Source: Candidatus Woesearchaeota archaeon (lineage in GTDB: Archaea > Nanobdellota > Nanobdellia > Woesearchaeales > GW2011-AR4). From it: a stretch of 64,000 nucleotides of DNA. The translations under genes were made by a program, and so were the position numbers. The notes under the pieces are model-generated. The model saw only the letters and a program-made list of their open reading frames with translations, did not search any database and was not told where the DNA came from. How positions within the stretch are numbered: position 1 is the first letter of the stretch; every line of letters begins with the position of its first letter. The stretch lies in contig JACPMX010000006.1 of NCBI GenBank assembly GCA_016185755.1, positions 20,412-84,411 of the forward strand, written 5' to 3'. Below, one piece after another: positions 1-64,000 of this stretch.

Positions 1-6
1 GATCAA

Positions 7-1269
7 ATGGCGCAAAAAACATTACCATTCGCCAAACAGAAAATATCGGATATTATAAAAAAATATCCGACGCCTTTTCACATTTATGACGAAAAGGCCA
101 TTCGGCAGAATGCAAGGAGTTTTCTGAAATCATTTGGAATGCTTGAGGGATTCAGGCAATTTTTTGCTGTAAAGGCAAATCCAAATCCATACATAATAAA
201 AATCCTAAAACAAGAGGGAATGGGAGTTGACTGCAGCTCGTTGCCAGAGCTGGAAATAGCTGAAAGGCTTGGATTTAAAGGAGAAGATATAATGTTCAGC
301 TCAAATGACACTCCTGCAGGGGAATTCGTGAAGGCAAGGAAGCTCGGCGCAATCATAAACCTTGATGATATAAGCCACATAGATTTTCTTGAACAATCTG
401 CCGGAATCCCTGACTTGATATGTTTCAGGTATAACCCGGGGCTTGCAAGGAAAGGAAACGATATAATCGGCAAGCCCGAAGAGGCAAAATACGGCCTTAC
501 AAGGGAGCAGATTATTGAAGCATATAAAATTGCAAAAAGCAAAGGGGCAAAAAGGTTTGGAATGCACACTATGGTGATTTCAAATGAGCTTAATGAAGAT
601 TATTTTATAGAAACAGCGAGAATGATGTTCGAGCTTGCAGTGGAAGTAAACAGGAAAACAGGAATAAGAATTGAATTTGTCAATCTTGGAGGAGGAATCG
701 GAATTCCATATAAGCCGGAGCAGGAGCCAGTGTCATATGAAAGGATTTCAAAAGGGGTAAAGGATGCCTACAACGATATAATTGTCAGAAACAAGCTGAA
801 CCCGATAAGAATATTCACGGAATGCGGAAGAGTAATCACGGGGCCTTACGGCTATCTTATAACAAAAGTAAGGCACATCAAGCACATCTACAGGAATTAT
901 GTAGGCACAGATGCAAGCATGGCAAACTTGATGAGACCGGGCATGTATGGGGCTTATCACCACATAACTGTGCTTGGAAAAGAAAATGCTGCAAAAAATC
1001 ATATTTATGATGTAACTGGCTCATTGTGCGAGAACAATGACAAGTTTGCAGTTCAAAGAAAGCTGCCTGAGATAGCGCCAGGAGATATTCTTGTAATACA
1101 TGAAGCAGGAGCGCATGGGCATGCAATGGGCTTCAATTACAATGGAAAACTGAGGTCAGCAGAGCTTTTGTTGAGAAGCGATGGAACTGTAAAGCAGATA
1201 AGGAGAGCAGAGACAATGGAAGATTATTTTGCAACGCTTGATTTCAAGGGATTAAAGGGATTTGATTAA
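7..1269 (+). CDS. lysA: Diaminopimelate decarboxylase
   Basis: PLP lysine motif FAVKANPN, plus KYG, NLGGG, ECGR, GSLCENND and HGHAMGFNYN; sits in an operon with dapL/lysC/asd. Confidence 0.93.
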   Translation: MAQKTLPFAKQKISDIIKKYPTPFHIYDEKAIRQNARSFLKSFGMLEGFRQFFAVKANPNPYIIKILKQEGMGVDCSSLPELEIAERLGFKGEDIMFSSNDTPAGEFVKARKLGAIINLDDISHIDFLEQSAGIPDLICFRYNPGLARKGNDIIGKPEEAKYGLTREQIIEAYKIAKSKGAKRFGMHTMVISNELNEDYFIETARMMFELAVEVNRKTGIRIEFVNLGGGIGIPYKPEQEPVSYERISKGVKDAYNDIIVRNKLNPIRIFTECGRVITGPYGYLITKVRHIKHIYRNYVGTDASMANLMRPGMYGAYHHITVLGKENAAKNHIYDVTGSLCENNDKFAVQRKLPEIAPGDILVIHEAGAHGHAMGFNYNGKLRSAELLLRSDGTVKQIRRAETMEDYFATLDFKGLKGFD

Positions 1270-1271
1270 AA

Positions 1272-2486
1272 ATGGTAAAAAGAAATCCGAACATGGCAAA
1301 GCTGCAGTCAAGCTACTTGTTTCCTGAAATAGCAAGAAGGAAAAATGAATTTCTAGCCAAAAATCCAGGTGCAAAAATAATAAGCCTTGGAATAGGGGAT
1401 ACAACCCAGCCAATCACACCCCATATCATGAAAGGACTGTCTGGTGAAGTTTCAAGGCTGGGGACAAAGAAAGGCTACACAGGATACGGGGCGGAGCAGG
1501 GATTGAAGGAGCTAAGGGACAAGATTGCAGAAAAGATGTATGATGGATTGATTGAAGGAGACGAGGTTTTTGTCTCAGACGGGGCAAAGCCCGATACAGC
1601 AAGGCTGCAGGTGCTTTTCGGCAGCAATGCGACTATAGCAGTTCAGGACCCGTCTTACCCTGTTTATGTGGACAGCAGCGTAATCCTTGGGCAGACAGGA
1701 AGCTATAACCAAGAAAAATCCCAGTTCGACGGAATTGAATACATGGAATGCACCCCTGAAAATAATTTTTTCCCCGACTTAAGAAAAGCAAGAAGAACAG
1801 ACATTATTTTCTTTTGCAATCCGAATAATCCGACAGGCGCAGCTGTTAATGCCAAACAATTGAGGGAGCTTGTGAATTTTGCCAGAAAAAACAATTCAAT
1901 CATTGTTTATGATTCAGCGTACAGCCAATTTATTTCAGATAAAAACCTTCCAAGGTCGATTTATGAGATTGACGGCGCAAAGGAAGTTGCAATAGAAATC
2001 AGCTCCTTTTCAAAGCCGATTGGATTTACAGGGGTCAGGCTGGGATGGACGGTAATCCCCAATGAGCTCAAATTCGAGGATGGTACATCAGTCAATAAAG
2101 ACTGGAACAGGATAATGACAACCCTGTTTAATGGAGCTTCGAATATAGCGCAGCAAGGCGCTTTAAGCGCATTGGATGAAAAAGGCATGAAGGAAATGAA
2201 GCAGACTATCTCATATTATCTTGAAAATGCAGGCATAATAAGGGCTTCAATGGAAAAGCTTGGATATGAGGTTTATGGAGGGGTGCATGCGCCGTATCTT
2301 TGGGTTAGGATCCCAGGAAAAACATCATGGCAGGCATTTGAGGAATTCCTTGGCAAGGCCCACCTTGTAACAATACCCGGTATTGGGTTCGGGCCATCTG
2401 GGGAGGGCTTTCTCAGGCTAAGCGCCCTTGGACATAGGGAAGAAGTAAAGGAAGCAGTAAAAAGAATCGAGAGGCTGATGAAATGA
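1272..2486 (+). CDS. dapL: LL-diaminopimelate aminotransferase
   Basis: YLFPEI, SLGIGDTTQP, GYGAEQG, SDGAK, PNNPTG and SFSKPIGFTGVRLGW motifs. Confidence 0.93.
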   Translation: MVKRNPNMAKLQSSYLFPEIARRKNEFLAKNPGAKIISLGIGDTTQPITPHIMKGLSGEVSRLGTKKGYTGYGAEQGLKELRDKIAEKMYDGLIEGDEVFVSDGAKPDTARLQVLFGSNATIAVQDPSYPVYVDSSVILGQTGSYNQEKSQFDGIEYMECTPENNFFPDLRKARRTDIIFFCNPNNPTGAAVNAKQLRELVNFARKNNSIIVYDSAYSQFISDKNLPRSIYEIDGAKEVAIEISSFSKPIGFTGVRLGWTVIPNELKFEDGTSVNKDWNRIMTTLFNGASNIAQQGALSALDEKGMKEMKQTISYYLENAGIIRASMEKLGYEVYGGVHAPYLWVRIPGKTSWQAFEEFLGKAHLVTIPGIGFGPSGEGFLRLSALGHREEVKEAVKRIERLMK

Positions 2487-3805
2487 TCATCATGAAATTT
2501 GGAGGCACATCTGTAGGGGATGCTGACAGGATAGCCAATGTTGCGAATATTGTGAAATCAAATGTCAAGAGAAATCCAGTCGTTGTCGTGTCTGCAGTCA
2601 CAAAAATAACTGATGCGCTGATAAGGCTTGGAAAGGAGAGCGCGCAGGGAAAGGGGCATGAAACTCTCGAGCATATCAGGAAAACGCATTTTGAAATTAT
2701 TGAGCGGTTGGGAATGGGCAAAGAGCTGCTGAAGGAGGATTTGAACGAGCTTGAAAGCTTGGCTGACCAAATTAGGTCAAGCAAAGGCATAAATGAAAAA
2801 ACGCTTGATCAAATCCAATCTTTTGGGGAAAGGATGTCATCAAAGATTATAGCAAGCCAATTGAATAAAATCGGAATAAAATCACAGTCTTTCGATTCAT
2901 GGCAGCTTGGATTCCTGACAAATGAGGAGTTTGGAGAGGCTGAGCCATTGGATGCAAGCTATGCAAACCTGAACAAGAATATCAAAAAGCTGGATATTGT
3001 GCCAGTCATAACCGGCTTTATAGGGAAAACAGAAAAAGGAGAGATAACAACTCTTGGGAGAGGGGGTTCTGACTACACGGCAGCAATCATAGGCGCTGCA
3101 GCCGGTGCAGATGAAATTCAAATCTGGACTGATGTCAATGGAGTCATGTCCACAGACCCAAAAATAGTGGCTAATGCAAGGACTCTTGAAAAAGTCTCAT
3201 TTGCAGAGGCGTCGGAGCTTGCATATTTCGGGGCAAGGGTGCTCCACCCTAAAACAATACTGCCTGCAATGAAAAAAAATATACCCGTTAAGGTATTGAA
3301 CTCGTTTAATCCAGAAAATGAAGGAACTGTGATAGTCAATATGCCTTACAGGGACAATAATGCTGTAAAGGCGATAGCGCACAAGAAAAATATCGCGCTT
3401 GTTAACATTGACTCTACAAGAATGCTGGGAGCATACGGGTTTTTGGCAAGGCTGTTTGGAATTTTTGACAAGTACAGGAAAAGCATTGATGTAGTATCGA
3501 CATCTGAAGTCAGCGTGTCGCTGACCATAGACAGCGAGGAGAATATAGGCAGTATTTTGCAGGAATTGAAGGAGATAGCGGATGTAGAGCTTATAAGAAA
3601 CAAGGCAATCATATGCATTGTAGGGGAAGGCATGAGAAAAACCCCGGGAATTGCAGGGAGGACGTTTACGGCGCTGGGCAAAAGCAAAATAAACGTTGAG
3701 ATGATATCCCAGGGTGCATCAGAAATAAACATAACATTCATTGTTGACAGCAAAGACGCTGAAAAGGCTGTCAGGGTTTTGCATGAAGAATATTTTGGAG
3801 TATAG
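2483..3805 (+). CDS. lysC: Aspartate kinase with ACT domains
   Basis: MKFGGTSV, TTLGRGGSDYTA, IWTDVNG and YFGARVLHP; C-terminal ACT domains. Confidence 0.95.
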   Translation: MIIMKFGGTSVGDADRIANVANIVKSNVKRNPVVVVSAVTKITDALIRLGKESAQGKGHETLEHIRKTHFEIIERLGMGKELLKEDLNELESLADQIRSSKGINEKTLDQIQSFGERMSSKIIASQLNKIGIKSQSFDSWQLGFLTNEEFGEAEPLDASYANLNKNIKKLDIVPVITGFIGKTEKGEITTLGRGGSDYTAAIIGAAAGADEIQIWTDVNGVMSTDPKIVANARTLEKVSFAEASELAYFGARVLHPKTILPAMKKNIPVKVLNSFNPENEGTVIVNMPYRDNNAVKAIAHKKNIALVNIDSTRMLGAYGFLARLFGIFDKYRKSIDVVSTSEVSVSLTIDSEENIGSILQELKEIADVELIRNKAIICIVGEGMRKTPGIAGRTFTALGKSKINVEMISQGASEINITFIVDSKDAEKAVRVLHEEYFGV

Positions 3806-4885
3806 ATGGCAAAGCTGAAAGTCGGAATTCTTGGGGCAACAGGCATGGTTGGGCAGAGATTTTTGGCTTTGCTTGAAAGACACCCGTGGTTTGAAGTTGT
3901 TTGTGTAGCTGCCTCTCCAAACTCTGCCGGCAAACCTTATGAAGAATCTGTAAGGGGCAGGTGGAAAATTAAAGATAAAATGCCAAATAATGCAAAAAAA
4001 TTGGCTGTAAAGAGAGTCGAGGAAGATATTGATGAGATATGCGGTGAAGTCGATTTTGTGTTTTCAGCCCTTGACATGGACAAGCAGAAAATTTGCGAAA
4101 TAGAGGAGAATTACGCTTCAAGAGGCATTCCGGTGGTATCGAACAATTCGGTCCACAGGTGGACGGAAGACGTTCCCATGATAATCCCGGAAATCAATCC
4201 GGAGCATGTGAAGCTCATCGACATACAGCGCAAAAAAAGGTCATGGAAAAAAGGCTTCATAGCGGTAAAGCCGAACTGCTCCATACAGTCTTACGTGCCG
4301 ATAATAAAGGCGCTGGAAAAATTCCAGCCTTCAAAACTCGCTGTCACGACACTGCAGGCGGTTTCCGGAGCAGGAAGAAACCTGGCAGGCTGGCCCGAGA
4401 TGAATGAGAATGTCATCCCCTTTATAAGCAAAGAGGAAGAGAAATCGGAGAGGGAGCCGCTGAAAATACTGGGAAAAATCCGGAATGGAAAACTGAGCCT
4501 TGCCAAAGGGCCGGAAATATCGGCAACCTGCATCAGGGTTCCTGTCGAGGACGGCCACATGGCGAGCGTTGAAATGAAGCTGAACAAGAAAATAAGCAGG
4601 GAAAAATTCATCGATACGATAGGCAATTTCAATCCAATAGCGAAATTAAGGCTCCCAAGCTCTCCGAAGCAGTTCATCAGGTATTTTGACGATGAAAACA
4701 GGCCGCAGACCAGGCTGGACAGGGACTTTGGAAACGGAATGGGAATCTCAGTGGGCAGGCTGAGGGAAGACAAGCTCTTCGGGTGGAAATTTGTTGCATT
4801 GTCCCATAACACAGTAAGGGGTGCTGCAGGCGGGGCAATATTGCTTGCAGAGCTGCTGAAAGCGAAGGGGTATCTGCAGAATTAA
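3806..4885 (+). CDS. asd: Aspartate-semialdehyde dehydrogenase
   Basis: GATGMVGQ, PNC catalytic Cys, QAVSGAG and HNTVRGAAG. Confidence 0.95.
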   Translation: MAKLKVGILGATGMVGQRFLALLERHPWFEVVCVAASPNSAGKPYEESVRGRWKIKDKMPNNAKKLAVKRVEEDIDEICGEVDFVFSALDMDKQKICEIEENYASRGIPVVSNNSVHRWTEDVPMIIPEINPEHVKLIDIQRKKRSWKKGFIAVKPNCSIQSYVPIIKALEKFQPSKLAVTTLQAVSGAGRNLAGWPEMNENVIPFISKEEEKSEREPLKILGKIRNGKLSLAKGPEISATCIRVPVEDGHMASVEMKLNKKISREKFIDTIGNFNPIAKLRLPSSPKQFIRYFDDENRPQTRLDRDFGNGMGISVGRLREDKLFGWKFVALSHNTVRGAAGGAILLAELLKAKGYLQN

Positions 4886-6195
4886 TGTGAATTGTGTATT
4901 CTCATGTAAAAAGGAATTCCGTGGACTGATTTTCCTTTTTCTGTCCTGATATTTATCAAATCCGGGATTGTATTTTTAATGACGCCGAATGGAAGCGGCT
5001 CATGGGTTATGATGTTAGGCAGGCATTTTATGCCATCAACTGTCATCTCATATCTTGGCCCGCTTCTTTGAATAGAATCCTTGACATTCCAGCCGTGATT
5101 TGCAAGCACCCCGACAACGCTGTGCAGAGAGCCCGGCACGTGGCGAAGATACAGCCTTAGGTAGCCCTCAGTAGAAACTTTATCCTGGTCTGCAATCTTT
5201 AAATCTTTGTAGTTTACCCTTATCTCCCTTACTGTCTCGCTTCTTGCCATCTCTGCTATTTTTACAATGTCGTAGTATACAGAAAATGCGGTTGGTCCCT
5301 TGCCAGCGCCCTTGCCTACATTAAAATATTCGTCAAAAGGGCTGCCCTGTATGTATATTGCATTGAATTCCTCATTAACCCTTGATAGTTTGTGGCTGTT
5401 GCTTATAAGCGCCGGGTGCACCCTTACATCAACCTCCCCTTCATTTATTTTCCTTGCTGTGGCAAGCAATTTTATCGCGTAGCCAAGCTCTTTTGCATAA
5501 TCTACGTCTATTGGCATTATTTCTGCAATGCCTTCGCAATAAACCTCGCTTGGCTTAATCCATCTCCCGTAAGCCAGCGAAGCAAGGATGGCAATTTTCT
5601 GGGCAGCGTCAAGCCCCAGGACATCGAAGCCCGGATCCGATTCTGCAAACCCTTTTTCCTGTGCAATCTTGAGGGCGCTCTCGTAGTCTATTCTTTCACC
5701 CATCCTTGTCAGTATGAAATTAGTTGTTCCATTCAGGATTCCCGTAATGCTTGTTATGTCCCCAAGGCTTAGCTGCTCAAGCAACGGGTTTATGATAGGG
5801 ATGCCTCCGGCAACAGCCCCTTCAAAGCCTATGTTGACATTATGCTTCCTTGCCAGCTCGAACAGTTCCGGGCCATGTTCCGAGATAACTGCCTTGTTTG
5901 CCGTGACAACATGCTTGCCATTTTTGATGGCCTTGACCAGATATTCCTTTGCAGGATTATGGCCGCCGATAAGCTCGACAACGATGTCTATGCCCGGATC
6001 TTCAAGAATTTCATCAGCGTTGTCTGTAAAATTGTTAAATGGAACTTTTCTTGGCTTTTTAGAGTCTTTTACCGCGATTTTTTTCAGGTTTACCCCATTA
6101 TTATTGTTTTCAGAAAACAGCTCGACAAGCCCGCTTCCAACAACTCCGCAGCCAATCAGGCCCACATTAATGGCCTTGCCTTTGTCCATCATCAT
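4882..6195 (-). CDS. hom: Homoserine dehydrogenase with a divergent C-terminal ACT-like domain
   Basis: GCGVVG, VVTANK, EGAVAGGIP, GILNGTTNFIL, AQEKGFAE and GKGAG. Confidence 0.93.
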   Translation of the reverse strand: MMMDKGKAINVGLIGCGVVGSGLVELFSENNNNGVNLKKIAVKDSKKPRKVPFNNFTDNADEILEDPGIDIVVELIGGHNPAKEYLVKAIKNGKHVVTANKAVISEHGPELFELARKHNVNIGFEGAVAGGIPIINPLLEQLSLGDITSITGILNGTTNFILTRMGERIDYESALKIAQEKGFAESDPGFDVLGLDAAQKIAILASLAYGRWIKPSEVYCEGIAEIMPIDVDYAKELGYAIKLLATARKINEGEVDVRVHPALISNSHKLSRVNEEFNAIYIQGSPFDEYFNVGKGAGKGPTAFSVYYDIVKIAEMARSETVREIRVNYKDLKIADQDKVSTEGYLRLYLRHVPGSLHSVVGVLANHGWNVKDSIQRSGPRYEMTVDGIKCLPNIITHEPLPFGVIKNTIPDLINIRTEKGKSVHGIPFYMRIHNSH

Positions 6196-6290
6196 CCCAA
6201 ACTATTGGGCATTCGTATTTAAATTTTGCCAATATTGAAAGATTTATAAACAAAAATCCAAATCCAAGGCAAAATATACGGCTTAAAATC

Positions 6291-6971
6291 ATGAAACTCA
6301 CCAAATCACAATTTGAGCTTGAACTGTCCAATCCGGCAAATAGGAAATTCAATATCATTATATTAGGCATGTCCGGCGCTGGCAAAACCCATTGGTCAAA
6401 GTTGTTATCTCAGCGATACGGGTATCCGCATATTGAACTTGATGAATTAATTGGCACATCGGCAGAATTGGCAGGTCTTATCAGGGCAATCCTAGGGAAA
6501 GATGCTGCCGAAAAAATGGCGAATTACTTTGGAATGCCGTGGAGCAAAGGCTTTCAGGCAAAAGAAGCGGCATACTTGATTGTAGAAAAAAAAATTATGT
6601 CAAAAACGCTGCCAATAGGCTCTATTTTTGACCTAACTGGAAGCTGCATATACCATCCCGATTCATTGGAAGCTATGCGCTCCACAGGACTGGTGATTTG
6701 TCTGGAAACAAGCATGGAAAAACAACAAGAGATGCTTGGCACATTTATCCGTCATCCAAAACCAGTTTGCTGGAATGGCATTTTCCAAAAAATGAACAGT
6801 GAGACAAATGAGCAGGCGCTAGCAAGGTGCTACCCTCTTTTGCTTGCCCATAGGGCAAAATTATACCAAAAATTTGCAGATGTCGCATTGCCTTACGCAA
6901 TTCATAGAAATATAAAAAGTGCAGATGGATTTGTTCAGGAAGTTAAAAAAAGATTACCGCTGCGCTCCTAA
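6291..6971 (+). CDS. P-loop small-molecule kinase, shikimate/NMP-kinase-like; substrate unknown
   Basis: Walker A GMSGAGKT, HIELDELI and C-terminal R..LYQKFAD; lies between hom and thrC. Confidence 0.7.
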   Translation: MKLTKSQFELELSNPANRKFNIIILGMSGAGKTHWSKLLSQRYGYPHIELDELIGTSAELAGLIRAILGKDAAEKMANYFGMPWSKGFQAKEAAYLIVEKKIMSKTLPIGSIFDLTGSCIYHPDSLEAMRSTGLVICLETSMEKQQEMLGTFIRHPKPVCWNGIFQKMNSETNEQALARCYPLLLAHRAKLYQKFADVALPYAIHRNIKSADGFVQEVKKRLPLRS

Positions 6972-6986
6972 GCTTTTCAAAAAACT

Positions 6987-8360
6987 CTATGAATTTAATT
7001 CCATTAGCCTGCACTTAAAATCCTTGTAGTCAGTTCCTATGACTTCAAATTTTTCCTGTTTTTTGCCCAAGCCTTTCAGGCTTTTTGGGATTTTAGGCTG
7101 AATGCCAAGAATGTTCCGGATCTCGTCTGGGAATTTGGCTGGGTTGGCAGTCTCCAGCGATATTCCCAACCCTATTTTACTGTTTTTTTGATACTTTTCA
7201 AGACCGCACCAGGCAACTGCCCCATGCGGCTCCAATAAGCTTTTATATTTTGAATAGAACTTTTTTATTGTTTCGCTGGCATCTTTATCAGTTATTGAAA
7301 AGCTTGCAAAATCCTTCCTCATCATTTTCATGTCGGGCTTTTGCTTTAATATTCCCTTTTTAATTATCTTCCCGCTCCCACTCCTCTTGTCGTACAACCA
7401 CCCGCCATACAAGTCAATCAATCTTGCTAAATTGCTGGGGTGCCCTATATTCATAGAATTTGAGCTGCATTTTTTTGAAGGCTCAATGGGTTTGTAAATT
7501 CCTGAGCTTAGGAATCTTGGAAATTCATAATTTTCATTGACAGAAACAACGAACTTTTCGACAGGAAGCCCCATCTCCCTTGCTATTACCCCGCCCATCA
7601 GGTTTCCGAAATTTCCTGAGGGGACCGAGAATACGGCATTGCCCCTGCCAAACTTCGAATACGCATAAAAATAATAAAAAACCTGGGGAAGAAGCCTGCC
7701 GAAATTAATGGAATTGGCAGATGTCAGGCCAAATTCTTCAAGCTCCCTGTCGTTAAATGCCTGCTTTACCAAAGCCTGGCAGTCGTCAAAATCCCCCTTA
7801 ACAGCCAGGGTCCTTACATTCTTGCCCAAAGTCGTCATTTGCATCCTTTGTACAGGGGAAACCCCCCTGAAAGGGAACAGGATGATTACATTCACATTAT
7901 CCAGTCCGCTGAAGGCATCTGCAACAGCACCTCCTGTATCGCCGGATGTTGAAACAAGAACGGTAAGCTTTCTGCCTTCTTTTTTTGAAAAATGATGCAT
8001 CAGCCCTGCCATAAGCCTGGCTGCAAAATCCTTGAAAGAGGCAGTCGGACCCCTGTCAAGCCTCATTACATGCAGGTTATTTTCTATCTTTTCTATCGGA
8101 ACCCTGAAATTGTATGCTTGATTTATCAGCAGCCTGAGATCCCTGCCACCTATGCAGTCCTGAAGGAATTCTTTTGCAACATAAAAAGCAATTTCGCTGT
8201 AGCCTTTGCCGTTAAATGACTCAATCTCTTTCCCTGTAAGCCTGGGAATAAATGTCGGCATATAAAGCCCGTAATCAGGAGCCTGCCCTTTGAAGAGGGC
8301 ATCCTTAAAATCAACCAAGCCGGAATTCCTGTTTGTGCTCCTGTACAATATTTTCGGCAT
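6987..8360 (-). CDS. thrC: Threonine synthase (long type)
   Basis: GPTASFKDF, TSGDTG, GDFDDCQ, NSINFGR, VPSGNFGN and ETANPAKF; start moved to ATG at 8360. Confidence 0.93.
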   Translation of the reverse strand: MPKILYRSTNRNSGLVDFKDALFKGQAPDYGLYMPTFIPRLTGKEIESFNGKGYSEIAFYVAKEFLQDCIGGRDLRLLINQAYNFRVPIEKIENNLHVMRLDRGPTASFKDFAARLMAGLMHHFSKKEGRKLTVLVSTSGDTGGAVADAFSGLDNVNVIILFPFRGVSPVQRMQMTTLGKNVRTLAVKGDFDDCQALVKQAFNDRELEEFGLTSANSINFGRLLPQVFYYFYAYSKFGRGNAVFSVPSGNFGNLMGGVIAREMGLPVEKFVVSVNENYEFPRFLSSGIYKPIEPSKKCSSNSMNIGHPSNLARLIDLYGGWLYDKRSGSGKIIKKGILKQKPDMKMMRKDFASFSITDKDASETIKKFYSKYKSLLEPHGAVAWCGLEKYQKNSKIGLGISLETANPAKFPDEIRNILGIQPKIPKSLKGLGKKQEKFEVIGTDYKDFKCRLMELNS

Positions 8361-8452
8361 TTTTGCGAAAAACTGGGGCAATATTTTAAACTTTATTGTT
8401 TATAACAATCTTTTCCACAATCTTTAAATAATATCCGGAATTTTTCAGGCTT

Positions 8453-10087
8453 ATGCACAGCAAGGAAAACAGCGAAAAGAGCTTTGAAGACCTCTTCTGG
8501 GCGGACCAGCTTGCAAAGCAGATAACATCAAGGAAAAAATTCCATTATACTGATTCAAAAATACCTAAATTCAGCGAATACACCGTTAAGACATCAGCAT
8601 CGTTGTCAGGCGTCCTTCATATCGGAAGGCTTAGTGACACAATAAGGGGGGAGTCAGTCGCAATTGCATTGAGAGATGCTGGTGTAAAGGTAAACTTCAT
8701 CTGGGTTGCCGAAAACATGGACCCGATGAGAAAAGTGCCGAAAGGCGTTCCTGCTGACTTTGAAAAATATATAGGGGTCCCCGTAACAGATGTTCCTGAC
8801 CATGAAGGATGCCATGATTCTTATGCCTCCCATCACATGGAAGAGTATTTTAAAGTCATAGACCAATTTGTCGTGACAAAGCTCGAGAAATTTTCAATGA
8901 GGGAGGAATACAAAAAGGGCAATTTTAACCCATTTATAAAAATAATCCTTGATAAGGCCGATGAGGTCAGGGAAATACAAAACAGGTACAGGACGAATCC
9001 TTTGAAGAAAAACTGGCTGCCCTGGACCCCAATATGCGAGAACTGCGGCAAGATAGTTACAACGCATGTGCAAAATTTCGAAAACGGCGTTGTAAGCTAT
9101 GTATGCAAAGATTATGAATTCGAGACAACAACTGCGAAAGGCTGCGGATTCAAAGGGGAGAATGATCCGCTCAAAGGCAACGGGAAGCTGATGTGGAAAT
9201 CCGAATGGGCCGCTCAATGGGCAAGATGGCAGGTTGTGAGCGAGGGTGCCGGAAAGGAGTATCAGGTTCCGAACAGCGCGTGGTGGATAAACGGCGAGAT
9301 AGCGGAAAAAGTGCTTGATTTTCCAATGCCAGTGCCTATATTTTACGAGCACATAATGATAGACAGCCAGAAAATGTCAGCTTCCGTAGGCAATGTAGTC
9401 TACCCAAAGGACTGGCTTGAAGTAGCACCTCCAGAATTGCTAAGACTGTTTTACAACAAGAGGCTGATGACCACAAGAAGCTTTTCGTGGAGGGACTTGC
9501 CGAACCTCTATGACGAATATGACAAAATTGCAAAGATACACTTCGGAAATTTTAAGCTTGAGAATAAAAAAGAAGAATCGCACTACAAGAGACTATATGA
9601 GGTAAGCCATGGCAAGGAAATAAGGAAGGCTGTTGATTTGAGCTTTTCGCATGCTGCCGCTGTAGCGCAGATTTTTTCCAATGAAGAGGATGCGGTTAAA
9701 AGCCTGGAAAAAACAGGCCATTACAGCAGGAAAGACCACGATGCTATTTTTGAGAGGCTCCACAAGGCAAGAATATGGCTCAGGAAATATGCGCCTGATG
9801 ACCTCAAATTTGAAGTTCAAAAATCTGTGCCAAAAAACATACAGCTTAGCGACAAGGAAAAAAAGGCCCTGCACGCAGTAGCCAGATTATTGGAAGAGAA
9901 GGATTACGATGAAAAAACCCTCTTTGAGGAATTCTACAACACTGCCAAAAAGCTGGAAATCAACCCCCAGGAATTCTTCAGGGCAGCATACAAGGTTTTG
10001 CTGAACAAGGAAAGAGGTCCTAAGCTGGCTCCTTTTATACTGGCATTGGGGAAAGATAAAGTTGCTAGGTTGTTTGAAGGAGTTTGA
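8453..10087 (+). CDS. lysS: Class I lysyl-tRNA synthetase
   Basis: WADQLA, HIGR (HIGH-like), KMSASVG (KMSKS-like), Zn-binding Cys pairs and C-terminal GPKLAPF. Confidence 0.93.
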   Translation: MHSKENSEKSFEDLFWADQLAKQITSRKKFHYTDSKIPKFSEYTVKTSASLSGVLHIGRLSDTIRGESVAIALRDAGVKVNFIWVAENMDPMRKVPKGVPADFEKYIGVPVTDVPDHEGCHDSYASHHMEEYFKVIDQFVVTKLEKFSMREEYKKGNFNPFIKIILDKADEVREIQNRYRTNPLKKNWLPWTPICENCGKIVTTHVQNFENGVVSYVCKDYEFETTTAKGCGFKGENDPLKGNGKLMWKSEWAAQWARWQVVSEGAGKEYQVPNSAWWINGEIAEKVLDFPMPVPIFYEHIMIDSQKMSASVGNVVYPKDWLEVAPPELLRLFYNKRLMTTRSFSWRDLPNLYDEYDKIAKIHFGNFKLENKKEESHYKRLYEVSHGKEIRKAVDLSFSHAAAVAQIFSNEEDAVKSLEKTGHYSRKDHDAIFERLHKARIWLRKYAPDDLKFEVQKSVPKNIQLSDKEKKALHAVARLLEEKDYDEKTLFEEFYNTAKKLEINPQEFFRAAYKVLLNKERGPKLAPFILALGKDKVARLFEGV

Positions 10088-11237
10088 TTTCCCCATAAAC
10101 CTTCTTTAGCGGAATCTTGTATTTCTTAGCAATCTTGGCACAATCCTCATATTCCGAGATTACATTCTGGATTTTGCCGTTTAATTTGGAAATCTTGACT
10201 TTTATTTTGCCGTATTTTGTTATGATTTCTTTTATTTCCCTTTCCAGTTTTTTTCTTTGCGCCGGATAGATTCTAAGGCCAAGCGTTGTTGTCTCGTCAA
10301 AAATTATATTGCACAATTTGTCTGTGTTTTTAATATCTGCCAAAACTGTCAATTTCACTGCAGGCCTGCCTTTCTTCATTATTATGCTGGTCAAGTAAGC
10401 ATCCAAAGCGCCGTTTTCCATAAGCTTATCAACAACATAAGGATAAATTTCAGGATTCATGTTGTCTATGTTTGTTTCAATCACATTAATTGTTTCATCT
10501 CCTTTATTTTCCATTTCTCCCAAAAATATCCTCAAAACATTTGGCTGTTCTAAATCCTTTGTACCGGCACCATACCCTATTTTCTCAACCTCCATTGCAG
10601 GCATTTCCCCAAATTTATCGGCAATCGTTGTGATAATTGCAGCTCCTGTCGGGGTTACAAGCTCCGCCTCAATATTGTTGTGATAAACCGGCACATTTTT
10701 CAGGAGTTCAGCAGTTGCAGGGGCAGGAACTGGCCATTTTCCATGAGAAAAAGTTACAAATCCGGTGCCGGTATTCAGCTTTGAGCAATAAATCTTTTCA
10801 ATTCCAAGCTTTTTGAACCCAATCACTGCTCCTGCAACGTCAATTAGCGTGTCAATTGCCCCAATCTCATGGAAATGAATCTTATCAATTGATTTATTGT
10901 GGATTCTTGCCTCAGCAGCTCCGATTTTTTGAAATATTTTTTTAATTGTGACTTTTGTTTCATTGTCTAGCATCGAATTGTCAATTATTTTATTTATTTC
11001 CCTCAAACTTCTCTCTTCATGGTGATGCTTATTAGCTTCAATGACATCGAATTTTGTTGATGTGATTCCATTTTTCACTATTTTTTTTGTTTCAATCTTG
11101 TAGCCCTTTAAGTTTAGCTTTTCCAGTCCTTTTTTTAGAAATTTGACGTCCAATCCTAAATCTATTAATGCTCCTATTATCATGTCCCCGCTTATGCCGG
11201 AAAAGCAGTCAAAGTATGCTGTTTTCATAAAAATCAC
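10065..11237 (-). CDS. larC: NPN cofactor nickel insertase LarC (full length, C1+C2)
   Basis: YFDCFSGISGDM, IHFHEIGAIDT, PVPAPAT, ELVTPTGAA, ETNIDN, MKKGRP and ETTTLGLR. Confidence 0.93.
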   Translation of the reverse strand: MIFMKTAYFDCFSGISGDMIIGALIDLGLDVKFLKKGLEKLNLKGYKIETKKIVKNGITSTKFDVIEANKHHHEERSLREINKIIDNSMLDNETKVTIKKIFQKIGAAEARIHNKSIDKIHFHEIGAIDTLIDVAGAVIGFKKLGIEKIYCSKLNTGTGFVTFSHGKWPVPAPATAELLKNVPVYHNNIEAELVTPTGAAIITTIADKFGEMPAMEVEKIGYGAGTKDLEQPNVLRIFLGEMENKGDETINVIETNIDNMNPEIYPYVVDKLMENGALDAYLTSIIMKKGRPAVKLTVLADIKNTDKLCNIIFDETTTLGLRIYPAQRKKLEREIKEIITKYGKIKVKISKLNGKIQNVISEYEDCAKIAKKYKIPLKKVYGEIKLLQTT

Positions 11238-11974
11238 CTATTAATCAGGCTAGCAAAATACCCGGCCCCGAAGCCGTTGTCAATGTTGACAACAACAACT
11301 CCCGGAGAGCAGGAATTGAGCATTGTCAATAAAGGGGCAATGCCCTTGAAAGAGGCTCCATAGCCCACAGATGTCGGGACTGCAATAATCGGCTTTCCAA
11401 ACAAGCCTGACACTACGCTTGGCAAAACTCCATCCATGCCCGCTACAACAATTAGCACATTTGCATCATTTAGTTTTTCCTTGTTATTCAGAAGCCTGTG
11501 CAGTCCTGCAACTCCAACATCATACAGCCTTTCAACCCTGTTGCCCATTGCCTCTGCAACAACTGCCGCTTCTTCTGCAACATTCATGTCGGAAGTGCCT
11601 GCGCTCAAGACAAGAATCCTGCCATTTTTCATTTTTTTATTCTTTATTATGGATATTGTCCTTGAGATTTTATTGTACTTTGCCTCTTTAAGATGCTTCT
11701 TAACTTCATTAAACATTTCTTCTGTTGCTCTTGTTGCCAATACATCAGAGTTGTTTGCAGCTAGCCTTCTTATTATTGAAACGACTTGCCCTGTTGTCTT
11801 GTTCTGACAGAAAACAACCTCCGGAAATCCTTTCCTCAATGCGCGATGATGGTCAAGCTTTGCGAAGCCCAGGTCCTCAAACGGCATGAATTTCAGCTTT
11901 TTTATTGCATCATCTACTTTCATCTCCTTGCTTGCTACTTTTCCCATGACTTTCCTAATCTTCTGCTCGTACAT
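11234..11974 (-). CDS. larB: NPN cofactor carboxylase/hydrolase LarB
   Basis: DHHRALRKGFPEVV, AGTSD, DVGVAGLHRL, PTSVGYGA and NSC..G..VVNIDNGFGA. Confidence 0.95.
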   Translation of the reverse strand: MYEQKIRKVMGKVASKEMKVDDAIKKLKFMPFEDLGFAKLDHHRALRKGFPEVVFCQNKTTGQVVSIIRRLAANNSDVLATRATEEMFNEVKKHLKEAKYNKISRTISIIKNKKMKNGRILVLSAGTSDMNVAEEAAVVAEAMGNRVERLYDVGVAGLHRLLNNKEKLNDANVLIVVAGMDGVLPSVVSGLFGKPIIAVPTSVGYGASFKGIAPLLTMLNSCSPGVVVVNIDNGFGAGYFASLINR

Positions 11975-12767
11975 TCAGCACCACATTCAGATTTCCGCTC
12001 CTGAAATTTGCAACTTCAACTTTGCTGAAGCCAATTTCTTCAAATTTTTTATTTATTGAGTTTATGTTCCCGCTTACAGTTTTTTTGTCAGCATCATTGA
12101 CCTCGACTCTTGCCCCATTTCCGAAATGCCTGACCCTCAATTCCTTTATTCCCAAATCCCTGAGGAAATTTTCAGCTTTTTCTATCATAGACAGCTTATG
12201 CATAGTTATTTTGTGGCCGTAGGGAACTCTTGATGACAGGCATGGGGAAGAGGGCTTGTCCCATATTTCCAGCCCAAGATGCTTTGCAATCTCCCTTACA
12301 TCTTTTTTTGTAAATTTTGCATCTTTCAGCGGGCTTATCACATTGTTTTCGTCCGCTGCTTTAAGCCCAGGCCTGTAGTCGGAAATATCGTCTAAATTAG
12401 TGCCGTTAAGTATGTTGCTGATGTTTAAATCATTGGAAACCTCTTTTAGTTTTGAGTAAAGCTCGGTCTTGCAGTAATAGCACCTGTTATTGGGGTTTTT
12501 AAGATATTCTTCTTTCTGGGTTTCTTCTGTATTGATTATGACGTGCCTTGCCCCTATGCTTTTTGCAATTTTTTTTGCCTCTTCAAGCTCTCTCCTTGGC
12601 AACGAGGGGCTGTCTGCCGTGGCTGCAACAGCATTGCCCCCCAAAACTTCATGCGCAGCTTTCAAAACCAAAGCGCTGTCTATCCCTCCTGAAAATGCAA
12701 CTATGGCGCTGCCTAGCTTTTTGATTGAATCCTTCAGTTTTTGGTATTTTTGCTCCAGCTCGTTCAT
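11955..12767 (-). CDS. larE: ATP-dependent sulfur transferase LarE
   Basis: PP-loop SGGIDS, NRCYYCK, DYRPG, PCLSSRVPYG and LRVRH. Confidence 0.93.
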   Translation of the reverse strand: MNELEQKYQKLKDSIKKLGSAIVAFSGGIDSALVLKAAHEVLGGNAVAATADSPSLPRRELEEAKKIAKSIGARHVIINTEETQKEEYLKNPNNRCYYCKTELYSKLKEVSNDLNISNILNGTNLDDISDYRPGLKAADENNVISPLKDAKFTKKDVREIAKHLGLEIWDKPSSPCLSSRVPYGHKITMHKLSMIEKAENFLRDLGIKELRVRHFGNGARVEVNDADKKTVSGNINSINKKFEEIGFSKVEVANFRSGNLNVVLNVRAED

Positions 12768-13432
12768 AGCATTATCGCCAATCCGACTGTTATGCTTATC
12801 AGGCCTGTGCTGAGCCTCAATAATTTTTGGGCATTGTGCAGCTTATTCGGAATTAATCTGAAAGGCAATGAAATTATGGCACTTGCCAGTATCATCCCAA
12901 GCATTGAGCCTGTTCCGAAAAGCAGGATGTATGCCAATCCCAATACAGTTGAGGGTATGCTGGCCAAAATCAGCAAAGTCAATGCAGCGCTTCCTGCCAG
13001 GCCATGAACCAATCCGATTATTAAGGATTTTTTAAACGGCGTATGCCGATGCAAATGATGGCTGGCTGACTTGTGGGAATGCAGATGAATATGCTCAATA
13101 TCTCCGTGCCTGTGGATGTGGAAGTGTATCTTTTCTTTTCTTATTGCAAGCAGCACATTTATTCCCAGCACAATGAGCATCACAGCAACTACCGACTCAA
13201 AAAACACGGCTAATTTTTCCGGAATAGTTATTTTTAGCAGCAACACAATCAATCCCGCAATAAACAATGAAATTGTGTGGCCAAACCCCCAAAACAATCC
13301 GGGCAACGAAGATTTCCTGATTGAGGAATGGTTTGAAACTGCCGAGACAGCTGCAATATGGTCTATGTCAAAAGCATGCCTTAGTCCCGACAAGAAGCCA
13401 AGCCCCAGCAGGCTTATTGGAATAAAATTCAT
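12764..13432 (-). CDS. Nickel/cobalt transporter (NiCoT/UreH-like) with His-rich loop
   Basis: GLRHAFDIDH, WGFGHT, HFHIHRHGDIEHIHLHSH and GLVHGLAGS; about 6 TM helices; first gene of the lar operon. Confidence 0.85.
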   Translation of the reverse strand: MNFIPISLLGLGFLSGLRHAFDIDHIAAVSAVSNHSSIRKSSLPGLFWGFGHTISLFIAGLIVLLLKITIPEKLAVFFESVVAVMLIVLGINVLLAIRKEKIHFHIHRHGDIEHIHLHSHKSASHHLHRHTPFKKSLIIGLVHGLAGSAALTLLILASIPSTVLGLAYILLFGTGSMLGMILASAIISLPFRLIPNKLHNAQKLLRLSTGLISITVGLAIML

Positions 13433-13524
13433 AAATTAAAATAATGCAACTTTGTATTTAAATATTACGTTTTTTATAAGCGTGTTACGAAAGATATTTA
13501 AACAGAAAAGCAAGCTTATTTGCC

Positions 13525-13920
13525 ATGGACAAAGTCACAAGGACAGGAATTTCGTTTGAGCCGAAATTATTGAGGCTGTTTGACAAATTCATCAGGGAGA
13601 AAGGCTACACAAACAGGAGCGAAGCGATAAATGACATCATAAGGGAAAGGCTGTTTCACAGGCATGAAAGCCAGATTGTCGGCACTGTCAAAGTTGTCTA
13701 TGACCAAAGAGCGGGGCACTACACCAAGAATGTGTCAAACCTGCAGCACGACTACCATTGCCAGATTGTCTCCTCGATGCACACTTATCTTGACCATCAC
13801 ACCTGTTTAGAGCTGATTGTTGTGAAAGGAAGCATCGAAAGAATCAAGAAACTGCTGGAAAAGATAAGGAAAACAGAAGGTGTTAGGGAAGCCGAGCTTA
13901 TTCTTGAGAACAAACCATAA
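13525..13920 (+). CDS. nikR: Nickel-responsive regulator NikR
   Basis: N-terminal ribbon-helix-helix (GYTNRSEAI) and C-terminal QH...H..LD...CLE metal-binding domain; divergent from the Ni transporter. Confidence 0.85.
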   Translation: MDKVTRTGISFEPKLLRLFDKFIREKGYTNRSEAINDIIRERLFHRHESQIVGTVKVVYDQRAGHYTKNVSNLQHDYHCQIVSSMHTYLDHHTCLELIVVKGSIERIKKLLEKIRKTEGVREAELILENKP

Positions 13921-13952
13921 ACTTAATAAAGCATTTTCGTTTCTGTTCGCCT

Positions 13953-14309
13953 ATGGGGAGTTATAGGATTCTGGGTGGCAAGATAGTGATTGGCCTGGCT
14001 GAAAGAGTGAATGTGCACCATCCCAAGGGAAACAAAAGCGTGATTTCAAAGATAGACACAGGAGCCACAAAAAGCTCAATTGACACAAATCTTGCTGCTG
14101 AATTAAGGCTTGGGCCCGTAATCAAGTCAAAATTAATCAAGTCAGCGCATGGCTCAAAGCTAAGGCCGATAATCGAAGCCACAATCGAATTGGCAGGGAA
14201 AAAAATAAAGTCAGAGTTCACCTTGGCTGACAGGGCCCACATGAAATACCGGATTTTAATCGGGCAGAATATATTGAAAGATGGATTTTTGATTGACCCC
14301 AATAAATGA
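13953..14309 (+). CDS. RimK-associated retropepsin-like putative protease
   Basis: KIDTGATKSSID, RPII and FTLADRAHMKYRILIG. Confidence 0.85.
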   Translation: MGSYRILGGKIVIGLAERVNVHHPKGNKSVISKIDTGATKSSIDTNLAAELRLGPVIKSKLIKSAHGSKLRPIIEATIELAGKKIKSEFTLADRAHMKYRILIGQNILKDGFLIDPNK

Positions 14310-14857
14310 AAAAAATGGCAACTCTAACTTTAGACGAATTACTTAAAACTGAACCAGTTGTTGAAATGCAGAGACACATCACTAAAATTGTCGAATGCTT
14401 TGTCAGGGGTTTTTTTGAATATACTTCTGTCTACCGTCCGCTAACCCAAACAAATCTTGCTGAACTGCCAAATCCTGTGGTTTCAGATCCCATATCAGCA
14501 TTGCGAAGGGGTTTTTATTTAGAAACATTTACTGTAGCCGATGTAGCTTACTTTTTAAATATTCCAGAAGAACTGGTAAGGCGTAATTTTGAAGAACTTG
14601 GAACAAGGCCAAAAACCAAAGCCCTAGGAGGAAGATTGAATTGTAGATTGGCAAGTCAAATTTATCAGATTCGTGACGAATATGGTAAAGAAAGGCATGA
14701 AATTGCAGGTCTTTTAAAGGTAGACGTGAAAATTGTTAACGAAGCCATTTTGAAAAGAAGGGTTATAGAACCCAAAATTATCGATGGGTTAAGAATATTA
14801 TACGGGATTCCTAATTTAGACAAGCCATATAAATTAACAAATATTCAGTTTACGTGA
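14306..14857 (+). CDS. Hypothetical protein (possible HTH elements)
   Basis: 183-aa ORF coupled to both neighbours; VADVAYFLNIPEELV and EIAGLLKVDVKIV resemble HTH helices. Confidence 0.55.
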   Translation: MKKMATLTLDELLKTEPVVEMQRHITKIVECFVRGFFEYTSVYRPLTQTNLAELPNPVVSDPISALRRGFYLETFTVADVAYFLNIPEELVRRNFEELGTRPKTKALGGRLNCRLASQIYQIRDEYGKERHEIAGLLKVDVKIVNEAILKRRVIEPKIIDGLRILYGIPNLDKPYKLTNIQFT

Positions 14858-14858
14858 A

Positions 14859-15929
14859 ATGAAAGCCGCAGTCATGTCGCTTGGAAGCAAAAGCTCGATG
14901 ATGGTAATCGAGGCAATGAAGACTTACTTTGATTCTGTTGACAGCATTGACCTGAGGGATGTGGAAGTAAGCCTTGGAGGCAAGCTTGATGTGATGTATG
15001 AGGGAAAGCCCATGTCCCAGTACAGCTGCATCTATCCAAGAGGCTCTTTCCGCTATGCCACATTACTGCGGTCTGTGACAAGAACTTTGTACAGGACATC
15101 CTACATGCCGATAAAGCCGGAAACCTTCACATTGGGCCATGACAAACTGCTGACGCATCTTGCGCTGCAGCATTTCAGCATTCCGATGCCCACAACATAC
15201 CTTGCATCCTCCACAAGGGCGGCCAAGAAAATACTGAATGAAGTCAGATACCCATTAGTTTTGAAATTCCCGCATGGAACCCAGGGCAAAGGGGTCATGT
15301 TTGCAGAGAGCTATGCAGCAGCCTCTTCAATGCTTGATGCCCTGATTGCGCTGAAGCAGCCATTCCTGATACAGGAATACATAGAAACAGGCGGGGTTGA
15401 CGTCAGGGCCTTTGTTGTCGGCGACAAGGTTGTTGCGTCAATGAAAAGGAAAGCCGTAAGGGGTGAATTCAGGGCCAATATCCATGCAGGAGGAATAGGG
15501 GAATCATGCGTACTTGACCAGAACACAAAAAGGATAGCAGTTGACACTTCAACATCAATAGGCGCTGAAATCTGCGCTGTTGACATGCTTGAAAGCCCGA
15601 AAGGGCCCTTGGTGATAGAGACAAATTTGTCGCCAGGCTTGCAGGGAATAACAAAGGCAACAGGGATAAATGTTGCTGACAAGATTGCAAAATATTTGTT
15701 TGAAAAATCAGAGATTTTTTCCGCAAGGGACAGGGACGAAGCCACTTTGAAGATTTTTGAGGACTTGGGACTGAGCGGGGAAATTGCGCAGCAGATAATA
15801 ACAAATTTGGATTTCAGGGCCTCGAGGATTTTATTGCCCAAGATAGTGACTGACATTGCCCAGTTCGGTGAAAAGGATGAGGTTGTGCTCAAGGTCGAGA
15901 AGGGGAAGATTAGTGTGGAGAGGATTTAA
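14859..15929 (+). CDS. rimK: RimK-family ATP-grasp alpha-L-glutamate ligase with a C-terminal AbrB-like extension
   Basis: DKLLT, GTQGKGV, IQEYI, DVRAFVVG, FRANIHAGG and IETNLSPG. Confidence 0.85.
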   Translation: MKAAVMSLGSKSSMMVIEAMKTYFDSVDSIDLRDVEVSLGGKLDVMYEGKPMSQYSCIYPRGSFRYATLLRSVTRTLYRTSYMPIKPETFTLGHDKLLTHLALQHFSIPMPTTYLASSTRAAKKILNEVRYPLVLKFPHGTQGKGVMFAESYAAASSMLDALIALKQPFLIQEYIETGGVDVRAFVVGDKVVASMKRKAVRGEFRANIHAGGIGESCVLDQNTKRIAVDTSTSIGAEICAVDMLESPKGPLVIETNLSPGLQGITKATGINVADKIAKYLFEKSEIFSARDRDEATLKIFEDLGLSGEIAQQIITNLDFRASRILLPKIVTDIAQFGEKDEVVLKVEKGKISVERI

Positions 15930-15945
15930 AACACTACCTATATTT

Positions 15946-16521
15946 ATGGATAAAAATAAATTTTTGTCATATTTAATTTTCTTATTGATTGTTCTATTGC
16001 CGTCAATTTTTATTGCTATTCTGTTATTCTGCTCTTCATATTACATTCATGAGGCAGGGCATATATTTTTCGGCTTTATTGATAACTTATTTCATTTAAA
16101 GTTAATTTCTCCATACATTAGTAATTACGTGGATTGTTTGTTCCTAAATGTTCCTCAACAAACAAGAAATATAGCGGATTCAACGCTATTTGCTTTAGGC
16201 GGTTCACTTTTTTCTCTATTATTATTTGGAATGATTGCATACTATTCTAATAAGAGATTAGGGAAAAGTGCTATCTGGGCATATATGATTCTTATTTCTT
16301 ATTCTTTTAGGGAAATTATATTTAATATTATCTTTGGAACAGATAATTTCAAACATTCACCCTTAATGAACCTGCAGGATTTTCCTTTATTGGATAAACT
16401 ATTTGATTATTTTGTTTTGATTAACATAGTCCTAACTACGCTTTTATTTTATAGCATACTTCGAGATAGGCTTAAACAAAAATTAGCGACATACCTTTCA
16501 AAACTTTATAAGAATAAATAA
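15946..16521 (+). CDS. Membrane protein with HExxH motif (M50-like putative metallopeptidase)
   Basis: YIHEAGH, LFALGG, several TM helices; AT-rich; start moved to ATG at 15946. Confidence 0.55.
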   Translation: MDKNKFLSYLIFLLIVLLPSIFIAILLFCSSYYIHEAGHIFFGFIDNLFHLKLISPYISNYVDCLFLNVPQQTRNIADSTLFALGGSLFSLLLFGMIAYYSNKRLGKSAIWAYMILISYSFREIIFNIIFGTDNFKHSPLMNLQDFPLLDKLFDYFVLINIVLTTLLFYSILRDRLKQKLATYLSKLYKNK

Positions 16522-16600
16522 TTCAAAAAATTATTCTTTCGCCATTTATTCATCTTTAAAAACCAAAACCTTTATATACCAGTTGGTATCTATAGATACC

Positions 16601-16843
16601 ATGAACACGCAAATCAATGTGAGATTGCCTGAAAAAGTGTTGATTTCAGCGAAATCTTATGCAGAGGAGCATGGGTTCAGCAGCATACAGGAATTCATCA
16701 AGGAAGCTATAAGAGAAAAGCTTTTTGAAAAGCCGGAAATCTCAAAAGAGGAGCTAGCTCTAGTCAGGAAACTTGTTGATGTAAGCGAAAAGAAAAATCT
16801 TTACGGCACTGAGGAACAGCTATTTAAGAGACTAAAAAGGTAA
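16601..16843 (+). CDS. Ribbon-helix-helix antitoxin
   Basis: QINVRLPE...GFSSIQEFIKEAIREKL; directly upstream of a RelE-like gene. Confidence 0.75.
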   Translation: MNTQINVRLPEKVLISAKSYAEEHGFSSIQEFIKEAIREKLFEKPEISKEELALVRKLVDVSEKKNLYGTEEQLFKRLKR

Positions 16844-16845
16844 AG

Positions 16846-17142
16846 ATGGAATATGAACTCAAGCCATCTCATTTCTTTCTGCAGCAGATAGACGAGATTA
16901 GTGATGAAGCTAAAAAAATTGTTGAAAACAGATTAAGATTGGTAAAAGTCAATCCTTTTCGCAATAAGAGAATTCACGGTTACAATCTTTTCCTATTCAG
17001 AATAAGATTTGAGGAGCACCATAGGGAAAAAAGAGTTATTTATCTTGTTGACAAGCCCTATATTAAATTAATCTGCATACTTGACAGAGATAAAGAGTAT
17101 AAAGATTTGAAGAAATACTTGAAGAGTTTAGGATACATATAA
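16846..17142 (+). CDS. RelE/ParE-like toxin
   Basis: 98 aa, basic; F...I..L....K..V...L.....NP and FRIR...RVIY pattern. Confidence 0.7.
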   Translation: MEYELKPSHFFLQQIDEISDEAKKIVENRLRLVKVNPFRNKRIHGYNLFLFRIRFEEHHREKRVIYLVDKPYIKLICILDRDKEYKDLKKYLKSLGYI

Positions 17143-17202
17143 TTCCAGAGTTTCAAAAATCGTAAACTTTTTATAAACCTTTATCCTTAATAATAAAATA
17201 AA

Positions 17203-17331
17203 ATGATTCATTCAAAGCTAATAAAAGACGGAAATGATTTTATTGTACCTCTTCCAAAGAAAATAGTGAAGAAATTAAATCTTAAAGCAAATCAGGAAAT
17301 AGAAGTTGATATTTATGCTTTAATAACTTAA
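17203..17331 (+). CDS. Small AbrB/MazE-like protein (42 aa; not in ORF track)
   Basis: Hand translation MIHSKLIKDGNDFIVPLPKKIVKKLNLKANQEIEVDIYALIT; TATA-like TTTATAA upstream. Confidence 0.6.
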   Translation: MIHSKLIKDGNDFIVPLPKKIVKKLNLKANQEIEVDIYALIT

Positions 17332-17337
17332 GAATTC

Positions 17338-18606
<1,269 letters not shown>

Positions 18607-18710
18607 TTACGCTGTGGAAACCTGGAAAATCCGATGTTTTTTGCAAATATGTCTCATATGCTTTATTTTCACCTTAGGTTAAAATACCATTAAAGCGTGC
18701 ATTGCTGCAG

Positions 18711-20693
18711 ATGAAAATGCTGAAAATTGCCATTGCATTAGGTATATTTGTATTTTTTGCAGCATGCGGGTCTGCGCAAGACGGAATACGGCTCCCCCAA
18801 TCTTTTGTTGATGTCTCATATCCTGGGATTTCCGGCAGGACAATAGAAGTTGCCTCAGATGGGGATTTTCAGGCTGCTTTGGACCAGGCTGCTCCAGGAG
18901 ATGAAATAGTGCTGCAAGCTGGCTCTCCATATGTTGGCAATTTCAGGCTTCCAAAGAAGTCAGGAGACAATTGGATTGTGATAAGAACTTCCAATATGAA
19001 TGGAATTTCCAAAGAAGGCCAGCGTGTCAATCCTGAAGAGCATTCCGCATCGATGCCAAAGATAATATCTCCAAATACTATGCCTGCGGTCTCAACAGAG
19101 TCAGGAGCGCATCATTACAGGCTTGTAGGCATAGAGATAACAACGCAGCATTCAAATACTGAATTCACGCATACAAATGTCGTGGCTTTGCACGCCCCAG
19201 ACAATCAGGATTTGATGGAAAAAGTTCCGCATCACATAATATTTGACAGGGCTTATATCCATGGCACGCCAACCGGGAATGTAAGGAGGGGAGTTGCTAT
19301 TAATGGGGCACATATGGCTGTCATCAACTCTTACCTTTCGGATTTTCATGAAATCGGGGCTGATACACAGGCAATAGCAGGATGGATTGGCCCAGGGCCT
19401 TTTAGAATAAGCAACAATTATCTTGAGGCAGCGGGCGAAAATATAATGTTCGGAGGCGGCGATCCAAAAATACAGGATTTAGTCCCATCAGACATTGAAA
19501 TCACTGGAAATCATTTTTTCAAGCCTTTATCATGGAAAGAAGGCGATGCAAGCTATGCAGGCATTCATTGGACTGTGAAAAACCTTTTCGAGCTTAAGAA
19601 TGCAAGAAGGGTTTTTGTTGACAGCAACCTGTTTGAAAACAATTGGGCAGATGCGCAAATCGGCACAGCCATATTGCTCAAATCCGCAAACCAGGATGGT
19701 GAATGTGAATGGTGTGTTACGGAGCATGTCACTTTCTCAAACAATGTGGTTAAAAATTCAGGCCATGGGCTGACAATAAATGCAGCTGAAGGAAATCCCC
19801 TGCCAAAAAAAGTTAATAGCATAACAATAAAAAATGTGCTTTTTGACAATGTTAAAGGAAGGCTGTTCCAGATATTTGACGGAGTGGACAATGTCAGGAT
19901 AGAGCATGTTACGGGATTAAGCGACTACTCCATACTGATGCCGTGGGAAACAGATATACCCAATCAAAACTTTGTATTTGTAAACAACATAGTGAAGCGA
20001 GGCCAGTATGGAATTGCTGGAGGAGGGGAAGGCAAGAATGTCCTTGACAGGAAATTTTCCCCTTATACCTACAATAACAACCTGCTCATTGTTGATGATT
20101 ATTCGGGCATTGACCAGTTAAACTCGATATATCCGGAAGGGACTTCTTTTGCGCAGCTTGAGGATGTAGGATTTGCTGATTTGGAAAATGGAAACTATGA
20201 ATTGTTGCCTTCCAGCCCTTTCAAGAATGCAGCAAGTGACGGCACAGGCTTAGGGGCTGATATGGAATCTCTGAATAGAGTGATAGATGCTGCAACTGGA
20301 AAATCTGCAATAATCCAGAGTAATGATATCGGAGCATTTGCATCCGAAACAAATCCTATAAGTGGGGCAAGCGAGGATGATTCAGATGATGACGATAAAG
20401 AAGACGAAGCTGAGGATGAAGGGGATTTTTCAACAAATGAATTCGTCAATTCAAATACAGAAGAATTCAACCAGGACAGCATTGAAACCAAGGTTTCTTC
20501 AGCCAATGCCGACAATGGGAATAAAGGCAGTGAAGCCGGCAAAAATCCCTTGCCTGCAGCAAAGCTCCAGGTATCTTCAGCCGAGGCAGCAAGCGAGAAC
20601 AGCAAATATCTCCAATTGGCCATGATGTTTTTAGGAGCCTTAAACTTATTTATCTATGGCACATTGGCGGGAATTGGATTGACTGCTAGATAA
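18711..20693 (+). CDS. Secreted/surface right-handed beta-helix-like protein with acidic linker and C-terminal TM anchor
   Basis: Signal peptide ending FAAC, FQAALDQAAPGDEIVL start typical of pectin-lyase-like folds, Asn-rich strands, D/E-rich linker, hydrophobic C-terminus. Confidence 0.65.
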   Translation: MKMLKIAIALGIFVFFAACGSAQDGIRLPQSFVDVSYPGISGRTIEVASDGDFQAALDQAAPGDEIVLQAGSPYVGNFRLPKKSGDNWIVIRTSNMNGISKEGQRVNPEEHSASMPKIISPNTMPAVSTESGAHHYRLVGIEITTQHSNTEFTHTNVVALHAPDNQDLMEKVPHHIIFDRAYIHGTPTGNVRRGVAINGAHMAVINSYLSDFHEIGADTQAIAGWIGPGPFRISNNYLEAAGENIMFGGGDPKIQDLVPSDIEITGNHFFKPLSWKEGDASYAGIHWTVKNLFELKNARRVFVDSNLFENNWADAQIGTAILLKSANQDGECEWCVTEHVTFSNNVVKNSGHGLTINAAEGNPLPKKVNSITIKNVLFDNVKGRLFQIFDGVDNVRIEHVTGLSDYSILMPWETDIPNQNFVFVNNIVKRGQYGIAGGGEGKNVLDRKFSPYTYNNNLLIVDDYSGIDQLNSIYPEGTSFAQLEDVGFADLENGNYELLPSSPFKNAASDGTGLGADMESLNRVIDAATGKSAIIQSNDIGAFASETNPISGASEDDSDDDDKEDEAEDEGDFSTNEFVNSNTEEFNQDSIETKVSSANADNGNKGSEAGKNPLPAAKLQVSSAEAASENSKYLQLAMMFLGALNLFIYGTLAGIGLTAR

Positions 20694-20792
20694 AAAATAC
20701 CTATTATTAATATTACTTTCTATATTGTAAATAATTCTATTGTTATTCTATAGGGTAGTAAAATTTAAATAATAAAGAGTTTTTACTATGAT

Positions 20793-21806
20793 ATGGCGCA
20801 GCCAAAATACAGGATTGCAACAATCGGTTCTCATTCTGCATTGCAGATATTCAAGGGGGCGCATGATGAAGGCTTTGAAACTATTGCCATCTGCAAGAAG
20901 GGCTCTGAAAGGCTTTACAGGATGTTCAACGCAGCTGATGAGATAATCACGCTTGATTCTTATAAAGACTTTCCGAAAGTACAAAACGAGCTTATAAAAA
21001 AGAATGCAATTGTGATTCCGCACGGCTCCTTTGTGACATACATGGGCTATGAGGAAGTTGAAAAGCTTAAAGTGCTGTATTACGGCAACAAGAAAATCCT
21101 CAAATGGGAGTCTGACAGGTATCTGGAAAGGCAGTGGCTGAAAAATTCCGGATTAAAGGTGCCGATGCTTTTTGACAGGCCCAAGGACATAGACAGGCTT
21201 GTTATTGTGAAATTCATGGGCGCAGAAGGCGGCAAAGGATATTTCCTTGCAAAAGATGAAAAAGATTTCAACAAAAAAATCAAGCCGTACAGGCTGAGAA
21301 AATATGTCATACAGGAATACATAATCGGAGTTCCTCTGTTCATACATTTCTTTTACTCCTCGTTGACCAATGAGCTTGAACTGATGGGCTGCGACATAAG
21401 GTATGAAAGCAATGTGGACTCTCTTGGAAGGATATCCGCAAGGGACCAGATTGTCCTGCCGAAAATAGACCCAAGCTATGTTATTGTGGGAAATATACCT
21501 GTTGTTGTGCGTGAGTCATTCTTGCCAAGGCTGATCCAGATGGGCGAAGATGTCGTCAAGGCATCCAAAAAATTGGCCCCGCCTGGATTGTTCGGGCCTT
21601 TCTGCCTTGAGACGATTTTGACTCCCGAAGAGGAGATTTTTGTCTTTGAGATTTCAGCAAGGATAGTTGCAGGCACAAATCCATTCATTGAAGGAAGTCC
21701 TTATACCTGGCTGAAGTACAATGAGCCGATGTCAACCGGAAGAAGGATTGCAAGGGAAATAAAGAATGCAATAAAGATGAAGCAGATGAAGAAGGTGTTG
21801 GGGTAA
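20793..21806 (+). CDS. purP: PurP-family formate-dependent AICAR ligase (copy 1)
   Basis: IATIGSHSALQI, IPHGSF, GGKGYF, GPFCLE and FEISARIVAGTN. Confidence 0.9.
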   Translation: MAQPKYRIATIGSHSALQIFKGAHDEGFETIAICKKGSERLYRMFNAADEIITLDSYKDFPKVQNELIKKNAIVIPHGSFVTYMGYEEVEKLKVLYYGNKKILKWESDRYLERQWLKNSGLKVPMLFDRPKDIDRLVIVKFMGAEGGKGYFLAKDEKDFNKKIKPYRLRKYVIQEYIIGVPLFIHFFYSSLTNELELMGCDIRYESNVDSLGRISARDQIVLPKIDPSYVIVGNIPVVVRESFLPRLIQMGEDVVKASKKLAPPGLFGPFCLETILTPEEEIFVFEISARIVAGTNPFIEGSPYTWLKYNEPMSTGRRIAREIKNAIKMKQMKKVLG

Positions 21807-21808
21807 AG

Positions 21809-22177
21809 ATGGTATTTAAAGACGAATTATATCAATATGATGAAAATTCTATATTTATTTGTTTTTATTGTGAAGGGAATGTCAATAAGTACAGTATATT
21901 TAAAAAAAATAATCTAGAATGGGCGAAGAATGGTGTTGCGATTTGTGGTTTCTGTAATCAATATATTGAACCCTTTAAATCAATTTCAGATTGTATTAAT
22001 GAATGCAAAAAAAGATTAAAATATTACGCCCATAATGTAAAATTCAATAAAAATAAAGAAAAGATGGATGTAGTTAAAAAAATAATTAATGCTCTACAGA
22101 AAAAACAAAAAGAAATAAGAAAATCGCTCAATCAGATAGAGTTGTCTTCCCAGACAATAAACAAAATAGTGTTATAA
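21809..22177 (+). CDS. Hypothetical AT-rich protein with Cys pairs
   Basis: CFYC and CGFC motifs; very AT-rich; begins 2 nt after the purP stop. Confidence 0.5.
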   Translation: MVFKDELYQYDENSIFICFYCEGNVNKYSIFKKNNLEWAKNGVAICGFCNQYIEPFKSISDCINECKKRLKYYAHNVKFNKNKEKMDVVKKIINALQKKQKEIRKSLNQIELSSQTINKIVL

Positions 22178-22247
22178 TATATAAATGTTTTTAAAAATGA
22201 TAACACCAAATATCAATTGATAATTAATAATATCAGAAAACCAAAAA

Positions 22248-23375
22248 ATGATAACACAAAAACAAATCTCGAAAATACTGGAAGATTATGACAAGCAGGA
22301 TATAACCATCGGTGTGCTTGGGGGGCATTCTGCGCTTGATGTTTGCAGGGGGGCTCATTCGCATGGATTCAAGACACTTGTTATAGCTCAAAAAGGAAGG
22401 GAAAAAACCTATGCTAAATACTTCAAGAGAAGGGAAGGCATAGGCTTTGTTGATGATGTTATTATTGTCAATAAATTCTCAGATATAACCAAAAAAGAAA
22501 TCCAGCAGGAATTGAGGAATAAAAACACGATTTTTGTCCACAACAGGTATTTCTGGGTTTACTGCAACTTCAAGGACATTGAAAACAAGTTTTTGGTTCC
22601 AATCTACGGCACAAGGGACATGGTGAAGCTTGAAGAAAGAGATATTCCAAAAAACCAGTATTTTTTCCTTGAAAAAGCCGGCATAAGAACACCAAAAATA
22701 TTCAAGGAGCCAAAAAAAATTGACAGGTTGGCGATAGTAAAAGTCGCAGAGGCGAAAAGAGGCTATGAAAGGGCTTTCTTTTTATGCTCAAGCTACAATG
22801 ATTACAAGGAAAAATCAGCAGAATTGATAAAAAACAAGACGATAACGCAAAAAGACCTGAAAAAAGCAATTATTGAAGAATATGTCATTGGCGCTCCTGT
22901 CAATTTTAATTTCTTTTATAGCCCATTAAATAATGAGCTTGAATTGATGGGCACTGATACAAGAAGGCAGACAAACCTTGACGGAATCCTAAAGCTCCCT
23001 GCCACAGAACAACTGGAAGTGCTGAAGCATATAAAGCCGAAATACATTGAGACAGGCCACTATAATGTCACAATAAAAGAGTCATTGCTTGAAAAAGTTT
23101 TTGAAATGGGAGAAAGATTTGTCGCAGCAACAAAAAAACATCATCCGATTGGGATTATCGGCCCCTTTGCCCTTCAAGGCGCTGTTGTTGCCGAAGAAGG
23201 CAAAGAAGACATTGTTATTTTTGACGTAAGCATGAGGATTCCAGGCTCGCCAGGAACTTTGTTCACTCCCTATTCAGGCTATTTGTACGGCTTTTCAATC
23301 AGCTATGGCGAAAGGATAGGGTTGGAGATAAAAAAAGCAATGGAATCAGGAAAACTGGATTTGATTTGCACTTAA
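22248..23375 (+). CDS. PurP-like ATP-grasp protein (copy 2)
   Basis: GGHSALDV, ERAFF, DTRRQTNLDG, GPFALQ and FDVSMRIPGSPG. Confidence 0.85.
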   Translation: MITQKQISKILEDYDKQDITIGVLGGHSALDVCRGAHSHGFKTLVIAQKGREKTYAKYFKRREGIGFVDDVIIVNKFSDITKKEIQQELRNKNTIFVHNRYFWVYCNFKDIENKFLVPIYGTRDMVKLEERDIPKNQYFFLEKAGIRTPKIFKEPKKIDRLAIVKVAEAKRGYERAFFLCSSYNDYKEKSAELIKNKTITQKDLKKAIIEEYVIGAPVNFNFFYSPLNNELELMGTDTRRQTNLDGILKLPATEQLEVLKHIKPKYIETGHYNVTIKESLLEKVFEMGERFVAATKKHHPIGIIGPFALQGAVVAEEGKEDIVIFDVSMRIPGSPGTLFTPYSGYLYGFSISYGERIGLEIKKAMESGKLDLICT

Positions 23376-23376
23376 A

Positions 23377-23742
23377 ATGATAAAAAACAAAATAGAAAAC
23401 ATTTCAAAAAATATACTTAATAAATCTGCACCAATGTTTGGACTAGTTATCTTTATTTTAATCTTTTTATTTGGAATATCAGCTACATTGACGGGTTTTA
23501 TCGCTTATAATATTAAATCCTATTTTATGGGAATTATTTTTATGATTTTTGGAATTATTTTATTAATTTATTCAGGAATTAAAATTAAAAAATATAGGTC
23601 TTTAATTATATTAAATTTTAGATATGTTTGCAAAGAATGTGATTATATCTGGAAAAGTAAAAAGATAGTTGGTACTCCCGCTAGATGCCCAAGATGTGCT
23701 TCAAAATATATAATCCACGGTAAGAATTTAAACAAAATCTAA
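23377..23742 (+). CDS. Hypothetical membrane protein with C-terminal zinc ribbon
   Basis: Two TM helices followed by CKECDYIW...PARCPRC; very AT-rich. Confidence 0.6.
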   Translation: MIKNKIENISKNILNKSAPMFGLVIFILIFLFGISATLTGFIAYNIKSYFMGIIFMIFGIILLIYSGIKIKKYRSLIILNFRYVCKECDYIWKSKKIVGTPARCPRCASKYIIHGKNLNKI

Positions 23743-23761
23743 TTAAAATGGAATTAACAAA

Positions 23762-25300
23762 ATGATACTCGTCCTGAATTTTGGAGCACAATATGCGCAC
23801 CTTATTGCAAGAAGAATCCGAGAGCTTGGAGTTTATTCGGAAATCCTGCCTTGCGATGTTTCCTTGAAGGAAATCGGAAAATTAAAGCCTGACGGAATCA
23901 TACTTTCAGGGGGGCCTGCAAGCGTCTATGAGCACAATTCACCTTCAATGGACAGGAAAATTCTTGATTTGGGAATCCCTGTTTTAGGCATCTGCTACGG
24001 GCTGCAGCTGATAGGTAAATTTGTCGGTGGGGAAGTGCTTGCAGGAAAGCTGAAGGAATTCGGCAAGAAAGAGCTTATCTTGAAAAAAACCGGAAAGCTG
24101 CTCAAAGGACTGTCAAAAAAGGAGCAGATATGGATGAGCCACGGCGACCTGGTAACAAAGCTTCCCGGGGATTTTGAGATTCTGGCGTCAACAGATTCAT
24201 GTCCCATAGCAGCCACCGAAAATAATCCAAAAAAAATCTATGGGATACAATTCCATGCAGAAGTTGCCCATACTCCAAAAGGCACACAAATCCTGGAAAA
24301 TTTTGTCTTTGGCATCTGCAGGGCAAAAAGGGACTGGCATATCAGCAGCATTTCGAAAAAGCTGATTAAGGAAATGAGGAAAGCGGTTGGAAAAAACTCG
24401 GTGATTATGGGGGTTTCAGGAGGCGTTGACAGCGCAGTTGCAGCCACCCTGCTGCACAAGTCGATCGGAAGCAGGCTCTACTGCGTTTTTGTCGACCACG
24501 GGCTGATAAGAAAAAATGAGGCAGGCGAGGTAATAAATTTTTTCGAAAAGAGGCTTAAATTCAAGCATTTCTATTTTGTTGATGCTTCACAAGCATTTCT
24601 GGAAAAATTAAGTGGAGTTACAGATCCGGAGGAAAAAAGAAAAATAATCGGCCATACTTTCATCGAGGTGTTTGAAAACAAAGTTCTTGAGCTTGAAAAA
24701 AAGCACAGGGGCATAAAATTCCTGGGGCAAGGCACGATTTACCCTGACAGGATTGAAAGCGCACAGCCGAATAAATATGCGTCAAAAATAAAATCACACC
24801 ATAACATCACTTTGCCGGAAAAGATGAAGTTAAAGGTTATCGAGCCATTAAAGGAATTCTATAAAGATGAAGTGAGGAAGCTTGGAAAAGAGCTCAAGAT
24901 TCCTGATGAAATTTTAAACAGGCACCCATTTCCGGGCCCCGGGCTTGCAATAAGGATACTGGGGGAAATAACTGAAGAGAGGCTTGCAATCCTGAGGGAG
25001 GCTGACTGCATTTTCATTGACGAGCTTAAGAAATCCGGATTTTACGCCAAAACTTGGCAGGCATTTGCAGCATTGTTTCCTGTCAAATCAGTGGGCGTGA
25101 TGGGTGACTCAAGGACATACGAATACATAATCTCTTTGAGGGCTGTGACAAGCGTTGATGCAATGACAGCAGACTGGGCCAGGCTGCCTAATGAGCTTCT
25201 GGAGAAAATCTCAAACAGGATAATAAACGAAGTCATGGGAGTAAACCGGGTGGTGTACGATATTTCTCAAAAACCCCCTGCTACGATCGAGTATGAGTAA
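23762..25300 (+). CDS. guaA: GMP synthase (fused glutaminase and synthetase domains)
   Basis: GICYGLQ, WMSHGD, QFHAEV, SGGVDS, IKSHHN, PFPGPGL and KPPATIEYE. Confidence 0.96.
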   Translation: MILVLNFGAQYAHLIARRIRELGVYSEILPCDVSLKEIGKLKPDGIILSGGPASVYEHNSPSMDRKILDLGIPVLGICYGLQLIGKFVGGEVLAGKLKEFGKKELILKKTGKLLKGLSKKEQIWMSHGDLVTKLPGDFEILASTDSCPIAATENNPKKIYGIQFHAEVAHTPKGTQILENFVFGICRAKRDWHISSISKKLIKEMRKAVGKNSVIMGVSGGVDSAVAATLLHKSIGSRLYCVFVDHGLIRKNEAGEVINFFEKRLKFKHFYFVDASQAFLEKLSGVTDPEEKRKIIGHTFIEVFENKVLELEKKHRGIKFLGQGTIYPDRIESAQPNKYASKIKSHHNITLPEKMKLKVIEPLKEFYKDEVRKLGKELKIPDEILNRHPFPGPGLAIRILGEITEERLAILREADCIFIDELKKSGFYAKTWQAFAALFPVKSVGVMGDSRTYEYIISLRAVTSVDAMTADWARLPNELLEKISNRIINEVMGVNRVVYDISQKPPATIEYE

Positions 25301-25337
25301 ATTAATTTTTAAATAGAATCTCTTTCTTAAATATAAA

Positions 25338-25622
25338 ATGAACAAAATCGTGAGACCGCTAGCCGCAATTGTCTTTGCCGTATCTATTGGCGGGTGCGCA
25401 ACCTTTAATTGCGAAGAAAAAGCCCGAGACATAGCTAGGATATTTCAAAATGACGGGGCGGGGGATATTTCAAATAAAGTTTCTATTAATGGCCTGCCGG
25501 TTCCTATTAGAAGCGAGTCCTACGCAAGGTGTGTAAACCGCCAACTTGAGAGGCTTTATGGAAAAAAGTACAGGCTGATGCCGAATACCCTTGGCTCACA
25601 CACAGCTTATGAATTTTATTAA
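25338..25622 (+). CDS. Hypothetical exported/lipoprotein-like protein
   Basis: Hydrophobic N-terminus ending IGGC. Confidence 0.45.
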   Translation: MNKIVRPLAAIVFAVSIGGCATFNCEEKARDIARIFQNDGAGDISNKVSINGLPVPIRSESYARCVNRQLERLYGKKYRLMPNTLGSHTAYEFY

Positions 25623-25624
25623 GA

Positions 25625-26221
25625 TTAAATTTGTTTAAGTTTTTTTCCCCTAAACCAAGCAACCAGCCCCATGGCCAACCCACCCATTCCATTGAAAATC
25701 ATGTCCAAATTTACATTGGTATAGCCACCCTCATCACCCATTCCATAAAGAAAAAACCCATCGCCATCTCCGAACAGTGCAAAGCCTGTCCATTCTACAA
25801 TCTCGCTGACGGAGCCTACGCCAAGCGCTATGATTGTAATCAGAAACAGCCTCTTTACCCTTGATTTCTCGCCAATAAGCCTGTCGGCCACCATTGCAAC
25901 TGCAAAAGAGCCTGCAAAGTGCATGTAATGGTCAAAATTTATCCCAAACAGCCTTGTGGAGTAGAGGCCCAGGTTGTGCAGCGCAAGCGCAGAAACTAAA
26001 AAAAAGAAGCTTGTATTGTCCTGGTTTAGCCTGTTATAATTCATATAAAAGAGCATTATTATGACAAGTGCCACAGACACATCAATGGCTTGTGCAAATT
26101 GCCTGCCTGACAAATATTTAACCCACAAAGCAAGCAAAACAAAGTACGAGAAAAATAATATGAGCTCCTTTATGCTGGCAGCCTTTAAATTGAGCCTGAG
26201 GGCGTTTGCAGTCTCTGCCAT
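25625..26221 (-). CDS. Membrane protein, DUF2238/YjdF-like
   Basis: DHYMHF, SEIVEW and LDMIFN..G motifs in a multi-TM protein. Confidence 0.6.
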   Translation of the reverse strand: MAETANALRLNLKAASIKELILFFSYFVLLALWVKYLSGRQFAQAIDVSVALVIIMLFYMNYNRLNQDNTSFFFLVSALALHNLGLYSTRLFGINFDHYMHFAGSFAVAMVADRLIGEKSRVKRLFLITIIALGVGSVSEIVEWTGFALFGDGDGFFLYGMGDEGGYTNVNLDMIFNGMGGLAMGLVAWFRGKKLKQI

Positions 26222-26268
26222 GCCTTTAAGGTGGAGCTTAGAATTTATAATTATTGATGCATATTATA

Positions 26269-27807
26269 TCAGCAGGCATAAGTCCTTTCCTTGACCCCTT
26301 TCCTGAAGTTCTCCCATGCTTTGAGGTAAAGCTTCTTGCCGTTGGATGTTGGGTACTCCCCTGTAATGCAGGCCATGCACAGGTCTTTTGCAGGCTTGCC
26401 TATGCTTTTGACCAGCCCCTGTATGCTTTGGTATCTTAACGAGTCTGCCCCAAGGTCCTTTGCAATTTTTTTTATAACCTCTTTTGAAACCTCGCCCTTT
26501 TTAGGCTCCCCCTCGTATTTTGGAACCAGGAGCTCGGACACAGTTGACATGTCTATGCCGTAAAAGCATGGGCCCCTTATTGGAGGGCACGAGACCCTTA
26601 CATGGACTTCCCTTGCGCCTCCGGCCTTTTTAATGTAGTTTATGAGCTGCTTTGTTGTCGAGCCGCGAACAATGCTGTCATCAACAAGAATGACTTTTTT
26701 GTCCTTTAATATCTCCTTTAGCGCAGTGTACTTGTTTTGAACCCTGTCTTCCCTTGAGGAGCCCTCTATGAATGTCCTTCCGACAAACCTGTTTCTGATA
26801 AGGCCTTCTGCAGACGGCACTTTTAATTCATACGCCATTGCATCCCCTGCAGCCTTTGCAGTGTCCGGCACAGGCACAACAACATAGCTGTCATCAATCT
26901 TTTCGGTTTCCTGCTTTGCCAGCTCCTTCCCAAGGTTGGTCCTTGATATGTACACAGACTGGTTGTCAAGCACAGAGCTTACATTCGCAAAATAGACCCA
27001 TTCAAACATGCAATGGGCTTTTTTTGGGCTTTCAGCGTATTTCCTGACTTCAACATGGCCGTTTCTTATGTAGATGAGATGCCCTGGCGGAAGATGCTTA
27101 TAATCAATAACGCCGCAGTTTATCAGCGCATTTGATTCAGATGCAACAAGGAACATGTCGTCTTTCCAGCCATAGACTATTGGCCTGAAGCCGTAAGGGT
27201 CCCGCATAATTATCATCTCGCCGAAAGCGTTCATGAATGCAATGTTGAAGCAGCCGTCAAGCTTTTGGGCCAGCCTTGTAAAGACCTTGACCAGGCTTGG
27301 CCTTGTAGAGCCTCTCAGTTCCCTTGAGAGGTAATGCATCAGAATTTCCGTGTCTGTGTTGTAGATGATATGGTAATCGGCCTTGTCAAGAAGATGCTGC
27401 TTAAGCTCGGCATAGTTTGCCAGGTTCCCGTTCCAGCAGAACGAAAACCATTTCCATTTCCTTCCGTGATGCCTCTCAAACGGCTGTGCCAGGCTTCTTT
27501 CCTCGCTTCCCGAGGTAGCATACCTGACATGCCCTATGCCTTTGTTGCCCGCATACCTCTTGAAAAGCTCAAGGCTTTGCTGCCTGTCGCTGGTCTTGAA
27601 TACCTCGTTAACTGGCCCTAAATCCTTATAGGTGTCAAGGATCTGCATTCGTGAAGGGTTGTATGTTGTAACACCTGCGCTTAACTGCCCCCTGTTCTGC
27701 TGGTTGAGAAGAAGCTTGTAAAGGTAGAACAGGGCCCTGTTGGCCGAGTCACCATTTTCCTTGATGTAAACGGCCGCTATACCGCATTGATGCATTGCCT
27801 CTGCCAT
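26269..27807 (-). CDS. purF: Amidophosphoribosyltransferase
   Basis: Short propeptide then CGI, Q.RGQ, GHVRYAT, CMFEWVYFA, VDDSIVRGST and FYGID. Confidence 0.95.
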   Translation of the reverse strand: MAEAMHQCGIAAVYIKENGDSANRALFYLYKLLLNQQNRGQLSAGVTTYNPSRMQILDTYKDLGPVNEVFKTSDRQQSLELFKRYAGNKGIGHVRYATSGSEERSLAQPFERHHGRKWKWFSFCWNGNLANYAELKQHLLDKADYHIIYNTDTEILMHYLSRELRGSTRPSLVKVFTRLAQKLDGCFNIAFMNAFGEMIIMRDPYGFRPIVYGWKDDMFLVASESNALINCGVIDYKHLPPGHLIYIRNGHVEVRKYAESPKKAHCMFEWVYFANVSSVLDNQSVYISRTNLGKELAKQETEKIDDSYVVVPVPDTAKAAGDAMAYELKVPSAEGLIRNRFVGRTFIEGSSREDRVQNKYTALKEILKDKKVILVDDSIVRGSTTKQLINYIKKAGGAREVHVRVSCPPIRGPCFYGIDMSTVSELLVPKYEGEPKKGEVSKEVIKKIAKDLGADSLRYQSIQGLVKSIGKPAKDLCMACITGEYPTSNGKKLYLKAWENFRKGVKERTYAC

Positions 27808-27937
27808 TAAGCCCCCTGGTTTTTGAGGGCATTATTTTTATATAAATGTTTCGTATTTAGTATGATTCAGATATATCAAAAAATATCAAAAAAGAAAAAG
27901 GCTGAAAGAATGTACCTTAATTTCTATTTTCTGGCAA

Positions 27938-28066
27938 TTATTTGTATCTCAGGTCGTCTGTGAAATCCTCGACATAGAGTATGTCGAGATCCTCTAGCAT
28001 CTCGATATCATCCTCTTCAGCTCTCTCGCTTATATCTATAAACTTCGTCAGGTTCATCTGCTTCAT
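27938..28066 (-). CDS. Small acidic protein (42 aa) with N-terminal PIP-box-like motif (not in ORF track)
   Basis: Hand translation MKQMNLTKFIDISERAEEDDIEMLEDLDILYVEDFTDDLRYK; strong SD GAGGGGTGA 4 nt before the ATG. Confidence 0.7.
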   Translation of the reverse strand: MKQMNLTKFIDISERAEEDDIEMLEDLDILYVEDFTDDLRYK

Positions 28067-28307
28067 TTTCTCACCCCTCATTGAGATGTAGCTTATTTAT
28101 ACTTTTTTAGAAAGTAACCACACCCCCTTGTTTTAAGTAGTGCATGAGAAGTTTTTATATATAATTTATTAGCATATTATATACAGCATATGCTTATGGC
28201 TTATTTTTATATTGAATTGCTTATTTAAGTTTACTATTTTAAAGTTACATCTTCTAAGCTAATAAATTTAGCAATAAACTTATAAATTATGTATTTAGAT
28301 TAGCATT

Positions 28308-29618
28308 ATGAGGGTCTTGCTTATAGGCAGCGGCGCAAGGGAGCATGCAATAGCAGAGGCTTTGGCGAAAAACAGCCAAACAGTGCTTTTTTCTTATTTA
28401 AAGTCAAAGAATCCGGGCATCATGCCCCTGTCCAAAAGCTGCGAGATCGGAAATTACAGCGACCTTGGCAAAATAAAAGCGTTTGCAGCAAAAATAAAGC
28501 CGGATTTTGCTTTCATAGGCCCTGAAGAGCCTTTGGGCAACGGGGTTGTAGATTTGCTGAACAGCCTTGAAATTAATACAATTGGCCCGACAAAAAGCCT
28601 TGCCAGGCTTGAGACAAGCAAGTCATTTGCCAGAAACCTGCTTGAAAAGCATAAAATCGAGGGCAACCCAAAATTTAAGATTTTCAATAAATCCAGCATA
28701 AGCCGGGCAAAAGGGTTCCTAAGCGAGCTTGGCCAATGTGTTGTGAAGCCCGACGGCTTGACAGGGGGCAAGGGCGTCAAGGTGCAAGGAGACCATTTCA
28801 AGACAAAAAAAGAGGCGCTTGATTATTGCTTCGAGATCCTTAAAACACACCCATCTGTTGTGGTTGAAGAAAAATTTGAAGGGGAAGAATTCTCTTTGCA
28901 GTGCCTGACCGACGGAAAAACAGTGATTGCAACGCCCCCTGTCCAGGACCACAAGAGGGCTTTTGATGATGACAAAGGGCCGAACACCGGGGGAATGGGC
29001 TCGTATTCATGCGAAAATCATCTGCTCCCTTTCATAACAAAAAAGGATGTTGATAAAGGTATTGAAATAACGCAGAAGGTTGCAGCTGCCATATTCAGGG
29101 AAACAGGGGAATTCTACAGGGGAGTGATGTATGCGGGATTGATTGCCACAAAACAAGGCGTGAAGCTCGTAGAATACAATGCAAGATTCGGCGATCCCGA
29201 GGCAATGAATGTGCTGCCGCTGATGGAGACGGATTTTGCTGAGGTGTGCAATGCTATGATAGGCCAGACACTGGATAGGATCAAAATAAAATTCTCAAAT
29301 AAGGCGACTGTGTGCAAATATCTGGTGCCAAACGGGTATCCTGGCAACCCTGCAAAAAATCAAAAGGTTGAAATTGGCAAAATCCCAAATGGCGCAAGAA
29401 TATATTATGCTGCTGTCGAGCAGAAAGACGGCGGAATTTATACTGCATCCTCAAGAGCAGTTGCATGCCTCGGCATTGCAGGCAGCATGGAAAATGCAGA
29501 GAAAATAGCAGAAGAAGCTGCGAATTCAGTTAAGGGCAAGCTATTCCACAGAAAAGACATAGGAACAAAAAAATTGATTGGGAAGAGAGTGAGGCATATG
29601 CAGGAGCTTCTCAAATAA
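28308..29618 (+). CDS. purD: Phosphoribosylamine-glycine ligase
   Basis: GSGAREHA, GPEEPL, LETSK, QDHKRAF.D.GPNTGGMG and EYNARFGDPE. Confidence 0.96.
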   Translation: MRVLLIGSGAREHAIAEALAKNSQTVLFSYLKSKNPGIMPLSKSCEIGNYSDLGKIKAFAAKIKPDFAFIGPEEPLGNGVVDLLNSLEINTIGPTKSLARLETSKSFARNLLEKHKIEGNPKFKIFNKSSISRAKGFLSELGQCVVKPDGLTGGKGVKVQGDHFKTKKEALDYCFEILKTHPSVVVEEKFEGEEFSLQCLTDGKTVIATPPVQDHKRAFDDDKGPNTGGMGSYSCENHLLPFITKKDVDKGIEITQKVAAAIFRETGEFYRGVMYAGLIATKQGVKLVEYNARFGDPEAMNVLPLMETDFAEVCNAMIGQTLDRIKIKFSNKATVCKYLVPNGYPGNPAKNQKVEIGKIPNGARIYYAAVEQKDGGIYTASSRAVACLGIAGSMENAEKIAEEAANSVKGKLFHRKDIGTKKLIGKRVRHMQELLK

Positions 29619-29657
29619 AATCAAAAACTTTAAATATCTTATTCATACTTTGCTGTT

Positions 29658-30359
29658 ATGGCTAAAAAAAGAGGCAAACCAAAACCTAAATCCACTTCTA
29701 AAAAATCAGCTAAAAAATCCAAAATCCAAAAGCCAGCTTCAGCCGAGGCTCCAAAATCTGCTCCGGTAAAAGACGCATTGCACAAGCTTGAGATACTTGC
29801 CGAGGAGAAAAAAGTGGAAGGCAGGATAAACGGCGTGGAGAAAAAAGAGGATGAAATTGCAAGGAAGGAGCTTGAGATAATGGGCGAGGAGAAAAAAATT
29901 GAGAAAGAAACCCAAAAAGTCGAGAAAATCGAAAGGGAAATCAAGAAAGAAGTTACTTCAAAGCCGCTTTCAAAATTCAACATCAAGGACCTGAACAAAG
30001 GGATCATAGGCGCTTTTATAGGTGTTGTGGCGCATTTTGCATTCATCTATGGCAAGGAGATAGCAAAGCAGATTTCAACAACAAGAGCCACAATATTGAT
30101 AATTTTCTCTTATATCCTTATACTGATCCTGATGTACGAAACCGGCTACAGGGAAATAAGGGAAAAAAGGCTGCTTGGAATACTGCCGATAAGGGCAACC
30201 GTCATATTCTGCACGTCAATTGCCGTCATAATAGTGATATTCTTCCTGTTCAACCAGATCAGCTTCTCAGACAAAATAGGGCTGTACAAGCAGATAGCTG
30301 TGACGTCAGTCCTTGCGTCCCTTGGGGCAGGGACAGCTGATTTGATAGGCAGGGATTAG
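29658..30359 (+). CDS. Membrane protein with Lys-rich/coiled-coil N-terminus (DUF2391-like C-terminus)
   Basis: IIGAFIG, GYR, LP.R and C-terminal GAGTADLIG; about 4 TM helices. Confidence 0.6.
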   Translation: MAKKRGKPKPKSTSKKSAKKSKIQKPASAEAPKSAPVKDALHKLEILAEEKKVEGRINGVEKKEDEIARKELEIMGEEKKIEKETQKVEKIEREIKKEVTSKPLSKFNIKDLNKGIIGAFIGVVAHFAFIYGKEIAKQISTTRATILIIFSYILILILMYETGYREIREKRLLGILPIRATVIFCTSIAVIIVIFFLFNQISFSDKIGLYKQIAVTSVLASLGAGTADLIGRD

Positions 30360-30394
30360 AAAGTTTTTTATTGATTCTTTCAAATTTTTAACTG

Positions 30395-30955
30395 ATGAAG
30401 GGCCGGCTGAAAGGTTCAATTAACGAAAAGCGCAGTTCCCTGACCAAGGAAGAAATCCAGGGTAAAAGCGAAAAAATACAGGATAGGCTCTTCAGCCTCC
30501 TGCAGTACAGGAAATCAAAGGCCGTTATGTTTTTTGTATCATTCAACAGCGAAGTGAACACCCATGGAATGATAAGGGAAGCTTTGAAGAGCAAAACAGT
30601 CATTGTGCCCAAAGTTGCCAATAATGAGATAGTTCCTTCTGTCATAATAGATTTTGATAATTTGGTGCCAAGCGGAAAATTCGGCATCCTTGAGCCAATT
30701 GACGCAATGAATGTAGCCCATAAAAATATAGATTTGGTCTTGGTGCCGGGCATTGCATTTGACAGTGCAGGCCACCGGATTGGGTATGGCTTCGGGTATT
30801 ACGACAGGTTTCTTGCAAAAGTGCCAAAGGCTGTAAAGATAGGATTGGCTTTCGATTTCCAGGTTGTTGACAAGATACCGAGCGAAGCGCATGATATCCC
30901 TGTTGATTTTATCGTGACTGAGGAAAGGGTTATTGAGTGCAGGAACAATTCTTAA
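30395..30955 (+). CDS. 5-formyltetrahydrofolate cyclo-ligase
   Basis: SEVNT, GILEP, VPGIAFD..G.RIGYG.GYYDRFL and HDIPVD. Confidence 0.93.
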   Translation: MKGRLKGSINEKRSSLTKEEIQGKSEKIQDRLFSLLQYRKSKAVMFFVSFNSEVNTHGMIREALKSKTVIVPKVANNEIVPSVIIDFDNLVPSGKFGILEPIDAMNVAHKNIDLVLVPGIAFDSAGHRIGYGFGYYDRFLAKVPKAVKIGLAFDFQVVDKIPSEAHDIPVDFIVTEERVIECRNNS

Positions 30956-30967
30956 GAAAAAAAGCTA

Positions 30968-31073
30968 TGCGCGAGCCGAGACTTGCGATGCGAAAGCGCT
31001 GCTTGCTTTCTGCAATTCGAACTCGGGTGAGAGCCTTGGCAAGGCCCTATCATAGCCACTAGATCACTCGCGC
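30968..31073 (-). tRNA. tRNA-Gly(GCC) with a 34-nt intron in the T-loop (~59/60)
   Basis: Acceptor GCGCGAG/CTCGCGC, anticodon arm GGGCC-TTGCCAA-GGCTC, T-stem CCGAG/CTCGG; removing 30982-31015 restores the TTCGAAT loop and a 72-nt tRNA. Confidence 0.9.
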
Positions 31074-31092
31074 ATAATAGCTTTATTCAAAA

Positions 31093-31205
31093 TGGGCCCG
31101 ACCAGATTCGAACTGGTGACATTCACCTTGTAAGGGTGACGTCATTTGACGCCATGCAAACTCAGCAAATGCCAAATTTGCGCGGTACCGCTAGACCACG
31201 AGCCC
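31093..31205 (-). tRNA. tRNA-Val(TAC) with a 41-nt intron in the D-loop (~20/21)
   Basis: Acceptor GGGCTCG/CGGGCCC, anticodon arm TCACC-CTTACAA-GGTGA, T-arm ACCAG-TTCGAAT-CTGGT; removing ~31146-31186 gives a 72-nt tRNA; TATA-like TTTTATA ~27 nt upstream. Confidence 0.92.
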
Positions 31206-31270
31206 GAAATAAAGATTTGAATTAATACAGCCTATAAAAAGCTTTTGTCCGAACATGATTATGATAAATA

Positions 31271-31338
31271 GGCGAGGCGAGCGATGTGGCAAAACAGCGA
31301 AGCCGAGCACTAAATAATGTCACGAAGTGACGGATGAA
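31271..31338 (+). repeat. Structured dispersed repeat, copy A
   Basis: GGCGAGGC..TGGCA..GCCGAGCACTAAA TAAT GTCAC-GAA-GTGAC GGATGAA. Confidence 0.8.
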
Positions 31339-31383
31339 AAAATCAATAAAAGCCCATCATAAAATTTAAATATAAAAAATGGA

Positions 31384-31671
31384 TTAAACAGTAACCAGTG
31401 ATTTGGAATTCCCGCAGTAGAAATAGCTTCTTGAGTTTTCCAGCTTTAGGTATCTCTTGGCCCTGTCCAGCTGCTTTTTTGCCTTCAGGATCCTGTAGGA
31501 GCATTTGACTTCATACAGGTCAAACCTGCTGCCCTTTTTTGCCAGTATGTCCACCTCTCCCAATGAGCGCTTTAAGCGCCTGACCGGGACGTTTGTGGAT
31601 ATAGAATCATAGTTGCCTTTTATTTTGTCCTTCAGCTCAAGGACATACCTGTCATGTTTGGACAGCTTGAT
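31384..31671 (-). CDS. Small PD-(D/E)xK nuclease-fold protein (YraN/Hjc-like), ~95 aa, apparent ATC start (not in ORF track)
   Basis: Open frame containing GEVDILAKKG...LYEVKCS...AKKQL; SD GGTGA 4 nt before ATC; no in-frame ATG/GTG/TTG upstream. Confidence 0.7.
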   Translation of the reverse strand: MKLSKHDRYVLELKDKIKGNYDSISTNVPVRRLKRSLGEVDILAKKGSRFDLYEVKCSYRILKAKKQLDRAKRYLKLENSRSYFYCGNSKSLVTV

Positions 31672-31785
31672 GTTTTCACCCAGCCTCAGCCAATAATGAA
31701 TTTTTGGATTAGTGCTTTATATAATTTTCGGTTGTTATTCTGTAATGAATAAATTTAAATATAATCAGCCCTCAAAATTACCAAA

Positions 31786-32553
31786 ATGGATCCCCATGAA
31801 AGGATTTTCAGCATACTCTTCTCAAAAGCCGATGAGATAACCTGGCAGGGTATAATCTACGAGCTTGTCAGGAGCGAGCAGATGGACCCCTGGGACATTG
31901 ATGTCAGCATTCTGGCCCAGAAATACATCGACATGCTTAGAGGCCTCAAGGAGCATGATTTTCGCGTTTCAGGCAAGGTTCTGCTGGCAGCTGCTATTCT
32001 CCTTAAGATAAAGTCAAACAAGCTTGTAGGGGAGGATTTAAGCGAGCTGGACAGGCTTCTTATCGGAGTGGAAGAGGAGATGGAAGAGCTTGGCTTTGAC
32101 GAGACAGGCAGCATGCCCAAGATTGGCGACATTCCTGCATTGATACCCAGGACACCCCAGCCCAGAAAGAGGAAAGTTTCCATTTTTGACCTTGTGGAAG
32201 CGCTTGAGAGGGCTTTGGAAGTCAAGAAGAGAAGGCTGCTTCATTCAATACCTCCGTTAAACCTTGAAGCCCCAAAGAAGAAAAAAGACATAACCCAGGT
32301 CATAAGGGATGTCTACGGAAGGATAAAGGCATTTTTTATAACAGCGCTGAAGGACAAGCTGACTTTCTCAAAGCTTTTGCCTTCTGAATCCAGGGAAGAG
32401 AAGGTTTATACTTTTATACCATTGCTTCATCTGGCGCAGCAAAACAAGATAGAGCTTCTTCAGGAAACTCATTTTGGAGAGATAGAGGTTATGCTCAAGA
32501 AGAAGGAAGAGGAGCAGCAAGTTCAAGAGGCAAAGGAGACTGTTGAAGGATAA
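31786..32553 (+). CDS. scpA: Segregation and condensation protein A (kleisin)
   Basis: MDPWDIDVS, AAILLKIKS, DLVEALE and FIPLLHL. Confidence 0.92.
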   Translation: MDPHERIFSILFSKADEITWQGIIYELVRSEQMDPWDIDVSILAQKYIDMLRGLKEHDFRVSGKVLLAAAILLKIKSNKLVGEDLSELDRLLIGVEEEMEELGFDETGSMPKIGDIPALIPRTPQPRKRKVSIFDLVEALERALEVKKRRLLHSIPPLNLEAPKKKKDITQVIRDVYGRIKAFFITALKDKLTFSKLLPSESREEKVYTFIPLLHLAQQNKIELLQETHFGEIEVMLKKKEEEQQVQEAKETVEG

Positions 32554-32606
32554 TTTTTCCATAAAAAAATTTAAAAATAATTCATTTATCCAAAGATTAT
32601 GGATGA

Positions 32607-32801
32607 AGGAAAAGTTATGAGGGGTTTAAGGGCGACCAGAAACAATATGCCGATAAATTCAATACCTTTTACAACTTCATAAGGGGAAATCAAGAATTGA
32701 AAATGACACCTGCACAAAGGGCAGGAATACAGCAAAAAGCGGATTGGAGAGAATTGCTAAATAAAAGTATGGAGGTAAATAAAAATGCAAATAAAAATTA
32801 A
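32607..32801 (+). pseudogene. C-terminal remnant of a DDE transposase/integrase (IS6/IS1-like)
   Basis: Frame without a start: RKSYEGFK...FYNFIRGNQELKMTPAQRAGI...WRELL, matching the GFK..YNF.R....TPA..AGI..W tail. Confidence 0.6.
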
Positions 32802-33168
32802 CTATGGAGGTCATACAGAGCCTTTTCCAAATGTGGAAAGCACGGAAGAAATAAGAAAAATAGTTCAGAATGTGGAAGGTGTTCAAAGTGCTGATGTTCG
32901 GTATGTATCACAATTATCTGAAGGCTCTGGGATAAGTACTCAAATGATTATTGATTGTGCTACTCTTGGTTTAGGCATTGCAACTTTTATTTATACTCTT
33001 TATAGGGATAGACGTAGTAAGAATGAACCGATAAGAGTTCAAGTAAATAATCAAATAGTCAATATTTCAGAAAACGATAGTTTAGAGCAAGTTCAATTAA
33101 AGCTTCAAATAGATGGTCAAAATGAATCAAAACCCTCTACGCAACACCCAAATAAAAATGGAATATAA
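32785..33168 (+). CDS. Hypothetical protein with one hydrophobic helix
   Basis: SD GGAGGT; AT-rich; hydrophobic helix followed by YRDRR. Confidence 0.6.
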   Translation: MQIKINYGGHTEPFPNVESTEEIRKIVQNVEGVQSADVRYVSQLSEGSGISTQMIIDCATLGLGIATFIYTLYRDRRSKNEPIRVQVNNQIVNISENDSLEQVQLKLQIDGQNESKPSTQHPNKNGI

Positions 33169-33415
33169 AAAATTTGAAGAAGTTAGTCTTAAAGGAGAAG
33201 ATAGACAGGAGTGGTGTTTAGTAAGAATATTGCAAAGAAACAAAGGTGGTTGTTTCTTACAATTTGTTACAAAAAGACTTAATGGAAAAGAATTAGATTA
33301 TTCCAATATTGAAGAATTTGAATTAAACGAAGAAGAATCAAAAGAACTTTTAGGTAAAATAGAGAAAACAGCCGTTATGCAACAGCCGAAAACAACAGCT
33401 AAAGATACACCATAA
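33158..33415 (+). CDS. Hypothetical protein
   Basis: AT-rich ORF overlapping the previous stop; start moved to ATG at 33158. Confidence 0.5.
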   Translation: MEYKKFEEVSLKGEDRQEWCLVRILQRNKGGCFLQFVTKRLNGKELDYSNIEEFELNEEESKELLGKIEKTAVMQQPKTTAKDTP

Positions 33416-33479
33416 CCAATAACCCAAAATCCCTTTAAAACCGAAAACTATAAATATAACTATATTTATATCTATAATT

Positions 33480-33680
33480 ATGGCAACAACAATAGCAGTT
33501 AAGGAAAGCACACTGCAGCTTCTTGCAAAAGTAAAGAAGAAAACAGAAGCAGCCAGCATGGATGAGACAATCCAGATGCTTTTGCAAAAATTTGAGCATG
33601 TGCCGAATTCAAGGTTTGGCTCTCAGCCCAGATTAGGCAAGTTTGAAGAAAAAGACAGGATGAAGGCTCATGAGCTTTAG
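33480..33680 (+). CDS. VapB-like antitoxin
   Basis: MATTIAV...L...K....SMDETI..LL; overlaps the PIN gene. Confidence 0.8.
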   Translation: MATTIAVKESTLQLLAKVKKKTEAASMDETIQMLLQKFEHVPNSRFGSQPRLGKFEEKDRMKAHEL

Positions 33681-34053
33681 CTATGTTATAGACTCTTATG
33701 CCTGGGTTGAATATTTCCGCGGCACAAATGAGGGGGCTGCTGCAAAGGAGTATATTGAGAAAAAAAGCAATGCAACATGCTCAATAACAATAGCAGAGCT
33801 TGCTGAGAAATACAAAAGGGAAAATAAAGACTTTTCAGAAGACTACCACTTTATTGTATCCAAAAGCGAGATAATTGATTTAAGCGGCGATATCGCGCTT
33901 GCCGCAGGAGAAATTAATTTTGAAAGCAAGAAGAAAATCAAGAACTGGGGAATGTCTGATTCAATTATACTGGCAACTGCAAGAATGTCCAATGCAAAGG
34001 TTGTGACCGGGGATGAGCATTTCAGGAACCTGAATGAAGTGATGATAAATTAA
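33670..34053 (+). CDS. vapC: VapC/PIN-domain toxin
   Basis: VIDSYAWVEYF, IAEL, DSIILATA and VVTGDEHF. Confidence 0.9.
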   Translation: MSFSYVIDSYAWVEYFRGTNEGAAAKEYIEKKSNATCSITIAELAEKYKRENKDFSEDYHFIVSKSEIIDLSGDIALAAGEINFESKKKIKNWGMSDSIILATARMSNAKVVTGDEHFRNLNEVMIN

Positions 34054-34116
34054 AATCTAAAACCCAAATCTTTTTAAACAGCCGGTTTTCCTATAGACTG
34101 CAAAGGGTGGGTATAT

Positions 34117-35091
34117 TTGCTAAAGGAACACTTCAAGCTTATCTCAGGAACTGCCAACAGGAAGCTCAGCGAAGGTGTGGCTAATCTGCTAAAGGTGCCT
34201 TTAACCCCTGTCGAAATAAAGCGCTTCCATGACGGGGAGATTTATTGCAGGGTGCTTGAAAGCGTAAGAGGCTGCGATGTTTTCATAATCCAGCCAACTT
34301 CCCCTGATGCAAGCCTTAACCTTATGGAGCTTCTCATTTTGATTGATGCCCTTAAAAGGTCATCTCCTGACAAGATAACTGCAGTCATTCCGTATTACGG
34401 GTATTGCAGGCAGGACAAGAAAACAAAGCCAAGGGAGCCGATAACGGCAAAGCTTGTCGCAAACATGATAACAATTGCAGGGGCCGACCGGGTCATAATG
34501 TTCGATGTCCACGTTGCCCAGGTGCAGGGCTTTTTTGACATACCAAGCGACAACCTTGATGTGATACCTCTTTTTGCGGATTACATAGCAGACAAGAAAT
34601 TGAAGGATATAGTCATCGTGAGCCCCGATGCCGGAGGGGCTTCAAGGGCAAGGTCATTCGCAAAAGTCCTGAATGCCCCGATAGCCATTATTGACAAGAG
34701 AAGGCCGGAGCAGAACGTTGCTGCGGTTGAAAACGTGATAGGGAATGTAAAAGGCAGGACAGCATTCATTGTTGACGACATAATAGACACGGCCGGCTCG
34801 ATAACAGAAGCGGCCAGCATATTGCTTAAGTTTGGCGCAAAAGAAGTATATGCGCTTGCAACCCACGGGGTTTTTTCAAGTCCTGCTGTTGACAGGCTGA
34901 ACAAGTCGCAGATAAAAGAAGTTGTTGTTACAGACACAATTGACATACCAAAAGAGAAGAGGGCAAGCAAGCTTAAACTCATCTCAATTGTCCCGCTGCT
35001 TTCAGAAACGGTCAAAAGAACACATGAAGGCCTGCCGATGGGAGTAGTGTATGAAGAAATGTACAGAAAAATAGAGAAAAAAATAAAATAA
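34117..35091 (+). CDS. prs: Ribose-phosphate pyrophosphokinase
   Basis: F.DGE, PYYGY.RQD, SPDAGG, DKRR, VDDIIDTAGS and THG; TTG start. Confidence 0.95.
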   Translation: MLKEHFKLISGTANRKLSEGVANLLKVPLTPVEIKRFHDGEIYCRVLESVRGCDVFIIQPTSPDASLNLMELLILIDALKRSSPDKITAVIPYYGYCRQDKKTKPREPITAKLVANMITIAGADRVIMFDVHVAQVQGFFDIPSDNLDVIPLFADYIADKKLKDIVIVSPDAGGASRARSFAKVLNAPIAIIDKRRPEQNVAAVENVIGNVKGRTAFIVDDIIDTAGSITEAASILLKFGAKEVYALATHGVFSSPAVDRLNKSQIKEVVVTDTIDIPKEKRASKLKLISIVPLLSETVKRTHEGLPMGVVYEEMYRKIEKKIK

Positions 35092-35096
35092 GTAAA

Positions 35097-35513
35097 ATGG
35101 AAGAAAGGGAAAAGCAGGCGCAGGAAATGTATATGGAGTTCCAGGCCCTGGACCAGCACATAAAGCAGCTGCAGAAGCAGCTTGAAATGGTCACCCACCA
35201 GCTGATGGAGCTGCATTCAACCAGCAGCGGCCTTGAGGAATTCAATAAAATCGGGCAGGGAAAAGAGATATTGGTGCCCCTCAGCTCCGGAATATTCGCA
35301 AAAGCCAGCATAAAGGAAACTTCCGAGCTGCTTGTCAATGTAGGGGCCAATATTGTTGTCAAAAAAGACGTTGCATCGGCAAAAAAGCTCATCCAGGGAC
35401 AGATGGAAGAGATAAAAAAAATACAGAAGCAGATGGTCGACGAGCTTGAGAAGATGACAAGCCACGCTGCCGGCATAGAGGCAAGGCTGCAGCAATTGGT
35501 TTCGCAGGAATAA
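35097..35513 (+). CDS. pfdA: Prefoldin alpha subunit
   Basis: Coiled coils flanking EILVPLSSGIF...LLVNVGANIVV hairpins. Confidence 0.9.
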   Translation: MEEREKQAQEMYMEFQALDQHIKQLQKQLEMVTHQLMELHSTSSGLEEFNKIGQGKEILVPLSSGIFAKASIKETSELLVNVGANIVVKKDVASAKKLIQGQMEEIKKIQKQMVDELEKMTSHAAGIEARLQQLVSQE

Positions 35514-35543
35514 TTTCTGATTTTTTAAGATGTTAAAATCAAC

Positions 35544-35565
35544 ATTTGCCGAAGGCGGATTGAAA
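35544..35565 (+). repeat. Partial copy D of the structured repeat (3' hairpin only)
   Basis: ATTT GCC-GAA-GGC GGATTGAAA, matching the 3' ends of copies B and C. Confidence 0.6.
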
Positions 35566-35597
35566 TCAGCTTCAATAAAATTAAATAAAAAATTCAA

Positions 35598-36410
35598 ATG
35601 AAAAAACCAATCATCAGCCTTACAAGCGATTTTGGCGTTCAGACACAGGGCGTCGGAATCATGGAAGCTGTCGCTTTACAGATTAATCCTGAGGCAAAAG
35701 TAATACACTTAATGCACGGCCTGCCGGATTTCAATTTGCATTGCGCGGCAAGGACAATGGAAGCTGTAACCTACATGCCCATTGGATTTCACGTCTGCGT
35801 TGTAGATCCCGGCGTCGGGACAAAAAGGAAGCCCATAATAATCGAAACCGGCAGGGGCGATTTTCTGATCGGGCCTGACAACGGCGTTTTGATTCCAGCG
35901 ACAAGATTCCTTGGAGGGATAAAAAAAGCTGTAGAAATAACAAATGAGAAGTACATGAGGAAGCCCGTTTCTCCTGTTTTCCACGGAAGGGACATCTTTA
36001 CCCCGGCAGCGGCGTATTTGTCAAAAGGAATAAAAATCAATGGCTTTGGAAAAGAGATAAGCCCGAAAAACCTTGCCAGGGCCCCCTATGAAGAGGCAAA
36101 AGCAGAAGGGAATAAAATAAATGCAAAGGTCATATCAATCAACAAGTTCGGCTCGATCCACCTTAACATAACACATGCAGAATGGGATAAATTCAACATA
36201 AAATTAAATAGTTTTGTGGCCTTGAATTTAGGCAATAAATCTTTGAACCTGCCGCACTCGGCTACTTTCGGGGATGTTGCAAACGGGGAGCCTTTGATTT
36301 TCAAGGACGATTACGGCAAGATGGAAATCGCGCTCAACATGGGCAATTTTTCAAAAAAATACAGCGTAAGCATAGGAGATGAATGCACTATAAGGAAGGT
36401 GGCAAGATAA
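35598..36410 (+). CDS. SAM hydroxide adenosyltransferase (DUF62 / chlorinase-fluorinase family)
   Basis: LTSDFG, VVDPGVGT.R, GPDNG, FHGRDIF and EIALNMG. Confidence 0.92.
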   Translation: MKKPIISLTSDFGVQTQGVGIMEAVALQINPEAKVIHLMHGLPDFNLHCAARTMEAVTYMPIGFHVCVVDPGVGTKRKPIIIETGRGDFLIGPDNGVLIPATRFLGGIKKAVEITNEKYMRKPVSPVFHGRDIFTPAAAYLSKGIKINGFGKEISPKNLARAPYEEAKAEGNKINAKVISINKFGSIHLNITHAEWDKFNIKLNSFVALNLGNKSLNLPHSATFGDVANGEPLIFKDDYGKMEIALNMGNFSKKYSVSIGDECTIRKVAR

Positions 36411-37880
36411 ATGTTCAAGTTCCTGAAAGACAAGCTGAAAAGCGCAATATCGAAAATTTCTGAAGGCGTCGAGAAAGAGGGTAAACTAGAAGAGAAGGAA
36501 GTAGAAATTCCAGTCCAAAATGCCCCTGAGCCGGAAACAAAGGGATTTTTTGCAAGAATCAAGGAGAAGATTGTAGGCAAACCGGAAATAAAGGTGCAGC
36601 CTTCTGTAGACGAGCCCGAAGAAACTGTACCTGAGGTTATGTCTAAAAATGAACTTGAAGCCCTTAAAAAAACAACCGAAAATACAGAGATTGCAGGGAG
36701 TAGTATCCCAGAGTTTTATGGCAAAGCTAAAAAGATGCATTATGATGAAAAATTTCATGAAAAAAGCCAAAAAACTTTTGAAGCCAATATTGAAAAAGCA
36801 AAACAAGAAACTCACCAAAAAAAGCTTAAGAAAGCCCGCAAGCCCGATGTCAAAATCTTCCATAAGCCGAAGGAGATTGAAAAAGAAAAAATAAAGGAAG
36901 AATTGTTTGAAAAAATAAAGCCAAAAATAGAGGCAAAGGAAATATTTGAAGCAAAAAAAACAGAGCCAAAAGAGGAAAAAATAATCGAGCCCGGGAAAAA
37001 AGGCTTTTTTGCAGCGATAAGGGAAAAAATAATAACAACAAAGATTGATGAAGCTCAGTTTGAGAAGCTGTTTTGGGAAATGGAAATGGCCCTTATGGAA
37101 AGCAACGTGGCTGTTGAAGTGATAGGAAAAATAAAGAATGACCTGAAAAGCGAGCTTGTTGAAAAGCCGATAAGGAGAACCAAGGTAGAGGATACGGTTA
37201 TGCTGGCTTTGAAGAGCTCAATTGAGGGGCTGTTTGAAAATGATGGCATCAATCTGCTTGATGAAATAAAAAGCAAGCAGGAAAAGCCCTATGTCATAGC
37301 TTTCTTCGGCATTAACGGAAGCGGCAAGACAACAAGCATTGCAAAGCTGGCAAGCATGCTGAAGTCAAATAAAATCTCGTGCGTCCTTGCAGCCTCTGAC
37401 ACTTTCAGGGCAGCATCAATAGAGCAGCTGCAGCAGCATGCTGACAAGCTGGAAATAAAGCTGATCAAGCATGATTATGGAAGCGACCCTGCAGCAGTGG
37501 CATTTGATGCAGTTAAGCATGCAAAGGCAAAAAACATCGACGCTGTTCTGGTTGACACTGCGGGCAGGATGCACAGCAATGAAAATCTTATTGCCGAGAT
37601 GAAAAAAATAATAAGGGTTGCAAAGCCTGACTTGAAGATATTTGTGGGAGAAAGCATAACCGGAAATGACTGTGTCGAGCAGGCAAAGACATTCAACGAT
37701 GCAGTAGGCATTGACGGGATAATACTGGCTAAAGCAGATATTGACGAGAAAGGCGGCGCTGCCGTTTCTGTCTCTTATGTGACGAAAAAGCCGATTTTAT
37801 TTCTGGGAACCGGGCAAGCATACAGCGACCTTGAGACTTTTGACAAGGAAAAGATAATGAAGAATATTGGATTGGCTTGA
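36411..37880 (+). CDS. ftsY: SRP receptor FtsY with long charged N-terminus
   Basis: GINGSGKTT, DTFRAA, DTAGR, K.D...KGG and GTGQ.Y.DL. Confidence 0.95.
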   Translation: MFKFLKDKLKSAISKISEGVEKEGKLEEKEVEIPVQNAPEPETKGFFARIKEKIVGKPEIKVQPSVDEPEETVPEVMSKNELEALKKTTENTEIAGSSIPEFYGKAKKMHYDEKFHEKSQKTFEANIEKAKQETHQKKLKKARKPDVKIFHKPKEIEKEKIKEELFEKIKPKIEAKEIFEAKKTEPKEEKIIEPGKKGFFAAIREKIITTKIDEAQFEKLFWEMEMALMESNVAVEVIGKIKNDLKSELVEKPIRRTKVEDTVMLALKSSIEGLFENDGINLLDEIKSKQEKPYVIAFFGINGSGKTTSIAKLASMLKSNKISCVLAASDTFRAASIEQLQQHADKLEIKLIKHDYGSDPAAVAFDAVKHAKAKNIDAVLVDTAGRMHSNENLIAEMKKIIRVAKPDLKIFVGESITGNDCVEQAKTFNDAVGIDGIILAKADIDEKGGAAVSVSYVTKKPILFLGTGQAYSDLETFDKEKIMKNIGLA

Positions 37881-38543
37881 TCAATAAAACTCAATCTTCC
37901 CGTCCAGGTAAATCCCCTTGTGCAGCTTCACAGGCCTCCATTCATCAGCAATCAAATCGGCATGCAGCCATTCTGCAAGCTCTTCTGCATTCCCTATAGT
38001 CGCGCTCAGCCCTATTATCTGCACATTCTTTAAAATCTTTTTTAGGATGGTGAGCAGGATCTCCAGCGTAGGGCCCCTTTCAGTGTCGTTAAGGAGATGG
38101 ATTTCGTCAACAACAACAGTTGCTATGCCTGCAAGCCATGGCGCATGGTGCCTTGTCAAAGAGTCAAGCTTTTCTGATGTAGTGACAATCAGGTCGTAGT
38201 CTGCAAGAAAAGGGTCTGCCGAATCAATATCTCCGATGGACAGCGCGATTTTCGCGATATCCCCGTATTTCCTCTTGAAGTCCCTGTATTTTTCTGATGC
38301 AAGCGCCTTAAGCGGAACAATGTAAACTGCCTTTCCTTTTCCCTCAATTACTGATTTCATAGCAGCAAGCTCAGCTATCAGGGTTTTTCCAGATGCGGTA
38401 GGGGTGCAGACAAGAAGGCTTTTTCCCTCCAAAAGGCCTTTTTTGACTGATTTTTCCTGGGCAGGCCTGAGCTTTGTTATCTCTTTTTCAAGAATGCCGT
38501 AAAGCTCCCTGGGTATCCTGTCTTTTATTGATTTCAGCTCCAT
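37881..38543 (-). CDS. Stand-alone N-terminal RecA domain of a Ski2/Hel308-like helicase
   Basis: LRPAQ, PTASGKT, VPLKALA, DEIH, RGPTLE, LSAT and WRPVKL; stops at 220 aa with no helicase C domain. Confidence 0.85.
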   Translation of the reverse strand: MELKSIKDRIPRELYGILEKEITKLRPAQEKSVKKGLLEGKSLLVCTPTASGKTLIAELAAMKSVIEGKGKAVYIVPLKALASEKYRDFKRKYGDIAKIALSIGDIDSADPFLADYDLIVTTSEKLDSLTRHHAPWLAGIATVVVDEIHLLNDTERGPTLEILLTILKKILKNVQIIGLSATIGNAEELAEWLHADLIADEWRPVKLHKGIYLDGKIEFY

Positions 38544-38617
38544 GATTCGGAATATCCCACTATTGTTTTTAAATATTATGAAAAAAATTTATATACCGGA
38601 TGCACCAGTTCCGGGAA

Positions 38618-39043
38618 ATGAAACCTCTGGCTCATTTTATTGCATCCCTTGCCTTGGCTGCGCTGCTTTATCCCGTGCTTGGCTGGAAAGCCATGCTCAT
38701 CTTTGCAGGCGGAGTTCTCATAGACATCGACCATTATCTCTGGTATGTTTACAAATACCGGAAAATCGGCTTTTTTAAGGCATACAGATTCTTCTCGAAA
38801 AACACAGATGCAAGGGATTTTTCAAATTTCGAGGGAATACTGCTTTTGTTCCACACAGTGGAATTTTTGCTTGTATCAGTTGTGCTGTCTTTTTATTCCC
38901 GGCTGGCTCTTGCCTTTACAGCAGGATTGATTCTGCACTATGGGTTAGACACTATCTACTTATACCGCATAGCGGGCCGGTTTATTGTGAATCACTCCCT
39001 AATCCACTGGATTTACAGCAGCCATATCAAAAAGCTTAAATAA
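38618..39043 (+). CDS. Putative membrane-bound metal-dependent hydrolase
   Basis: AHF, DIDH, FHTVE and LHYGLD within TM segments. Confidence 0.6.
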   Translation: MKPLAHFIASLALAALLYPVLGWKAMLIFAGGVLIDIDHYLWYVYKYRKIGFFKAYRFFSKNTDARDFSNFEGILLLFHTVEFLLVSVVLSFYSRLALAFTAGLILHYGLDTIYLYRIAGRFIVNHSLIHWIYSSHIKKLK

Positions 39044-39064
39044 TTCTATAATGAGTTGGTGCCT

Positions 39065-40003
39065 ATGGGCACAATAAGGAAAGACTATATTCTTGACCGG
39101 TGGGTGTACTATGCGGCTGAAAGGAAAAAAAGGCCCAGGGACTTCAAGAGCATAGAGGTCAAAGACAATTCAAAAGCATGCTTTTTCTGCCCGTGGAACA
39201 CGCATTTGACGCCTCCGGAAATCGGCAGGGTCGAGTACAAAAACGGGTGGAAAATGAGGTGGTTCCTGAACAAGTTTCCTGCATTAAGGAAAAAAGGAAG
39301 CCCCAAAATAAAATCCAAAAAATTCTTCTCTGAAGGGGATTCTTACGGCGTTCACGAGGTGATTGTTGAAACCCCGCATCATAAATCCCAGCTTGCCGAC
39401 CTGCCGGTTCAGCAGATAAGGGAGCTGCTCGGTGTTTATAAGTGGAGGATAAGGGAATTGAGCGGCGTTAAAGGAATAAAGTATGTCAGCGTATTCAAGA
39501 ACCATGGAAAGGACGCAGGCACTTCTCTTGTCCACAGCCATTCGCAGGTTATGGCCTTGACCCAGGTTCCGCAGCTAATAGAAGAAAAACTGGTTGCAGT
39601 AAAAAAACACAAGAAATGCCCTTATTGCGACATCATAAAAGCCGAGACAAAGTCAAAAAGAAAGATTTTCGAGACAAAAAATGTCGTTGCATTTGCCCCT
39701 TTTGCCTCGCGCTTCAACTACGAGGCCTGGATATTCACAAAGCAGCACAAAAGGGCAATGGAAGGGCTTGAGGAAAATGAATTGATGGATCTGGCATCAG
39801 CCTTGAAAAAAATAATATCCAAATTGAAAAGCATCAATGTTTCCTACAATTTTTACGTCCATTACTCCCCTTCAAATGAAGACCTGCACTTCCACATTGA
39901 AGTGGCTCCAAGAATGGCAACATGGGGCGGCTTTGAATTGTCGACAAACTATGTCATAAATTCTGTTTTACCGGAAGACGCGGCAAGGTTTTACAGAGGA
40001 TGA
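39065..40003 (+). CDS. galT: Galactose-1-phosphate uridylyltransferase (GalT family)
   Basis: R.KRP, CFFCP, NKFPAL, HEVIVE and FKNHG..AGTSL.HSHSQ. Confidence 0.9.
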   Translation: MGTIRKDYILDRWVYYAAERKKRPRDFKSIEVKDNSKACFFCPWNTHLTPPEIGRVEYKNGWKMRWFLNKFPALRKKGSPKIKSKKFFSEGDSYGVHEVIVETPHHKSQLADLPVQQIRELLGVYKWRIRELSGVKGIKYVSVFKNHGKDAGTSLVHSHSQVMALTQVPQLIEEKLVAVKKHKKCPYCDIIKAETKSKRKIFETKNVVAFAPFASRFNYEAWIFTKQHKRAMEGLEENELMDLASALKKIISKLKSINVSYNFYVHYSPSNEDLHFHIEVAPRMATWGGFELSTNYVINSVLPEDAARFYRG

Positions 40004-40794
40004 TTACTTCTTACAGCAAGGTACTCTCTTTGATGTTCGGGAACATCGCCATTAGACATATAGTTAGCTGCTCTTGATATTTGTTCTATAGCTCTCTTTA
40101 CAAAATCTCCAATTGATGCCGAGCCACCAGGGTGATTCGTATATAACGACCGCACAAAATGGCCAAATTCTGCCCTGGTAAAAGGCAAAGTTATCATCCT
40201 GAATCTTGTGTCTTGTGGAAAACAGCGAAAACCTTCATGCGGCGTTACAAAATAAAGGTTTGCCCTTCTAAAAAATTCCGTATGTTCTGATTGAATTGCT
40301 AAATAGCCTTTTACTTTCCTTTCGACAATTTCATGATTTTCGGTAATTGTAAACTCACAAAATCCAGTTATTTTTCTTGAGCTGCCATACGACTTTACAA
40401 TAAGTCCATCAGGCACTTGGACCCTATCAAGCGAATCAAAGCCGGCAGGGTTGGCTATATCGCTGGCATTAGGATACAACAAATCAAAAAATCTTTTTGT
40501 TCTTTTTGGGGACAAAACTGTAAAATCTCTAAGATGTTGCACGAGGTAGATAAATGCAACCTCTTCGAATATTTTTCCAGCGAATCTTCGAGATATCTCA
40601 TTCAGGCCTTCAACATTCAAGGGGCCTAAAATTATACCTGTAAAAAATTTATAAGCATCCGGAAAATTAGATTCAATAAAACTAAAGAGATCTTCCTTTG
40701 ATATCCCGGCTAGTGGTCTGGCTTGTGACTCATCTATTTGCTCCCCAACCAAATCATCTAGGGAGATTCTTAAGCGCCTTATTCTTTCGTCCAT
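39991..40794 (-). CDS. Hypothetical protein, possible PD-(D/E)xK-like fold
   Basis: GKIFEE ... VPDGLIV ... GFCEFT; atypical codon usage. Confidence 0.5.
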   Translation of the reverse strand: MDERIRRLRISLDDLVGEQIDESQARPLAGISKEDLFSFIESNFPDAYKFFTGIILGPLNVEGLNEISRRFAGKIFEEVAFIYLVQHLRDFTVLSPKRTKRFFDLLYPNASDIANPAGFDSLDRVQVPDGLIVKSYGSSRKITGFCEFTITENHEIVERKVKGYLAIQSEHTEFFRRANLYFVTPHEGFRCFPQDTRFRMITLPFTRAEFGHFVRSLYTNHPGGSASIGDFVKRAIEQISRAANYMSNGDVPEHQREYLAVRSNHPL

Positions 40795-40867
40795 TAATCA
40801 CGCCTAAAACAATTAAAAACAAGGCAGCTTTTAAAGCTTTCTAAAGTTACTACTTTAAAATAAGAAC

Positions 40868-41614
40868 CTATTTGGCCTTCCCCTGCGCTGCAACAGCCTG
40901 AATCTTTGCCTCAATCTCTTTGGGGTCCCCGAGAAAATAATGCCGCACTGGCTTAAGATTATCATCTAATTCGTAAACAAGCGGAATGCCGGTCGGAATG
41001 TTCAGCTCAACAATGTCCTTGTCCGGAACATTGTCAAGGTACTTGACTATTGCCCTCGAGCTGTTGCCGCTTGCAACAATAATTATTTTTTTATTTTTTT
41101 TAAGCGCAGGGGCAATTTCACTTTTCCAGTAGGGAACCACTCTTTTAACGACATCTTTCAAGCACTCTGTCAATGGGATTTCATTTTTTTTGAGGTCCTT
41201 GTATTTCGGGTCATTGCCCGAGTACCTTTCATCTGTTTTCTTGAGTGCCGGCGGCCTTATGTCGTAGCTTCTTCTCCATTTCAGCACTTGTTCCTCGCCG
41301 TATTTTGCAGCCATCTCAGCCTTGTTCAGTCCCTGCAGCGCGCCATAATGCCTTTCGTTCAGCTTCCAAGAATTGACAACAGGAATGTGCCTTAAATTCA
41401 TTTCCCCGAGGACTATAGACAGCGTTTCCGTGCATCGTTTCAAAATATTTGTGTATGCAACATCAAAGCTGAATCCTTTCTCTTTCAATACCTTTCCTGC
41501 CTTCCTTGCCTCTTCGACACCGTTCTCTGTTAACGGGACATCAGTCCAGCCAGTAAACCTATTTTCCCTGTTCCAAGTGCTTTCCCCATGCCTTAAAAGT
41601 ACAAGCTTTATCAT
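40868..41614 (-). CDS. gpmA: 2,3-bisphosphoglycerate-dependent phosphoglycerate mutase
   Basis: [32 protein letters not shown] and NIPTGIP. Confidence 0.95.
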
Positions 41615-41615
41615 T

Positions 41616-42887
41616 TTATATTTTGGCAAATCCAGCCTTTTTCCCCAATTCTTCCCCAATTTTCAGCAGCCTGTTGTATTTGGCAGTCCTTTCGCTTCTT
41701 GCAGGAGCTCCAAACTTGCTTTGGCTTGCCCCCAAGCCGACTGCCAGGTCGGCGATGAAGCTGTCTTCTGTCTCCCCGCTTCTGTGGCTCACAACGACAT
41801 TCCATTTGTTTTTAAAAGACAAATTTGCAGCATCTATTGACTCAGTAACTGTACCTATCTGGTTGACTTTCAAGAGCAGCGCATTGCATGCCTTGCGCTC
41901 AAGAGCCGTCCTTATCCTGCCAATGTTCGTCACAAGAAGGTCATCCCCGACAATTTGTATCTTATTTCCCAGTTCCTTGTTAAAAAGCTGCCATCCTTCC
42001 CAGTCATCCTGGGCAAAGCCGTCTTCTATCGAGATTATCGGAAATTTTCCTGCCAAGTTCCTGTAAAAGTCTGTCAGGCCTCCTTTGCTGTAGCCCTTTC
42101 CCATTATATTGTACTTGTCATTTTTCTCGTCGTAGAATTCAGATGCAGCGCAGTCCAGGGCAAGCTTTATTTTACCGGAGTATCCGCTTTCACCAATTGC
42201 TTTCATCAGCAGCTCAAGCCTTTCCCCAATATCTTCAATTGGAGGGGCAAACCCGCCTTCATCACCAAGCAGTATTGCCTTTGCCCCGTATTTTCGTTTT
42301 AAAATATTTTTCAAAGCATGGTAAGTTTCAACTCCTGCCCTCAATGCATCATTGAAATTTTTAAAGCCGGTAGGCATTATCATGTGCTCCTGTATGTCAT
42401 TGTCAACTCCGGCATGCTTTCCGCTGTTTATCACATTCATCTGGGGGACTGGCAAAATAAGCTTTTTTGAGTTTGATAATCCTTGAATGTGCCCGTATAA
42501 CGTGTTATTGCTGCATATGGCGCCTGCCTTGCACACTGCCATTGAAGCCCCCAAAAGGGCATTCGCGCCAAGCCTTGACTTGTTTTCTGTCCCGTCCAAT
42601 TCAATCAGAAAATTGTCGATTTCCCCCTGCCTTCTGCAGTCAAGCCCTATCAGTTTTTTTGCTATGATTTTATTCACATTAGAAACAGCCTTGAGGACTC
42701 CTTTGCCGCTGTGCCTTCTTTTGTCATTGTCCCTTAATTCCAGCGCCTCGTGTATTCCTGTTGAAGCCCCGCTTGGCACAATGGACTTGGCGCAGCAGGA
42801 TCTTGTTGCAAGGCAAACTTCAATTGTCGGGCTGCCCCTGGAGTCCAAAACTTCCCTTGCCGTGACCTTTTTTATCCTGAAATCCAA
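41616..42887 (-). CDS. eno: Enolase
   Basis: [32 protein letters not shown] and SHRSGET; TTG start after SD AGGTGG. Confidence 0.96.
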
Positions 42888-42973
42888 AATTCCACCTAAT
42901 GGGCAAAATAAAATTAGCTATTTAAACATTTCGGACGCAAAATTTTAAATAAGATTGAAGTGCCTGCCAAAGA

Positions 42974-43435
42974 ATGATAAGGAAAGACATCAACAAAAGG
43001 CTGCTTGTCATGATTGCATTGCTTCTTGCATTGCTTTTATTATCTATTGTCTTCTACGAGATAAGGCTGTGGAACATTTTTAGCCACTACAAAAAGAATT
43101 TTGGATTATACGGCCCCCAAAGCTCCCTTTTTGAAAGGTTAAACAGGACATCAGCCATAAAGGAAACGGCATTAATCGACAAAAAATATCTGGAAAAAAG
43201 GTATGCTGATCTCCTCGGGCAGAATGAGAAGCTGACGGAAAAAATAGAGTCTCTGAAGGAAGAGCTGACCCTTGTCAAGTCCCGGGAAGAATACCAAAAG
43301 GCCAGGGACGAAGGCCCTGTTGCCCAGTTCAGGCTCATACAGGAGAAAAACACGGAGATAGCCAGGCTGAAAGAGGATATCCGGGAATTGTGCCTCAAAT
43401 TAAGCTCTTATAATATAACCGAAAAAATCTGCTGA
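42974..43435 (+). CDS. Membrane-anchored coiled-coil protein (resembles 58595-59098)
   Basis: N-terminal TM helix then heptad-rich region. Confidence 0.65.
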   Translation: MIRKDINKRLLVMIALLLALLLLSIVFYEIRLWNIFSHYKKNFGLYGPQSSLFERLNRTSAIKETALIDKKYLEKRYADLLGQNEKLTEKIESLKEELTLVKSREEYQKARDEGPVAQFRLIQEKNTEIARLKEDIRELCLKLSSYNITEKIC

Positions 43436-44236
43436 CTACCCGATGTAATCCAGCTCCTTGCCAAGCTTCTTCTGCAGCCTCTTCAGTGCAGCCTGCTTTG
43501 TGACCTCGCTGAGCTGCTCTGTTTTTTTGAGTATTTCCCCTTCAATGTCCTTTATTTCCCTGTCCAGCTTGTTGATGTCAAGCTTCAGGCCTAAATTCTT
43601 GTCAAGAACCTTCAAAATTTCCTTTGCGCCTTTTATCCCAAGGTACATTGGGTGCCCATACGTCTCTGCAAGGAACGAGACAGCTTCTATTTTTCTTCTG
43701 GAAGCAAGCCCAAGAAGCAGGCCGGAAACTCCTACGATCGGGCCTACAACCCCATACAGGTTGTCATTTACAAGGCCGTTCTTGTACTTGCTGATTATCT
43801 TTTTCGTGTTGCCTGTGCAGTAAACTTTTGGCTTTTTCGGGATTTCAGCAAGGCCTATCCCCCCCAAGGTTATCACTTCTTTTCCGCTGAATTTCTCTAC
43901 TATATCCAGAACTTTATCCGAAAACTCGTATGAGCTTATCTCGTCAACAGGCTGAACATCCCCCCCGAGCAGCAGCAAGTCCCTTTTCCCGCTGGACTGC
44001 TTGTAAAAAATCTCTACAATAGGGAGCTCGACAAGATTGTCCTCGTTGACAAAAACAGAATGGGGAAAAGTGTATGATGTTATCTCGTATAGTTTTTTTG
44101 CCTTCAGCTCGTCAATCAGGAAATCAACAGCAACCTTCCCGACATTTCCTATTCCCGGCAGTCCTTCTATGAAAATAGGGTTGTTGAGCTTTGGCGTTTT
44201 CCCGAACTGGGTTATCTTCCAGCAATCATCCCTCAT
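43436..44236 (-). CDS. PAC2-family proteasome assembly chaperone
   Basis: EGLPGIGNVGK, ITLGG, IVGVSGLLL, AET and C-terminal YIG; canonical position after nop10. Confidence 0.9.
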   Translation of the reverse strand: MRDDCWKITQFGKTPKLNNPIFIEGLPGIGNVGKVAVDFLIDELKAKKLYEITSYTFPHSVFVNEDNLVELPIVEIFYKQSSGKRDLLLLGGDVQPVDEISSYEFSDKVLDIVEKFSGKEVITLGGIGLAEIPKKPKVYCTGNTKKIISKYKNGLVNDNLYGVVGPIVGVSGLLLGLASRRKIEAVSFLAETYGHPMYLGIKGAKEILKVLDKNLGLKLDINKLDREIKDIEGEILKKTEQLSEVTKQAALKRLQKKLGKELDYIG

Positions 44237-44406
44237 ATTAATCCTCTTTTGAGGTATTCCTCGTGTTTCGCTTTTCTCCTGTATGCTGAAAGCCTGTCGT
44301 CAGGAGTGTATTTCAGGGGCCTTGGCATCAGCGTCTCATTGCCGCAGGAGCATTTTTCCTTCATTGTGTATTTGCCGCACTTTACGCATATAAAAATGTG
44401 CTTCAT
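44233..44406 (-). CDS. nop10: H/ACA RNP protein Nop10 (not in ORF track)
   Basis: Hand translation MKHIFICVKCGKYTMKEKCSCGNETLMPRPLKYTPDDRLSAYRRK...; lies between aIF2-alpha and PAC2. Confidence 0.92.
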   Translation of the reverse strand: MKHIFICVKCGKYTMKEKCSCGNETLMPRPLKYTPDDRLSAYRRKAKHEEYLKRGLI

Positions 44407-45188
44407 TATGCATCGTCCCGGCTGAATTCTGCCAATCCGGCATGCTTGGCCACAACGCCTATTGCGCTTTCTGTTGCGCTCTTCATTATTTTTTCGGCTT
44501 CCTTGTAATCAGGAGCCTTGACCATGAACCTGTAGAGGCCTGAGCCGAGATAATTTATCATTACCCTTCCCATGCTGGCATCCTGGGCTTTTTTAAGGGA
44601 GTCCCTTATAATGCCTATTCCATTCGGTGCAAAGGTGGTTATCTTGAGCTTTCCTGTGATCTCGACTTCTGCAGCCTTTATCCTTTGCTTTACAATCTCG
44701 TCTATGATTTTAATGTGCTTTTTGTCTATGCCGAGCTTTTCCAGCAGGCTTTCATCTTTTGAGGCATTTTCAAAAAATTCATGCAGCGATGCATAATCCT
44801 TGGTTATCCTGTCCGAGATTTCCCTGTAAAGCTGCTCGGTTTTTACGCCTATTTTCTGCGCAGCCAGCTCGACAATCTTTTCCGCGTTTTGCTCTTTTTT
44901 GATGTCATCTATTTTCCTTCTTTTTTCAGACTCGTTGACTCTTCTCAAGGACAGGTCTATGTACCCCTTCTCCTCGTTCACCCTGAGAACCTTGCATACT
45001 ATCTTTTTGCCTTCCTTGACGAAGTCCCTTATGTTCCTTATTCTTCCCGGGGATACCTCTGAAATATGTATCATCCCGCTTTTTCCGTATTCATCAATAT
45101 TGACGAATACAGAATGGTACTGCACGCTCGTAACAGTGCATAGAACTGAATCCCCTTCTTCCGGAAAGCCCTGTTTCTTGAAAAGCAT
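44406..45188 (-). CDS. eif2a: Translation initiation factor 2 alpha subunit
   Basis: S1 domain HISEVSPGRIRNIRD, KGYIDLSLRRV and APDYKEAE. Confidence 0.95.
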   Translation of the reverse strand: MLFKKQGFPEEGDSVLCTVTSVQYHSVFVNIDEYGKSGMIHISEVSPGRIRNIRDFVKEGKKIVCKVLRVNEEKGYIDLSLRRVNESEKRRKIDDIKKEQNAEKIVELAAQKIGVKTEQLYREISDRITKDYASLHEFFENASKDESLLEKLGIDKKHIKIIDEIVKQRIKAAEVEITGKLKITTFAPNGIGIIRDSLKKAQDASMGRVMINYLGSGLYRFMVKAPDYKEAEKIMKSATESAIGVVAKHAGLAEFSRDDA

Positions 45189-45234
45189 TTTATAAAAAAT
45201 ATAGTTTAATCCAATCCGGAACTGCCCGGTTTTT

Positions 45235-45453
45235 CTACTCCAAAACTTCCAAAATTCTTGCCTTTACCCTGCTTTTGCCGCCGGTAGGCTCTGCAAGCGG
45301 CTTGCCGCACACAAGGCAGTCAACTTTTGTGGCCGTCTTGCCGAAAGTTATCTGCTCGTTCTTGCATTTAGGGCACCTTATCTTTATGAATTTGCTTGTC
45401 GATTCTTTTATCTTTGCTATATCAACCACCGATGCTTTGGTATTTTTGGGCAT
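45235..45453 (-). CDS. rps27e: 30S ribosomal protein S27e (true start probably 45429 or 45420)
   Basis: SKFIKIRCPKCKNEQITF...C..CG..L.EPTGGK. Confidence 0.93.
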   Translation of the reverse strand: MPKNTKASVVDIAKIKESTSKFIKIRCPKCKNEQITFGKTATKVDCLVCGKPLAEPTGGKSRVKARILEVLE

Positions 45454-45518
45454 TTATATACCTTTGCCTTTGCTATTTGGACAAAATGTTTAAATAAATT
45501 GATTAAGATTTGTAATAT

Positions 45519-46891
45519 ATGCTAAAAGGCAGCAGGATCACATATGGGATATTCTTGATTATGTCCATTTTATTCCTGCTCATTGTTTCAAAAGGGCTTG
45601 CCGCCCCCCAGCCCGGGGATGAAAACACGTATTATTACATGGGCAAGCTGGTAACAGAAGGAAAAATCCCGTACAGGGATTTCTTTTATGCGCATCCCCC
45701 GCTGCACATCTACATTTTGGCATTATTCTATAACATTTTCGGGTTTAACATAATTGCCCTGAAATCAATACCGCTGCTCTCAACATTAGCCTCTTCATTT
45801 TTTATTTTTAAAATTACCCAGGCAAAGTTCGGAAATGCTGAAGCGCTTGCCTCGTCCGCACTGTTCATGTTCAGCTACTCCGTTATGTTTAACTCCGTAT
45901 TTTCTTTTGGAACAGATGTCGCAGTTCTTCTTTTGGCTGTTGGCTTATATTTCTTATTGGTTAAAGAAAGCTATCTTTTTGCCGGAGCCTTTTTTGGCGC
46001 TGCCGCATCTGCAAGATTATTGAGCTTGATCCCCGTGTTAACCATTTTAGGCTTAGTTGCCTTTTCAAATAAGCGGAATTTCATCAAATTATCGTCGGCA
46101 TTTTTGCTTGTTTTTCTCCTGTTCAGCGGAACTTTCATATTTTTTGCAGGGAAAGCATACCTAAAGCAGGCTTACCTTTTCCACCTGCTGAAAAGCCCCG
46201 GAATAAAAGAAAATGCAAGGGAGTATTTTGACATAATAAAGCTGAACTGGATTTTGTTTGCATCAGCCTCACTTTTCCTTTTTGCCGGGAAAAGAGCAAA
46301 ATCCGGATGTTCGCTTTGGCATCATGCGCTTACCTCGTATTTCTGTTGTTACTTAGGAAAATCTTCGGCTTTTATTTCATGATTGCAATGCCGTTTTTGG
46401 CCATAACGGCAGGCTCCAGCATCGTTAACGTGTTAAAAAATTTGCGGGGAAAATGGAAATTTATTGCTTCTGCCGCGTTATTGGCTGTTTTTGCCTGGAA
46501 CCTGTCGTCTGATGTGATGTTCCTTGAGAAAATCGGATTCACAAGATTTGAAAGGGGTCCTGATTTAAGGGAGTTTATCCTGGCAAACTCGGATTCAGGC
46601 ACGCTTCTTTTTGGGGACAATTCAGCTGTTCCGCTGCTGGCCCTCATGACTGATAGAAAAATAGCTTTTGATTATGCAGACACGAATGAGCAGGTGTTCC
46701 TGTCCGGATTGGCAGATCTAGATAATGTGCTGGACAGCCTCAAAGGAAATGATATCCTGTTCATTGCCAGAAGCACGCAGGGAATATCCTCGTTCAGGGA
46801 AACAAGGGATTTTCTGAACACAAACTGCGGGCTTCTTGGAAGCTTTCACGACAAGACAGAAGGGGATTACTTATTCTATAAATGCAGATGA
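45519..46891 (+). pseudogene. Frameshifted GT-C (ArnT/PMT-like) membrane glycosyltransferase
   Basis: GDENTYYY, PYRDFFYAHPP and many TM helices; ORFs 45519-46382 and 46307-46891 join if one base is restored near 46285. Confidence 0.7.
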
Positions 46892-47200
46892 CTACTTGAA
46901 CTCTATCTTTTTTGCCCGGAATCCCTGCCTTTGGATATGCGTTTTCTTGCAGGCCTTGCATTCATACCTTAAATCAGTTTTTTTTGTGGACTTCTTGCCG
47001 GTCATCTTGAACTTGCTTATTGCAGGCTTGGAATACCTTCCAAGGTTTCCCCTGCCCCTTGCCCGGCCCCTTTTTCTAGCCCTGACTTTGGAGCCGTAAG
47101 TAAGGCTGCTTGGGTTTTTTTTCTTTGTGAAAGAAACATTATGCTCTGTATGCTTCTTGCAGTAAGGGCAGTACCTTTTCATGGTTTTTGGCAATTTCAT
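46892..47200 (-). CDS. rpl44e: 50S ribosomal protein L44e
   Basis: MKLPK...RYCPYCKKHTEH...K.TKK.DLRYEC..C. Confidence 0.95.
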   Translation of the reverse strand: MKLPKTMKRYCPYCKKHTEHNVSFTKKKNPSSLTYGSKVRARKRGRARGRGNLGRYSKPAISKFKMTGKKSTKKTDLRYECKACKKTHIQRQGFRAKKIEFK

Positions 47201-47281
47201 ATAAGAAAAGAAATTTAACCGATTTAAAAATGTTTCTAATATACGGGCAATGGGCGCCATAACTTTGTCGTCGATAAAAAT

Positions 47282-47917
47282 CTAGTTTTCCTGTATCTCT
47301 TCAGCCCTTCCCTTGCTTACCAGCACATCAGCGATCTCGATTGGAAGGTTCGCAATGTCTTCCTCCTCAAAAGGGCCGTATTCCTCAAGTTCAGGCCCGA
47401 CAAACTTCGGCACATGGCTTGTGAACCTTACAAGCCTTGTCGGCTTCTTCAGCTCAAGGGCAGTTTTGAAATCCCCGCTTGGCTTTTTTTCCATGGCCTG
47501 CATGAAAGGCATATTTTCATTCAGTAAGCTGATTAGTATCGAGTCCCTGTACGTGTCCAGAAGGCTTGTCAAAGCCTCAAAAACAACCCTTTCTTCCTTG
47601 AGGAGCGCTGTAGTGTCTATAAGGTCGGATTTTGTCCTGCTTTTGTCAAGCGCCAGGCTGATTATCTTCCTTTCCCTTCTCTCATAAAGCTCTTTTATGA
47701 TTTTATATATGTTTTCAAGCTGCCTTTCAGTCTTTTTTCGCTCTTCATTTGCAAAGACCGAGTCGCTCTTGGCTTCAAGTATCTTTTTCTTGTCTTTTAT
47801 GTAGCTTATAGTGTCGCTGAAGAAAGTAGGCTCAAGCTTCTGCAAATCATTCCTTTCCTTTTCCCTTTTTAGAAGCTCAAACAGAGTTTCATAAGTGATA
47901 ACAACTTCTTGCGCCAT
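47282..47917 (-). CDS. GINS complex subunit (Gins15/51-like)
   Basis: LQKL...FF, LYERRERKII, LLKEE and C-terminal B domain VPKFVG....YGPF...D.ANLP. Confidence 0.85.
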   Translation of the reverse strand: MAQEVVITYETLFELLKREKERNDLQKLEPTFFSDTISYIKDKKKILEAKSDSVFANEERKKTERQLENIYKIIKELYERRERKIISLALDKSRTKSDLIDTTALLKEERVVFEALTSLLDTYRDSILISLLNENMPFMQAMEKKPSGDFKTALELKKPTRLVRFTSHVPKFVGPELEEYGPFEEEDIANLPIEIADVLVSKGRAEEIQEN

Positions 47918-47999
47918 TTCATCCCCCATGGCAGAATTATCCACTCCCTTTAAATAATTTTTCATTTAAAAATGAGCTAAGTTTGACCTTGCAATACTC

Positions 48000-48080
48000 A
48001 AAAAAGCCAAGTCCCATGTGCCGTTAACCGGAATAGGTGCTCCTCAACTGCTGCAAACGGGTCACCTCCGGCACGCTGCA
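48000..48080 (-). ncRNA. Candidate small structured RNA
   Basis: GC-richer island with stems GTGCCG/CGGCAC, CCGGA/TCCGG and AGGTG/CACCT; TTTAAA box ~48098-48103 upstream; T6 run at the 3' end. Confidence 0.4.
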
Positions 48081-48168
48081 TTTCAAAGATCGTTCTATTT
48101 AAAATTATGCAGCTTAAATTTCCTAATGCTTAAGAAAGCTTTTAAAAGCCCTATCCCATACTGGACCT

Positions 48169-49392
48169 ATGGCAGAGCTTATTTTCAAGGACCTGAGTTT
48201 TGAGAAGGATAATAAAGGGGTCAAGGTGAATTTCCTTAAATTATTCTATGCTTACCTGGAAGAGAGCAGCCTGAGGAAGATAGGCCAGTTTGAGATAAGC
48301 AAAAACTCAATAAGCTTCAAGGGCGTTTCAGAGCATAATGCAAGGAAAAAGCTCGAGTTTTTGCTTTACAATTCGTTCAAGCACTTAAAAAACAGGCTTA
48401 ACAACAAAAAGACAGTCTACATCCACCAGACTTCCGGCATACCGCTTATAGGAACAAACTACTTTGGGCTGGTGGACAGGGGCACCAATATAATTGAAGT
48501 CAAGCCAATCACAAGCTGCAATATAAGCTGTATTTTCTGCTCTGTGGATGAAGGACCATTGTCAAGGCGAAAGGCCGATTTTGTCGTCGAGAAAGATTAC
48601 CTTGTGAATGAGCTGAGGAAACTGGCCGAGTTCAAGGCCAGCAGCAATATCGATGCCCACATCAATGCCCAGGGAGAGCCTACATTGTACGCTGACATGG
48701 TTGAGCTTGTAAGGGGCATAATGTCAATCGAAGGGGTTAAAAGAAGCTCCATAGATACAAACGGCACTTTGCTAAGCAAGCAGTTCATAGATGAGCTTGC
48801 AGAGGCAGGCCTGACAAGGATAAACCTTTCCCTCAATGCCCTGGATCCTGAAAAAGCGCAAAAGCTTGCAGGCCATCCATACAACTTAAACAAAGTTCTC
48901 GATATTGCAAGATACATCCCCTCTAAAATGGACCTTATAATCGCGCCTGTATGGATGCCCGGCTATAATGATGGGGAGCTGCCAAAGCTTGCCAAATTTG
49001 CGCAGGAGATAGGAGCAGGAAAGAAATGCCCGCCAATAGGGATACAAAACATGCTCAACTACAGGTTTGGCCGGAACCCGGTTGACAGCGTTCCCATGGA
49101 TGTGTTTTACAGCAAAATGAGGGAGCTTGAGCGGGAGCACGGCATCAAGCTTGTCTTTGACAAGTCAGCCTTTGATGTTGAAGAGCTTCCTGAGCTTCCA
49201 AAGCCGTTCAGGAAAGGCCAGATTATAGAGGCAGAAATCGTTTTGCCGGGCAGGATAGGGGATGAGAAGCTCGCCGTTTCTAAAGACAGGCTTATTTCTG
49301 TGCCAAACTGCTATGAAAAGGAAGGCTCCACAGTCAAATTAAGGGTAAAAAGGACAAAGCATAACATATTTTTGGGGGAAATGCTGGGTTAG
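48169..49392 (+). CDS. Archaeal radical SAM protein with TRAM-like C-terminus
   Basis: GLVDRGTNIIEVKP.T.CNISCIFCSVDEG, QGEP, TNG and RINLS. Confidence 0.88.
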   Translation: MAELIFKDLSFEKDNKGVKVNFLKLFYAYLEESSLRKIGQFEISKNSISFKGVSEHNARKKLEFLLYNSFKHLKNRLNNKKTVYIHQTSGIPLIGTNYFGLVDRGTNIIEVKPITSCNISCIFCSVDEGPLSRRKADFVVEKDYLVNELRKLAEFKASSNIDAHINAQGEPTLYADMVELVRGIMSIEGVKRSSIDTNGTLLSKQFIDELAEAGLTRINLSLNALDPEKAQKLAGHPYNLNKVLDIARYIPSKMDLIIAPVWMPGYNDGELPKLAKFAQEIGAGKKCPPIGIQNMLNYRFGRNPVDSVPMDVFYSKMRELEREHGIKLVFDKSAFDVEELPELPKPFRKGQIIEAEIVLPGRIGDEKLAVSKDRLISVPNCYEKEGSTVKLRVKRTKHNIFLGEMLG

Positions 49393-49419
49393 AAAGATTT
49401 ATTAATCTTATTCTTCTGA

Positions 49420-49523
49420 TTTAGCAAAGAGTGTATAATCTCATATATCTTAAGTGAAAGCTCTCTCGCCAAAGACTGGCTGACTGAGGAAGAGGATAAT
49501 AAATGGAAGCATTTGTGAAAGGT
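49420..49523 (+). pseudogene. Remnant of an antitoxin C-terminus plus the first codons of a PemK/MazF-like toxin
   Basis: ..LSESSLAKDWLTEEEDNKWKHL* overlapping ATG-MEAFVKG; no antitoxin start, toxin truncated. Confidence 0.55.
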
Positions 49524-49689
49524 ATACCTCTAAGCAAAGCTCTATAGCTTCTTTAATATTCTTCATTAACTCGTCAATAGTCTTGCCTTGCGTATGGCAG
49601 CCTTTTATAGAAGGAACATAACCAACATAGTACCCGTCCTCATCTTTTTCAATTACTACAGTAAAATTATATATTTTTTTCTTTTCCAT
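49450..49689 (-). CDS. hicB: HicB-family antitoxin (orphan, altered C-terminus)
   Basis: VIEKDEDGYYVGYVPSIKGCHTQGKTIDELMKNIKEAIELCLE. Confidence 0.8.
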   Translation of the reverse strand: MEKKKIYNFTVVIEKDEDGYYVGYVPSIKGCHTQGKTIDELMKNIKEAIELCLEVYLSQMLPFIILFLSQPVFGERAFT

Positions 49690-49754
49690 AGGATTTAAGT
49701 AATTAGAACATATTTAAACCTTTCTTTTTGAGCCTGCTGCCTTAATAAGAAAAA

Positions 49755-49792
49755 AGTTAAACAAAAAAGAAAAAAATAAAGGGTTTAAACCC
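49755..49792 (-). terminator. S-layer gene terminator
   Basis: GGGTTTAAACCC palindrome right after the stop, followed by long T tracts on the minus strand. Confidence 0.55.
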
Positions 49793-52396
49793 TTAAGCTG
49801 TTGTTGTAGCAACTGGTGCAGCTACTGTCAGCTGGTTGTTAACCTTCTTTACGGTTACTTTTGTGCCTTTTAACTGGCCTTTGTAGTCGCCGTAGTTAGC
49901 AACAACCTGTGCTGCGTTCCTTGTGTCCAATGCTGCATATCCTGCTACTAGCATTGCCACATTGCCGTTTGCATGTTCCCATACTTGGACCATACCTTCA
50001 CCAGGTGTGAAGCCTGCTGTACAGTCAGCTGGATTTCCCATGACTGTTGCTGCTGCTGCGTTTGCACATGGCCCTCCTACTAGGATGGTGTTCTGTGCTT
50101 TTACATCAGAAACCTCTGATGCCAGCTTTGCAGCTCCAACCTGGATTCTCTGCACTGTCACTGCTTCAGATGTTGATGCTCCAGCCTCGCTGAATGAAGC
50201 TCCCTTGGCTGTTATGTAAACTTGTGGGTACCTCTGCGATTCTGGGTATTCTATTGTTAGTGTAGCCGGTTCACTTGATGGTGTCTCCCTTGTTATAAAG
50301 GTACCATAGGTTGTGTAACCATAGGCTATGTTTGTCTCACCATCTGGTGTTCTTGTAGCCAACTTCTGTCCATCCTGACCTGCTGTGAAAGCAGTAACTT
50401 CAGCATGGGCAACTTTTGTGCTAGAATCCCCAGTTATATTAGCCACATAATCAAGTGGCTTGATGTTTTCCACAGTATCTTTTGCATTACCATCATACAA
50501 CGCATCAGGTGTTTTTATTGTCAAAATAATGCTGTTTTCAGCTGCTCCACCATCAGTTGAATTGACCAAGCCAATCTCTGCTCCATACCTCGTGGTAATA
50601 TTGACAAAAGAGGCATTGACATTGGTAGTCTGGAGAGCTCCACTAGCATCCATATCAACCTTCACATCAAAGTCGTTTGTTGCTATGCTGCTTGCGTTGA
50701 AAACTCTAAAGTCAGCACCTCCAAGCTTTAATGTTGCTAATTGCTGCTCGCCGCCACCTGTTCCAGCTGAATATGTTTGCTCTATGGTATTTCCTGATCC
50801 TAAGTTTTTGAACTTAAGCACAGGGTTGTCATTGCTTACTTTATCAGCACCTTTGTACTGGAGTACATATGTCTTTCTTTCTCCTCTCTTCCTCGTGCCG
50901 TCTGTCACAACAAGGTAATCATCTTTTGTGATTGTCCTATTCTCAACATTGATGAAGTTCTTGTCGGTGTCACCAAACAATATCCTGCTTGCTGCTGGTG
51001 CTTTTGCAATAGGCACATCAACCTTGTTGCCGTCTCCATCAACAAACTCAAGGTTGTACTGGCTTGAGCCGCTTGTTTTAAGCCTTATCTTTTCTGTGTT
51101 TACTTTGGTAAGTCCTTTATATTCAATGTCCCAGTTTTGTGTGAACAATACCTCTGGCTCTGCGCTTGAACCGCCTTCTGTCTTGATTACTTCACTTAAT
51201 TTTCCATTTGCTGGAACGAAGTAGTTGTCGTCAGCAGTCATGTTGACATGTATCCTCGTTAGCCTGAACGTGGAGTTGTCATCTGAGCCTTCTATTAATA
51301 CCTGTGCATCATCAATTGTGTTATCATCCACCTTAAGGCTGTTTGAGGATGTTATTGTAGACTCTTCTACATCTGTATCTTTTAGTTGTATTTTATTTGC
51401 GCCCAAGAAGAATGTTGAGCTGTGGATACCTCCAGCATAGTCCTGGTACAGCACATCGGTTACTCCGACAGTTGTGCCGTCAGCTAACTTGTCTGTGTCG
51501 CCATCCTTCATCTTTCTTGTTGTCTGCCCATTTATGACAAATTGCGCCTCGTCAGCATCAACGAAGTTTAGCGTTACTTCGTAGTCTTTTCCGCCAATGG
51601 TGTAAGACTTTGTCTGCTTTTCAATCAGTGTGTCTTTTCCTGCTCCGCCCATTAAAATCAAGTCAACACCGCCACCGCTTGTGGTTGGTCTTTTTGCAGT
51701 CACAATTGTGTATTTCTTGCCGAATAGTGTAACATCGACGTCTTGTAAATCTGTTAGGAATGTACCTGTTGAAGATGATGAACCAGCCGAATCATCAACA
51801 TCACTTTCCAATGCAGTTGTGAACTCAATCAAATACCTTCCTATCTCTCTTCCTGATTTGAAGTATAGGAAGTCTGCTGTGGCATCTGCGTCATTTTCAG
51901 AATATATAACATATCCTGTGTCTCGTGAAGTTTCTGTTCCAGTTCCTAACAAATAAAGATATTGGTTAAAAGGTGATGTTACCTTATTGTTTGTTACAGA
52001 ACCAGATGCAAGTGCTTTCAAATTATTCTTGTCTACGTAGGTTGTGATATTTCTCAGTGTTTCTATAGAGTCAGATGTAGAACCATCTTGGCTCAATTCC
52101 AAATGGTTTGATGTTCCGACTTTCCATGCATCGCCTTCAACAGCTACTGTTCCTGCTGAGGTTGTTGCTGTCTTCTTTGTTGCTGCGAACTGCAAGCTTG
52201 CAATAACATCTGAAATGCCTATGACATCTTCTGCAGCTGCCTTGTCACCCACTACTAGAACGCCGCTGAATTTTCCATCCTTTACGAATGGTGCTGGGTA
52301 ACTAGCCAAATCTGCTGCTGCGAATACTGACGAGCCAACCATAATAGCTCCTGTACCTAATGCAATCATCCTCTTTATAGCTTTTTGAAATCTCAT
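49793..52396 (-). CDS. S-layer protein
   Basis: Signal peptide, ADLASYPAPFV..VVGDKAAAEDV N-terminus and NTILVGGPCAN...LVAGY...DTR C-terminus; Thr/Asp-rich; skewed codon usage suggesting high expression; SD GGAGGTG. Confidence 0.88.
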   Translation of the reverse strand: MRFQKAIKRMIALGTGAIMVGSSVFAAADLASYPAPFVKDGKFSGVLVVGDKAAAEDVIGISDVIASLQFAATKKTATTSAGTVAVEGDAWKVGTSNHLELSQDGSTSDSIETLRNITTYVDKNNLKALASGSVTNNKVTSPFNQYLYLLGTGTETSRDTGYVIYSENDADATADFLYFKSGREIGRYLIEFTTALESDVDDSAGSSSSTGTFLTDLQDVDVTLFGKKYTIVTAKRPTTSGGGVDLILMGGAGKDTLIEKQTKSYTIGGKDYEVTLNFVDADEAQFVINGQTTRKMKDGDTDKLADGTTVGVTDVLYQDYAGGIHSSTFFLGANKIQLKDTDVEESTITSSNSLKVDDNTIDDAQVLIEGSDDNSTFRLTRIHVNMTADDNYFVPANGKLSEVIKTEGGSSAEPEVLFTQNWDIEYKGLTKVNTEKIRLKTSGSSQYNLEFVDGDGNKVDVPIAKAPAASRILFGDTDKNFINVENRTITKDDYLVVTDGTRKRGERKTYVLQYKGADKVSNDNPVLKFKNLGSGNTIEQTYSAGTGGGEQQLATLKLGGADFRVFNASSIATNDFDVKVDMDASGALQTTNVNASFVNITTRYGAEIGLVNSTDGGAAENSIILTIKTPDALYDGNAKDTVENIKPLDYVANITGDSSTKVAHAEVTAFTAGQDGQKLATRTPDGETNIAYGYTTYGTFITRETPSSEPATLTIEYPESQRYPQVYITAKGASFSEAGASTSEAVTVQRIQVGAAKLASEVSDVKAQNTILVGGPCANAAAATVMGNPADCTAGFTPGEGMVQVWEHANGNVAMLVAGYAALDTRNAAQVVANYGDYKGQLKGTKVTVKKVNNQLTVAAPVATTTA

Positions 52397-52728
52397 CGTC
52401 TAAACACCTCCAAGTGTTTTTTATTTTTTATTTGTATAATATCGTCGATGAATATTATACTCTGTAGGAACACCTCTTCTAGAAGTGCTCTTTGCTGTTA
52501 TATTTAATTATTCATATTTAAAGCTTTTGGTATTGTAGTATACTAAAATATATAGTTTTTAGCATATATATCATCTATTTTATATATGAAAATAATAGGT
52601 ATTGTGCACAGTTTATATTTGTTTTGCTTGATTTAGTTTACTTTATATGCTGTGAAAGTATGCCTTTATTCAATCAAGCACCTCGCCAACGATATATTTA
52701 TAAATGAGTTAATCTCTTAAGCAATTTG

Positions 52729-52953
52729 ATGGAAAGAGTAGTAATTGATCCTAAAATAATGCATGGAAAACCCATAATAAAAGGCACCCGCGTTCCTGTA
52801 GACATAATCCTGGGAGGCTTGATTGGCGGGATGAAATACGAGGAAATTGAAAAGGAATATGGGGTTCAAAGAGAAGATATCCTAGCTGCGATAGAGTATG
52901 CCGCAAAGTTTGTAATAGGGGAAGAAATAAAGCCGCTGAAGATGAGGGCATGA
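52729..52953 (+). CDS. DUF433-family antitoxin
   Basis: IDPKIMHGKPIIKGTRVPV...EDILAAIEYA. Confidence 0.9.
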   Translation: MERVVIDPKIMHGKPIIKGTRVPVDIILGGLIGGMKYEEIEKEYGVQREDILAAIEYAAKFVIGEEIKPLKMRA

Positions 52954-53303
52954 GATTTTTAATAGATGCAGACTCGCCGCATTCTTTGATAGGGATTTTT
53001 AAGAAACACGGGCACGATGCCGTTCATGTTAGAAGTGCATTAGGCTCTGCCACAGATAGCGAAATATTTGAATACGCCAATCAGAACAACTGCATTATAG
53101 TCACAAGGGACTTGGGATTTGCTGATGAATTTATGAAAGGCAAGGGTTTTGGATTGCTTCTCACTAGATTGCCATACCACTTTACAGTTGACAAAATCAA
53201 TCGGGTTTTTGATGAATTTCTGAAAGAAGCCAATGCCGGGGAATTAGTTAATTCTATTACGGTGCTCGAATTGGGAAGATACAGAATTAAGAAGATATTA
53301 TAG
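52950..53303 (+). CDS. DUF5615/Mut7-C-like PIN toxin
   Basis: MRFLIDAD, GHDAVHV, D.EI..YA and IIVTRDLGF. Confidence 0.88.
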   Translation: MRFLIDADSPHSLIGIFKKHGHDAVHVRSALGSATDSEIFEYANQNNCIIVTRDLGFADEFMKGKGFGLLLTRLPYHFTVDKINRVFDEFLKEANAGELVNSITVLELGRYRIKKIL

Positions 53304-53366
53304 TACCTTACGCCAGCTAAAAACAAAATAACATTTAAATAAAACCCTAAAAATACTCAAAATCAA

Positions 53367-54599
53367 ATGCCAAAACAAACAATCTCATTGTGCATGATAA
53401 CCAAGAATGAAGAAAAGTACCTGGAGCAATGCCTTAACTCTGTCAAGGGGTTAGCTGATGAAATCATCATTGTAGATACCGGCAGTACCGACAAGACAAA
53501 GGAGATAGCGAAGAAGTTCAGCGCAAAAATCATAGACTTCAAATGGATTGATGATTTCTCTGCTGCAAGGAATGAGAGCATTAAATATGCTACAAAGGAC
53601 TGGATTCTGGTGCTGGATGCTGACGAGGCTATTGAAAAAGAGGGCATCAAAGCAATAAAAGAATTGGCCAATGACAAGGAAAACGATGCATTCCTGTTTC
53701 TCCAAAAGAATTATACAAATGATTCAAAGATTGCAGGCTTTGTAAATGAAGAGCATAAAAACAAGGGCAAAACTTACCCGGGATGGTATGGCTCTTTCAT
53801 AGCAAGGCTTTTCAGGAATAAGGGCTTCAAATTTGAAGGCACGGTCCACGAGCTTGTAGAGCCGTCTATAGAAGCAAAGAAAGGCAGGATGGCAGCTGCA
53901 AACGTGGCAATCCACCATTACGGAAATGCAGATCCTGAAACAGTAAAGAAGAAAAGGAAAGCATACCTTGAGCTTTGCAGGAAAAAGCTCGGGCAAAAGG
54001 CAGATGCCTCTTCATATTACGAATGCGGCGTTTTATACAAGGAAAACAATAACTTGGATGATGCAATAAAATCATTCAGGAAAGCAATTGAATTAAATCC
54101 AAAGCACAGCATGGCATTCTATGAGCTTGGCGTCATAAGCCAGCAGCAGCAGAACTATGATGAAGCAGTCAAAAACTATACTGAATCCTTGAGGATAAAG
54201 GAAAACGCAGAGGTTTTCCAGAGCCTTGGTGTTTGCTGCCTGAAGCAGGACAAGCTGAAGGAAGCCTATAGGAACCTTGTAAAGGCCCTGCTGCTGAATC
54301 CCAACAAGTATACTATATATAATAGTATGGCCGCGGTGCAGGAAAGGCTGGGCAACTATGATTCAGCGATACAGATGGCGCAGATATCGGTAAAGCTCAA
54401 TCCTAACAATGCCATTGGCTTCTATAATCTTGGGATAGCTCTTGACAAGAAAGGAAGCTTCAGGGAATCAATTCCTGCTTACGAGAAAGCTGTTGAGCTT
54501 GGATATAAAAAAAGCGAAGAGATCAAGAAAAGAATCAATCAGCTCAAAGGCATACTTAATCTTCCCAGCTACAAGTATGGGTTTAATGTTGGCGGGTAG
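53367..54599 (+). CDS. Family 2 glycosyltransferase with TPR repeats
   Basis: ISLCMITKNEE, VDTGSTD, DFSAARN, LDADE and VHE; C-terminal TPR repeats. Confidence 0.92.
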   Translation: MPKQTISLCMITKNEEKYLEQCLNSVKGLADEIIIVDTGSTDKTKEIAKKFSAKIIDFKWIDDFSAARNESIKYATKDWILVLDADEAIEKEGIKAIKELANDKENDAFLFLQKNYTNDSKIAGFVNEEHKNKGKTYPGWYGSFIARLFRNKGFKFEGTVHELVEPSIEAKKGRMAAANVAIHHYGNADPETVKKKRKAYLELCRKKLGQKADASSYYECGVLYKENNNLDDAIKSFRKAIELNPKHSMAFYELGVISQQQQNYDEAVKNYTESLRIKENAEVFQSLGVCCLKQDKLKEAYRNLVKALLLNPNKYTIYNSMAAVQERLGNYDSAIQMAQISVKLNPNNAIGFYNLGIALDKKGSFRESIPAYEKAVELGYKKSEEIKKRINQLKGILNLPSYKYGFNVGG

Positions 54600-54600
54600 A

Positions 54601-55602
54601 TTATTTTAAGTTGTATACACCTTTCATATGCTGATACACCTTTGAGGATATCCCTCTTATTAAACTGCCCCTGTTCCATGTCCATAGTAAACCGTTAGGC
54701 GTTTGCTTTTCTATAATTGCAATAAAAATATACGGATAAAATTTACCGTCATTTCCTTGAGATTCTACGATAGCCATATCGCCTGCCACTCTTCCGCTTG
54801 TCCCTGTTCTGCTGTATATTTTTGTATTTTTTGGGATGCCCTCAACGTCCCAAACAGTCCTGTTTTTCTTAGGCAGCGACATCATTCTTTTAAGCTCTCT
54901 TGAGTAAGGAAGCTTCTCTGACCAAAGTCCTTGTAAAAACCTTTGATAATCGAGTGCTGATGCAAGATTGCTGTAATAAGACCTGCCGCTTGGAACACCT
55001 TCTACTTTTAGGCCTCTTGATTTGGCTACTATCTTGTTTTTTAAGGTTAGGGGAATATAGTCATTGATGTCAATGTTCTGAAAAATGCTTCCATACTGTG
55101 TCTTTAGTATCTTATCAACTTGAGAAGGACCGCCAAGCAGCTGCATAACCCAATTTGTAGCTACATTATCGCTTTTTTGCAGCATCATTTCCATGGCATA
55201 CTTAACTTCTTGGCTATATTGAAGTTCACGTTTTTCAACTTTATTAAAGTAGGCAAGAACAACAAACGGCTTAATCATGCTCGCAGCCTGGACTTGTTCG
55301 CTATCTTTTATTGAAACTAATTTTTGCCCTGATACCAAATCATAAACAGAAAGCGCTACATTTTCATCGGCTTTAAGCTTTTTTTGCCTTAATACTCTTA
55401 GATGCATTTGCAGTTTTTGATCAAGACTTTCGGTAACCTGTCGTGGCTGAGTAGGTCTTGTTTGTGGCTGCCTATTTCTTTGTCGTGCATAGATTCTTCT
55501 GGGCAAAGCTAATCCTGCTAAGGTACCAGCTGAGATAGTCAGAAAGCTTCTCCTATCATACCCCGGGTTATGACTTGCAGTTTCTTGTTCTAAATCTACC
55601 AT
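54601..55602 (-). CDS. Class A beta-lactamase-like serine hydrolase with Tat signal peptide
   Basis: DRRSFL twin-arginine motif; SxxK (ASMIK), SDN and RTGT in the KTG position. Confidence 0.85.
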   Translation of the reverse strand: MVDLEQETASHNPGYDRRSFLTISAGTLAGLALPRRIYARQRNRQPQTRPTQPRQVTESLDQKLQMHLRVLRQKKLKADENVALSVYDLVSGQKLVSIKDSEQVQAASMIKPFVVLAYFNKVEKRELQYSQEVKYAMEMMLQKSDNVATNWVMQLLGGPSQVDKILKTQYGSIFQNIDINDYIPLTLKNKIVAKSRGLKVEGVPSGRSYYSNLASALDYQRFLQGLWSEKLPYSRELKRMMSLPKKNRTVWDVEGIPKNTKIYSRTGTSGRVAGDMAIVESQGNDGKFYPYIFIAIIEKQTPNGLLWTWNRGSLIRGISSKVYQHMKGVYNLK

Positions 55603-55670
55603 CTAGAATAAGATTGGAAAATTTCTATTTATAAACTTTTCTATTTTTACTACTTAAAAGTAATTATAAT

Positions 55671-56522
55671 TTACCCCTGCAGAATCTTATAGAAAGTATC
55701 GAATATCGGCGTGTCTGTCACAGCCAGCTTATAGCTTATCCCGAGCTTGTTGCACACTTCCTCAATGCCTGCGCAGTGGGAATCCAGCTGCTGCTGGTAT
55801 TCCATCCTCATCCTCGGGCTTATGAAGGTGCGGAGCATGCCTTTTGTCTCGCTGTCTATCAGCTTCATGTCGCCTTCCATCTTCAGCTCTTTCTCAACCC
55901 GGTCAAGCACCTGTATTATCTTTATTTCATGGTCGCCAAGAAGGTAAAACGCCTCGCGTATCTCCTCGATATTGACCAAAAAATCAGATGCAATCACAAG
56001 CATTGACCTGCTGCCAATCACTTTCTTGTACTGCCTTACCGTGTCGAGCAATTTGGAAAATCCCTTTGGCTTTATCGAGTTCAGGTGCTGCACCATTGCA
56101 GCCAAATGGCTCATTCCTCTCCTAGGCTGGAAAATCTCAAGCTGGTCTGCAAATGTCGAGAACTGGAACTTTTCATTGTCCCGCATGGCAAGGTATGCAA
56201 ATCCAACGCCAATCATCGAGGCATAATCAAACTTGCTTACCGGCTTCCCGAAGCCCATTGACGCGCTGCCGTCTATTATTATATGCACCGTGAGGTTCCT
56301 TTCCTCCTCGTGCACTTTCAGGTAAAGGTTGTCGGTCCTTGCATAAACCTTCCAGTCTATCAGCCTTATGTCATCTCCAGGGGCATAAATCCTGTAGTCC
56401 TTGAACGTCAGCCCGTGCCCTGCAGCCGAAGACTTCCTAGGACCGCTCAAATTGGAAGTAACCCTCTTGTTTATGACCAGGTTAAACCTCGTCAGCTGGT
56501 CCAGAAAGCCCGTGTCAATCAT
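55671..56522 (-). CDS. DUF58 (vWA-like) protein
   Basis: F.DYR.Y.PGDD.R.IDWK.YAR, DGSASM and SDF; start moved to 56522. Confidence 0.92.
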   Translation of the reverse strand: MIDTGFLDQLTRFNLVINKRVTSNLSGPRKSSAAGHGLTFKDYRIYAPGDDIRLIDWKVYARTDNLYLKVHEEERNLTVHIIIDGSASMGFGKPVSKFDYASMIGVGFAYLAMRDNEKFQFSTFADQLEIFQPRRGMSHLAAMVQHLNSIKPKGFSKLLDTVRQYKKVIGSRSMLVIASDFLVNIEEIREAFYLLGDHEIKIIQVLDRVEKELKMEGDMKLIDSETKGMLRTFISPRMRMEYQQQLDSHCAGIEEVCNKLGISYKLAVTDTPIFDTFYKILQG

Positions 56523-56552
56523 TTTGTTTAGTTTATTTTGTAATTTTATATT

Positions 56553-56623
56553 TTCAATCCGCGACTTCGTCGCAATATTTAGTGCTCGGCTGCTCATTCT
56601 CTGCCAGTATTCGCAGCCTCGCC
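56553..56623 (-). repeat. Structured dispersed repeat, copy B
   Basis: GGCGAGGC..TGGCA..GCCGAGCACTAAA TATT GCGAC-GAA-GTCGC GGATTGAA. Confidence 0.8.
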
Positions 56624-56650
56624 CATTATATTCATTGATTATTGAATATT

Positions 56651-56726
56651 TCGAGGCGAAAATTAGTGCTAATCAATTTTCGCCGAGCGTAAACAGGAAA
56701 ATTTGCAAGCAAATTTTCGGATTGAA
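56651..56726 (+). repeat. Structured dispersed repeat, divergent copy E (back-to-back with B)
   Basis: CGAGGCGAAAATT..AATTTTCGCCGAGCGTAAA CAG GAAAATTTGC-AA-GCAAATTTTC GGATTGAA. Confidence 0.65.
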
Positions 56727-56749
56727 TATTTTTTTAATCCCAGATACTT

Positions 56750-57685
56750 TTATTTTATCTTGTCCAGTATCTGCTTTATGGCGTCGTCCTTTGACATGCC
56801 CTTCCTTTCAGCCTCGAAATTCAGGATTATCCTGTGCCTGAGGATCGGGTAGGCCAGCATGTTGAGGTCGTCATTGCTTACATGGTTCCTGCCCTGTATC
56901 AGCGCCCTTGCCTTTGACGCCATGATCAGGCCTATGGATGCCCTTGGAGATGCTCCGTATTGGATAATCTCCTTGTTTGCCCTTGTTGCAAGCACAATCT
57001 TCACAGCCCTCTGCTTTATGTCGTTTGCAATCGGCACCTGCCTTGTCAGCCCCTGCAAGGTAAGCAGGTGGTTCTTGTTCAGCATGACCTTCAGCTTTTG
57101 GTCCTTTGCCTCTGCAGCATATTTGTCAACAATCTGCAGCTCCTGCTCGTAAGTCGGGTAATTCACGCTTATCTTCAGCAAAAACCTGTCTGCCTGCGCC
57201 TCAGGCAATGGGTATGTCCCTTCCTGCTCGATTGGGTTTTGGGTTGCAAGCACGAAAAAGGGCAGGTCAAGTTTGAAAGTATTGGTTCCCACGGTCACTT
57301 GCTTCTCCTGCATAGCCTCAAGCAGGGCGCTTTGCGTTTTCGGAGTTGCCCTGTTTATCTCGTCTGCAAGCACTACATTTGCAAAGATAGGCCCCGGCTG
57401 GAACTTGAACTGCCTCTTTCCGGATGATTCCTCTATGATGTTGGTTCCTGTAATGTCGCTCGGCATCAGGTCGGGAGTGTTCTGTATCCTGCTGAACTTC
57501 AAGTCCATGAGCTGGGCAAGCGTCCTGACTGTAAGGGTCTTTGCCAGTCCCGGATATCCCTCAAGCAGCGCATTGCCGTCGCACAAAATAGCTATAAGAA
57601 TCTGCTCTATGATGCTCTCCTGCCCTACGATAACCTTGCCGGTCTCCTTTTGCAGCTCGTCGAAAATCTGCTTGTAATTCTTCAT
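56750..57685 (-). CDS. moxR: MoxR-family AAA+ ATPase
   Basis: LLEGYPGLAKT, TPDLMPSDITG, LADEINR, ATQNPIEQEGTYPLPEAQ.DRF and GASPR. Confidence 0.95.
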   Translation of the reverse strand: MKNYKQIFDELQKETGKVIVGQESIIEQILIAILCDGNALLEGYPGLAKTLTVRTLAQLMDLKFSRIQNTPDLMPSDITGTNIIEESSGKRQFKFQPGPIFANVVLADEINRATPKTQSALLEAMQEKQVTVGTNTFKLDLPFFVLATQNPIEQEGTYPLPEAQADRFLLKISVNYPTYEQELQIVDKYAAEAKDQKLKVMLNKNHLLTLQGLTRQVPIANDIKQRAVKIVLATRANKEIIQYGASPRASIGLIMASKARALIQGRNHVSNDDLNMLAYPILRHRIILNFEAERKGMSKDDAIKQILDKIK

Positions 57686-57828
57686 TCAGTTCACCTCAAA
57701 TTTTTTGTTTGATTTTTATTGATTTTATATGTTTGTTGTTAATCTTGCCATTGTATTTTATTATTTTTTTATGAATTTTTTATTAATGCTAATCGTCAAT
57801 GGATTTTGTTTGTTTCTTTTATTTAACT

Positions 57829-58593
57829 TTACCCTTCTGCCAGCTTCTTGAAATAGTTTTTCACCAGCTCCTGCTGCTCCTGGGGTATGTTCTCCTCGTA
57901 TGCAGCTGTTTCCTTGACTGCAAGCTCCTGAGGGAACACTGTCTCGAATTTCTGCTGCTGGAAATCGCCCTCTTCTTTCACGTTAATCTTGAAGTCAACG
58001 GGCTTTATCCTTATGTTCAGCTCATTGTCGCCCAGCTTTGCCACGTCCTCCTTGCCGTATATGTCATCGCTTGTGTTCAGCTTTGTGGCAACAAAATTTC
58101 CGACGCCTTTCGGCCCTTCAAATATGTCCGGGACCCTGTTCTTGGCAAATTCCAGGAACTTGATGTTTAGCGTTGTCGCAAATATTATCATGAACGATAG
58201 GACCATCACCGCGAATATCTTGTAGGACAGTGTTCTTGGGTTGATGAACATCGACAATCCGACATTTTTCATCTCGCTTGTAACCTCGTATTCAAGCTCC
58301 TCAACAATTGGGTTGCTCATCCCTATGTTGTCGGCTGCAGTCCTCAATTTTTCCCTCAAAGGAGCATACTTGCTCTCGACAATGCCGGGCTTGTACGACC
58401 TGAAGCTCATGTAGGAATAAAATCCCAAATATCCGAGCGCAGGTATCAGCGCAAGAAGCGGAGGCATGTCAAAAATTGACAACGCAAGATAAAAAGACAG
58501 GAACACAAGGGTCGTGTTTACGATGTTCTCGAACAGTATCATCTCTGTCAAGGTCCTGTTGATTTCCTTTACAACATCTCCGAATTGTTTCAT
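57829..58593 (-). CDS. Conserved membrane protein of the MoxR/vWA operon
   Basis: Two TM helices, E..Y..LREKLRTAADN, a third TM helix and C-terminal IP....ELVKNYF. Confidence 0.75.
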   Translation of the reverse strand: MKQFGDVVKEINRTLTEMILFENIVNTTLVFLSFYLALSIFDMPPLLALIPALGYLGFYSYMSFRSYKPGIVESKYAPLREKLRTAADNIGMSNPIVEELEYEVTSEMKNVGLSMFINPRTLSYKIFAVMVLSFMIIFATTLNIKFLEFAKNRVPDIFEGPKGVGNFVATKLNTSDDIYGKEDVAKLGDNELNIRIKPVDFKINVKEEGDFQQQKFETVFPQELAVKETAAYEENIPQEQQELVKNYFKKLAEG

Positions 58594-58594
58594 G

Positions 58595-59098
58595 TCAGCA
58601 GCTCCCCTCGTCTGTATCAACCTTTTCCTTGAGGCATTTTACTTTGTTGTCAAGCTTTGTGACATCTGATTTCAGGTTGTTAACCTGCCTGGTAAGCTCC
58701 TGCGCAAGCTGAACCTGGGCAGCAAGCTGGCTTTTGGTTGAGCCAAGCTCAGATACCGTCGCGGACAGCTGGGTTTTTGTGCTTGTCAACTCCGTTTCAA
58801 GCTTTTTCTTGTCTGTTTCAAGCTGCGACCTTTGGCTTTCTGTGTCCACGTATTTCTTGCTCAGGTCATCTTCCTTCTGCTTCTTGAGCTGGAGCTGTAT
58901 GCTGGTTTCATTCAGCTGGCCTCTTTTTGATTCCAGCTCATTGCTCACTTTCTCAAGCTCATTCAGCTTTATCTCGTAGCTTTTGGAAACGTTCTTGAAA
59001 GTTGTCTGGTAATAGACCGTGAAGCCGCTGAACATCAGCAGCGCAGCCACTATCAGCAGCAGCAGGCCCAGATTGACGTCTTTTTTCATTACTCCCAT
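58595..59098 (-). CDS. Membrane-anchored coiled-coil protein
   Basis: N-terminal TM helix followed by long heptad repeats. Confidence 0.75.
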   Translation of the reverse strand: MGVMKKDVNLGLLLLIVAALLMFSGFTVYYQTTFKNVSKSYEIKLNELEKVSNELESKRGQLNETSIQLQLKKQKEDDLSKKYVDTESQRSQLETDKKKLETELTSTKTQLSATVSELGSTKSQLAAQVQLAQELTRQVNNLKSDVTKLDNKVKCLKEKVDTDEGSC

Positions 59099-59268
59099 TT
59101 TTTGTCGCCTCTTTATTTTGACATTTTATAATTTTTATGTTATTTAATTTGTTGTTTTTTGCTGATTTTTAATGGATTTTGTTAATGTTGATATTTATTG
59201 GATTTTTAGTAAATTTGCTTTTTTACTCTCTTTATTGGGTTTTTTTGTTAATGGTTATATTTTATTTT

Positions 59269-61725
59269 TTATTTATACTGCAGGTTTTCCCTGTACCTTC
59301 TTATGGCTATCTCGCCCAAAAACAGCAGCATCGCGATGATTGCAAGCGGCCACCTGTAATCCGTTGACTCAATTTTTATTCTTTTCGATTTTGCCCTTAC
59401 AAATTCTATGATTCCCTTTGTGTCGCCCGGGTCAAAAACTTTCCCTCCTGTCTTGTCGACAAGGCTCGTAAAGTCCTCATTTATCCCGAGGTTTGCGTAC
59501 TCGTCATTGTAATTGGTTGCAAAAGTCGCCCCCAAAATCTCCTTGAACCCGGTTTCTTTCGATGCATATGAAGACGAGTATAAGTTTGTGTCTATCTTGG
59601 CAAAAGCAAGCCCCTCTGAGCCGGGCATTTCCCTTGTTATTACATTGACGCTTGTGGATTTCCCCAAAACAGTGTCCCTTATCGTCACATCATAGGATTT
59701 TTTCCTTCCCAAGTCCCCTATTGCCCAGTTTATGCTTTTTGTCAGCAGTTTTGAGTTCTTCTTGTTCAGCAATTCCCCTGCCCACTTGGTGCCGTCGTCG
59801 GTTGTTACAGTCACGACCCTTCCAAGGCCGAAGCGCCATACAACCAGTATCGGGATATTTTTGTGAGTAGTTACAAGCAATCTTGCAGCAGGCTTCGGCA
59901 CGACATAGTTGTATCCTGAAACAGTCGCATGCATGTCGTCAAGCGCAAAGGTTATGAAATGAGTGGTGTCTATGGGAATCAGTGTATTGTAGAATTCCTC
60001 TCCTTTTGCCTCGTCCTTGTCTGCAAATTCAACCTTCAATTTGTTTGAGGCATCAGTCTTGTAATAGATTCCGCCTCCAAGAGTAGCCATGTTTGCAAGG
60101 AATAAATTGTTGTCCGTTGATAAATCATCTGTGTCGGTCCCTACCCCGACTACAAAAACCTTGACGCCTTTTGCATTTACGCTTCTTACAACGCTTAAAG
60201 TGTCTTCCCTCAGCTTGCCGTAAGTTGTCTTGCCGTCGCTGATGAAAATGATGTTCTTGCTTCCCCCGACAGTGCTCAGCATCCTGAAGGCCCCCTCTAT
60301 TCCGAGATTGAAGTAAGACTGCCCGTCAAATTTCAGCCTGGATATTTTTTCCTTCAGCTCCTTCTTGTGCTCCTTCAGCGGCTTTATCTCTGCTATCTGG
60401 TAAGCCTGCGTGCTGAAGGCAACAGCGCCTACATTGTTTTTCTCGCTGAGGCTGTCTATGACGCTTAACGCAAGGGCCTTTTCAACAGCCACATAATCCT
60501 CTGTCCCATGGGATATGTCAATAACAACAACAACGTTTATGTCGCTCTTGTTCTGCTCTTCTCCTGCTCCAATTTTTACAGGAAGCAGGGTTTCAAGCAA
60601 AGTTCCCTTGTAGCCGCCCCTCTCGAATGAATTCTCGCCCCCTACAAAAATAAGGCCGTTCCCGTCTGAAACATAATCGCTAAGCATATTCACTGAAGAG
60701 GTTAATTTTGCAATTCTCAGGTCATTTACGATGACTGCCATGTAGTCGGACAAATCATTTGGAACATTATTCTTGACGTCAAGCTCGTATATCTTGTCAA
60801 GCTCCTGCGCCAGGGGCGAATTTTTTTCCGTCAGGTAAAGGACTTTCGGCCTTGGCACTATCTTGATGCTCTTGTAAAATATGTTGTTGTCCTTGAAATA
60901 ATCATTACCTTTGATGTCAATCAGCTTTGCCGTCAGCTTGTGGTATTCTCCTTCAGGAAATCTCCTTGAGAAGGCGAAACTCCTTGAGCCGCTGGCCTCT
61001 TCCTCGAGCACAAGCCCTGTGCTGTCAATTGTGACCTGCAGGGTGTATTGCACGTTTTTCCCGACAGATGAGACTCTTACGACAAAATCCCCTTCAGTGT
61101 CCTTTATCAGCTCAGGAGGGCCTTCGATTACAACACCCACATCATTATTTACCGGCTCCATCCTTAACGTGCTGACCGATGAGTTTATGTTTGAAGCGAA
61201 AAGCATTATGTCCCCAAGCAGCTTCCCCTCATTGTTTGCCCCGTCTGTTATCACCATTACATTGTCTTCCCCTTCTATGTTGTTGAGGATTCCGTTTCCT
61301 ATCGCGGAGTGCTCGCCGCTTGCAATTGTCCTTATGTTAACGGGGATCGTCCCTTCCAGTTTTTTGTACAGGTCATATGCAATTCCGGGATTGTAAAGCA
61401 CCATGGAGCTGGAATTGTCTACAAGAATCGTGAGCCTTGGGTCCCCCTGCACGGACTTGCTTTCCAGCACGAAAGGGGATGCAATCGCAACCATCAGGAA
61501 GGCAAGCGCAAGGCTCCTTAAGGTAAGTATTATCCTCCTGTCGGTCTTTTTTGTTTTCAGGTAAGCTTCAAGCTCAAGCCTGTTGCCGAACTTTACAAAT
61601 GTTTTTCTTGTGAACCAGAAAATAAGCAAAAGCACCGGAACGATTGCTATTAGCACATAGGAGTATCTTACGCAGTACTTCGATACGCAGTAAATGCTGC
61701 TGTAGTCAGGTATTACGAAGCTCAC
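59269..61725 (-). CDS. Membrane-anchored double-vWA protein with GATase-like region
   Basis: DNSSSM/ITDG and DISHG/ISDG MIDAS-like motifs, GG..SF..GGY...LE.LLPV, WRFGLGRV; TM helices at both ends. Confidence 0.85.
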   Translation of the reverse strand: MSFVIPDYSSIYCVSKYCVRYSYVLIAIVPVLLLIFWFTRKTFVKFGNRLELEAYLKTKKTDRRIILTLRSLALAFLMVAIASPFVLESKSVQGDPRLTILVDNSSSMVLYNPGIAYDLYKKLEGTIPVNIRTIASGEHSAIGNGILNNIEGEDNVMVITDGANNEGKLLGDIMLFASNINSSVSTLRMEPVNNDVGVVIEGPPELIKDTEGDFVVRVSSVGKNVQYTLQVTIDSTGLVLEEEASGSRSFAFSRRFPEGEYHKLTAKLIDIKGNDYFKDNNIFYKSIKIVPRPKVLYLTEKNSPLAQELDKIYELDVKNNVPNDLSDYMAVIVNDLRIAKLTSSVNMLSDYVSDGNGLIFVGGENSFERGGYKGTLLETLLPVKIGAGEEQNKSDINVVVVIDISHGTEDYVAVEKALALSVIDSLSEKNNVGAVAFSTQAYQIAEIKPLKEHKKELKEKISRLKFDGQSYFNLGIEGAFRMLSTVGGSKNIIFISDGKTTYGKLREDTLSVVRSVNAKGVKVFVVGVGTDTDDLSTDNNLFLANMATLGGGIYYKTDASNKLKVEFADKDEAKGEEFYNTLIPIDTTHFITFALDDMHATVSGYNYVVPKPAARLLVTTHKNIPILVVWRFGLGRVVTVTTDDGTKWAGELLNKKNSKLLTKSINWAIGDLGRKKSYDVTIRDTVLGKSTSVNVITREMPGSEGLAFAKIDTNLYSSSYASKETGFKEILGATFATNYNDEYANLGINEDFTSLVDKTGGKVFDPGDTKGIIEFVRAKSKRIKIESTDYRWPLAIIAMLLFLGEIAIRRYRENLQYK

Positions 61726-63596
61726 AGGTCACCCCTTCTTTTTATGTAGAAAAATTCACCGAGCATGAGCAGGAAAGCAAGCAGGAGTATCGGCAGCTCA
61801 AGGTTGAAGTCATGCTCTTTGCTTTCCCTCTCCAGGATCTGCTCTCTTGCCTTGCGCGACTCCACTTTTGAAGAAATGCCCACACTGGATTCTTTCTCGT
61901 CAAGTAGGTTGACGGCATATTTCTTCGCGCCTATTTCGTAAATGCCGACTTCGTCCATCAGCAGCTTTGAGGTTGTGACGGTTGAAGACGGGGTTTTTAC
62001 TTTCTGCTCCCCTATCGTGAATATCTTGCCTGTCTTGTGGTTGTAGTCTTTTATGTCCTCTGCCCCCACCATGAAATTGATGAGCGAGCTCCAGAATATG
62101 GGGTATGATGGCAGCGTCCTGAAATCGCTTGACTCGTCGAAAATGCCGTAATAAGCGACCTTGCCGTTTTTCCTCTCCCCATACACAACAAGGGGGGTCT
62201 TGTCATCAGCTGAAGCGAAAGTTATCATTCCTTTTTTAGCCTCGGCGCCAAAGTAAGACGCTGTCGTCGTGAAGCATCTTTCCTTTTCAAACTGCTTTGT
62301 TATCTGGTTTATAGTTTCCACGCAGACTTTTGTCGGCTTGTTTATCTTGATTTTCAATTCGACACTCGGAAGGCTTTTCATGCTTATCTCCTTCATATCT
62401 TCCTGCGCCGCTATTATAAGATTTCCTCCCTTTTCGACATATTCCTCTATATCGTCGAATGTTCCCGGCACAATGCCGTCCCTTTTGTTGACATTGTTGA
62501 TTTTGTAGACTATTATCATGTCGTGCTTGTACGGCTCTATCTTTTCCTTCCTTGTGTTTATTGTAAGCACAGGGGGATTGACCACATTGAGCTCGATGTC
62601 TTTTGCAGCCCCCAAAGCAGACTCAAGATTGCTGTTTTTCTCATTTGTTATGAGCAGCACGCTGTTTTTTATCTTTGGCGGGGTTGCTATGTATGCAACA
62701 TCATCCAATTCAAGGTCGTCTTTGGGGTCAAGCTCGACTTTGGAAACTCCTGCAGGCGTGTCAAAGATGAAATTTTCAACCGAGTTTGGGGCGATTCTTA
62801 CATTTGTCTGGGTTATGACCTTGCCGTCCTTGACCAGCTTTATTACAACCTGCTTCTGCTCGCTGTTGAAGTTCTTGACATAGACTTTTGTGTTGTATTT
62901 TGTGGCTTCAAGCCTTATTATTCCCGCATTTTTTGCATTGTTTGAAACATCCACAAAATCAACCAGCTTGTCCTCTGCAGACAAAGTAGTCCTGACAACC
63001 TCTATGTCCGGGCCCTCTGTTGCAAGAAAATCGCTCAGCACCACGATCCTGCCCGGCTTGTCGCCAAGCATGTCCTTTGCAAGCAGCAAAGCATCCCCGA
63101 GATTAGTTGTCGTGGCCCTTGGCCTGATTTTTGACAGCACGTCAAGCGCAACATCGGAATTTTCATTTTCAAGCACTATCAGGGGGGTGTTTTCGGCCAT
63201 TATTATGCTGTTCTTGCCGCTCACTGCCTTTTTTGCCTCGTCCAGCGCCCTGTCGAACCTTGAAACACCTTTTTCTTTTGCCTGCATTGAAGCGCTCACG
63301 TCCAGTATTATGACTGTGTTTTCCAAAGTCACGTCATATTTCAGCTTGGCAAACGGTGCAGCCGCGACTAGTGACAAGCCGAGTATCGCGAGCAGCTGCA
63401 TGAGGAAAAGCAGGTTTGTCATCAGCTTCTGGAAGAAAGAGTACTGGTTTGACCTCTTTTTGTCCTGCATTATGAACATCAGCGAGGGTATTATCTTGTC
63501 CTGCGGCTTCGGCCTCCTGAGATAGAGTATGACAAACACGCCTACTGCTGCCAAAGCCAATAGCCCAAGCGGCCTATGGAAAGGTAAGGTCACCAT
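61722..63596 (-). CDS. BatA-domain/vWA membrane protein
   Basis: LYL.RP.P....PSLMF BatA N-terminus, DVSASM, LSDF, YPIFW and C-terminal TM helix ending RRGDL. Confidence 0.88.
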   Translation of the reverse strand: MVTLPFHRPLGLLALAAVGVFVILYLRRPKPQDKIIPSLMFIMQDKKRSNQYSFFQKLMTNLLFLMQLLAILGLSLVAAAPFAKLKYDVTLENTVIILDVSASMQAKEKGVSRFDRALDEAKKAVSGKNSIIMAENTPLIVLENENSDVALDVLSKIRPRATTTNLGDALLLAKDMLGDKPGRIVVLSDFLATEGPDIEVVRTTLSAEDKLVDFVDVSNNAKNAGIIRLEATKYNTKVYVKNFNSEQKQVVIKLVKDGKVITQTNVRIAPNSVENFIFDTPAGVSKVELDPKDDLELDDVAYIATPPKIKNSVLLITNEKNSNLESALGAAKDIELNVVNPPVLTINTRKEKIEPYKHDMIIVYKINNVNKRDGIVPGTFDDIEEYVEKGGNLIIAAQEDMKEISMKSLPSVELKIKINKPTKVCVETINQITKQFEKERCFTTTASYFGAEAKKGMITFASADDKTPLVVYGERKNGKVAYYGIFDESSDFRTLPSYPIFWSSLINFMVGAEDIKDYNHKTGKIFTIGEQKVKTPSSTVTTSKLLMDEVGIYEIGAKKYAVNLLDEKESSVGISSKVESRKAREQILERESKEHDFNLELPILLLAFLLMLGEFFYIKRRGDL

Positions 63597-63739
63597 TTTT
63601 GCTTTTTATTTTGTTATGTTATTTTTTTAATTTTTTGTTGTTATATTTTATTTTTTCGTTAATGGGTTTTCGTTATTGTGTTTTTGTTAATGTTAATCGT
63701 CAATGGCTTTTCATTTTTTGATTTTCTTTCAATCGCATC

Positions 63740-63806
63740 TTAAATCCGCCTTCGGCAAATTTTAGTGCTCGGCTCGTTCCTTTCTGCCATTGAAACTCGC
63801 CTCGCT
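63740..63806 (-). repeat. Structured dispersed repeat, copy C
   Basis: AGCGAGGC..TGGCA..GCCGAGCACTAAA ATTT GCC-GAA-GGC GGATTTAA. Confidence 0.8.
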
Positions 63807-63839
63807 GATTTATTCATTTATATATTATTGAAAACAATT

Positions 63840-64000
63840 TCACCTCTTCCTCTTTTTGCTGAACACAAGGCTCACAAGCTCCTTCGGGTTCACGAGGTCC
63901 TTGACAAGTATCAGTATGCCGTTGAACTCATACCAGAACACTTCCGATTCCGAATTTATCTTCAGGTCCTGCCTTGCCTCCTGCGGCAGGGTCAGCTGCC
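63840..64000 (-). CDS. AbrB/MazE/SpoVT-family DNA-binding protein (5' end outside the window)
   Basis: Hand translation QLTLPQEARQDLKINSESEVFWYEFNGILILVKDL...KKRKR*. Confidence 0.75.
   Translation of the reverse strand, partial: QLTLPQEARQDLKINSESEVFWYEFNGILILVKDLVNPKELVSLVFSKKRKR

Follow-up and report, generated by a model that had tools for sequence, protein, structure and literature searches.

The closest described counterparts of the repeats considered here are the REP sequences of proteobacteria, which, as BIMEs and REPINs, are high-copy extragenic hairpin repeats of two types inverted around a short linker, with a strand-specific fold, a mosaic composition and a patchy distribution among relatives. 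Each REP is one palindrome of 20–40 nt, its copies are near-identical and lie in 3′ or intra-operon transcribed spacers, and in RAYT systems a single-copy Y1 gene is flanked by the repeat and co-inherited with it. The Correia elements (CREE) of Neisseria are small, non-coding and intergenic, with promoter-like ends, so that an insertion can supply the promoter of a neighbouring gene; they possess 26-bp terminal inverted repeats and a TA duplication, and their copies are near-identical. The integron attC is a recombination site set by a conserved fold of variable sequence and recognised as folded single-stranded DNA, and forms one long imperfect hairpin, in a single orientation, behind promoterless cassettes near an integrase gene. 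Finally, the mini-hairpins d(GCGAAGC) and d(CCGAAGG), from primase and phage N4 RNA polymerase sites, combine a GAA or GGA triloop with a short G+C stem and, in the available portion of PMC13037366, are stable as DNA and far less so as RNA (Tm of 76.5 °C for d(GCGAAGC) compared to 39 °C for r(GCGAAAGC)).

A stretch of 64,000 nt of DNA from a Woesearchaeota archaeon (the window) harbours copies of a repeat that resembles each of these systems in part. It shares with REP/BIMEs and REPINs the high copy number, inverted arrangement of two types, strand-specific fold, mosaicism and patchy occurrence described above, but its units are ~75 nt with two hairpins, and their stems vary from copy to copy (median identity 0.6). 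The GTAG/CGTC tag, a REP feature in the available parts of PMC3733652 and PMC6006769, is absent, there is no RAYT and no co-occurrence with any Y1 gene, and the units probably sit at promoter edges. The host is moreover archaeal; REP/RAYT-type systems are not known to have been reported from Archaea, and the accessible text of PMC6006769 gives the Y1 proteins there as IS200-type only. Like Correia elements, the units are small non-coding intergenic repeats with a promoter-like end, yet the terminal inverted repeats, TA duplication and near-identity of the former are not seen here. Whilst attC sites follow one another in one direction, the present units occur in inverted pairs between housekeeping genes. 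The second hairpin (P2) is the mini-hairpin motif itself in many copies (GCGAAGC, CCGAAGG), although each of those hairpins marks one functional origin or promoter, located on a phage or a plasmid, as opposed to a chromosomal family of 50–100 copies. Our preferred reading, to which we assign a probability of roughly 0.55, is of a non-coding, non-autonomous repeat family with type 1 units at promoter edges, type 2 units as their head-to-head partners, and a fold that acts as single-stranded DNA. The estimate is a joint one, which also covers restriction of the repeats to a single GTDB family within the Woesearchaeota, a group of DPANN archaea.

From 5′ to 3′, the unit consists of a short AT-rich extension (TTAATGAATAATAGG), a basal helix, a first hairpin (P1) with its loop, a linker, P2 and a tail. 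It begins with (T)AGG-CGAGG or AATCCGAGG, and the basal helix contains a tandem G-A step, C-GA-GG / CC-GA-G, which our preferred reading treats as invariant and which was counted in 80 of 85 copies; the GC-GA-GG / CC-GA-GC step that the initial annotation described for the first arm is real and general. P1 is a variable stem, with more G-A steps in many copies and a loop that includes TGGCA, whilst P2 is a G+C-rich hairpin of 4–5 bp with a GAA triloop on top. The tail, GGATT(G/T/A)AA, is TATA-like. Two subtypes can be distinguished, with the tail of type 1 directed toward the start of the next gene, and type 2, the head-to-head partner, directing its tail toward the stop codon of the previous gene. 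Some single units are preceded by the other hairpin module; a loose regular-expression search for a third hairpin module returned mostly false matches.

The initial annotation had placed four full copies and one partial copy in the window, all intergenic. All five are real and lie at those places, as read in the sequence and, for the full copies, as matched by the covariance model; the consensus drawn from them is correct, and no copy lies inside a long ORF. Copy A (type 1; 31269–31344, + strand; 69.8 bits, E 4.5e-17) reads GGCGAGG ... CCGAGCAC, with the tail GGATGAAA, an additional tandem G-A step in P1, and GTCAC-GAA-GTGAC as P2. It is a single unit with no partner, and a tRNA-like gene lies upstream on the opposite strand. 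Copies B (type 1; 56548–56625, − strand; 79.8 bits, E 6.9e-20) and C (type 2; 56648–56731, + strand; 57.3 bits, E 1.6e-13) form a pair, their heads separated by an AT-rich spacer (56626–56647; TTATATTCATTGATTATTGAAT) that is a quasi-palindromic 5′ extension common to both. The tail of copy B, GGATTGAA, ends 30 nt from the ATG of a DUF58 gene (56522) and is followed immediately by AATATAAAA, at the TATA position of that gene, so that a putative leaderless core promoter (56523–56552, − strand), predicted from the genome-wide upstream profile and the sequence, would abut the tail. Copy C (CGAGG ... CCGAGCGTAA) has an entirely Watson–Crick P1 and a long P2, and its tail points at the stop codon of a MoxR gene, 23 nt away. 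Copy D (type 1; 63735–63808, − strand; 58.5 bits, E 7.4e-14) has GCC-GAA-GGC as P2 and the tail GGATTTAA, and lies 139 nt upstream of the start of a BatA/VWA gene (63596) when measured from the end of the model match, or ~144 nt from the end of the tail, with an A/C-rich, leader-like stretch in the interval. The partial copy (35548–35566, + strand) comprises a GCC-GAA-GGC P2 hairpin and the tail GGATTGAAA without P1, 31 nt upstream of the start of a SAM hydroxide adenosyltransferase gene (35598). It is read as a remnant after loss of P1, and a tail-only remnant of the same kind was also seen in a comparison of sister species.

Structure statistics were compiled for 85 copies from more than 20 genomes, comprising 1350 pair cells. 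Pairing is retained in 90.1 % of these cells, compared to 69.2 % in shuffles and 31–47 % with slid partners, and double-sided changes occur in 15 of the 17 pairs, with strong covariation in both hairpins, these counts being biased toward pairing as they come from an alignment fitted to the model structure. That the second stem changes whilst its pairing is kept, first noticed in the window, is thus a general property. Watson–Crick pairs account for 88.7 % of cells, G-T for 1.4 %, A-C for 1.2 %, G-A or A-G for 4.8 % and C-T or T-C for 1.4 %. Of the two strands, the sense strand has the stabler fold in 78 of 85 copies when RNA parameters are used, and in 81 of 85 under DNA parameters. Amongst the 85 P2 loops there are 72 triloops, 64 of the GNA type (60 GAA), closed by C-G, and only one GNRA loop. 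Because G-T is as scarce as A-C, because GNA triloops and tandem G-A pairs recur, and because only one strand folds well, a single-stranded DNA reading is preferred over RNA, and the pairing and loop signature, as far as sequence can indicate, fits folded single-stranded DNA better. The DNA-type features pointed out initially therefore hold across the family, as does its characterisation as dispersed and selected for structure rather than sequence. The kink-turn, the RNA motif bound by L7Ae, has a 3-nt bulge in one of its strands ahead of the tandem G-A pairs; here there is no bulge, and the G-A step is symmetric (GC-GA-GG versus CC-GA-GC).

Further copies, sought with the covariance model, proved numerous: 53 (E < 0.01) are present in the 1.25-Mb genome from which the window derives (G000), all of them outside long ORFs; 29 are singles, alongside 12 adjacent pairs. 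Within the same GTDB family, 8 of 12 genera and 53 of 70 genomes gave matches, and the count per genome, capped by the number of candidates scored, ran from 0 to at least 68. A sample of 24 other congeners gave matches in 22, with 100 in one genome (G021), for a range of 0 to ~100 among congeners. Only one of 16 other families of the order returned a match. Absence from Rfam was borne out: the whole window at the gathering threshold gave one tRNA-like match only, and ten element loci searched with E-values up to 5 reached at best 18 bits against cut-offs of 37–70, and thus no family. A motif scan of IMG/VR yielded 36 stretches, none confirmed by the model, the best (20 bits) being G+C-rich DNA. 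A ~75-nt repeat family of this kind was not found in the literature and is apparently undescribed; the only treatment of small Woesearchaeota repeats found in print is a bulk MITE census, the available part of which gives 105 MITEs per Mb for one Woesearchaea genome and which may include this family (PMC11602168).

With regard to gene context, the gene calls are crude longest-ORF calls, so that some start and stop assignments are wrong (at least three 'stop' cases really face a small gene or tRNA), and the 112 matches include four duplicate places; with these calls, an ORF in the same orientation starts no more than 150 nt away for 62 of 90 type 1 matches, 33 of the 62 at 20–34 nt past the model end, compared to 6 of 22 type 2 matches, with no peak. 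Across 403 element-free upstream regions, sequence is A-rich from −37 to −33, T-rich from −30 to −28 and A-rich again from −27 to −23 relative to the ATG, with a TATA box at −30 to −23. On these distances, the leaderless promoter of the next gene probably has the type 1 tail at its upstream edge (BRE/TATA position). The genes downstream share no common function, DUF58, BatA/VWA, ScpA, a ribosomal protein and tRNA-Val being among the neighbours. The initial annotation included neither the division into two subtypes nor the head-to-head arrangement of pairs and the close coupling to promoters. As estimated from tail-to-ATG distances and the lengths of P2 and tail, the centre of the P2 loop is ~45–50 nt upstream of the start codon, and not at the transcription start.

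The same positions could be explained by transcription punctuation, at the RNA or DNA-template level, in which each unit, read from head to tail, would terminate or insulate transcription in one direction, and the family would have spread by its usefulness; type 1 would block read-through from the upstream gene before the next promoter, and type 2 would block antisense transcripts entering the upstream gene. All 12 adjacent pairs are head-to-head and, by the crude gene calls, lie between tandem (nine) or convergent (three) genes and never divergent ones, as such a role would have it, and the type 1 sense strand is the RNA-like strand for read-through along tandem arrays. Retention of the fold in diverged copies is likewise what one expects of a selected cis element. 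After the tail, runs of at least four T occur in 8 of 16 copies of type 2, compared to 14 of 55 of type 1, but the T-richness after type 2 may be the complement of A-rich coding-strand spacers, and what comes after most type 1 tails is rich in A, not in U (runs of at least five A in 27 of 55). G-U pairs no commoner than A-C, and a single GNRA tetraloop, would also be unusual for a selected RNA hairpin, and orthologous genes lack the element in congeners with 0–1 copies. Punctuation is accordingly possible but unlikely.

Comparison of orthologous junctions demonstrates gain and loss of units between genes in the course of speciation, and mosaic copies demonstrate that modules recombine among copies. 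Filled and compact sites, whose comparison had been suggested at the outset, were both found: among 18 G021 element loci with a mapped flank in G000, the element is clearly present in G000 too at four, whilst at six others the G000 genes are 0 to ~75 nt apart. The enolase|gpmA junction, in 26 genomes, is compact in 12, carries a type 1 unit in three, an extra gene in ten and a 59-nt gap in one. One cassette there is common to G021 and G045, the G044 unit belongs to a different subfamily, and its sister G012 has a tail only; the tree requires at least two changes, read as independent gains, although many compact junctions could reflect loss by deletion instead. Such filled and compact alternatives therefore indicate non-autonomous behaviour of a REP/BIME-like or Correia-like kind. 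With respect to mosaicism, the B/C pair aligns almost perfectly with another on contig 7 over P1–spacer–P1 (a handful of differences), with unrelated P2 hairpins. Median pairwise identity is 0.605 in G000, where only one of 1378 pairs reaches 0.9, and 0.70 among 28 G021 copies, where none does. The copies are old and diverged, so recent transposition is not demonstrated, and long-term selection at their sites for a host function is equally compatible. No target-site duplication is visible at seven filled-versus-compact junctions or in the G044/G012 pair, where a short one could be hidden because the flanks are AT-rich and diverged, and no transposase, terminal inverted repeat or exact ends could be defined for the ~75-nt units from the pairs, the filled-versus-compact junctions or G044/G012.

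Mobilisation as REP/BIME elements by a Y1 HUH transposase (TnpA-REP/RAYT or IS200-type), the link proposed by the initial annotation, is not supported. The genome has two Y1_Tnp genes, and the family recalls the BIMEs portrayed in the available part of PMC2817692 in its high-copy extragenic hairpins, its inverted pairs of two types and its strand-specific, DNA-type fold. Both Y1 genes are, however, short, solitary and IS200-type, neither is flanked by a copy that the model can find, and the resident subterminal hairpins (CGGAC-TTTA-GTCCG; GTGC..GCAC then (C)AATCTC) differ from the units, which are thus unlike IS200/IS605 ends or derived PATEs; the GTAG/CGTC 5′ tag is missing as well. Across 43 congeneric genomes, Y1 matches and copy number are uncorrelated (Spearman 0.06): a Y1 match is found in 12 of 22 genomes with at least 20 copies and in five of nine with four or fewer, several genomes with at least 39–68 copies have none, and one with nine Y1 matches has no copies. 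In Archaea, moreover, only IS200 subclass 1.1 of TnpA-Y1 is seen, according to the available part of PMC6006769. This route is hence improbable.

It is very improbable that the units are an ordinary MITE, mobile as head-to-head pairs and moved by a DDE transposase, for example that of the IS5/IS903-like element in this genome. Pairs do have outward inverted ends (TTCAATCC ... GGATTGAA), the core of one pair is duplicated on another contig, and MITEs are abundant in the Woesearchaea genome of the census (105 per Mb, in the part of PMC11602168 available). The IS903-like element 18 kb past the window, the one insertion sequence compared, bears the ends GGCTTTGCAC... and the 9-bp duplication AAAATGACC, neither of which resembles anything in the repeat family. 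Pairs and singles show no visible flanking duplication, each pair joins two subtypes, singles make up 29 of the 53 copies, and the duplicated tract is the centre of the pair and not its ends.

Little credence is given to small trans-acting RNA genes whose divergent transcription would be driven by TATA-like spacer boxes. In pairs, a TATTTATT-like box does lie 23–30 nt upstream of the CGAGG of the opposite copy, a spacing as in real promoters, and variable stems with conserved boxes recall guide RNAs, but singles that follow the other hairpin module lack such a box at that distance, the BRE-like A run is absent, and the DNA-type pair and loop statistics, the swing from 0 to ~100 copies among congeners and the lack of an Rfam relative all speak against it. 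On sequence grounds, readings as a kink-turn, a box C/D or H/ACA RNA, a riboswitch or an integron attC site were dropped, since there is neither a bulge nor any of the boxes, and the downstream genes have no function in common.

Under the preferred reading of a promoter-edge repeat family, the fold would be under selection on one strand and act as folded single-stranded DNA. It could be what a structure-specific enzyme recognises in spreading or rearranging the element, or it could be a hairpin extruded beside the promoter. The tail may provide or strengthen the promoter of the downstream gene, by analogy with the outward promoters of Correia elements. A more speculative and doubtful extension is that the units are archaeal mobile 'promoter cassettes', which a non-RAYT enzyme would recognise as folded single-stranded DNA and either move or copy by recombination. 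The GAA-capped mini-hairpin beside the TATA-like tail would contribute to promoter function, for example by being extruded and so marking or tuning initiation. If so, gain and loss of cassettes would rewire gene expression in streamlined DPANN genomes. The family also provides a clean natural collection in which the rules of DNA-type hairpins can be seen under selection (tandem G-A steps, C-G-closed GNA triloops), splits operon junctions with a unit that has a promoter-like box at its end, and offers a marker whose copy number varies from 0 to ~100 among congeners. For annotation, it accounts for much of the longer intergenic DNA that these genomes contain, and an RNA-gene label would be warranted only if transcripts show one.

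Public sequencing runs found by look-up are of groundwater DNA. In contigs from four DNA runs, compared over window positions 44001–64000, no clean empty site was seen; these contigs are fragmentary, and are broken or misjoined at the copies, with joints from 56591 to 63780 and from 56591 to 48052, and loose ends at 56628 and 56692-3.

All five copies reported in the initial annotation can be read directly from the sequence, with full units A to D at window 31269–31344 (+), 56548–56625 (−), 56648–56731 (+) and 63735–63808 (−), and a partial copy at 35548–35566 (+). The source genome (G000) comprises 1.25 Mb in 16 contigs with 42 % G+C, and the window corresponds to G000:C3:20412–84411. Its gene content is archaeal (prefoldin, FtsY, ScpA), and one protein encoded there has its closest named relatives in groundwater 'Candidatus Woesearchaeota' MAGs (73–75 % identity). 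Folds of every copy, together with their alignment, reveal one common architecture: a 5′ end, (T)TAATGAATAATAGG; C-GA-GG; a first stem (P1) with its RTGGCA-containing loop and return strand; CC-GA-GC; a linker (ACTAAATATT or GTAA...); a second hairpin (P2); and a 3′ tail, GGATT(G/T/A)AA. Two subtypes are distinguished by the P1 base and linker, type 1 reading GGCGAGG ... CCGAGCAC and type 2 AATCCGAGG ... CCGAG(C/T)GTAA. The family is absent from Rfam, with a gathering-threshold search of the whole window returning a single tRNA-like match and a permissive search of ten element loci giving no score near any cut-off; a literature search likewise found no description of it.

The best-supported interpretation is that of a non-autonomous, structure-selected repeat at the boundary between the end of one gene and the promoter of the next. 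Its fold would act as single-stranded DNA, and its tail would serve the promoter of the downstream gene. In organisation it is akin to REP/BIME elements, and in ending with a promoter-type box to Correia elements, but it does not qualify as either by their defining tests. New here are the rule linking subtype to position, the statistics showing pairs and loops of DNA type, the negative outcome for Y1 and the cases of gain or loss at individual junctions.

An initial profile of 15 copies found by pattern yielded 41 nhmmer matches (E up to 0.1). The covariance model suggested at the outset, built on 32 aligned copies with the structure written by hand, returned 54 matches in G000 at E up to 1, 53 of them with E < 0.01. 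Amongst relatives, tallies for which take in one unpublished genome (G072), it matched 22 of 24 further congeners in a sampled set, along with one of 16 genomes belonging to different families of the same order; across the GTDB family, matches occurred in 53 of 70 genomes, covering 8 of 12 genera. Counts per genome ranged from 0 to at least 68 in the family scan, which scored no more than 68 candidates, and up to 100 in the sampled set. Four congeners gave no match: G050 and G056 (91–93 % complete), and G006 and G011 (78–80 %).

Identity between copies is low, with a median of 0.605 in G000 (1 of 1378 pairs ≥ 0.9) and 0.70 amongst 28 copies from the related genome G021 (no pair ≥ 0.9). The two most alike copies in G000 match exactly between GCGAGG and CAGATTT and have unrelated flanks, and comparison of the B/C pair with a pair on contig 7 reveals an almost identical centre (P1-spacer-P1) but unrelated P2 hairpins. 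On this evidence, the family evolves through rare duplications, compensatory changes, deletions on the head side and recombination amongst its copies, rather than by a recent burst.

Pairing is maintained despite this divergence, bearing out the view of a dispersed family selected for structure over sequence. In an alignment of 85 copies from more than 20 genomes, which is fitted to the covariance model and thus somewhat inflates pairing, 90.1 % of pair cells are paired, compared with 69.2 % in shuffles and 31–47 % with slid partners, and 15 of 17 pairs display two-sided changes, as expected of stems said to change sequence whilst keeping their pairing; the hairpins are also evident in each copy's individual fold. 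A serious rival explanation is that the repeat is a cis-acting RNA or terminator. Watson–Crick pairs make up 88.7 % of the 1350 pair cells, and G-T (1.4 %) is hardly more frequent than A-C (1.2 %), indicating no advantage for wobble pairs. G-A or A-G cells (4.8 %) are more frequent than those with C-T or T-C (1.4 %), and the tandem G-A pairs originally described are retained as a basal GA/GA step in 80 of 85 copies. The sense strand folds more stably than the antisense in 78 copies by RNA parameters and in 81 by DNA parameters. The GAA-triloop hairpins also hold: a triloop caps P2 in 72 of the 85 (GNA in 64, GAA in 60), and a GNRA tetraloop does so in one. A 2026 review gives melting temperatures of 76.5 °C for d(GCGAAGC) and 39 °C for r(GCGAAAGC), and places d(GCGAAGC)-type mini-hairpins at primase sites and phage N4 hairpin promoters (PMC13037366); d(GNA) loops depend strongly on their closing pair (PMC3201870). 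Pair composition, GA step, strand bias, P2 loops and the mini-hairpin data together provide indirect evidence, rather than proof, of a strand-specific fold following DNA-type rules.

The suggested link to an HUH (Y1) enzyme is not supported. G000 has two solitary, short Y1_Tnp genes (148 and 159 aa), one flanked by Trm1 and a NUDIX gene, the other next to a gene for a HaeII-type endonuclease, and the covariance-model scan placed no copy near either. Y1 matches and element counts are unrelated across 43 congeners (Spearman 0.06, a test limited by MAG completeness of 62–99 %): G021, G017, G001, G016 and G005 lack a Y1 match despite 39 to at least 68 copies, and G056 has nine matches and no copies. 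The two G000 genes, of IS200 type and without tnpB, have end hairpins of their own (L032, G000:C12:58030–61383, at 1290–1460; L031, G000:C6:63531–66875, at 1360–1410 and 1885–1910). They share CGGAC-TTTA-GTCCG, which in L032 precedes CAGATGAAT, a sequence with a faint likeness to the repeat tail, and a GTGC..GCAC stem with (C)AATCTC after it. The ends of an IS903-like transposon lying 18 kb outside the window are unrelated to the repeat, and IMG/VR viral contigs gave no confirmed copy.

With regard to the boundary position itself, all 12 adjacent opposite-strand pairs in G000 (one involving a weak overlapping match) are head-to-head with tails outward, 11–23 nt apart. By crude longest-ORF gene calls, nine lie in tandem-gene, three in convergent-gene and none in divergent-gene spacers; by the same calls, element-bearing spacers are 27 tandem, 8 divergent and 6 convergent, and all spacers of at least 150 nt are 153, 85 and 40, respectively. 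In G000, 18 of 29 type 1 and 8 of 11 unclassed short-P1 units, but only 2 of 13 type 2 units, are followed by a tRNA gene or, within 70 nt, by the start of a co-oriented ORF. Amongst 112 matches from many genomes (four being places fetched twice), 62 of 90 type 1 have an ORF start within 150 nt, 33 of these 62 at 20–34 nt past the model end; type 2 has 6 of 22, with no such peak. The type 1 spacing positions GGATTGAA at roughly −40 to −31, abutting the BRE/TATA. Upstream of ATG in 403 element-free regions, A-rich (−37 to −33), T-rich (−30 to −28) and A-rich (−27 to −23) stretches occur, and G is only weakly enriched near −8, a pattern characteristic of promoters that are mostly leaderless. The A-rich stretch at −37 to −33 is read as the BRE, and −30 to −23 as TATA; a GGAGG-type ribosome-binding site is confined to a minority of G000 genes. 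Amongst 535 element-free promoters, GATT(G/A/T)AA shows mild enrichment at −35 to −31, the usual form being GAAAA-GATTTAAATA, and the repeat tail thus resembles a TATA box.

The comparison of filled and empty sites, proposed between strains, was carried out here across related genomes, and filled and compact junctions were both encountered. The type 2 plus type 1 pair that copies B and C form at the MoxR|DUF58 junction recurs there in G021 with different stems; the junction contains rearranged or partial units in G004, G001 and G017, and unrelated spacers in G014, G011 and G006. Of 21 G021 element loci fetched, 18 have flanks mapping to G000, where the element is clearly also present at four; at six, the G000 genes lie 0 to about 75 nt apart (two junctions overlapping or of 7 nt), and G021 has 150–290 nt of unit(s) plus an AT-rich promoter-like stretch. 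The enolase|gpmA junction (window 41616–41640, −; loci L217–L246) is unusually plastic. Both genes were in the locus in 26 of 30 genomes: 12 compact (overlapping or abutting), one with a 59-nt gap, ten with an extra gene (about 800 nt) and three with a type 1 unit directly before gpmA. G021 and G045 share a nearly identical cassette, and the G044 unit is a different, short-P1 one. The gpmA tree, which makes G044 and G012 sisters (support 99/95), requires at least two state changes. At the gpmA TATA position G012 has only ...ACAGATTAAAAAT, which we read as a tail-only remnant; the window's partial copy is of the same character.

Several neighbouring features were also observed. An unrelated third hairpin module, GCGAC(T/C)-stem ... 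stem-GT(A/G)A(T/C)CCGC with TTTTGAT after it, occurs in G000 at C16:159911–159948 (+), C16:161803–161842 (+), C12:140789–140827 (−), C4:2186–2224 (−), C12:23021–23060 (+) and about ten more sites; located just past stop codons, with type 1 units immediately following (8 loci), it resembles a partner on the terminator side that takes the place of type 2. Where start codons are 90–140 nt from type 1 tails, an A/C-rich, nearly G-less motif, AACGATTAACATTAACAAAAA followed by CCAATAA-like repeats, recurs in between (window 63597–63734, −; G000 C6:43580–43640, C9:7027–7150 and C12:124460–124547), possibly as an unstructured leader. The 440 nt separating copy A from the ScpA gene (window 31345–31785, +) contain no ORF of at least 60 aa and no Rfam match at E up to 1; they carry a TTTAAATA box about 35 nt past the tail, and may hold an unrecognised RNA or small gene. 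Window 31101–31150 (−) is a partial Rfam tRNA (model positions 10–63) not called by ARAGORN, whose total for the genome, 94 % complete, is only 11 tRNA genes; many of its tRNAs are therefore probably split, permuted or interrupted by unusual introns. Finally, orthologues of the MoxR AAA+ gene (window 56750–57685) at L133 (G020:C48), L139/L140 (G021:C11) and L134 (G011:C128) match in two halves, residues 1–163 and 155–311, about 1.5 kb apart. The G011 frame (413 aa) matched the second half only, and in G020 and G021 both halves fall within a single open frame of 837–838 aa; this arrangement looks like an intein inserted in the ATPase domain.
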